Assembly (NCBI RefSeq): GCF_018977255.1
Contig: NW_024704743.1
Location: 16,060,001 to 16,124,000 of the forward strand
Length of the DNA: 64,000 nucleotides
From: Callorhinchus milii
Lineage: Eukaryota
Reading direction: 5' to 3'
The notes under the pieces are model-generated. The model was not told the DNA's origin. It did no database searches and saw nothing but the letters and a program-made list of their open reading frames with translations. Position 1 is the stretch's first letter, and every line of letters starts with the position of its first letter. This document shows positions 1 through 64,000 of the stretch, piece after piece. Made by a program: the position numbers and the translations under genes.

Positions 1-63
1 TTCTTTGGTTCAAAATGTAACTAGAACAAACCATTGTAATACTGTAAAACATATATATTTTAC

Positions 64-203
64 CAGCATCTTTGTCCTTGGCTTTGTAAACTTGTCCATA
101 AGTGCCTTCACCTATTATTCCAATGATGTCAAATTTGTCCACGCAACGTTTACCCCAATCTATTTCCGTTATTTCAGTTTCACCATGTCGAGGTCCACAG
201 ATT
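64..203 (-). CDS. CDK13: CDK13 coding exon 4 (140 nt, start of kinase domain with Gly-rich loop GEGTYG)
   Basis: TTTTAG|A ATC TGT GGA CCT CGA ... GAT GCT G|GTAAAT. Confidence 0.96.
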
Positions 204-3200
204 CTAAAAACACATTTCAGTCAAACATTAGAAGCTAACCATGAGAAGCAGATCCAGATTAACAGTATCACCATACATGAAATGACACTGCATGGTTTCT
301 AGACCAACTAGTTAAATATTATTTGCCAGATGCAATATAATATATAGTCAAGGTGTAGGGCAGGTAACGTAAATTTTTTATTAATTTGAACCGTATTACC
401 CAATTAAAAATACGCTCCAAAGAATTAAACAAATACACTAGTAATTAATACAAATTTTCAATGAAAGTACAATTTAACTATGCAGATTTGTTCATTACTA
501 TTCCTCTCAGCCAACTGCATGACAACCCAGAGAAAACGCCCAAAATAAAATAAAGCCAGCAAGATTTGTAGAATATTTATTTCATGCTGTATTTTCACAG
601 CAAATACAGTACAATAACTTGTGTATATTGCAAGTAAAATTTTGACTGATTCCTACACTGATGCAGTTCTCACACTGCAAGTTATTAGCCTTGAAAACCT
701 TCCTTGGACAACAATCTTTGACCAGGTCTTTAATCAACATCCTCAACCCTACCCCCTTTGATCCATTCAGCTCAATGAATCACATCCTAACAAAGTGAAT
801 TAATTATCCAAGATGAAAAATACAGTACAAGTGCAATACAAGTGCTCAAACTAGGCTATTTGAATGCATAGTGTTCAGAAACCATCAGGATAGACTTGTT
901 TGTTGTTGTTCTTTTGGTCAGCTGGGTATCTGACACGTGCAGAAACTCATTCATCATGCTTAAGGGTATCAAAATCAAGCTGAAATTTCCATGCATCCCA
1001 CCTACACTTGGAAATCGCGGAGATAGATTGGTGGAATGGAATGCACACTCCCTCCATGGAGGGGCTTATCCTACTTACCTAATTCCGGAAATTATTAGGC
1101 GCAGGTTGGCAAGAGCTAAGGCTTGGGGACTGCAGAATGTGCGTTGGGGAACCAGATAAAACCACATAGCTTGCCATTGATAGCTCTGCCTGGCAGCTAT
1201 CCAGCTAGCACCACCCTTCCCATTAGTGCTTTGGCTCGCAGGGTTAGTGCTTTGGTTAGATGGGCAGACTAGTCACTGGGGGCAGGGAGTGGGATGACTC
1301 CCTGCCCCTGTGACTGGCCTGCTCTTCCAGGTCCTGCCGATGTGCTGTCATCAGCAGTGCCTTGGAATATCTTAGACCTGCCTGGCTCAGGAACCAGACT
1401 ACTGAGACTACCACAGAGGGCTGGTTCAATTCTGACATTCCATTGCCAGGCATGTCACCTTGGAGTCAGTTCCGCTCCAAGACCCTGCTTAGACCTGTGT
1501 GAGAGATGTGGGATTGAGGTGTGGAAGAAGCTGTCGCAAAGTGCTCTTCTTGGATTAAAGAAACCGTTTGGATGAGAAAACAATCACAATAAATGAACCA
1601 AGTGATAATGATATTTGTGGATTGGACTGTGATGCCTAAGTGAAGAATTCAATGATTTGGCATTGCTTTCCCTTTAAAAAGTTCGACTCAGCAATGCAAT
1701 GACTTCATAGAATCTCATGAAGTCATTGTATTAAGTGACATTGAAGAGTCACACATTCAAAACAATTTTATTTTCATAATTGTCACAACCAAAATAGAAG
1801 GGGGGAGCCAAGAGATGAATCAGAATAAACAATTTTAATTTGGGTTCTTGGACACATCCACTAGGCTTCTGATGTCACTGTGCCACTTATGTGGCAAGGG
1901 CCCAAGTTTCCTTCCATTCCCTAAACATATCACAAACTCACTCTGTTTGCAACTCTTCCTTCTGATGATAGAAGCAACTCCAAAAAAGGTCGAGGAAACA
2001 ACAGCCACTTTTCATTACCAGTTGTCTGCAGAGACATGCATGCAACAACTTTCTTGTTCAACCCCCAACTGTCCTTCAAGACCTACTTCTGGGCTCTCAC
2101 TCACTCAGCTTTTACTCACTTCTCCAACATTGCCTTTCCCCTCAGCCCCTCAAACATACCTTCTTCATGTCCAACCTACAAAATTCGAATGTCTTGCTAG
2201 CCAGACTCACCAGCCTCATTCTTTCTCTCTCCCTACACAAGCTTCACACCAACCAGAATTCCACATACAATCCTCTAATGCTGTGACAGCCTATCTATCA
2301 CCACATCCTCGCTCGGCTTCACTTGCTCCCCGTCCCCAAAATTCAAGATTCGGATCAAATTCAACTTCCTTATCTTCATATTCAAATGCCTCCACAGTCC
2401 CACCCCACCTTATTTCTACCACCCCCTTCAACCCCATCACCGAGCCACTCCCTCCGTACAGTAATAATATAATACTTGCATTTGATATAACACTTTTCAC
2501 GTTTTCTAGACGTCTCAAAGTGCTTCACAGAATATACTGTAAAGTGAATTGACTGCGTTTTTGTGGGCAAAACGTGGCAGCTAATTGTGCACAGCAGTGT
2601 CCCACAAACAGTCATGGATTGAAGTGACCAATTTATTATTGATTTTTTTTTTCTTGAGAGATTATCAGACATGTGGAGTAAGGAAACTTGCCCAAGGTTT
2701 CGCCCTGCCAGGAATCAAACCCAGATCTCTTGCTTGCGAGGCAAGTGCTCCAACCACTGAGTTACAGGACTCCACACAAATGCTTCATGCACCTTGCATG
2801 CTCCATTTCACCATTAGTAGGCGAAATTTCAGCCAATCTGCCCTCTCTCTCTGGAGCTCCAATCAGCAGAGTCCCTCCGCCTCACCCACTCCCTCAACCA
2901 CATTTTCTATTTTCACTAAGGCAGTATATGGAATCGGACTCTTGTACTTGATGTTTTTGATGAAGCAATAAATCCAATTCCTTACGTTTAGACCTTCTGT
3001 TTCTGCCACCATATTTGTTTAATTAAAATGATACACATGACCACACAAGCTTGAAACTACCCACTTTTCCATTTTTTGTAGTTTAATTTAACTGCAAGTC
3101 TGCTATTAGTACAGCACTGAGAAAATTAGTATGAAGTCCCAGTGCACAAACATTAGAATTATAGTACATCTTATCCAAACTACAATGCCAATATCAGCGT

Positions 3201-6200
3201 GTTAATTATTCTAACTTTTGGTACACATTTTGGTGTTAGGTCATTAAATCTCCCATATTGTACAAACACTAAATTTAGCATCAACTAAAAAAATCTTAAC
3301 TCACTTAGGTCGTTTCTTTAATTGCGGCTGAATGGCCACTTTCTTTTCTTCAGTAGTTTTAGGTGAAGGCAAGTCAGCTCCTGGAAGTTCAGGTGGCAAT
3401 GGAAGGTCCGTTAGTAAATGCCGAAGCTTTCGTTCAGGTTCCTTCTTTACTCCTTTTGCAACAAAACTGTTTGGGCTGTAATTAAGAAAGCAAATAATTG
3501 TAAGACAATGCAACAAATTTTAAGTTGAAGCTGATTTTGTATTTTGACATTCCAGAAGATCAAAGACTCTTCGTAACCACATTCATGATAGCATCTAAAC
3601 TTTTTCCCTAGATGGTAGCCAATCAGTTATCAACTTTGCATCATTTTGGTCATGAATTCAAATCAAATCTGCAATCTGATATTTGCTTGCCATGTGTTTG
3701 TCAGTCAGTCAAACCACTGGAAGGAAGCAGTTAAATTGTAAAGAAAAGCAAGAAAGTACCACTGTAGCTACAGTTCTGATCAGACCTCATTGGTAGTAAT
3801 GTGTTCAGTCTTCAGCACCCCATCTTAGGAAGTATATACTAGTTTTAGAGCAAGTACAACAGTGATTTATCAGAATGATATCAGGGATGAATGGACTTAG
3901 CTATGATGAAGTAAACATGTCAGGTTCCATACAATTCAGGGAGAAATTGATAGGTTAGATTCCCTGTTCCCTGTATGAGAAAAACCAAGAACAAGGTAAA
4001 ATAATTAAAATCAGAACTAAAACTGGTTAAAAGTAAAGATAGAAAACAATGCTTCCCACAGAGAACTATAAAAATATGGAATTACGCCAGAAGGCCATAG
4101 ATACAGAATAAATTGAGATGCTTCTGGGGGTGATATTTGGAAACTAAAAGTATTAGGGGATATGGGCAAAGGAGAATAGATATGTTAGATTCAGTGACCA
4201 ATCAAGATGGGTACATATGTATATATAATATATAAATAAAAAAAATCATCTCGCCTTGGGTCATGTTATCCCCCAATTAAGGTGAAAGGACAGAAAGCAT
4301 CCAGCTCCCAGGCCTCAGCCTTGTGATTGGCATCAGATTTTCCCTCCTCCTAAGGACCCTCTAAGACCAAAATGTTCTGCATCAAAATTTAAGACTACCA
4401 ACAGTGAGACCTTGACTTCTCATGGGCCCACCAGTTGCTGGATGACCACACCACCACCAGTATTTAGAACATGACAAATGTGGACTTAGGATCTGAAGCA
4501 AAACCATATTGATATCATGCCCTCCAGTTTGACTACTCCCTGAAACATAAAGGCTTCTTCACCATTTCTCACCAACACCAAAACAGGCTTCCTAGACATT
4601 TTCTTGTACAAGATGCAAATTTCAAAAAACATTTGTATTTTAAAAAAGTTAAGCAGCATTAATAGTTCAGGAGTAATATATATTATATCAAAAATGTTAG
4701 TACCATTAGTTTACTACAAATTGTACTCAATGGAAAGCTCAGAATCCAGAGTTGATAGTGAGATGATTTACTCAAACAATTTTACTGGACCTGTTAATTG
4801 ACTTGTGTATATGAAATAGAAAATACTACTAAAGATGTAAGACATTAAATGGTCCAGTGACAAAGTACAAGGTGAATACAATTGCATCCTACTGAAAATG
4901 TTTCCAATTCTTTGATTTGCTACTTTTTGTTTTTTGGATACAAACAAGATTCACTCACAAAATACTTCACAGTATATCCCAAGTGCTTTGAGATATCCTC
5001 CTGACATTAAAGGCACTATATCAAGTTCAATAATTATTATTAAGTCGCAAATCGTAACTAATTGAATAAACACACAATTTGAAAAAAATAGCAATAATAC
5101 TACCCACCAGATGTGAACAAGATTTATGTGGAAGACTCAAAACAAGCTAATCCGTTTTAATCACCTTACACCAGAAAATAATTTCAAAGGTTTGAACAAA
5201 ACCAATTGACAGTGCACAAATACAAATCTCAAATTCTGCAACAGCAACAAAGTATAAATAAAAAAGGGATTCAGAAAACCAGGAAGCAATGGGACATACA
5301 ATAGATCGAATGACCGACTTCAGTCTGGAAAATGTCTACGTAACGCTCAAGCTTCCTGTGTTGGGCTCTCTATAATTTATACCATGACGAGACTATGTCT
5401 CATTCAAAAGGGTTTTTATTTTGACTTGACATGACTATACAGTGGAAATATTAATGTGGGAGTTACAAAAATACAGGACAACACAAATAATAAAGAAATA
5501 ATACTAACCGTTCCTGGGAGCTGTCCGGGAGACACTAAACATTCTCATCTGCCAATAATCCAACTAAACTCTTGTTTGGTTCCTCAAACGTTTTATCCCC
5601 CGCTTGCTTAAATTTAGCAATCTTAAATTTAAACCCTTACAACTTCTTTCCTATTGTCACAGCCAGGGGTGTTAATAGCATCACCCTGCTGTGAATGTTA
5701 AACCAATTAATTAAACGTACCTCTGTCTCCCTTGGTTTTAAAAAAACTTTCTCAGACCAGCAAGGTGCCAATGCTGTGTCTTTCAATCAAAATTTCTGTA
5801 CTAAACCATTGTCTTTCTTTCCAGAACACATTAACTCATTAATTTATAATTATATTAATCCTTGCATTTGACACAGAGCTCCACCACATCCTTCAGACCT
5901 CTCAAAGCACCCCCAGAATACACCGCAATGTGAACCAACATTCGCCCCTCAGGCAAAACATTTACATCCCAACACCTGATAGCAAGCTGCTTTGTTAGTT
6001 TCAGATGGGCTTTCTATAAGTAGTGAAGAATATTTGGGGGAAGGTGAGAGGGAAGAAAGTTAAGATTTTTTTACCACGCGGTTAAAATATGCAAATTTGC
6101 AGGACAAGCCCGAGTGCTGACAGCAGTTGTAAACATCCAGTAAACACTGCTTCAGTTGGCAGGGGCACTATACTGTGGATTCCACGATAAAGAAAATGAC

Positions 6201-9200
6201 CAATGAGAGCAAATAAATTATCTTCTGACTGTGTATGGTGAATGATCATGCTTAATATGCTCTTTAACAGGGATTAATTTTTCATCAGAATGGAATAAAA
6301 ATGATAATAAAAATGTGCAGCACAGACAAGGGTCTCATTAGACACCAGCAACAGGATTATCCATGTACTCACAGAAATCTCTCACCACACTGCTACATTA
6401 GGGAACGAGCTCTAGACTTCAAAGAAAGCTTTATTATTATTCATATCACCTTTCCTGAAAACTCTCCTACTCCAAACGTAAACCACTATGTTTTGGGCAT
6501 TTTCCCATATCCTCATACAGTGTGCTCATTTTAAACTTCTTTTTGAAATATACACACTAGTTTGCAGCCTCCTGGCTATTTTCCTATTCAATTCAAGTAT
6601 CAGATTCCAAAGGCCATTTGGCTCCTCTGAATGGGGCAAAAGTTCACTGACTGCAGTAAATATTTATAAACACAGGACAATTCTTGCATCACTAGCATGG
6701 TCATAGCTGAACTGGAAATAATTGAGGATAACGTAATGGATCGCAGCATTGTTTACTTTTAGGGTCCATTTTACACTTTTCAAACTACTACTTGTGAGAA
6801 AATTTCCAATCAAATTAAGGCACCAAGATCGCATTTCAGAAGCTCATCCAGATATCTCATGGTCGAACACATCCAGCCCTTCTAACTTTAGCAAGATAAA
6901 TAGGGAAGATTATCCCTGCTGGTTGGTGAATCAGAACCAAGGGTGATGCACGTGGGAAATTCTCCTGTCAAAAGCAAAGCCACCATGAAATCTCATAAGA
7001 TCAACCCATAAATGTCACTTTTAGAATGTCTTCAGAAATTGCTCAAAGTAATGCAAACACACCCATCTCACCCCTCCTGAAGACTTCCCTCTCCTACTGG
7101 TCGTTTACCCAAATTGTTACACATATTTGAGCATTCCAATGAGTACCAGAAGACTTTTGCAAATGTGCGTGTGTGTGTGCTGGAGGGGTGGGCTGGGGCG
7201 GGTAGGGGGAGAGACGAGAGAGAGGGCAGTAGAATTAAGTTACAACCGACTCCGTTCTATAATAATAATAATAATCCTTGCATTTGATATAGCGCTTTTC
7301 ACGTCGGGAGGACGTCCCAAAGCGCTTCACAGAACACACTGTAAAGTGAATTGACTGTATATTTGTGGGCGAACGCGGCAGCCAATTGCGCACAGCAATG
7401 TCCCACAAACAGCCGTAGATTGAAAATGACCAATTTATTATTGTTTTGGGTTTTGGAGGGATTATTATTAGGCTCTGTGTGGAGTAAGGAAACTTGCCCA
7501 AGGTTTCGCCCTCTGCCTGGAATTGAACTCAGGTCTCTCACTTGCAAAGCGAGTGCTCTAACCACTGAGCTACAGGACTCCACAAATGTCTAGTCCTTTG
7601 TACACACGTATCCACCCACACCTGACCAGGGATTGCTGAATGGTGATCAAGAACAAAATCACTAATTGTTCAACTCCATAAGATGGGGCTCTTATGTCAG
7701 TTGCACCACCACTACTGTTATCCTGGCTATCAGCTAACTCAGTAAGAGTTGAACTCAACTTGGAACTTTCAAAAGCTGGAATCCAATTTGACAGTTTCAG
7801 ACACTTTCAGTAAGAAAACAAGTGAAAGCAAAAGATTGTAAGTAAATTTCTCAAATGCCTTAGGAGTGCATCTGATGAAGGAAAAGCATAGTTGAATCAA
7901 TACTCTGTAATGGAACCTATGATCCGACATATGAGACATCAAGGTCTACGGCACTGTTGGTTATTGACTAGCTAACATCAATCAATGCAATTTGAACAGA
8001 CAAACTGCTGCCAATCCGTACCTTTATCTGACAAATACTGTGTAATATTTCCAGACCCATCCATCCATTCTGAAAACTGGTTTCCAAACGATTAAATTCC
8101 AACACGTTTATACCTACTGTAGGACTAAACAAGTTATTCATTGTGATGAATGAACATCCCTTACTTCCCATATAAAATCAGCCACATTTCACCAATCACA
8201 GCCCACACTCCGACATGACAAAGTCCGTGTGTTGCTCACTCATGCCAAAAACTATATTCCAGCTTCACATTGTACAATACTGTATTGTGAGGCATTCCAA
8301 CAAGCATCAGATTTTATTTCAAAGCTATTTTAGCAGTACAATAATCAGATGCTTGGAGATCCAAAACCCTATACCCAGGCATCCAAAAAAGAGTACCATG
8401 ATCAATCCACATCATGTAGCCTCAGGGAATCTATGCAATTGACCCATTAAAATGAAACAAACTCATTACATCTTTCCACAAGACCAGAAAGCAAGATAGT
8501 GCCACAGTACATGCACATAATCACTTCCAGCAAAAACCTCTGAAACAACTTACTTGACAGCAATGGAATAGCCGGCTACTGGTTTTAAGCAATGTAGGAT
8601 GGCCTATTGGAAACAACAACGAAATTACATTTGTATAGCCCCTTTCACGTCAGGAGGACGCCCAAAGGCGCTGGATAATCATTGTTTCAGACCCGAGCTG
8701 TGGGTCGGGAATGGGGGGGGGGGGAGCAGGATGATCAAAAGCAAGGTCGAAGAGGAGGGTCTTGAGATGGGTCTTGAAGGAGGCAAGGAAAGGAGCAAGG
8801 CGGAGGGACTGCGGGATGGAGTTCCAGAGGGTAGGTGCAGAATGCCTGCCCGCCAATGGTGGGGCAGGCGAGGCAGGGGACGTGAAGCAGGCCGGAGTCC
8901 ACTGAGCGGAGGGAGCGAATAGGATAGTAGGGGGTTAGGAGGTTGAGAAGGTAGGAGGGCTCAAGGCCATGAAGGGCTTTGAAGGTGAGGACCAGGATCT
9001 TGAACTGTATTCTCTGAGTGATGGGAAGCCAGTGGAATCGGGCAAGAATGGGGGTGATAGGATCACAGAGCCTGGTGTGGGAGAGGACAGCACAGAGCTC
9101 TGGATGATCTGCAGCCTATGGAGGGAAGAGTTGGGGAGGCCGATAAGCAAGGAGTTTGCATAATCAAGCCTCAATGTTATGAATACATGTATGAGAGTTT

Positions 9201-12200
9201 TGGCGGCCTGGGGCGTGAGACAGTGGCGGAGCTGGGCTATGGTGCGGAGGTGGGAAGGCAGAGCAGGTCAAGGTACGGATGTGAGGTAGAAAGCATAGGA
9301 AGGTCAAGCAAGACAGAGAGAGGAGTACGTGTTTGAGAGAGAGAGAGAGAGAGAGAGAGTGTGAGAGAACAGAGAGATTGAGAGAGAATGGGGAAGTGTG
9401 AGAGAGTGTGATTGAGAGAGCTTGACAGGGGATAGAGTGTGTGTGGGAGAGAGGTGAAGTGAGAGAGAGTAATGGAGAAGACTGGGAGAATGTGTGTGAG
9501 AGAAGTGCGGGAAGAGAGTGGTTGAGAGGTGGAGTTTGAGAGGGAAGAGCGACTGTGAGAAGGTGTGAGAAGTTCAGTGAGAATACAACAACGAAATTAC
9601 ATTTATAGAGCCCCTTTCACGTCGGGAGGACGTCCCAAAGTGCTGAACAGTCAGGTGTCGAGGCCCGGGCATGGGAGAAATGTGGTGTAGGGGTGAGGGA
9701 AGGCAGAGAGATGGGAGGGTGACCCAAGGCACGATCGAAGAGAAGGGTCTTGAGACCGGCCTTGAAGGAGGCAAGGGAGGAAGAGAGGCGAAGGGACTGT
9801 GGGATAGAGTCCCAGAGTGTGGGGGCAGAGAGGCTGAAAGACCAGCCGCCGATGGTAGGGTGGATCGGACGGGAGACATGGAGCAGGCCGGAGCCCGCTG
9901 AACGGAGGGAGCGGGCAGGTTGGTAGGGAGTCGGTGGGGAACAATTGAGATAAAGATTGTGTGTGTGCGCACAAGAGTGCGTGGGGGGGGGGGGGGGGAG
10001 AGCATCCACCCACTCCCCCTTTCCTAATCAACCGCACAGTTCACTATCTGTAGTGACGGGAGCCGGTGTGTTTGCTTAATTCGCGGTTGGTAAGAGATGC
10101 ACTGACTTCCTGACAGGTATTATTTCCACTCTCCACGCTGCATCATCCCAACCGACGGCTCCTGCGCTGCCAAAAGAGGATGTTCATCAGAATTTGGAAA
10201 TGGTCTCAGATCGGATAAAATCACCGGCCGAGATGGATGTGGCCCATGGGCTGCCAGCTGGACCACACTTCCTCAAATAAGGAATCCGTCCCACGGCAGC
10301 CAAAAGGTTGGACCACCCTGGTACAGATGTATTCAAGAGGAAACTAGACCTTCACATGAGATAGAGGGGAATAGAAGAACATAGAGGGAATAAAGGAACG
10401 TACGGTGACTTATGTGGAGTAAAAACATCATCACCAACTGGTTGAGCCGAAGTAGCCTGTTGCCATGCTGTACATTCTCTGTAAATCTTTGTATAATATA
10501 ACCAAGTTACAGCAGGTTGTCATATTTAAGTCACATAAACTGCTATAATATACAGGTGCAACACAATTTCCTGTCATCACAAAACCAGCATGTCAAATGA
10601 TAATGCACCAAATAACTATTTCATCATAGAATATCTGGCATTTTCAAAAGACTGGCCCAACAGAGAGTCCTTTGCGACACTGAGCAAGAAAAGAAACGGT
10701 GGCCAGGCATCTTTATATAACTTGTGGTAACGTAGCCCTGAGTCTAGGACTAAATTTACTGTAATCTTAGGCCTGGGAATAACAAAAATCAGAATGGAAT
10801 AGGGAACTGAGAATAAAAACACAGTAAGCACTTGGTCTAAAACTTCTGCTGGTACTATTTATTTTTGGGATACTTTTAAACTTCATTCTGAAGATACCTA
10901 AATGCCAGAGAAAGTATACGTTTGAATATCTCAGATAACTTCCAAGTCTACTTCAAAACTTTATGGAGATTTATGGAATCAGTGAAAAAAGATGTATTCA
11001 AACATGTATTCAAAAAGGAAAACAAGATGTTTCAAAAACAGATTAAATTGGCACCACTTCCAGTCTGACTCACATGATGCACTGACTAAAAAAAAATCTA
11101 TGAATTTTAAACCAACTCTTACCTGCTTGCATCTTCATTATCATTCTTGGACAGCACTGGAGGCAGAGGTAGTGGTGGTAATGTTGATGATAGTGGTGCT
11201 AGATTCTTATCTTTCTCCCTTGCAGCTTCATTTGGCACAGCTTGCTTGGTCTTTTCCTTTGATGTTAGCTCTCCTCTTATTGTTGGAGTTTTAGAAGTTT
11301 TCTGCCCTAAAGTTGCCTCTGTTGCCTCCTTTTTATCCACAGTGGTGTTGGGTTCTATTTTCACCTCCTGAGTAATTACCTTGGCTTTCGGCTTCTCATT
11401 TAACCGGATTTCGGTATCTGTAGGAGACACTCCTATTCGTTCAGACTTGAATTTATTTGTCTCTTTTGTTTGGGATATAGAAGCCGCTATAGTTGTATTG
11501 GCATTCGTACTTGTCTTGGCAGTAGTTAAAAGTGCATTAGCATTTTTTGCAGTGTTTTTAGCAGCCTCAACAGCTCTGGCTTTTTTGTGCTTATTTAGCT
11601 CAGCAGCAAGGCTACTCTTATAGGTTAAACTGCTTGGTGAAATGCTCGACTTTCGACTGCGAGACCGCGACACCCTGTGCTTGCTGCGAGATCTAGAACG
11701 TCTAGAATAATAAGGGCTTCTACTTCGTGATTTCAGCCTCCTAAAAGAGCAAATCAAAAAAGGTCCAAGTAATTATCACAAATATTACAATAAGCATTTA
11801 ATATGAACTGTAAACAATGAATTTAGAAGGTGATACACCACAACTTAAATGTATACTGGTTTCTGCATCAGTATGGAACGCCTGAAATCCAGTTACTGCA
11901 CTAGAATATTTTGCCTCCAAGTATAAAACACAAGAAACAAAGATTCCCTGCGTAACCCAACACGACCCTAAATTTTTAAAATTGTATCTCAGCCTCACTC
12001 ACTAAAGTAATAAAAATTGTAGATGCCTTTAGTTCGGGTCATTTGTTTTTGTTTTAAAAAGAAATAAGCAACAATTCGTTGATATCACAGAAAACGTGTT
12101 AAGTCATTAGTTGAGAAGTAAATTTGATTACTGTACTTAAATGTTACACCCAAGTTATAAATAGATCTATTGCTGCAAGCAACGTTGATTGAATTGCAAA

Positions 12201-13935
12201 TGCAGTTCTTTAGAAAGAATTTACAGGGCAATAATTGTCCCAGGGTCCTTTTTTGGGGGTGTGGGGAGAAAGGAGAATTTGCAAAACATAATTTTCCACT
12301 CGCACATTATCATCAAACAATTTATCCTGGAAATGCATATATGTGTGGATATCTCACTAGGCTCCGCTGAAATGCTCCCCTCTTGTCAATAGTTTACCAA
12401 CACCTGATGCCAAAGTTTGCAAATGAATAATGGACTCACTGGGGAGCCTTAGGAAACAGTGATCAAGTACAAACAAGTGAAATGCCTCAAGTAAGTGAGA
12501 GGGGAAAGTGTGGAAGTGGATAAATCAGAGGGGGGGGTGTGGGGGGAGAAGAGATAAGAGTACAGCAATGTGGAGAGGTAAAACAGTACAGCAGTCCGGG
12601 GAGACGGACAAAAAAAAAGCTGTGTGGAGAAAACTAGAATGGGATGCGAGGAAGTAATTATTATTACTATTATATTTAATAACGTTTATTAATATTAAGT
12701 GTAACAGTCAAATACAGGCAATTTACAGTGGCATCAACACCCCCCCACCCACACACACACACATTTTGCTTTCATATTATTGATAAGACAGAGCTCCCCG
12801 TCTCACTGTACCTGTGCTCCGGGCTGCGACTGTAAGGGCTGGAGGAGCGGCGTCTGCTGTAACGGTTGGGGGACAGCGCCCCGTACTCATAGGGGCTGTG
12901 GTGACGGCCGAAGCTGGGGGAGCGGCGGCGGGAATAGGGGCTGGGGGAGCGGTGGCGGCGGCTGCTGCAGCTGGAGTAGGGGCTGGGCGAGCGGCCTGTG
13001 TAGCCGGGGTGCACGCTGGACTCCCGGGAGCCGTAGAAGGGCTTGAAGGCGAAGAGCGGCGGCGGCGGACTGCGGCCGTACACGTCGAAAGCGCCGGGCC
13101 GGGGACTGGAGCTGTGACCATGGCCCGGGCCGTAGGCCTGCGGGTAGCAGGAGAGGCCGCCTCCGTATGGGCTGCCGTCTCTGTACAGCGGACTCGGCGA
13201 CTTCTTCCTGGTGGCGGCCGGGGGAGAGCTGCAGGTGCGGTAGGCCCGTGGGGCCTCGCGCTCGCGGTAAGCCTTGGGCGGCTCTTTGTAAGCGGCGGGC
13301 GGCTCCTTCTCGGCCTTGACGCCCGCGCTGCCGCTTTCCCCGCGCTCCTTGCGGTGTGCGCTCCTGCCGGCCTTGGCCTCCTTGTCGGCTCCGGACGCTT
13401 CTCGCTGACCGTTGCTGCTGCCGCTCGGCTCCTCGGCGCTGCCCCGGCTCCTGGCCTTGTTTTTACTCCGGTTCTTGGCCTTGCTGTCGGCGCGGGGCCT
13501 CGAGCTCTCCCCCGCCCGCTCCCGCCTCCGCCGCTCTTTATCCCGGGCTCGGCTCTGCTCTTTGCCCGCACGGGATGAGAAGCCGCCGCCGGGGGACGCG
13601 GGGCTCCGCGAGAATGTCTCCGACTGCGAGCTCACGTCGTCGTATTCGACCAGGGCCCGGGCCGGGTTGCGGCCCAGATTCGACGCCGAGGCTTGGCCGC
13701 TTTTCCCGTCGCAGCGCCGCTGGGGTCGGCTCTCGGCCGAGTGCTTCCCCCGGCGTTTCCTGTGTTTGGAAGCCGAGCGGTCCTTGTCCCGGGCCTGCGA
13801 GGGCCCCGGGGGGACGCCAAAGCCGCCGCTGTCACCTCCACCGCCGGCAGAGCCGGGTGTCCTGTCGCTCCGGTGCTGCCTCTTGCCGCTGGGGCTGCGA
13901 CCCCGGCTGCCGCTGAGCGTGTCCGAGCTCGGCAT
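64..13935 (-). CDS. CDK13: Cyclin-dependent kinase 13, 5' part (coding exons 13935-12812, 11740-11123, 3475-3305, 203-64); gene continues beyond the left edge
   Basis: Spliced translation gives MPSSDT..., [28 protein letters not shown], an RS domain, [34 protein letters not shown], then ICGPR...[29 protein letters not shown]. The [16 protein letters not shown] and SSLAAELNK motifs and the RALA neighbour favour CDK13 over CDK12. All introns are GT-AG and phase-compatible. Confidence 0.95.
979..1472. repeat. Unclassified dispersed repeat; second copy at 32227-32783, inverted partial copy near 15010-15130
   Basis: Collinear similarity, e.g. GGCTCAGGAACC(A/G)GACTAC...CATTCCATTGCCAGGCATGTCA in both. 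Confidence 0.85.
2462..2773 (-). mobile_element. tRNA-derived SINE, short form, full length
   Basis: tRNA-like head GGAGTCCTGTAACTCAGTGG with box B; tail TATCAAATGCAAG(TAT)n. Confidence 0.9.
3305..3475 (-). CDS. CDK13: CDK13 coding exon 3 (171 nt)
   Basis: TACAG|C ... [34 protein letters not shown]...KKRPK. Confidence 0.95.
3760..4200 (+). mobile_element. Old CR1 LINE 3' fragment (others near 10320-10470 and 47780-48010)
   Basis: Degenerate CR1 ORF2 C-terminal sequence. Confidence 0.65.
7258..7581 (-). mobile_element. tRNA-derived SINE, short form, with L2-identical tail loop
   Basis: Head GGAGTCCTGTAGCTCAGTGG; tail GGGACGTCCTCCCGACGTGAAAAGCGC...(ATT)n. Confidence 0.92.
8611..9260 (-). mobile_element. 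L2 LINE 3' fragment
   Basis: [28 protein letters not shown]; (GTT)n tail. Confidence 0.88.
9335..9570. repeat. (GA)n microsatellite and GA/GT-rich low-complexity tract
   Basis: Read directly. Confidence 0.9.
9585..9945 (-). mobile_element. L2 LINE 3' end
   Basis: [40 protein letters not shown] tail. Confidence 0.88.
11123..11740 (-). CDS. CDK13: CDK13 coding exon 2 (618 nt)
   Basis: TTTTAG|G AGG CTG AAA TCA ... [21 protein letters not shown]...[10 protein letters not shown]. Confidence 0.95.
12812..13935 (-). CDS. CDK13: CDK13 coding exon 1 (1124 nt, RS-rich N-terminus)
   Basis: ATG at 13935; donor CACAG|GTACAG is phase 2, matching the exon 2 acceptor. Confidence 0.9.
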
Positions 13936-14325
13936 TGACCTCCGCCGCGGCGTCGCCTCAGTCCATCCGCTCGGGTCCGCCGGGCATCCCGGGGCGGGGA
14001 GAGGCCTCTGGGGGAGAAAGGAGCGGCGCCGGGAGCTCGTCTGCTCGGGAGGTCCCCCCGCTCTGCGGTCCTGGTGTCAAGAGTGTCCGTGTCCTCGGTG
14101 TCTGTCTTCTCGGGGTCACTGGGCAGCACTGCTCATGGCTGCGGAGCCGCCGTGGCCTCTCCTGCTCGCCTTGGCCCGGGGATGAGCTGTGAGTTCTCTC
14201 TCTCAGCACCGGCACATCCTGCGTCATAAGCCGGAGTTGAGTGAAATAAAGTGCCGGGGCCTGCGCCGGCTCTGTCTGTCTGTCCGTCTCTCTCTCTCTG
14301 GGGGCCGGGCTCCGTCCCCTCTGCC

Positions 14326-14347
14326 TCTCTCTCTCTCTCTCTCTCTC
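14326..14347. repeat. (CT)n microsatellite in the CDK13 5' region
   Basis: Read directly. Confidence 0.9.
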
Positions 14348-14628
14348 GCTCGCTCTTCCTCTCAAAATGGCCGCCGCTTCTCCAGCCGGAACCCGCCGCC
14401 ACCGCGTGTCACGGGTCAAAGGTTCGCTTCCTGGTCTCCCGTCTCCTAGTAACCAGCCCGGCTCCCCCTCCCCCTCCCTGTTCTCCGAAGAAAGCACCGG
14501 TGTCGGTGTCATCTCCTCACGTCCCATCCCTGTTCTCCCCGTGGGCGAGCTGAACTGCCTCCAAGGTGCCACGTTTGGCAATGGGGTATCGGAATCGGGC
14601 CCACCCTCTGTGGCGGTCGGTCTCGGTA

Positions 14629-14965
14629 ACAATAATAGTCCTCGCGTTTTGATGGAGCGCCTTATTACGTCATCGAGATGTCACAAAGCGCCTCACGGCA
14701 TACACTGTAAAGTGAATTGACTGTATTTTGTGGGCAAATGTGGCAGCCAGTTTGTGCGCAGCAATGTCCCACAAACGGCCACTGATTGTATTTTAGGGGA
14801 TTGTTGGTCAGGACACCGGGAGAAACCCCCTTTCACTTTTCGAGTAATGCCATGGGATCTTAAACGTGAACAAGCAGACGAAACACTGTTTAAAGTCTCA
14901 TCCAAAGGATGGCACCTCCAACAATGCAATTTTTCGCCCAGCACTGTATTGAAGACTGCACTCCA
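14629..14965 (-). mobile_element. Deu-domain SINE (SacSINE1/AmnSINE1-like)
   Basis: Minus strand GGAGGTGCCATCCTTTGGATGAGAC...AAGATCCCATGGCATT...CCCGGTGTCCTGACCAA resembles the DeuSINE central domain as recalled. Confidence 0.75.
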
Positions 14966-15469
14966 TTCTGACTGTGTATTGGAGCTTGTTACTGGCTACT
15001 TACATACTCCTCTGTGCCAGGTGGGTCCGCAGTACTCCAGGGCATTGCTCGTGACAGCACAGCCAGGCTGACTCATCAGCAGGACATGAAGGGCAGACCA
15101 CTGGGGACATGGAATTTCTCCCACTCAGCTCCCATTAAAGGCCCCTGATGTGATAGGTCCTGTATAAATCCAATTTGTTGTTGTTAACCCTGCAAGTCAA
15201 AGCACTCCCTTCTTTTCGAATATTGCAGTGGGATCTTTAATATCTATCCAAATAGGTTGACGAAATCTAGGTTTACAGGACAGAGGACTAATTTTTTTTT
15301 AAAAAAAACAGCTTGATGCTGTGATGGGGGACTATTCGGTGGGTATTCTGGAAGAATGAGATCAAATGGACCAATTGGCTTTCTTCAACCAAATCAATCA
15401 TGTGAATATTTTTATCCAAAGGATGGCACCTCTGACATTTGAGCCCCCTCTAGCACTCCATTGTAGTGT

Positions 15470-15819
15470 TAATAATAATAATCTTTGCATTTGATATAGA
15501 GCCTTCTCACATCTTTGAGACGCCTCAAAGCGCTTCACAGAATAAACTAAAGTGACTTGACTATATTTTTGTGGGCTAAATGCTGCAGCCAATTGCGCAC
15601 AGCAGCATCCCACAAACAGTCGTGAATCAAGTGACCAAATTATTTATTTTGAAGGAATTATTCTCACAAAAACACAATCCGCCAATCGACTCTACCTACT
15701 GCTAGATAAACAGAGGCGTGTGGATTAAGGAAACTTGCCCAACGTTTCGCCCTGCCGGGAATTGAACCCAGGTCCTCTCACTTGTGAGGCGAGTGCTCCA
15801 ACCACTAAGCTACAAGACT
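15470..15819 (-). mobile_element. tRNA-derived SINE, long form
   Basis: Same head and tail plus a central ACGCCTCTGTTTA block. Confidence 0.88.
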
Positions 15820-18059
15820 TATTGCAGATGACAGCTGAAGAAATCTATCTGGATATGCTAATCTTTGCAAACTTGTTGAGCTCATGTATATTTTTCTCCA
15901 GAAATTGACAATAATACTTGGTGTATACACACATCTGATCCGATTCTATGACCATCGGTTCACACTATCATAAAGCTACTGGAGAATGTGATCTTAAAGT
16001 CTCAAAATGGGAGTTGAATACATAACTTACCATGGAATAAGAGGTTTGTTGGAATTGAGTTGGCTCCAAGGTTACATGTTTGCCAACAGAATATTGGTAT
16101 CAACTTAATCCTATATGGCATTACCCCAACGAATACTTTTGGGGCTCCAAGTCTTGCTCTGCCAACTTACACTTAATACTCTTTGAAATTCCATAAGCAG
16201 GATATGTCTCTCTGGGGAGAGAATGCACATTCTATTCCAGACACTGGGAAATTTCGATGTGTAGGTGAAATACAAATGTGGAACTTTTAGTCTGGTTTGG
16301 ATATTCTTAAGCATGGTAATGAGTTTCTGCATGTATCAGACCAAACATCAAATCATCACTGTCTGTACAGGAGTGTGTTATTGGCTTCTTATTTTATTTC
16401 TGTTCATATTTGTTTGTTGAAAGTTTCTCACTTCCTCATTGTGTATAGGAGTGGGTTACCAGTCTTTCAATTCCTCTATATGTTCATCAGAGTTTGTTAT
16501 TCAGTTGCTCTCTGTGTGTGGTGCTTTTTACTGGCTCCTCACATACTTCTATCTGTATAAGAGTTTATTTTCAGCTTCCTCAATACTTAACTGATGTTGG
16601 GTATAAAGAACATTACTCATAATTATTCCTAACCCTTGCATTTCATCCCAGGCACATTTGTTTTTCCAGCACACAAATTTGCTGTATTTTCATGTACCTA
16701 AAATAAAGGTTTGACTTAATTACTGGAGCTTATTCTAAAATAACAAGTGAATAAACGCTTGTAAATATTTAACTTTGAAACACTATTATGCAGACACAAA
16801 GTATCAACCAGTAGAAACTGTCAAATATTCAATGACAATGGGAAATGGGCAAAACTGAAGAATTACGGAGCAATCCAAAAAATATGCAGCAGTCCACAAA
16901 CTAAGCATGTGCAGTATTTTTACCTTTGTGTGTTCAACGTTCTGAAAGAGTTCCATTTCTGGGTATGTTCCAGTATATAGATTAAAATTGCTTCAGTCCC
17001 TTACCAGTTAACATGATTTCGAATCCTGAAAATGCAAAGCTTCATTTATTACTAGAAGTGAAAACGATTCACTGTTACATGGAGATACTTTAATGTTTGA
17101 GTGACTTATATTGAAACGATTTTTGGTCAGCTGGGTGATAGATGCGGAAACTCATCATCATTATAGGATAACATTGCAAGGTTAACAGGAGTCCAGTGTT
17201 CCCAGTCTGCTCTTCCAACTCCTGCTAATGAGCCAGGCTGGATGCTCTGTACTTTGAAGCCAATTCATCTTCACCCCCCCACCCCGATTAGTTGTTGTGT
17301 GTTACCTCTGAATACACAGTCACTTTACACTTATAGATACTTTCTAAAAAACACTCTGAAGCACTTTTGAGACATTGCAATGCAAGGGTTAGGAATAATA
17401 AGCAAGGTTTTTTAGCCCCAATCTCAGGAGAGCATGTCATACTACAGTTTGATTTTTCTCAACATGCTCTACGGTGTTTGATGGGTCTCTTATTATTGCA
17501 TATTATAAAACAGAAAACAAAAGCAATAAAAAGCAAAGGAAAACATGACAACCATTTCCAGAGGGGTTTGCTGACTGGGGCTTTAAGCAAATGATAGAGA
17601 TTTATGGAGGAAAACTAAGTTCACCAACAGTGGGCGAGTCTACACTTTTCTGAAACTAAAACAAAATTGGAACTTTATAATCCACTTAGGAAGTTTTAAA
17701 GTACATAGAAGAACAGGACATTTTCTGAAGAGCAAGCAACTTGTGAAAGAAAGAATAGTACTAAAAATCTGAGTAACTTAAAGGCAAAGGTGGCACTTTG
17801 ACTCCAGTGATAAGGGAGCATGAAGGGGCTAGAGTGAAGAGAGCGGCTACAGTGAACAGAAGCCAACAAAGGAGGAAAGAGGTGAAGGAGAAGGTGTGGA
17901 AGAGACTTGAGGATGTACATGAACCTTTGAGAACTGTTTTTAACATAGACGTAACTATTTAACAGGTCAATTTGCACAACCATTGATGGGTTTTAGAGGT
18001 TGTGAATGGGAAGTGTGTGGGTAATTGCTCTCTCCTTAATCTTCTTAATTCTTTACCTG

Positions 18060-18387
18060 GTAAGTGGGTTTGATTCCCCGATGGAGAGAAACTGTAGGCA
18101 AGGTTTCCTACTCCACGTCTTTCCCTAGCAGTCAGTAGGAACGCGGTTGTTAGTCGATTAGCGGATTGCTTTCTGGTGGTAATAATCCCTTAAAAAAAAT
18201 TTGATCACTCAATCCACGACTGTTTGTGGGACACTGCTGTGCACAATTGGCTGCCGTATTTCACCCACAAAATTCTGAATAAATTACAGTCTACAGTCAA
18301 TTCACTTTACAGTATATTATGTGAAGCGCTTTGAGACATCTTGAAGATGTGATAATGTACTATATCAAATGCAAGGATTATTATTAT
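18060..18387 (+). mobile_element. tRNA-derived SINE, long form, degraded head
   Basis: Body and CAAATGCAAGGATTATTATT tail match the family. Confidence 0.85.
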
Positions 18388-21300
18388 CTGGCATCATATT
18401 TTTATTGACAAAATTAAAAACTAGAGATTTCTTGCATTTTTTTGGGGTATCGGTCCGAAAAACATAGACAACCAAGGGGGGAAATATGACCCCCCCAAAA
18501 CAGTGACAATTAAGCGGCTGCTATTTCTTTCAAACCTAATATGAAGGTCAAGTTTGCAGTGCTTCTGAACAGGATTTCTTGATTAGGAAATCCATATGTC
18601 CTTGACACAGACCTTCAGATGATGCTCCAATGCATTCTTTTATCAGAATAAGGCTCTATATAAATACAGTGATCACCCTTTACATTATATCCTGTGAAGG
18701 ACTTTGAGACCCCCCCTCCCCCAACTTGAAAGCTGCTATACCAAATTTAAGTGGCAAACAATCCTCCAGATCAATTGATCATTCGCATCTTGGCTGTTTA
18801 TGAGATTTAGTTAATGCAAATGGCTGCCATGTTTGTCTAAAACTACTTACACTTGATATTAATTACTTTACAGTGTTTTTAAATGTTTTAACATTTATAA
18901 AACCGGAAGTTTGTTTGGTAGGCGGGGAAATGAGACAGGGTTCCAGGTTGACTGTTATTCAGAGCCTCTGCTGGATATGTCGTTGACACCTTGTGACGGA
19001 TGATAGGACTGAGTTGGATTGTGACGTCTCTGCCAAACACACAAGAATAATGATGGGTTAGGTACTAGAGGGCAATTGTGCAAATAAGCTGTTTTTAAAG
19101 TTGAGATTTCAATGAGTGTTTTTTTTAATAAAGGGCCATCTTTCAGTGAATAAGTTAAATCTACAATATCAATGCTGTAAAAAAAATGTTTATTTCTTAA
19201 TGGTTCAGCATACAATTAAAACTCTGGGTATGGGCATCAGCTTTCAATACAATAGTGTCCAAGCTTCATAACACCAATACCCAAGCTTTGTCTACAGGAA
19301 GTCAAAATGTTAGTGGTTAGAATCCCTGGTTATTTCATTTTCTTACAATTTCACACACTCCTACAAAGCACACATCTATGCACTGCTCACGCAGTGTAAA
19401 AACAGTATACACGCAGGTTATGTCCAAACAAGGTTTATACATTTTGAAACATTTCACTATACTGTATTGCCCTTCAATAGAGCAATAACCTCTACTGCCA
19501 AATACACGCATTGCATTTTAAAACACATGACAAAAAGGCAAACAATGTACCTAAATTAAAGACAAGGTATTCTATGAACTATACATTCTCATAGGTAGAA
19601 ATATTTGAGTTCTCAGCACTTCAGATTTAGTGATATCTTCCTGAAGTTTAGATCACCTTCCCTGTTCGACTGCTTTTCAGCTGAAGATTGGTTATAGAAA
19701 TCTTGCATTAACTGCAAGGTTTACTGTCAGTCATTAAAAGATAACAGTGGACAAAAGTCAAACCCATTTACAGAAATTCAATCTTCAGCCATCCACAGCT
19801 TTTCTTTTAAGTCTGCAAGGCTGAGGAATGCACTCTTGGTGATAATGCATCTTTTCCAACAAGTAAATATAATGTATAATTGCCAATTTAAAACATGACA
19901 TATAATTCAACAATGTGAAAATATTAGCCCCATAATCAATTTAACAGAATTGTGTTCTGGACAATCAAGTCTAAGAGTATGGCACATTTTACAAGATTGA
20001 TGAGTTTATTTTTGTTGCAGTTATCTGCTGCACAATTCACACGCCACACTTCTGATGGATGCAACCTGCAAAGATTTTAAATTAAGGCATAGTCAGATAA
20101 GTTTCTATTTACAAGTTTTACACTGCTCTTCTACATTACAGCCAGCTTGATTATACGCACTTGAATCTGCTATTGCGCTTAGTGATGCATTTGAAAAGCC
20201 AATATCAGTCTTGCAAAATGTTGATTACAATTGGTTCCATGTGACACAGGTACAGTGAAATCTACATACATGCAATTCTGGTAGGTTATCAATAACAGAA
20301 ACTGTCTAATTCAGTACTAGTTTGTTCCCATCATGGCACAAGTATACATTCCTGTTGTACATAAGTAATTTATGTTTTTTTAACATTGGATAGAACAGAA
20401 CCAAACTGCTTTAAAACAAAATGCATCTCATTTTCCAGTATGTATACTATCTCTCCTTTTACACTACAGCTCTCACTGCATGACAAATAATGCTTGGTGC
20501 GGCCACACTTTTTATAATTATAAATCCCAAGGGTCCCAATATTTTGTTCCTTGAATCTAGCAATGGCAGTAGAGAGATCAGGGAGTGGAAAAGGCCCAGC
20601 TCAAGGCAAGTGGCTACTTTCATTACAATCTAACTGTGATGGTAGGAGTGACAGTATTGGCAAGTCTGTAATGTGAAAAGCAGCATAAAAGACAGCCCTT
20701 ACATGAGTAACCTTGTCAAACTTGGACATGATCAAATCCCAATTGGGAATAAGGAAGAATGCAAAACCCTTTCCATTAATATACAATAAGCAAATCTAGT
20801 TGGGTTTAAATTGATGCTAATAATTTAAGTCCAGGTCAGTGCAACATTAATTTACCCATCTTCCAATACCAAAATAGATTCATTTAATCTAAAGGGCTTC
20901 ATAGGTGGAGGTTTGAGAACATCAGCAGAACAAAATATTGGCTAATGTTTTGGTAATCTTAAAAAGAAAATGGAAACTGACCTTACATTTATTTGTGGCC
21001 AATTAATAAAAGTGCCTGAATATTGTGCTGCTCCTCAATAACTTACATATTTGAAAATGTCCCATCTAGAGTATCACAAAAGGCAATTTAAAAACAAGCA
21101 TTACCCGTGCAATCTTCCCCCATTCCTTTCTATGGCACCAGCATGAGATTTTTTTTATTTTAAAGGAAAGGTTGAATGTACTCCACAATTCAAATCAGAA
21201 CTATTTTTTCCTTCAATCTGCTCCCTTACGAGTCCCGTAGTTCCAAATGGCCTCACTATATGCTTCAACCCATTCATAGAAGGGGAAAACAAGACATGCA

Positions 21301-22026
21301 ATGACCTTAACATTCCTAGTGTGGTATCCTGTCAATAAAACATACATTTTAAAAACCACTGTACTGTTTCACAGCTTGCTTGCCTTGAAGTAAAGAGCTT
21401 TGTAATCACCACCACTGTGAATTCCTGATGCAGTTTAAGTTAATATTAAGTGTTTAATTCCTCCTCGACAAACTCTTTGCTAATTGAACTAGTAACATTT
21501 ACTTGCAAAATGGCATTTTTTGGAGTAATGGAATTTTAACAAAACATAGGTCAGTCAAGACCAAATTCCATTTAAGACCAACTTTTTTTTCCCAATAAAA
21601 GCTCTTAAGATGCATCAATTGTATGAAAAAAAATCAACTGTGCTGAATGTATAAATGCAGATAGTTCTGACCAAAAATGTTTTAACAAAGTGCTGCCTTG
21701 TGTGTAAAATGTTTTCGCTTCCAATTTAATCGATGACAGAACTGATTATTTTCACACAAGGCCAATCCATATGAAAGTTGTCATTGTTACTTTGTAAAAT
21801 GTGAATTTGAAGCCCACAGATTGCACTTATTGACAAGCATCACAGGTAACAGTGCTTCATATTGACATTATTTATTTCCATATCAATCATGACCTAAAGT
21901 TAGTTCAATTCATGCTTCTGAAACCTGAATGCAATGGACGTGCTAATGTACCTTCAGTCACTTTGATGGAACAGTGGATGAAAAGCAATACTTAGTACAA
22001 TTGGACAAGTGGTTTAATCCTTCAGT

Positions 22027-33271
<11,245 letters not shown>

Positions 33272-34204
33272 TCACCAGAATGTTGATCTTGACTGCCAGT
33301 AATCTAGTCCTAAAATAAAGGACAATTTACAACCTTGTATATATTCTGATTTACATTCTAATTTTATACAACACTGTTAACATCCGATATAGTTATCAAA
33401 GCAATTTTATTAAAATTCTTGAATTTAATATAGCACCTTTTACATTGAGAGGACATCCTAAAATGATTTTCAGGAAATATTGTAGTGCAGTGACTGTACT
33501 TTAGAGGTGAATATAGCAGCCAATTTGCACTCAACAAAGTCCCACAAACAGCCATGAAAAGAATGACCGTGTTTACTGGAGGATTGTTGGCCAGGACACT
33601 GGGAGAAACGTTTTCCCACTTTTTTTTTTGAATAGTACCATGAGAACATTAACTTCTACCTGGCAGGCTGGACCTCAGTGTAACATTTCACCAAAGGATG
33701 CCATCTCCAACAATGCAGTGCACCTTGAACACTTCATTGGAGTTAGCCTAGAAGAGTTCAAAGTACTGACATGGTATTTGGACCTATAATCTTCTGATTC
33801 AAGAGGCAAGTATGCAGCAAATCAAGCCGGGCTGAAACTTACACACAAAGTAGAATGACCAATTGAGAAATGATAGAGAAAGAATGAGGAAGGGGCAAGA
33901 GGGGAAGAAAAATCAGACCTCATGACCTCAAGCAACTCTCCTATCCTAGCAGCAAATTTCAAACGATATTTTACCTTTAGTCAGAATTGGGAACCTGGAT
34001 TTTCACAGCATATTCTTCAAAATTGTCTGTTCCAGGCATCCGATGGTGTAATGGATAGTGCTGCAGTTTACAGACCAGGAACTCACTAGTTTGAATGCCA
34101 GTCTATGCTGAGTTTGCTAGTTACAGCCAGGAGGTTAGATTGGCCCCAGCCTTCCCAAGGTTAGAGATGTGGAAACCAGACAGTGTTCTTGCTTCTCGGG
34201 TACT

Positions 34205-34640
34205 TTAGAATACATTAGAATATGCAGCACAGAAACAGGACATTCGACCCAACTGGTCTATACCGTGTTTATGCTCCACATGAGCCTCCTCCTGCTCTTC
34301 CTCAACTAAGCCTTCAAGCATAACCTTCTATTCCTTTCTCCCTCATGTACCTATCTAGCTTTCCTCTAAATACATCTAATGCTATTTGCCTCAACAACTC
34401 CTTGTGGTAGCTGTTCCACATTCCCACTACTCTCTGTGTAAAGAAATTTCTTCTAACTTCCCTATTTGATCTATTTGTGACTATTTTATATTGATGGCCC
34501 CTGGTTTTGGTCTCCCCCACAAGTGGAAACGTCTTACCTATGTCTACCCTATCAAAACCTGTCATAATTTTCAGGCCACCACTTACCCTCCTCTTTTCAA
34601 GAGAAGAGTCCAAGCGTTTCAGCCTTTCCTGATAGATATA
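34205..34640 (-). mobile_element. CR1 LINE 3' end
   Basis: TRGHQYKI...RRNFFTQRVVGMWNS...FRGKLDRYM is typical of the CR1 ORF2 C-terminus. Confidence 0.88.
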
Positions 34641-34854
34641 GATGGATCCCCTTCAGCACCCTCTGCTTGTGGTGTACATGAGGAAGCTGGGTGGGAGAGA
34701 TCAGGCTCAGTGGTAATGAGTGGTCAGGGTAGCCAGTGCCATGGAACTGAGCCCCAACAACAGGAGGCTGGGCCCCAAGAGCAGAGAGACAATTCGAAAC
34801 ATATTTGGACACCATTTTTTTTAAAAAAGCACTTCTTCCAATGGCTCATCTCAT

Positions 34855-35197
34855 ATTATAATAATACTTGTATTTGATCTAGCGACTTATCACATTGTTG
34901 AGAAGTCTCAAAGCACTTCACAGAATATATTGTAAAGTGAAATGACTGTATTTTGTGGGTGAAACGCAGCAGTGTCCCACAAACATTCGTAGATTAATTT
35001 TTTATTTAATTTTAAGGGATTATTATCCCCAGAAAGCAATGTACCAATCAACTAACAACTGAATTCCTACTTACTGTTAGGTAAACAGAGGTGCTCGGAA
35101 TAACGAAATTTGCCTAAGATTTTGTCCCACCCGGGGATCAAACCTGGGCCCTCTCACTTGCGAGGCAAGCATGCTAACCACTCTGCTAAGGGACTCC
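34855..35197 (-). mobile_element. tRNA-derived SINE, long form, diverged
   Basis: Head GGAGTCCCTTAGCAGAGTGG, body and tail. Confidence 0.85.
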
Positions 35198-36825
35198 TTA
35201 ATCATAAATGTGGGGATCAAACAACTTTAAGATTGAAGCTACACAATAAGATCTTTATTTGCTTGAATATAAATGGCAGTAAGCACACAAGGACAGTGGA
35301 GCACAGGTTACATAGCTTCTATAGATCAAAACAGCAGCCACCAACAGAACTAAACTTACACTATCAATATCATTCTCTGCTCAGTAGAGGTATATTGGAC
35401 TGAGAAAAGCAAAGCAAATTATAAACCATCATTCCATTTGTCTGGAATGAATTCTAGCTCACAAGACTATATTTACTATAAACAGATATTTTTAACCTGT
35501 TTGTTATGTAACTACTGCTAGACCTTCCTTGGAACAGTTAAGCATCAGCAATGTGCTGCAAGTGCCTTCCTTGGATCAGTTGCTGTGCATACTGCTTCAT
35601 TTGCATCGGTCGATAAGTTTGCTGGTTCACAGGAATTCAGTGTAACTGCTGAGGTCTGGAAGGTGAGAAAATAGTCCTTTCACAGGCCTGACCTGTCGGT
35701 GCTGTTGGTCACACATCCAATGAACTTGAACCAGTGGTTACATACAACTTAAAAGTTTACGTTCACAAACTAGGCGTATGCAGTCATGCAGTTTTATTGC
35801 ACACTCAACTCTGGTTCAAAGGGATACAAAACCCACATTTCATAGGGAAGCAACTTTTGTACCATTGAGAGGTTACTTTTGCACTAAACAGAAGTTTACA
35901 ACAGAGATAAGAGTTTACAATTTCAGATTCATATTGCCTCCACCCTACTTCGGAAGTCCCACATACCACAAGCTTTTCCCCAAGACAGCACTCAGGCAAC
36001 CTGCTTCCTACTTGCCACACTTCTTTAATCAAAAGTTGTGCAACAAAAGTTCCAGATAGAAGTGTCTAACCTCCATTTAATAGTCAAAGTCAAGAGGTTT
36101 ATTACAGGCTTTGGTAAATGATTCGGCCTGGAATCAGAAATAAACACAGAGGGAGGGGAGAAAAACAGAAAAAAATGGGAGTCTGAATTGAAGAATGCAG
36201 CTCAGCAGAAAGGAAAATGCTTTGCTTGGATAAAGCTTTAGAGCCGCATAGATTAAGGGCAGCCCTAATTAACATTACATTCGCTTAAGAGAATTAAAAA
36301 CAAGCCTACAATAAATATTGAAATTCCTATAAGACACCTTGAAAAGATTAGCTCACCTTCCCCCATGGTCATTTTGTTAATGAAATTGTTATTGCAGTAG
36401 TTATTCTTGGTGTGCTCACTTCTATATTCTTTAAATATTGTTCAGTATCGAAATACACAAATAAACAGTCTCTATCACTCAGTGTGATAGACCACTGGAA
36501 TCCTTTCTGTTAGTGACTGGCATTACATAGAAGCAACGCAAACACATGGTCTTTCTTCAGTCCTGGTTTGATTTTAAACATCACTATCCAAACAGGTTCT
36601 TTTAGGCATCATATTAAAAATATTTTGAAGGATGAAATATATGTTTAACATCTCATCTGAAGAACGACACCTCCAACAACACAATTCACCCTCAGGACTG
36701 CTTTGGAATATTAGCCTAGACTATGGGAGTTCAAGTCCCGACTGACCGAAAATAAATTTAGTGAGAGGGTGATTTCCAAATGTATCAGATAGAAATTTCT
36801 TTCAAAAAGTTAGATTTGAATACAG

Positions 36826-37310
36826 CAATAAATTACATTTGTATAGGGCCTTTCACGTCAGGAGATTGTCCCAAGGTGCTGGATAGTCAGGGATCTGCAG
36901 CGGAGCTGGTGGTTGGGATCAGGAGGGATGGAGGGCAGGGAGTGCAGGAGTAGGAGGGTGACGGAAGGCATGGTCGAAGAGGAGGGTCTTGAGACGGGTT
37001 TTGAAGAAGGCAAGGGAAGGGTCGAGGTGGAGGGACTGTGGGGTGGAATTCCAGAGGGTGGGGGCAGAGGGAGCGGGCAAGGCGGGGGATGTGAAGCCCA
37101 GCCCGTTGAGCAGAGAGAGCAGACAGGTTGGTAGGAGGTTAAGAGGTCATGGAGGTAAGGAGGAGCAAGGCCGTGCAGGGCTTTGAAGGTGAGGACCAGG
37201 ATGTTGAACTGTATTCTCTGAGTGACGGGGAGCCAGTGGAGTCGGGCAAGGATGGGGGTGATTGGGTCGCAGAGCAGGAGAGGACACAGGCTGCAGAGTT
37301 CTGGATGAAT
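36826..37310 (-). mobile_element. L2 LINE 3' fragment
   Basis: Similar to 8611-9260. Confidence 0.85.
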
Positions 37311-37618
37311 AGTTTAGCCTCAATGTTTACACTTAAGCACACACGGTAGATGAAAAATTGAGTAGAACAGAGCATTTCGGAATCAGAAGAAATAAAAGTT
37401 CCTGTCGCTCATGTTAGATTCTGCACACATACCCAGGAGTGGTTTAGCTTCTAACCAATTTCTTTGTTAAACGCTGAACAGTTAATTTTGATGCACTCTT
37501 TGGATAATCAGGATCTAGAAAGGATCAAATGATAAATTTTGATGTGGAAAACTTTCTCGGATTATCAAATGACATCAAAACCTAAATCTTCAAAAGTCTG
37601 TTCCAATAGGTGTAAAAT

Positions 37619-37643
37619 NNNNNNNNNNNNNNNNNNNNNNNNN
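37619..37643. other. Assembly gap (25 N, true size unknown)
   Basis: Run of n. Confidence 1.
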
Positions 37644-37871
37644 GGTGTGTTCAGCATAACACTGAGTCATCTTCCAAAGCTTCAGTTACTGCTTGACAGT
37701 TTGCTTTTTTCATCTTTGAAGAATGCAACATTGGTATTGGGTCAGCTTGGATGAGGTTAGCATAAAGGCAAATCAACCCTTTGGTCAGTTGAAGTATTCA
37801 GCCTAAGTGCCAAGATGATACTGTCTTGCTATGTTCTGATTAAAGTCTTGAGAGCCTAAAATGTCATCTGT

Positions 37872-38242
37872 GGAGTCCTGTAGGTTAGTGGTGAGAGGGC
37901 ACTCGCCTCGCAAGCGAGAGGACCTGGGTTTGATTCCAGGAAGGGTGAAATGTTGGGCAAGTTTCCTTAATCCACATGCCTCTATTTACCTAACAGGACA
38001 TAGGTACCCGTTTGTTAGTCGATTGGCAGATTGCTTTTCGGGGATAATAATCCCTTCAAATTTTTTTTATAATTTGGTCATTCAGTCCATGACTGTCTGT
38101 GGGACACTACTGTTTGTAATTGGCTGCTGTGTTTTGCTGACAAAATATACAGTTAACTCACTTTACAGTATATTTTGTGAAGCGCTTTGAGACGTCTCGA
38201 AGACGTGATAAGGTGCTAAATCAAATGCAAGGATTATTGTTA
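37872..38242 (+). mobile_element. tRNA-derived SINE, long form
   Basis: GGAGTCCTGTAGGTTAGTGG head; GAGACGTCTCGAAGACGTG tail. Confidence 0.9.
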
Positions 38243-39329
38243 TATCTGTAGTCGATTTTGTTCCTGGTTCACTGACCATATTCTTTTAGCTTTTCACTTA
38301 TGGTGGAACTCAAATTATCCATTATACAGTCGGATCTTTTTTAGAGTGTGACACTGATCTATATACAATGTGAATGGATCCATAACATACTGGAAGGGCG
38401 GTACTCTTCTGGCTTCCGGTCCTAACTGACCAGCTTCCTGTGCATAGCACGCAGGGCTCAGAGGTACTATTGGCATCCTAGTGAGCAGTGGAAATATTTG
38501 GAAGAGGGATTGTTATCTTCTGGCAGCCGATCTACAACACAAACCATTATAACACTGGGTCTGATTTTGATAGACACAAACTTTAACGAAATCTGACTGG
38601 AAAATCTAGGACATTTTTATTCAGAAGTTCAAAACGCCATTGTACAATAATTAATTATAACACCTGTATGGCCAAGAGGGTCATGTCAGTCATATGCCAT
38701 TTAGTAAAACCTAACCCTATTGTACGACCCAGTGAAGTTCCACTTTTGGCTGATAAGAATTGATTTCTGCATTTAACCGTAAACAGGATGGTTTTTCTGT
38801 ATGGTCAGGATAGATGAGACTGAAATACAAATACTGTTTAGCAGAAGCAATGGAGATGAGATATTAAAGCATAGACTTAATTTTTTTTACTATTGTGAAG
38901 GGTATCAGTAATTTTCTAAGTTAGAAGTGTACAAAACAAGGGATTCTTGGGATTACAGAAAAGTGATTGAGGGGAATGAACAAGAATTGGAGTAAAGGGA
39001 CTGCACAGTATTTTACAAAATGTAGGTAGGTGGAGAAATACCATCAAAGAAGGTTAGAGATAAGAAATGGGGCTCCTAAAATATTAGCTGACATCTGCTA
39101 CTTACTGCCAAATCGAGCATGTAGACTGTTCGGGCTACAGCACATTGTAATGTGCTGATTTTGATATTTCAGAAGTAAGACGGTGGATAACCACAAGGGA
39201 GGGAAGAAGGTAAACACCTTGAAAGAGGTAATTAATGACTTAAGTAGATGAGAAGTTGACTGCTAGAACAATGCTTGTTGGATTTATTCTTTATTATTTT
39301 ACCACAACTGAAATGATTAAGTGAAAATA

Positions 39330-39864
39330 CAGTGGAAGCCACTTAAGCCGGACACATTGAGGACAGCTGTTTTGTCCACCTTAAGTGCCGTCTGAGGTTA
39401 ACTAAAGCGCTCTGAGACTCTAGCCTGCGTGAAGGGCGCCACATAATTGCAAGTTGTTGTTGTTCTCTTACCTCTTCCTGCCCAGCAGAGGGGCGGTGAC
39501 ACCTCTCTCCCATGGCCATGGATGGGCTCCCACTCATTCACAAGCAGCTCCAGCTGTCAATCAATCATGATTTTGATTCCTCCCCTTTCTTCCCCGTTCC
39601 TGCACTTCCTTACTGACTCACAGCCCTGAGCTGTTTGTGAATGGCTGGAGTCCACTGTCAATCATTCGCAATTTGACTTCTCCCGCCTCCATCCAGGAGC
39701 CACTCGTGGTGAGTGAGGTGAGGCAGCGGTGACCAGCATGGCGTTTTGTCCGGGTTAACCGGAAATTTGTCCGAACTAACCAGCATGTTTGTAACCGGTA
39801 AGAACACAAATGAATCGGGCTTTTGTCTGATTTACCCCGCATCCGGTTAAAGCGGCTTCCAATG
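39330..39864. mobile_element. Tc1/mariner (Tigger/pogo-like) non-autonomous element (MITE) flanked by TA
   Basis: Left TA|CAGTGGAAGCCACTTAAGCCGGA; reverse complement of right end TA|CATTGGAAGCCGCTTTAACCGGA. Confidence 0.8.
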
Positions 39865-39877
39865 TACTTGAATACAT

Positions 39878-40192
39878 GGAGTCCTGTAGCTCAGTGGTTA
39901 GAGCACTCGCTTTGCAAGTGAGACACCTGGGTTCAATTCCAGGCAGAGGGCGAAACCTTGGGCAAGTTTCCTTACTCCACACAGAGCCTAATAATAATCC
40001 CTCCAAAAAAAATTATAAATTGGTCATTTTCAATCCACGACTGTTTGTGGGACACTGCTGTGCGCAATTGGCTGCCGCGTTTTGCACACAAATATCCGGT
40101 CAATTCACTTTACAGTCTATTCTGTGAAGCGCTTTGAGATGTCGCGAAGATTTGAAAAGCGCTATATCAAATGCAAGGATTATTATTATTAT
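39878..40192 (+). mobile_element. tRNA-derived SINE, short form, full length
   Basis: Box A TAGCTCAGTGG, box B GGTTCAATTCC, (ATT)n tail. Confidence 0.92.
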
Positions 40193-40467
40193 ATATTTTA
40201 TGTAGCATACATCAGGCAATGTATCTACCTACTGCTGGAGTTAGCCTAGTCATTGACTCAGTTGTGATATATATTCTTTCAAGATCTTTTGACATTGGTA
40301 TTAGGGTACATCAGCTGTGTCACTCTTGTCATGTTTAATATGATTGTCATTTAAACTCATCTCCAGGACCGTATCAAAGCTGACTGGAAAAGGGATTTTT
40401 CCCACTCAGCTCCTGTTAACTCGGCAGGGCAAAGCCCTAATGGATAGAGTGGACCTAGCTGGACATG

Positions 40468-40691
40468 GCCTAATAATAATCCCTCCAAAAACCAAAAACA
40501 ATAATTAAATTGGTCATTTTCAATCTACGACTGTTTGTGGGACATTGCTGTGCGCAATTGGCTGCCGCGTTCGCCCACAAATATACAGTCAATTCACTTT
40601 ACAGTGTGTTCTGTGAAGCGCTTCGGGACGTCCTCCCGACGTGAAAAGCGTGACATCAAATGCAAGGATTATTATTATTATATTATTATTA
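40468..40691 (+). mobile_element. SINE 3' two-thirds with CTCCC-loop tail
   Basis: Near-identical to the corresponding part of the 7258-7581 copy. Confidence 0.9.
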
Positions 40692-42655
40692 TGGGAAGCT
40701 TACCAGACAGTGCTTTCAGTGGCAGGCTACGAATGAATGAACAACTTGCTCTGAGAGCTGGTGCCTCACTCAAAAGGCTGAATGGCCTTCTTCTGTACTT
40801 TAAATTAAGTATCTGAAGCGCTTTGGAATGTCATTAAGATGTGATAAGGTGCTATATCAAATGCAAGGATTATTATTATGTTTTCTCCTGCACTAGATTC
40901 TGACACCATTCACTCCTATCTTCACCAGACTCTGCTGGCTTCCTGTCCCCAGTGAATCAACTTCAAGATTCTTACTCTAACTTTCAATTCTTTCCACACC
41001 CTCAGCCCTCCTTGTACCTTAGCAATCTCTTCCAGCCCCATCCTTGGTCTCTCCTACCCAACCACTTATGCGTTCCCTATTTTCATAATCATTCTCAAAC
41101 CGTCCTTCTTTGATCAAGAGGGACGGTTTGGGAATGATTATGAAAGCAGATTGCTTGGTTTGGTTGCTTGATTGCCTCTCTCCTTGCATTTCCCACCTTG
41201 CTTGGGTTATCACACTGTCTCTATGAAGCAATTTGACTCAGATTATTTTATGTAAAATGTGCTATGTAAGCACAAGTTCTTCTAGAGACAGAATTCTAGA
41301 GAAATGGTAATGCTAGGCAAACACTGTTTTGAAAAGGGTTGATTTTTTAAAATTAAAATGTATTTGTTTTTGTCAACTTCTGGTTAAGAACCCCTAGGTA
41401 GGGTAAAAGCCCATTCCACCAAAAAATGGGTCTGTCTAATTCGGTGACTAGCTTTAAGAAGTTTCCCATGGGTTTATTTTGAAAGATGAGCCTGCAGCAT
41501 TGGAGTCCTTTACAAATCTGTGCTTCGGTATCATAGACCTAAAAAATTTTGTTAACATAAATTATGTTCAATAAACGTTCACATGGTTTCGGCACTAACA
41601 CATATTGGAGGATAAATAAGGTTACTCTTTGTTCCTTTTTTTAAATGTTGTATTTCTACTAAACTCCATACCTTTTTGTTCAGAATGCTTGGAGCTACAG
41701 ATAATTTCAATAAATTATTTCTTACAATACATGATACTTCTTCCACTTTCTTCTGCTTCAAAGATCACTGCATGTGTGTTATTGTATGCCAGCCCACATG
41801 AGCCTACCTCCTAAAGGGACTATGCCCTTAATTTCTCTCCCTGTCTTCTACCTCCTCTGTCTGGATGATGAACTCTTTGTCATCTTGCCTCTGGCAAAAG
41901 CAGGAAATAGTGCAGCCTACCACTCTAATTTACTCCACTGATTGAAGTGATGTGGGTAAGCTCTGTGTAAATAAGCTCAGGAGACTGCTGAGACTTAAGT
42001 TTGCTGTCTAATGAGCAAATTTCCTACTGATTCCTATTTTGATACGCCCCAGAATTCTATGGAGATTAAAAAAATTATAAATGCTGGCGCCCCCACTCTT
42101 CTTGACTCTATTCCCTCAGTTTTTCCATTTTTGATATTTCAGACTCTCCCAACTTGAAAAAGGATACACAGTGATTGTAATGCACCTCATGTTTGAAAGC
42201 TTGCAGGCTAGGCTCACGCATGAAGAATGATGACAGTTTGGTTGACGTGTGGGGTGGGCTGCTGGTGACCAAGAAACCTGGCCAGGACACCAGGAGAAAC
42301 TCCCTTCTCTTTTGAATAGCACCAAGGGATCTTTAATATCCACTTGAATAAGCAAATGGGACCTTGGTTTAATATCTCATCTGAAGGATGGCACCTCTGA
42401 CAATGCAACACACCTCCAGTGCTACATTGGAATTTCAAATTAGATGTGGGATTTGAACCCACAACTTTCTGGCTCAGAGGTGAGAGTGGTACCACTGCGC
42501 CAATCTGATACATCTTTTCAAGGCATTAAAGATTGCATGGCACTACTTGAAAAGAGAAGGCAGTTTCCCCGGTGTCCTAGCCAAGAATCCCCCAAATAAA
42601 ATTGGTCATTTTGTTTCATGACCATTTGTGGGAGTTGCTACATTTGCCTACAAAT

Positions 42656-43004
42656 AGTAATAATAATCCTTGCATTTGATATAGCACTTTATCACGTCTT
42701 CGAGACGTCTCAAAGTGCTTCATAGAATACACTGCAAAGTGAATTGATTGTATATTTTGTGAGCCAATTACGCACAACAGTGTCCCACAAATAGTCGTGG
42801 ATTGAGTGACCAATGTATTATTTTTTTTGAAGAAATTAGTATCCCGGAAAAGTGATCCACCAAATGGCTAACAGCCGGGTTCCTACTTACTGCTAGGTAA
42901 ACAGAGGCATGTGGAGTAAGGACACTTGCCCAACCTTTGCCCTGCCGGAAATCAAACCCAGGTTTCTCACTTGCAAGGTAATGCTTTAACCACTGAGCTA
43001 CAGG
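42656..43004 (-). mobile_element. tRNA-derived SINE, long form
   Basis: Head, central block and tail all present. Confidence 0.9.
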
Positions 43005-44329
43005 GCTGTACATAGTAATTTCACTTGACTGTAAATCCTGTGAGGCGATGGCCTGACTTGAATGGCACTGTACCAAATGCAAGGATGATTATTATGTTGG
43101 CCCAGTTATCCTCTTCACTTTCTCACAGTGACAATTGTTTACCATATTTATCATTGAATAAATTGAAGAAAGGGAAAGTAAAGAGAAAAGGGGAACTTGG
43201 AAAGATCCTAAAAAGGAAGTGATAAATAACATATCTAACCATTTGTACATGAGTAATTCTTAACAGGGGGTTTCCACTATTCTTGTAACAGACTTTAATC
43301 AAATCTTTTTTTTGAACTTCCAACACATTATCAGATTGCCAAACATGTTCTGAATCACATTACTTCTACTGCAGCACAGTTATTATTTACAAAACAAAAA
43401 ATAACGCCTTCAAACAAAGTGATTGCTAGTTCTTGCTGTATGTTTTCATCCAGTTGCTCTCTGTTTTAGCCAATAGACCACCGTTTGTTTCTGTGCTGTC
43501 GGTGAGATCTTGTGTTATTCGGTTTGATCTTTCACATCACTATCACCAGCTTTATTTCCTGATATTTGCTTAGTGATAAAGTAGTCACGCCTTTTGTCAG
43601 ATTACAGTCTGGTCCCATCTCTTCAACAACAATTTATATTGTGCCCCTCACATCAGGAGATCGTCCCAAGGCGCTGATATTCCTCCTGCGCTCAGATCAG
43701 TTCCATGCCATGCAATTTCAAGATGGACTTCATGAAAATAGTGTGTCCTTTTTCACCGTCTGTTTCTTTTAGCCTCAAAATGGCATGGCTTCACTTTCAA
43801 TTATATTCAAATAACTAAACTCTCACCGCAAGTGTTGATGACCTGGTCAGTCTTCCAGGTTTATGCCACATCCCGAGTGTTGCTTTGGGTACAACTCCCC
43901 ATTCAAACCCCAGCAAGTCAGGTTAGAACATACTTAATTGCGGGGGAGCACAAGGCACAGCAGAATACAGTATTAAGTATTTTTCTAAGGTCTGTTTTAA
44001 GCAGCTCTCCCAACTGTGCAAAGGCAGTGCAATTAATCCTGTCCTGGTATTAGGAGACTGTTAATGAAATGTAGCATTAAGAGAAACTTAATATATTAAG
44101 TTATAATTGGAATCTGATCAAAGTTTGTTTATGTTAATATCTGAAATCTAAATTTGATTCCAGATCACGCAATATTTCTCTGCTGTGTCCTCTCCCCTAT
44201 GAAGTTATCTGACTTAAGATCTCTTTCAAGAAGTGGCTTCAAAGAGAAGAGTCACCAAGGGAAGGATTTGATAACAATAATAATCTTTATATTTGCTTTC
44301 ACAGCTAAAGGTCGGCTCAGAGTGGATAG

Positions 44330-44930
44330 ATATGTGTGTTTGGGTGTTTACAAGCAGCAGAGAAAGTGTGGGAGGAGTGAGCACAGGGAGAGCGAGAGAG
44401 AGGAGCTGAGGCTCTCACAGCTGCAGTGACTGGGGAGCAAGTCACACACACGCAGCGGGGTCCAGAGCAGCCAAGGTTGGGCGGGTTCATGCCCAATTGG
44501 GCGTGTTTTTGTTTCACTTTGGGCGGCTGCTTAATTCTTATTTTTTTTAATTTAAATCAGCAAAAAGACCTTTTCTTAGCTAGATTCAAAAGCACTGACC
44601 TAAATCGGTCACTGTGCTACCCCTACCCACCAGAGGAGGACACGCTGGATATTGAGCTACATTTGGGCTATTATTGGGCGGCGTCTGGGCTACAAGGGTC
44701 CTCAAATCTCTGGCTACACTGAACACCAGCTGTTTCCTAACAGCGACAAGAACCACCTGCCTTTGCCTTTCACCCTCTGGGAGGGCGTTGGTTTATTAAG
44801 GCTAAAAGGGCGTTGGTTGATTAGTTTGTTGCTGTGAACTAATATTTGCTGAGCAAAACCAAATGACAACCCTTTTTAACATCTATATTTAAAAAAAATT
44901 CAAACTAAACCAATATTACGCCCCAATGGC
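44330..44930 (+). promoter_or_regulatory. Candidate promoter and non-coding first exon of the MED1-like gene
   Basis: Locally GC/CpG-enriched; GGGCGG boxes near 44479, 44521 and 44676; several CCAAT/ATTGG; possible donor CAAG|GTTGGG at 44476. Confidence 0.4.
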
Positions 44931-46002
44931 GTGGCCTCCCACTCACCTCTGCTCTGGTCTGAAGGACATATGGACCTGATCCTGTGGTGTTGTTTCCTTG
45001 TGGAAAGGAGCCTGAACCCCAAAACGTGTGTAGTCAAGGATGGAGTGCTGATGGTTTGTGCTGCACTGTGTGCTGCAGTGGAGGAGTTCTCCCTGTTCCG
45101 CAGTGATACTGCACAGCTGGTTCTGCAGCTCTTGTCATACTAAACTGTACCCCAAAAATTGATTACTTCCCTAACTTTGAAGAGCTGGAGGAATGTCCGA
45201 TTGTTACCAGCATCAAAAAGGCGTGGTAGCTCGGCAAGAGTATATATATATGTGTGTGTGTGTGTGACGCTATCCAGAACAAGGACATCTTGTGATTTTA
45301 TATAGCCCTGTGTGTAGGGTAATGTCTCAGAGCATTATAAAGACTGGGTCAAGCTGAGGAAGGCAGGTGTGTTCGAATAAGTAAGTTTTAAGGTAAGTCT
45401 TAAAGATTGATAGAGGGGGAGGGGTAGAGGGAGGATAGGCTATGAATAATATAGTATCAATTCAGAGGAGGGCTGTACTTGTTGTTGGATGGCTCCATTC
45501 ATTCTGTACAATGCACAAAGCCCTTAGGTGAAGGTGTATTCTAATGACTGGTTACAGAATACTTTATGTTCACACACTCGAGGCATGAAATTCCACCCAA
45601 TTTTACCTTAAAATTTAAGAATGTGCAGAATTGTGGAAAATTCTTAAATTCAGCTTAAATTAGAACACAGAAACTGATATTTCCAGCACAGAAAGAAGCC
45701 ACTGGTGCATCATGTCCTTGCTACTGCTACTTGTTTTAGTTTCCCCCTAGCCTGCATGTGGGGTGCCATATAAATGCCCAGGGACTGACTTTATTTAGGT
45801 TTATTTGGTAGAATATATCTTCTCTTTAAGCATTTTAGATTTTTGTGTCAAAGAAATATTCTGAGCAACGCTTGAGCCAAAAGAGGCTGATGTACTTTGA
45901 ATGTGCTTTTTACCAAGTGCATAACTATCAAAATCTGTCTCAAGATGTCACCTCAGTTATTGTTATAGAATGCAACAAGAATATAATTCATTTGTTTTGC
46001 AG

Positions 46003-46103
46003 ACATTGATCGAATATCTAAAACTTCTTTGATGGAAAACGTGCGGAATAAGCACCGTGAAAAACCATGGAGCGAGTTTCTGAAAGTTGTCCGGTACACT
46101 ATG
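46003..46103 (+). CDS. MED1-like exon (IDRISKTSLMENVRNKHREKPWSEFLKVVRYTM)
   Basis: TTGCAG|AC ... ATG|GTGAGC. Confidence 0.85.
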
Positions 46104-49100
46104 GTGAGCATTGGTACTTTATGTTTGTGAATAAATAATTTTGAGTGGATCCCCAACTAGAAACTCACAAAATTATAAATCTGTCATTGGGGGAAAAAAA
46201 TAGTTCATAAAATTCTGATCTTTGGAAGAATTATTATTTATATCTTTTGCAAATAGTTGATTAACAAATAGTCTTACTTGCAAATGTTGCATGTTATTCA
46301 ACACCATACATACTACTTTATTTTCCTTCTTGAACTACAGTGGGGTAGGGTGGGAATATCATATTAATACCATCTATACTCAACTGGCAGATAGATTACA
46401 CCATTTAGTTGATTGGCATCAGTTTAATCTTGCTTTAACTGATATATAATTTGTGGACAATCCTGCATCCAACACCTTGAAGAACTGGGGAATGCAGAAT
46501 TTGAAGACTGAACCTGAACATAAAATGAGATGTGTACAAGTACCACAGACTCCTCCTACCACGGTACTGAATCTATCTGAACCTGGATCAAGTAGATCTC
46601 TGTAGATTTGAGACTCAGCCAATTGTCTGTGCTGTAAATATCAAGCTCACTGTTACATGCTTGCTCAGCTGTATGTACAGTTTTGTATTATATAAACATT
46701 AGCAAGACTACTGGTGATGTATTTTTTGTGAGGAAGTTTTGATTTTTCTTTTGACTTGTATTCCACATCCATTGGGTTAGAACAATAACATTTGAGGAAC
46801 GAGCCTGAACTGTGGGTCTTTGATTAATTTGCAAAAGTGTTCATATTGGATAAAAATCATACATGTATCATAAATCTAATTGGAAAGGGGTACATGTTCT
46901 CCTGCGCATATATCCATCTAATCCACGGCAGCATGTGGGGTATATAATGCTGGCCATTATTACAGGTAATTATTGCTTTAGTATGATTTGAATTCTATCA
47001 CTAGTGACCATTATATGTCATCTTGTGATGAGGAAACTCAGGCATGGTTATAAGTTGCGACCACATAGACTGTCTATGAATGTAGATCTTGCACATGCTG
47101 GAAGCTGGAAATCAATGTTCTCTCATCTGTAATTGAACTTTAAATTTTGATCCTTCTTCAGCTGAATCAAATCCAAGTCCAAAATCCGCCATGTTGTAAC
47201 AAACATTCTTTTTGGACAAAATATCACTTCTTAGTAAGGATTAATACAGTTACTTTGTGGTAAATTCTTTTTCCGAATTCTTTGCAGGATAAGCACACTG
47301 GTACTGGAAACATTGGTGAGAGCCTGTGTGTGTGCAGTTTAAAGACACTGCAAAAGGCTTTAAATGGTGAGAGCATTTGGAGTGACGAAAAATAATAATA
47401 ATCCTTGCATTTGATATAGCGTCTTATTACGTCAGTGAAAGCATCAGTGGTATTCTTATTAATCAAAGAATGTGTTGTAAAGTAAAATTTTCAATGTTGT
47501 ATTCATACAAGATGAGATGTGTACAAGTCCCATGCCAAGTCCCAATGTACCCTTAAATGCCTGAGACACTTGAACAAATTGTATTTTAGGTATAATTCAA
47601 TAAAAATGGTCTATTTTTCTGTTTTGTCTAGTTGCGTCTTTGTCTGCCATGGTAGACCGACTAGAGCTTCTAGCAAGAGAGAATGGGTAAGAACCATTGG
47701 AAGTGACTTGTAGTCACACCTATACCTTGTACTTTACACACCTTTGCCTTGTAAAGTGGGCTTGTGTCCCAAGACCTTACTCAAAACAAAAGTGAATGCA
47801 AAAAGGGAAGACTTGCAACATCACCCCTCTATCTTCTCTGTTCCAGTAAAAATAGGCCCAGTTCATTTAGTCTCTGCTCATGGGTTAAACTACTCATCCT
47901 AGTATGTCATTCTAGTAAATCTTTCCTAAAGTGGGGTTTTGCACACTCAAGTGCAAAACTGGACATAATACTCTAACTGTGATCTAACTAATAACTTACA
48001 CAAGTTAAGCATCACAACATTCAAAGCATTCAGAATTTGGCTTTTTAAAAAAAAATGTAGTGTTAATTTTGAAGCCACTATTCTGTAGTTCCTAAAAGAG
48101 CCTGGCTTCAAAATTAACACTACATTTAAGAACTAGCCAAATTCTGCATTTTTTGAAATAATTTAAGCCTGGACCATAATGAAAGACAGCAACAATAGCA
48201 AATTCACCCAAAGTACAAAATGCAGTTTAACTGCTCCAGATCCACCAAGTCATAACACTGTCCTATTGAAACAGTTGCACTGTCAAGTTGCAAGAACATA
48301 CATTACCACTGGACACATACATTTTGGCAATGAAGAAGTTGAGAGTAAAATAGATAAACATAAAGATGTGAAAACTATAACTATAATAAACACTTTATGC
48401 TGCTTTAGATGAGAAAAAATATATAATTCTGGATAAGATGTCCACAAAGTTCAATTATTTTTTGTAACAATTTGGAATATTGGCTTTCAAGTTAGCTTTG
48501 GTGTCTTTCCATGACTGATCTTTGATTTGTAAACTATGATCTTCCAATGGAAATGAATGAGGGCTGTACTTGATGATGATGTTAATAATGATAAATAATA
48601 AACCTTACATTTGGTATAGAATCTTTTATGTCAGGATGACGTCCCAAAGCGCTTCCAGGATGTACTGTAAAGTGCAGTTACTGTGTGTTTTGTAGACGCC
48701 CAAAACTTCACTCTGTGAATTCAGTTGCAACCACCTTGGGTCGAGTCTGGGAAGGTATTTTACTGTCTCAGTGGTCCATTGAATTTCTTCGACTGTTTTT
48801 GATCAAGTGCCACACGGCAATAAATGTTGATTTAGCAGAAATTAACTGAGATGTCTGCCCGATGTATTCCTAAACCCTCTTAAAAGGAGTAATATTGAAT
48901 TGTGGAAGTAGTTACAATCCAAAATATATTGCTTAAAATATTATTTTTAGTTCAGTTAGAAATGTTTATGCAATCATTAGTCTGTATTGGAATGATTTGT
49001 AGACTAATAAGCCAAATCAGAGTCAGCTGAATTGTAGAGTTTGTCTAACCATGATGTATGTCACCTATGTGTGTGTGTGTGTGTGTGTGTGTTTGTTGGT

Positions 49101-52100
49101 TGAACAGTTAAATAAAATAAAAAGTACAAAATGTGTTTATTACAGCTGCAGCTCTCTTGTGAGTTGTTGATGTAATGGTCCTACATTGTTTTGATTAGAA
49201 TCAGCTCATGGGTACCCAAGGACAGTCCCAGTTTGTATAAACCAGCATGAAAACACATATCAGGTGGATGAGATCATGTAGATTTGCACGGACCATCCTA
49301 ATATTTTTTTAAAAAAAGACAATTATCAAAGAGGTATAGCTTAGCTATGCTTCGTTCAGTCAGAATTGATCATCCCAAGTGTTCAGTTCGAGTCAGTGAG
49401 AGAGCGACTATTTCCCCTCCTCCAGGAAGGCAGAACTTCCACTCCAGGTTTTGCGACTCAAACCACTCGACCTCAACTGTTCCTGCAATTCCAGGAAAAA
49501 AGCAAAAGACAACAAGAATAGAAGAACTGCGATGATCCAAGAATACAACTGCAACACAACTGCTAGAGATTCAACTTTTGTCCTTTGATTCAACACTTGC
49601 TATTATCAACGTTCCAGAGATGAGACCTTTGGCTCTTTGATTCAATGGCCCCCTATTCCCAGCTCAACAGAGAGTTAACACTATTACTGTCAGTGCTTTC
49701 CAGGCTCAACAGAGTTGTTAATTCCACTACTGGCTGTTCCTTCAAACAAACCCAAGCAAAAGATATTTCCCTACTGTTTATGGACTTTGATATTGACTTT
49801 AATATTGTAATTGCGGTAACATTGATATACATGAGCATTGCAGCAAATATTGTTTGTCATAACCCTGCCTATTGCTGCTATGTTGTTGAACCGATGCAAC
49901 TTTTTTGCTTTATTAAGTAAACAAGGTTTAAATATAAAATGCAAGTGACATTGTTCCTCTATTTACGGGTTCCTAATATAACATTTTGACTAATAGAATA
50001 AGCTGGTGTTTTTGGCCCCAACTTTGTCCCAGACTACAACAATGTGGATAACTCCATGACTAACCTTGCCTTCATACCCAACATAGCCATGCTATATTTG
50101 AGTTAAAACTGCAACTATTTGGGGTTTAAAGTAAAATATTGTGTTTTCTCCTTGCTCCCTTTGCTTCCAGACTCTGCTCTCACCTGAGTGCTACAGGCAC
50201 TGAGTGTTACATCACCTCAGATCTGTTTTACCTAGAGGTCCAGTTGAAGCCCAGTGGGGAAGTGCAGGATGTCAAAGTGGCTCACTTGGGTGAGAACCCT
50301 GAGGTAAGGTCTGCCGTTAGTCTGCAGTAAATCGTGTGCTCTTTTTGTTGCATTGTAGTCAACTTGTGATAGAATCTGTTTATAATCTAGATGTAAATGT
50401 AGTTTAGGGCATAGCTGGTTGAAAACCTATTTTCAGCTGCGGATAAAAAAAAATCCTTGTTGCCCAGTGTTTGCAGCATCTCCTTTCTCTTTCATTATGA
50501 TGTTTCACAAAGCTTACTTGACTTTGTGAATGACAGCAGACTGTCTTGGATTTACAACATAATGTGTACTTCAGGACTAATTGTTTTTTGTGTGTGTGTG
50601 GAGAGGAAGGTTTGTTAGATACTTTATTGCTTCTGCCCTATGGAAAGGGAGGAAATTTTAAGCTATCACTCACATTTTCACATCTGTGTTAATCAATGTA
50701 GTTGTTTATTCTTCAGATAAATTATATTTTCCTTCATCTTAGAGCTGTCAAGTGTTGCTGCAGTCTTTAAGGTAAGTAAATTTGCATTCCTAGATAGTGG
50801 CAGATTGTTCATGATAATAGTTTCCCTAGCTTCCAAGGTGGGGTATTTATATGAGCTCACACTTATAACATAGTCCAAGGTAAACAGTATTTACCAAAAG
50901 CAGCACAACGACCAAAAATAAAAAAAACTGTAACACATATGCAATACTTAAGATGAACTTTAACACAACATGCAATCTTATACATTAAGAACCTACAGAG
51001 TTTCAATAACTGAAGCATTGACTGCCAGTATCAATCAATAGTTCCCAACACAGACAACCACAACAACTTGCATTTGTATATAGCGCCCTTCACGCAAGAT
51101 AGCATCTCAGAGCGTTTCAAACACCTCTTCTCTGTATCCCCCCAAGGGACCCTAACTCTCTCGTTCTCTATCCTTTATTCCTGACTTGTTCCTTGTTTCT
51201 CGGACTGCCATGCATCATTCTAATCATGACTGCTGTCCTTGTTCCATCTGTTTATCTTGTTGGTTATCCTTTGTCAATGTATCTTAACTGGCATGTTAGT
51301 CACAGCCCCTCTTGTTCAACCTTCATTCCTGGAATTATCTCTCTTGGCCTCTCTTCCTGGAACTAAATCACTTAGGGCACCTCAGGGCGAATGCCTCAGT
51401 GAGAAACACCCAACTGTTGGAAGACACTATCTGCTCCAGCTGCATCCCTCAAGGAAACATCCCACCATTAGCAGAACCTTACCTAATTCCTCAGTTAAAC
51501 ACCAAACTGTTGGGGGGCCCTATCTGTTTCATCCCTACTTTAGCTTCCTAGCTAAGCACATACTACATTCATTCATATTTTACAATACCTTGCAAAACCA
51601 TCAGCAACTTGCAATTATACAGTTTCTACCAATGTAGGAAAATATCTCTAAGTGATACAAATCACAAAGACAGAGTGGGAATCCAAGTATGGTGGGAGAA
51701 GGAAATGGGGGGAAGGGAGGTACAGATTTAAGGTGCAATCAATGAGTTTTCAGAGGTGATTTTAGCATGAAAGACGGATGTAGAGATTTCGAATTTGTAT
51801 TAATTCATTTATTCAGGCAAAAGGATTTTGCAGAATTCACGAAGCATTTGAAGAGACTGACTGATCTCTATGACTTCTCTGGGAACAGGTACTGCATCTC
51901 ATTCTATGGCACTTTAAACATGCAACTTCACATTATCCACATTGCGCTGCTTAATCCTTGCAATGTATTTGTGTACTTGCTGTGCTTCCTCTCTTAGGAA
52001 AGTAGAGACAAACATTTATTCAGCTCTGAAGTCTCTGGAGATTGATCTCAACACGATGTCTGTCCTGAACAGGTAAGACCAACAAAAATGTAAGTATTTC

Positions 52101-55100
52101 AAAATAATTTGCTGACTAACTCTTAACTGTTTGCTCAACCATCATAGAGGCTGTGTTAGTTAGCAAAGGAATCCAGGTGCACAGATTGAACATTTGTTTG
52201 CAAAAGAAAAGCATTATTTAAAAATGAGACAGTTCAAAACGAAATGATTGATTCAAACTTCTCGGATGAAATGGAGAACAATTGTATTTAATGAGAAACT
52301 TTGAGAACCAGGAGATGTCATGTAAGGAAATACAATTTGCACAACAATCGGGCAGAGGAGGGGATTGACTCAGTAACATCCAAAAGTCTGGATGTGCAAA
52401 GGAAAAAGAATCAGCTGATAAGGAATCCAACGCTGAACCCATGGTTTGGTGCTGTGGAGTCTAATGATGCTGACTTGTGTTCTGTGTTTAATATTAGACG
52501 AGTAAGAAATGCTGGCACACTCTGCACCATACTCTGTGGATCTGTTGGGTATCTTACACCAAGGTGTGGAAGTAAGTAATGGCTACATCCTCCTAATCTC
52601 AAAAGCACGGTTTTAAAAACTTGGTGAAACTTCTTTTCAGAGAGATGAGACAAACGTTAGAGGACTGCGTATAATAATAATAAAACTGTTGCATTTGATT
52701 TAGTGCTTATAACTATGAAGCATTTCAAAGCCCTTTACTGTAATAGTAGTGAACACCCTTTACGGTGTTTTAGTAGTGAACATGACAGCCAATTTGTTCC
52801 TAGCAATGTCCCACAAAGGGCTATGAAGTGAATAATAATAATCCTTGCATTTGATATAGCACCTTATCACGCCTTCGAGACATCTCAAAGCACTTCACAG
52901 AATATATTGTGTATTTTGTGGGCAAAACCCTGCAGGCAATTGCACACAGCAGTGTCCCACAAACAGTTGTGGCTTGAGAATGGGAAGAGAGAGAGAGAAG
53001 GAATAACCAATTTTATCTGTAGGCCACTTAGCTATGAGCTTGAGTCCCAATAACCTTCTGACCCAGAAGCAGGAGTGCTACCAACTGAGCCAAATGACAT
53101 CTTCTTAGGTTCCCTTTGGTGTGTAGGCAAATAAAATGTGCAAAAATGACCTCTTTACCCATCTGATTTCTCCCCCCGCTGACGTTCCCCTCATCCATCA
53201 GCTGTTGCTCCTGGCTGCACTGATCTTGTGAGAGTAACTTACCAGGAATACAACATTTGCAAGTTGCAATAATTGATAAATTTGTCACAGACTTCATTGC
53301 GACTTGTGAGTCAGTCAAGGGAAACCACGTGGGTTTCCTATATGGAATACTGATGTTCTCAAAAAGACAAGAATCCATAGTTTTGTCCTCCTGGATTTTA
53401 CTGTTTGAATCAATCATTGCTTTATACTTGACATGGCTAATAAACATTATAACAAAGTTGTCAGCTTCTCTGAAATGGTCTATAGTGTAATGTGACTGTT
53501 GGTTTCTTAAGACTGTAGGTTTTGTAGCCCTGCACATCAGTTGTGAGATTTATTTGAACTCTCCTCAAAAAGGTCCTGATGACTAACTATTTTATACCAT
53601 TGCAGGCAGTCTTATGAGCTTAGAGTACTACATTTCCCCTTACGAATTGTTGGGACAAGGACTAAATTCACCATCAGGTAAAAGCAATGGGATGCATATT
53701 TAGAACTCTTTTGCCTGGAAAAAGTAGTATCCACTGAGTTGAAACAATCACAAGATTTGTATGATTGAAAGAAAGCCCTTCAGCCTCTCATCTAACTCTT
53801 TTAGAATACTCATCCTCCCATCACAGCATCAAGCTTTTTGTGTGTGTATTATATATAATATATTATATAACTTTTTATATATATAATATATATAATATAT
53901 ATATACAAAATATATATATTATACAAAATATATGTGTGTGTGTGTCTCCAATCCTGGCCTCAATTATCCTTCTGGGCAATTGGTTCTAGTCATTAATAGG
54001 TAAAGAAAAAATGTCCTGAAATTGCCCTTATAACTCTAAACCTGTGTCCTTATTCTGCTGTGTTGGTATAAAGATAATCCCAGGAATGACCCTCCTGTCA
54101 ATGATTTGGAAAGTGGCAGACCACAAACCCTTTAAGAAAACACATTTTTGCTGAGAGACCCAGAACAGGAAAGTTGGGCATTGTGGAGGAACATCTTGGC
54201 ACAACTGTAGTGGCGAGCAGCAGCTAACCCTTTCCTTGTGTGTGGAGCAATAGGTTGACACCTCAAATTCGGGCAAGTAGGAAAGAGAGACTCAGAGCAT
54301 GTATTGAATAAAAAAAACTTCAGATAATAATCCAAACATTTGATATAGCGCCTTATCACGTCTTCGAGACATCTCAATGCGCTTCACAGAATATACTGTA
54401 AAGTGAACAAAACACAAAATACTGCAGATGCTGGAAATCTGAAACAAAAACAGAGATTGCTGGGAACACTCAGTAGGTCAGACAGCATCTTTGGAGAAAG
54501 GAAAGTGAGTCAACGTTTTGGTTCCATGACCCTTAGTCAGAACATTGACTCACTTTCCTTTCTCCATAGATGCTGTCTGACCTGCTGAGTTTTCCCAGCT
54601 CTCTCTATTTGTTACTGTAAAGTAAATTGACTGTATATTTATCAAAGTCTTTTAATGCCAATTAGTCCTTTCTTTGAAGATGCACGTTTCTTCTGAACAA
54701 TTAAAGCAGGTTAAATATGGAGCCAGGAACAATGGGCCCAATCCCACAAAAATATTTTATAGTTTTAAGAATAACGAGGATAACTTGATCTCAAATTTAT
54801 ATACAAGTTACTGGAGGGGACAAATCCTTGCTTTTTTTGATAATAATCCTTGCATTTGAAATAGCTCTTATCACATCATTGAGATGTCTCAAAGTGCTTC
54901 ACAGAATACACTGTAAAGTGTTTTTTTGACTATTTTGTGGGCAAAACACAGTACCATAATTAACAGTAATTTGGGAGGTAGTTAAAATCAAGATAATGTA
55001 GGAAAGCTTACTGCAAGATAATAGTCTAATTCCTTTCTACACCACCTTCAAACCACCTGAAGATTGCCACAGAATGACACTGTGATCAGAGGAAGTTCCC

Positions 55101-58100
55101 TCCACCATGGAGAGAATCAAAGAATATTGAGGCACAGAAGTAGGTCAGACAACAACCCATTGTATCAGAACTGGTGGTTTTCTCCACCTGAATTATCTGA
55201 TCAACCCTCCTGCTCACTCGCTCACTCGCTCGCTGTTAACTCAGATCAGTAGCACATGTTGCACCAATCAAAACTGCCCTGTAACTCTTGGCAATGCTTA
55301 CTGTACAATTGATGGGTAATGTTGAACTCTTCTTGCATTTTAGAATCACGGTCACCTGGGATGAAAGTGTTGGTTACTGTTGAAAGAACCGCTGCATTAA
55401 ATCAACTCCAGATTGCTCCTATAGTTGAATTTGAGCCTGTGACTGATGGGTGAGTCTATTGCTGTATGATATAGAATGAGGACAAACCAGGTAATGAAGA
55501 AACTAATGCTTACAGCTGTAACGTTTCAGGTTGTTGAGGTTTCCCTGATTTACACTAGGTTTTTTTTTCTTTCTCCAATGCAGGAGTTGAAGGGAGTAAT
55601 TAATGGGATCAGCTTTGCTCTGGATCATGTCAGCACAAAGCCTTTTGCTTTTTTCCTGCTGTTGGTGCCCGTTCTTGGAAGGGGAGTTTCCACTAAGCAC
55701 TCAGGGAACTGGAATTGATGTGTAATTGGGGCAATTCATTTTGGTTTGAGCATCTGTTGCTGGAGATGTTGGGTTTGTCGGCATCATTATGTGACAGCAC
55801 AATGAATTTATTTGATAAAAAGGTGAACTGCACTAGATTAAAGATACTGCACCTCTTTCAGACCACTTCTCTGCAACGCCCAACAGGCCAACAGATCTCT
55901 TTTACTTTCCTCTTCTCTTTCTGCTTTTAAAACGGTTGAACAGGTAAATGTTAATTGTTTCAGCTGTTTTTAAATGAATAAATCGGCCCTTGGGTGGATC
56001 CTAAAGCATTTTCTCTGCTTACAAGAAGCCAGAAAATTCAATAAGGTACTGGTAACTCTCTCCACCTTGCCCCCTCTTTGCCCGTCTTCTAATCCCACCT
56101 GAAGACCTTCCTCTTCGAACATATCTACAGTGACTTCCCCTCTTTCCCCGGCTCACCCCTCAAGCTTCTCTATTAAGTGCTTCAAAACGTTACCCTGTGT
56201 GAAAGCACTATATAAATGCAAGAGGTGGTGTTATTGGTAAGGATACTTAGAGTAGGATGTTAAGAAAATTTCCCCGAGATCTTCAGGTTTACGTTATTTT
56301 CAGTGCTCACTTCCTGATTGTGTTATACACAGTAATAACCATTGTTACTCTGCAGCACTTCTAGAATCACTGCTGTGAAAGACAGATTTTCTAATATAAC
56401 AGCAGTCGAGGTTTACACAGAGTATTTCATTTTATTGTTAACAGTAGGTTAGGTCATACATGAAGTGAATGAAGAAAATTGTAAAACAAGTGATCTATGG
56501 GTTGTAGTAAAGTACTGTACTTGTTTCCAGTATTGAAAACCTGGTGAATTATGTTGTAACAAACAACTAGCGATTGACCTGGAACCATGGAAATTTACAG
56601 CACAGAAGAGGGCCTTTCAGCCCATCATTTCCGTGCTGGTTCTTTGAAAGAGCAGTCCTTTCAGTCCCATTACCTGCCTTGTTCATCTACTGCTGTAAAT
56701 TACTACTTTTTGAATATCCCTGTAGATGTGATTCAGTGCTGATTTTTAAAGATTAGTAAGTTCTTGCAAATCTAAATTGTTTAACTGCAAGAAGGGTTTG
56801 TGTTTTTAGTGTACTGTTCAGATCAGTATTGTGCAGAGTTGTTTTTTTTTAAATATGCTGTTCTGTTGTTTTCCAGTATCCCTTTGTTCCAGTCATTAAC
56901 TGATGGTAACAGTGCTGAACTCTCTGCTTGTTTCCTCTTGAAGTTTCCTCGCCCATTTCCCATGATTTGCAGTCTCATTCAGAAAATTCAGAGATACACA
57001 GGTTAAAGTTCAGTCTTTCAGTTTTTAAAAAAAATGTACTTTTGCTTTTAATTGGTTACTCACTTCATGGCTGTTTGTGGGACATTGCTGTGTGCCAATT
57101 GTCTGCCGTGTTCATCTACAAAATACACAGTCACTTGCAGTAAATCCATGTCTGCTTTCTATGTTCAGTGATGTCTTGATCATTTCTGAATCTTATCTTT
57201 TCTGACACAGGAATCTCAATACAAACTGACACACAGAAAGCTCCATTACACGGACTTATCGCACAGGCTCTCCTTTCTGAAAGAAACATTACTACAAATC
57301 CTTGGGAATCTATGTGTTTCTTTGTGGTAAGCATCCAGAAACATTAAATTCACAGACGTATGTCCATAAACCCACACTAAAACACTGTTTGTGATCTTCT
57401 CTGGTACTATATGCAGCGCTTATAGCTCTCTTTCTAAAAATCATATTATAATTCTTACCTTAGGTTACAAACATTTCTCAAATCTAACAGTCAATACTGT
57501 CCTTTAAAAGGTTTGTTAGCAAAAAATGTTGGAGGTGGATGGCTGATGTTACCTTTTTCTGCTTTGTATACGTTAATCGTTTCATTTTGTCCATAAAACT
57601 CTACATTTAGACCAATGCCCCTTAACTTGTATTTATCCCTATTAAGTTTAATCTACTGCTCCTTTGTCCATCCACTTAAATTGCTTAAATAACTTTGAAT
57701 CAAATCCCTACACTGATCACCTGACTGCAGAAATGTTTGGTATTACCATCAACAGTTGCAATCATGAGATATTTAATGTCTAACAGAGGACATGCATTTT
57801 TGAAGCTCAATTATAATCACTCGAGGGTAGCCTTTTTCCTTTAATTTAGCATTTGGTATTTTGTACTTTCACGAAGATAAATTTTATTTGCTTTTAAGAT
57901 GCAAATAGGTTGGTCGCTGAACGATTTATATTCTCAACTCGTTTAAAAATTCTCAAAAATGTCTGAGAGAATTATTAATGTAGTGACATCACCTGATGAA
58001 TACACGTCTATCTTGAGTGTACAATGTAAAGTTAATAATAATCCTTGCATTTGATATAGTGCTTTTCACGTCTCAAAACGCTTCACAGAATAGACTGTAA

Positions 58101-61100
58101 GGTGGTGAATTGACTGTATATTTGTGGGCGAAATGCGGCAGCCAATTGCGCACAGCAGTGTCCCACAAACAGTCGTGGATTGAAGCGACCAATTATTATT
58201 GTTTTTTTTCTTGAGGGATTATTATCAGGCATGTGGAGTAATGAAACTTGCCCAAGGTTTCACCCTGCCAGGAATCAAACCCAGGTCTCTTGCTAAGTTA
58301 AGTTGTGAGGATGATTGTTTTTTTCCCCAAAAGTCCCTTCCAGGTGAGGAACAGCATTGCTATATGCTTAATAAGGACTCCACCAAGCCAGGTGCCCTGG
58401 TTAGTAAGATTCCTTTCTCACATCCAAAGCAAGTGCCTGAAATATTGGAGGTCCTTCGACACCAAGCAGCCTGCAACACGTTGATTAGCAGTTTCATACG
58501 GGAAACAGTAACTGTGGAAGGTAAGTGTATATTAGTTTGTGGTAAAATGTTAACTGCACAGTTTGACAATTTGATTTTCTACAAAACAAAACTTAAAATA
58601 ACATAGAAATTAATTTGATACAGCATGAGTCCTATAATAGAACTGATATTTACACTGTGTCTGTTCAGGACTGGATCTAGATTTACTCTCGTTGTCGAGA
58701 TTATGCTTTATGCAGCATTTTAGAGTGTGCAGAATTGGCAAATTGTTGAACAAATAACATTTGTTTGCTGTAGCTCTTTTTTAAAAAGAAACTTTGGTCA
58801 CTCAATTCATGACTGCTTGTGGGACACTGCTGTGCACAATAGGCTGCCATGTTTCGCCCACAAAATATAGTCAATTCACTATTCTGTGAAGCGCTTTGAG
58901 ACGTCTCGATGTCGTGTTCAGGCGCTATATCAAATGCTATTATTATTAATTCAACAATGGAGCTCTCTGGTATTTCAGCCAAGTGATCATTGTTCCAGTG
59001 GAAGCCTACAGAATATTTGGCTTGGGAGGCATCAGATCTGAGCATGATCTGTCTGTTCCTGAAATCCACGTGTGTATGGTTTATACAGTACCAAAAATGG
59101 GGACCTGATTTTAGTTACCTTCCCCCAAGCCTATTCCTGACAAATGTGGTGCCTCTGTCTCCACCCATGCTGAGATGAGTTAACATCCTGTCTCGTTTTT
59201 TTGAGAATATCTGGGTAAACTCTACTGCGTTTTATAATGCATTGATATTAATTCTGGCAACATTTGTAGATTCTCTAAAGTGTAATGTTGAAGATGGTGT
59301 TATTTTGTTGAATACAGATTATTCTGAATGCCTTCATTTTGAAATTTACTCACTGAGTGACACCTGCATCAGCTTCACATTGAAGCATCCAACCGACGAG
59401 AGCCTAGTTTGTGGTAAGCAATGTACTGAAGATCAAAGGTTCCTCCTCTTGCAAGGGAAGTTAAATAGAATGTAGTTTCTGGAGTTAAAGGTTATTCAAA
59501 CGGTGAAACACCAAGTGGTGAAGGGATTTTGGAAGAGAGTTGCAGAGGGCTGGAGTAGTCTACTGCGCTCTCTAGAAATCCTTCTGCACGTGCTAGAAAT
59601 TGTGCTTCCTCTCTGCAAAATGAGTAGCAGGACAAGGGCGGAGATGAGAACTGCTCTGATAAAATTATTAACGTAGTAATCTAGCCACCAGTGTTTTGAA
59701 AGCATGTTGTTCCAGTCCTGCAGAATACCGTGCTGACAACTGTCTTGTCTAGTGACTGCCCCACCCATTTCACACCATTGATGATTGATCAGTCATTTTG
59801 CCTGTCCTCCGAAACGCTCTTCCAAAATCCCTTCACCACTCCTTTTTGCTCTCTACTTTCAAATCCTGCCCGAAGACAGGCCACTTTGTCTTTATTTTTG
59901 GATTTGACAAAGTTGACTATGGTAATGGATTCAATGTATAATGAATGAAGCGTGCCAATTGTTGGGATTTCGGACTCTCGGGATCGGAAGTCCCAACACA
60001 ATAGATAGAAAATCAGGTTACGAGTATGAAAATAAGTAGCCGTCAACAAAAACTTTGCACAGAAGTTTTGAATTTGGTTATCCATAGTAGATTTTTGAAC
60101 TCTTGCTTTTTTAAAAAAAATTATTACTGATTTGGACAAGACTATTTTTAGCAACATTTCCAAGTTTATGAACAAAGCCTATTCTTGCCATTTTATTCAT
60201 TCCTGACAGTTTCTTCTATCATTTCTGGAGCAATTGATCAGGAAGGTGCCTGTATATCAATTGATTCTACATTCATGGCATTAGATGAATATTAGAATCT
60301 ATTATTGGCTACAAATAGTCACTACACTTTAAAATTGTAAAGTTCTTTGGAACATCATGAGGATGTGATAAAATGGAGCCTCAAATACAAGGATTCATTA
60401 TTTATCCTCTTATCACAATCCCTTCAAAAAACAAATAATAATTTGGTCACTCAATCATGACTGTTTGTGGAACACTGTTATGCGCAATTGGCTGCCGTAT
60501 TTCGTCCACAACATACATTCACTACACTTTACAGTATATCCTGTGAAGCTTTCTGAGATATTTTGAAGACGTGATAAGGCACTATATCAAATGCAAGTAT
60601 TATTATTATTACTACTATTAATATTAGGTTCTACATTCGTAGTGGAGTTGCCACCATTTGCCATGACTTTTTTTTACTGGATTTCCTCATTAAGGAATCC
60701 TATTAGAAAATTCAATTATTATATTATCCTCTGATCTGCTGCTAAGTGCACATTGTCGACTGGTCAGGACATCAATTCCCACGATTCAAGTGGTGGTAGT
60801 ATTGGAGGATAGAGGAGGGGTATTACGAGTTAGGAAGTGACTAACATGAGTAGTGCAAATAAATCCAAGTCGTTTTGATAAGAAATTGAATGGAACTTGA
60901 GTATGTACAATAAGATTTATAAAGATGAGACTTATGTGAGTTTTACTGTCTAAGATACAATCCATTTCCAGAATGGTCCAAGATTTTGTAATAATAATAA
61001 TATGGATAGTTTGTGGATTACAACTACTTTGTTAAGGCACGGCCACACTCTGCTAATCAGGACGTTGTCCATATGTGTGCCTAGGAATATCTAAAGCTTT

Positions 61101-62553
61101 TGTGAGCCTCTTCAGCTCATCCCATACATGGAAAATAATGTTTTGGGTAATTGAAGAAACCATGGAAAAGTTTAATAAAATCTAGCCTCAGCAATAAGAT
61201 GAAACACAGAAGCTCTCAATAGCAAAAAAACACTTTCTTCAAGAGTTTGCAGAGACCTACAGTTTGAAAGGGAAGAAACTTAAATTGGAGCTTGTTTCCG
61301 TGTTGGCTTCACGACTGAAGTCATTGTATGTGGAGAGGGTTTGTTTTCCACACGTACTGTATTCTAAAGGACATGAAAATTGAGACATGTGATGTGTAAT
61401 TTTATATCATTTATTTCAGTGGTGATGGATGTGGTGAGCTCCAGAGAGATCATCTGTCAGCTCATGATGAAATCATCAGCTGCTTGCGTTTGCAGCGATG
61501 CTCATATTACTAGGGTCATCCACCGGTAAGAACAAAAGCACAAGAGTGAGTTTGTAAATGTAATTACATGTGTGAAAAGCAATTGTGTAAAACTATGTTG
61601 ACTGGTGCAAATAGACAAAGCAATCTTTACAATGGTTTCAGAAAGAATCGACAATTCAAATATTTAACTCTTCTCAAATGGACTCCTTTCCAGCTCACAC
61701 TATATTTTTCGTTAGGAGGTGCTTATCTAAGTCCCCAATCCACCAGGAAGATGGGAGATTGTCACAGAATTGACGTTACTTCAACTGTGCTTATCTTTCT
61801 AGGTATTGCTTTCCTTACAGAAGTAGTCACTACATGACTCAGGATTATTTTCTTGAGCAGTCTAGGTTTTATTCTTGCTGGCCTGGTTACCTGGTAGAAC
61901 ATAAGAAATACGAGACGACAAAAGACCAAGGTCCATCTAGTTCGCCTTCCACCTTCCTGGTGGTCGCATGCACATATGTCCTAAACTACCTATGTACTAT
62001 ATCCCATAAGAACATAACAAATGGAAGATATTTAATTATGTCTTTGTGTATGGAATACTGTTATGTATTCAAATCAAATAGTGCTTGATACTGTACTCCA
62101 GCCGACTGCTATAACAATCCTTTCAAAAAGATGTCCATCTCTTTGTAGCTCCGAGACTGTGTTATGGTTAGTAATATTGTTTGCTTTACATTGTAATGCT
62201 GTTCTAACCAATTGGCTCCTACGTTTCGCCCACAAAATACAGTCAATTCACTTTACAGTATATTCTGTAAAGTGCTTCAGATGTCTCGAAGACGTGATAA
62301 GACGCTATATCAAATGCAGGCATTATTATTATACATAAAATTCTTGTGTTGGTTTTCCTTAACGAAGGCAACATTTTGACAAATTTCCATTTCCTCTCCC
62401 AACAGTTCCATGTCTATCCCAGTCACAATGAGGTCAATCTACAAGAAGTCTCAAACACAGGAAGCAGCAGTTACAGAGGCCTCCAGAGAAGCTCCCACAT
62501 CATATATTAGTTGTAAATGTTTTGGTTCGTTACTTGAAAATCATGACAATTAA
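46003..62553 (+). CDS. MED1-like gene (Mediator subunit 1 paralogue), Med1 N-terminal domain only; 16 exons, 1574 nt open frame (514 aa from ATG 46032; true start may lie in an unlocated upstream exon)
   Basis: Exons 46003-46103, 47288-47366, 47632-47686, 50171-50303, 50743-50771, 51817-51888, 51998-52072, 52498-52571, 53606-53677, 55344-55449, 56877-57001, 57211-57326, 58334-58520, 59318-59413, 61420-61525 and 62406-62553 are all GT-AG and splice into one open frame. MED1 motifs in order: PWSE, LQKAL, DRLE, SHLSATGTECYITSDLFY, DVKVAH.GENP, GSVGYLTPR, ACF.LKFP, QHCY.LNKD, RHQ.A.NTLI, HP..ESLVCVVMDV, MSIPVTMR. Confidence 0.93.
47288..47366 (+). CDS. MED1-like exon (DKHTGTG...CSLKTLQKALN)
   Basis: TTGCAG|GAT ... 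AAT G|GTGAGA, 79 nt. Confidence 0.9.
47632..47686 (+). CDS. MED1-like exon (ASLSAMVDRLELLARENG)
   Basis: GTCTAG|TT ... GG|GTAAGA, 55 nt. Confidence 0.9.
49068..49092. repeat. (TG)n microsatellite
   Basis: Read directly. Confidence 0.9.
50171..50303 (+). CDS. MED1-like exon (LCSHLSATGTECYITSDLFYLEVQL...DVKVAHLGENPE)
   Basis: TTCCAG|A ... GAG|GTAAGG, 133 nt. Confidence 0.95.
50743..50771 (+). CDS. MED1-like micro-exon (SCQVLLQSLR)
   Basis: TCTTAG|AGC ... AG|GTAAGT, 29 nt. Confidence 0.88.
51817..51888 (+). CDS. MED1-like exon (QKDFAEFTKHLKRLTDLYDFSGN)
   Basis: ATTCAG|G ... AG|GTACTG, 72 nt. Confidence 0.92.
51998..52072 (+). CDS. MED1-like exon (KVETNIYSALKSLEIDLNTMSVLN)
   Basis: TCTTAG|G ... 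AG|GTAAGA, 75 nt. Confidence 0.92.
52498..52571 (+). CDS. MED1-like exon (RVRNAGTLCTILCGSVGYLTPRCG)
   Basis: TATTAG|A ... A|GTAAGT, 74 nt. Confidence 0.93.
53606..53677 (+). CDS. MED1-like exon (SLMSLEYYISPYELLGQGLNSPS)
   Basis: TTGCAG|GC ... G|GTAAAA, 72 nt. Confidence 0.9.
53850..53945. repeat. TA-rich low-complexity tract ending in (TG)n
   Basis: Read directly. Confidence 0.85.
54408..54612. mobile_element. Penelope-like-element terminal palindrome inserted in a SINE tail
   Basis: 58-bp inverted arms (54460-54517 and 54541-54598, 4 mismatches); loop carries a decayed hammerhead core; duplicated TACTGTAAAGT flanks. Confidence 0.75.
55344..55449 (+). CDS. MED1-like exon (SRSPGMKVLVTVERTAALNQLQIAPIVEFEPVTD)
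   Basis: TTTTAG|AA ... GG|GTGAGT, 106 nt. Confidence 0.9.
56877..57001 (+). CDS. MED1-like exon (IPLFQSLTDGNSAELSACFLLKFPRPFP...RYT)
   Basis: TTCCAG|T ... G|GTTAAA, 125 nt. Confidence 0.92.
57211..57326 (+). CDS. MED1-like exon (ISIQTDTQKAPLHGLIAQ...SMCFFV)
   Basis: ACACAG|GA ... GTG|GTAAGC, 116 nt. Confidence 0.88.
58033..58291 (-). mobile_element. SINE, short form, head truncated about 40 nt upstream of a MED1-like splice acceptor
   Basis: Matches the 2462-2773 copy. Confidence 0.9.
58334..58520 (+). CDS. MED1-like exon (SLPGEEQHCYMLNKD...RHQAACNTLISSFIRETVTVE)
   Basis: CAAAAG|TCC ... G|GTAAGT, 187 nt. Confidence 0.93.
59318..59413 (+). CDS. MED1-like exon (YSECLHFEIYSLSDTCISFTLKHPTDESLVC)
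   Basis: ATACAG|AT ... G|GTAAGC, 96 nt. Confidence 0.93.
60435..60610 (+). mobile_element. SINE 3' half (similar fragments near 26925-27060, 30499-30609, 52831-52975, 54841-54950, 58775-58947 and 62208-62332)
   Basis: Family body and tail. Confidence 0.85.
61420..61525 (+). CDS. MED1-like exon (VMDVVSSREIICQL...CSDAHITRVIH)
   Basis: TTTCAG|TG ... CG|GTAAGA, 106 nt. Confidence 0.92.
62406..62553 (+). CDS. MED1-like apparent last coding exon (SMSIPVTMRSIYKKSQ...FGSLLENHDN*)
   Basis: CAACAG|T TCC ATG TCT ATC CCA GTC ACA ATG AGG; TAA at 62551-62553. The 3' boundary is less certain than the 5' one. Confidence 0.8.
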
Positions 62554-62987
62554 CAAAATACACAAGCCTACAGAGTGTCTGGATGTCTTTTCTGTTCAAA
62601 CATTGTAAGTATTGTATCAGGGTTCTGTACCATCAATTTCAGACTGGCCTGGTAATCAGGCTATCCACACATTTTTTAAGTTGATGATGCTACATAATTT
62701 GACTGAAATTTTTAGAATTTCAATACTCATTGAGATTTGAGCTCATATCGAAGATGACATTCCAGAGCAGTACTGAGGGAGCATTGATTTGTAGGAAATG
62801 CGTCTTGTCAGATGAGATGTTAAACCAAAGTTCACCTGCCTCATCAGGTGATTAAAGATCCCATGACATTACAGTATTAGGAAAGGGAATGGAGTTTCCT
62901 CAGCTCAGAGTCCTCAAGATTAAATGGTCACTCACAATGGTTGTTTATTGGATACTGCTAGCACAAAAAGCAGCTGTGTTACCTAGA

Positions 62988-63289
62988 AATAATAATAATC
63001 CTTGAATTTGATATAGCTCTTTTCATATCTTCTAGACGTCTCAAAGCGCTTCACAGATTAGACTGTAAAGTGAATTGACTATTTGTGGGTGAAATGCGGC
63101 AGCCAATTGTGCACAGTAGTGTCCCACAAACACTCGTGGATTGAAATGACCAATGTATTATTTTTTTTGAGGGATTATTATCAGGTGTGTGGAGTAAGGA
63201 AACTTGCCCAAGGTTTCGCCCTGCCGGGAATCAAACCCAGGTCTCTCGCTTACAAAGGGAGTGCTCTAACCACTGAGCTACAGGACTCC
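62988..63289 (-). mobile_element. tRNA-derived SINE, short form, full length
   Basis: Head GGAGTCCTGTAGCTCAGTGG and (ATT)n tail. Confidence 0.92.
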
Positions 63290-64000
63290 ACAAAAACAAA
63301 TTGCAACACGTTCTTTATAAAGCAGCAGGCAGAAATAGTGAGTAGATTAATAATGTATGCTGTGGCAAGGTGAAAGTGAGCAGGTGGTATAATTATCTTT
63401 AGTCAATTAAAATCAAATAAGATTAACTTCGCCCATGATTTTACATTAAAAATTATTTGAGGAAAAAAAGTAGAGAACACCGACATTTTTAAGAGTCTGC
63501 CAGTTTTTTAAATGATTTTTCACAATCTTGAACTTTACTCAGCAAAATCTTATAAAATGAGAATCATGATTAACCTTCACTTTTCTCTTAAAAGTTAAAA
63601 ATTAAAGTCTACAAGATTCATTACCGTACAAAACAGAAAAATTGTTAACGTTGCCAAACACCAATATATATATAGGTCACTATATTAATCATAATTCCAG
63701 TAGAGCTAACTATCTGCATTAACTGGGACCAGCTGCATAATGGGAACAGTATTAGATCACACAAAAACTCTCCAGCAGTCACAAAGTAATTATCAGTGCC
63801 ACACCACTCCCCAAACTTCTCTCTCTCCCCCTCTTTTTCTCTGAGTGTATCTGATCAGTCTTCTAGTTCCAGTTTAAACACTCATGCAGGAGAAAAACTC
63901 AGGGGTTGATGTGGACACAATACTCGCAATTAAATATTTTCTATGAACTTTTGTTGACTACTTCCTGGATTTCAGCGCTGATGTGGTTGAGTGGGCATGT

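Follow-up and report, generated by a model that had tools for sequence, protein, structure and literature searches.

Gene content of the window

The window analyzed in this study is a stretch of 64,000 nucleotides from Callorhinchus milii, and all positions refer to its first letter. The exon chains read in the window confirmed the order and orientation put forward in the first-pass annotation, with a CDK12/13-family kinase gene and RALA on the minus strand and a MED1-like gene on the plus strand. RALA was the only gene seen between the other two, both in the list of open reading frames and on reading of the window, and no downstream gene was recognized in 63300-64000. The features are as follows:

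64-203, 3305-3475, 11123-11740 and 12812-13935, minus strand: coding exons of a CDK12/13-family kinase gene, read as CDK13, which runs past the window edge
12001-14600: CpG island over the first exon and promoter of the kinase gene (GC 0.58 and CpG o/e 0.94 in 12001-14000)
22027-33309, minus strand: RALA, complete, 206 aa, with coding exons 33140-33253, 29819-30027, 25422-25596 and 22027-22149
37619-37643: assembly gap of 25 N, the sole run of N in the window
39325-39869: inverted-repeat element in the spacer from RALA to the MED1-like gene; its ends are 28-nt inverted repeats, and further inverted repeats lie inside it
44947-45100, minus strand: candidate donor for a RALA first exon from a donor scan, with further candidates at 34587, 36357 and 38162
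46003-62553, plus strand: short MED1 paralogue of 16 exons, ATG at 46032, 514 aa from the ATG
Exons 1-8 of this paralogue, plus strand: 46003-46103, 47288-47366, 47632-47686, 50171-50303, 50743-50771, 51817-51888, 51998-52072 and 52498-52571
Exons 9-16, plus strand: 53606-53677, 55344-55449, 56877-57001, 57211-57326, 58334-58520, 59318-59413, 61420-61525 and 62406-62553 (stop)

The first four coding exons of the kinase gene lie in the window, with the start at 13935, and the chain gives 684 codons without a stop if the joint of exons 3 and 4 is shifted by one base. We read the gene as CDK13 from N-terminal features that we take to be those of CDK13, and from RALA as its neighbor. CDK12 constructs ranked first in the search against PDB, on 35 near-identical residues only, and the PDB and Atlas searches left CDK13 and CDK12 unseparated for this kinase. 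Exon 3 of RALA scored 139 bits to Ral-A chains as compared to 128 bits to Ral-B chains. The acceptor near 33309 indicates a non-coding first exon further upstream, for which the donor scan yielded four candidate sites, two on either side of the gap. The translation of 30290-30500 on the minus strand (open reading frame 30284-30529) partly repeats the end of RALA exon 3, and this stretch is perhaps a decayed duplicated or alternative RALA exon.

No repeat of at least 20 nt is shared across the flanks of the assembly gap. None of the contig pieces listed crossed the gap (four of the 24 listed runs, region 33000-50850), and no splice joint in this region was present among the 15 joints listed for the same four runs, for which there were 6612 further joints; repeats swamped the matches. 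The element at 39325-39869, which we take to be MITE-like, contains the lone CpG-rich 300-mer of 30000-47500. Fragments of one repeat family, presumably LINE-like, were observed in introns and spacers at 8600-10050, 23880-24260, 28050-29150 and 36850-37310, and no Pfam family was recovered on the stretch 28345-29151. A short SINE-like repeat recurs throughout the window.

Structure of the MED1-like gene

The 16 exons located for the MED1-like gene, to which a first exon further upstream presumably belongs, are read in one frame throughout, and all acceptors are AG and all donors GT. The translation is identical from the tenth residue on to XP_007896300.2, a RefSeq model of Callorhinchus milii, and the gene has thus already been annotated. 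Public models of the protein disagree at two residues encoded in exon 55344-55449 (P0001 and P0438 versus P0437), where the window agrees with P0437. MED1 proteins from shark, chicken and amphioxus used as tblastn queries matched the same exons in the same order, and the exon sizes agree with what we take to be the sizes of the internal exons of human MED1. A first exon of 13 nt at 39785-39797, although in frame, was dropped since it sits inside the inverted-repeat element. A retrocopy or pseudogene is excluded by the retained introns and the open frame, while a short splice form of the canonical MED1 is excluded by an identity of about 50% and by the separate clade described below.

Domain, fold and missing tail of the predicted protein

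The protein matched the Pfam Med1 family with 195 bits, as compared to a cut-off of 25 bits (E=2.9e-57). A structural model built from an alignment of 42 rows, canonical MED1 rows among them, had a pLDDT of 81.5, and its top structural match was human MED1 in a Mediator complex built without the MED1 IDR (TM 0.74, E=1.8e-44). The predicted fold is thus that of the N-terminal part of human MED1 that is bound in Mediator. The protein breaks off ahead of the LxxLL boxes and of the disordered tail, contains no LxxLL motif anywhere, and ends where the structured Mediator-bound part ends (matched target length 467-472). A tblastn search of the window with the canonical MED1 tail gave no match in the 1.4 kb that lies past the stop.

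To place this protein among its relatives, 437 of 438 proteins were classed by their best BLAST hit into 150 short-class, 167 canonical and 120 other proteins. LxxLL motifs beyond residue 480 were present in 133 of the 167 canonical proteins versus none of the 150 short-class proteins, many of which are partial models. No short-class protein was found among the listed matches of 901-2570 aa (best 120 of 167). Since the MED1 proteins of amphioxus and both of those from lamprey carry LxxLL boxes, their absence from the short clade represents a loss. The window protein has kept 116 of 153 deeply conserved sites, as compared to an overall identity of 249/512, and 81 of the 153 sites are held by 80% or more of the proteins across the short clade. 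Long tails, acidic or made of tandem repeats but free of LxxLL, have reappeared in some members of this clade, including a gecko protein of 972 aa (P0127) and frog proteins of 717-787 aa.

Phylogeny and evolutionary rate

A careful tree was inferred from 41 chosen rows and 526 columns, with candidates taken from the matches listed (best 120 of 192, 150 of 416 and 120 of 167); wider quick trees agreed with it. The short clade comprised 19 rows with a support of 99/99 and included proteins from coelacanth, bichir, sturgeon, gar, teleosts, amphibians, lizard, turtle and birds, with the window gene branching first. Its sister was a canonical MED1 clade of 12 rows (100/100) with the sawshark at the base. 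A duplication confined to this lineage, which the first-pass annotation had set against its own proposal, was rejected (clade of the window gene and sawshark, AU p=0.0004), and so was a topology in which the window gene was forced together with all canonical MED1 proteins (p=0.005). By this tree, the duplication is placed before the split of chondrichthyans and bony vertebrates, and the window gene is resolved as no orthologue of the canonical vertebrate MED1. From root to tip, the short copy has evolved 3.1-3.8 times faster than the canonical copy in seven of seven pairs.

The lampreys fell outside both gnathostome clades in the best tree, with a support of 84/75 and with one lamprey row of odd composition. 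A clade of canonical and lamprey proteins was not rejected (AU p=0.378), and the tree therefore allows an older split and is by itself compatible with either 1R or 2R. Such a split would derive the short copy from 1R or from a local duplication before the vertebrates, and would assign the lamprey genes to the canonical lineage. We regard this as improbable, given the position of the lampreys in the best tree and the assignment of the flanking kinases to alpha1 and beta1, both of which are 1R copy 1. Both of the divergent long MED1 proteins of the sea lamprey (P0125 and P0133) have NR boxes, and the tail seems to have been retained in the MED1 duplicates of cyclostomes.

Taxonomic distribution

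The taxon was known for 124 of the 150 short-class proteins, and among these 124, drawn from the matches listed, there was no mammal, elasmobranch, snake or lungfish. For the other 26, the best reference was a frog, salamander, turtle, bird or teleost. Canonical MED1 was found in placentals, and the matches listed included neither class of protein from monotremes or marsupials. Judged by this absence among the listed protein matches, the short MED1 has likely been lost in mammals. Canonical MED1 from elasmobranchs was present in the searched collection, with no short form among the matches listed. As no short MED1 was found in sharks or rays, a second loss would be needed, and such a loss in elasmobranchs is possible.

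Gene order in gnathostomes and hagfish

The first-pass annotation had described the CDK13, RALA and MED1-like block as a mirror of the divergent MED1 and CDK12 pair, in which we take MED1 to adjoin CDK12 head-to-head. This reading is refined here: MED1 and RAL form the old pair, and the MED1-CDK12 neighborhood is derived through loss of RAL.

According to the tables consulted in PMC10972751, CDK13 belongs to CLGB alpha1 and CDK12 to CLGB beta1 in gar, frog, chicken and bamboo shark, and FBXL20 and CDK12 are located 34-70 kb apart on beta1. The same source attributes the alpha1/beta1 pair to the allotetraploidy of jawed vertebrates. Neither the MED1 nor the RAL family appears in the examined part of its paralogon table (file 6), and no positions for gnathostome MED1-like genes are given in the parts consulted of the supplements to PMC8302630 (file 4, about 4.0 M characters), PMC10115646 and PMC10972751 (file 6). 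The two paralogues were located on contigs of different size in all eight species compared. For birds and turtle, the short copy was on a large contig and MED1 on a small contig; judged by their size, these contigs may correspond to the chromosomes that a location on chr2 versus chr27 would predict. Provided that the join across the gap and the CDK13 call are correct, the two copies are located on paralogous chromosomes next to paralogous neighbors.

There are two hagfish MED1 genes, with 18 introns each, in the rows examined in PMC10972751. On chr4, MED1-2 and RALA-2 are 110 bp apart (29685096-29685206) and about 6 Mb from a Hox cluster (file 5), and on chr5, MED1-1 and RALA-1 are 4.3 kb apart. 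MED1-2 and RALA-2 are also assigned to one co-expression module, which is what a bidirectional promoter would produce, in a table that is without strands. Because MED1 abuts RAL twice in the hagfish, the adjacency of the two genes predates the jawed vertebrates. The sole hagfish CDK13 row, on chr1, is directly followed by POU6F2 and then AMPH, with no RAL or MED1 row between, and CDK12/13 is thus not adjacent to RAL in this species. POU6F2 and CDK13 are 0.42 Mb apart on chicken chr2 (PMC10972751). The hagfish and gnathostome arrangements look like complementary losses from one block of CDK12/13, RAL, MED1 and POU6F2, as far as can be judged from a hagfish table without strands.

In the hagfish, EPB41L5 is located near MED1-RAL at chr5:108.87-109.21 Mb, and CLASP and INHBB are ahead of CDK13 at chr1:42.68-43.68 Mb. 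These genes resemble what we take to be the neighborhood of human RALB, which suggests that the block predates 1R.

The position of a MED1-like gene next to RALA was read directly in one gnathostome, the Callorhinchus milii window, and across a gap that no listed contig piece spans in this repeat-swamped region. Both circumstances would fit a small-scale duplication or transposition of MED1 to a site next to RALA in a stem gnathostome, or a misjoin of the assembly. Since MED1 and RAL are adjacent twice in the hagfish, it is implausible that a jump or a misjoin should have re-created the same pair by chance, and the retained introns argue against a retrocopy. We therefore consider these explanations very improbable, and the join across 37619-37643, which repeats the hagfish arrangement, is probably intact.

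Origin of the short MED1

The proposal in the first-pass annotation that a CDK12/13-RAL-MED1 block was duplicated by whole-genome duplication and then reduced by reciprocal losses is consistent with the gene tree, the paralogon labels and the hagfish gene order. We suggest, with a probability of roughly 0.75, that the window contains the intact 2R alpha-1 (HoxA-side) copy of the old block, in which the MED1 gene has lost its tail, evolved faster, kept the Mediator-docking part and become an alternative occupant of the MED1 slot. In this scenario, 2R would have duplicated the block into CDK13-RALA-MED1-like on alpha-1 and CDK12-MED1 on beta-1, the HoxB side, where the RAL gene would have been lost. 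Before the split of chimaeras and bony vertebrates, the alpha copy would have lost the long last-exon region with the two LxxLL NR boxes and the disordered tail. It would then have evolved about 3 times faster, with the folded N-terminal Mediator-docking part kept, and persisted in the majority of jawed lineages, with an apparent loss in mammals.

Possible function

If this origin is accepted, the short MED1 somewhat more probably than not takes the MED1 slot as an alternative to MED1, and the resulting Mediator would lack the ligand-dependent receptor grip of MED1. This role is proposed because the truncation has cost the protein the parts that bind liganded nuclear receptors and has spared the part that is resolved in Mediator structures. 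A Mediator-independent role, or a slowly decaying passenger kept by sharing the upstream region of RALA, would have the same origin and would fit the roughly threefold rate, the variation at about half of the deeply conserved sites across the clade, and the apparent repeated losses in mammals and perhaps in elasmobranchs and snakes. Against these readings, the open frame and the full fold have been kept from chimaera to birds, the cut sits at the end of the structured Mediator-bound part, and the portion examined of a list from 2008 (PMC2475620) gives GenBank protein accessions for the forms of frog and zebrafish. We consider them unlikely, although less so than an older split, and favor the occupant of the MED1 slot.

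More tentatively, and with considerable doubt, most jawed vertebrates could since 2R have carried a tail-less MED1 that takes the place of MED1 in a fraction of Mediator complexes in certain tissues; such a Mediator would be deaf to LxxLL-dependent nuclear-receptor signals and weak in MED1-tail condensation. This switch would then have been lost in mammals, and perhaps in sharks and rays, and nematodes would have evolved one independently. The description of Mediator comes from mammals, where there is a single MED1. If a tail-less MED1 is also made in zebrafish, Xenopus and chicken, knock-outs of med1 in these species may be partly buffered. The long-argued question of what the NR boxes and the disordered tail add could, if the proposal is true, be tested with a version kept for more than 400 million years. 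The ancestral three-gene order in the window also explains the head-to-head MED1-CDK12 arrangement as a product of RAL loss.

Comparison with known systems

A close relative is MED1/TRAP220 (PF10744; PDB 7EMF chain A), with which the window protein shares the Med1 domain, the fold (TM 0.74), colinear exons and about 50% identity over the N-terminal 500 residues. Unlike MED1/TRAP220, it has 514 aa, no LxxLL and no long disordered tail, evolves about 3 times faster and is encoded next to RALA. No paper on the orthology, position or origin of the small Med1 was found in the open-access literature searched. Large and small forms of Med1 in frogs, fish and worms were recorded by Bourbon (2008; PMC2475620), whose Med1#2 entries include Xenopus tropicalis (688 aa), zebrafish (538), Tetraodon (466) and Fugu (468), with one Med1 given for chicken; the portions examined (Med1 supplement rows 1-32 of 73) present no tree, synteny or origin for the small Med1. 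From their size and taxa, the Med1#2 proteins of frog and fish are very probably the same gene as the short clade. A short second Med1 in addition to a long one is also present in C. elegans (MDT-1.2 or “MED1L”, 522 aa), but this is a nematode protein that presumably arose by an independent duplication.

The mouse construct MED1(1-530), which covers the same span and likewise has no NR boxes, supported adipogenesis with over-expressed PPARgamma2 and failed without it, as described in the parts consulted of PMC8091968. That protein is an engineered mouse deletion mutant, whereas the natural paralogue is half diverged. A survey from 2026 (PMC13069492) names no med1 paralogue in its first half and has one whole-word “med1” in the full text. 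It covers MED12/12L, MED13/13L and CDK8/19, which are likewise vertebrate duplicates of Mediator subunits with lineage losses. Those are subunits of the kinase module, whereas the short MED1 belongs to a subunit associated with the core and has been reduced to one third. The gene has been partly catalogued since 2008, and its origin as a copy from a whole-genome duplication followed by lineage loss is an ordinary kind of event.
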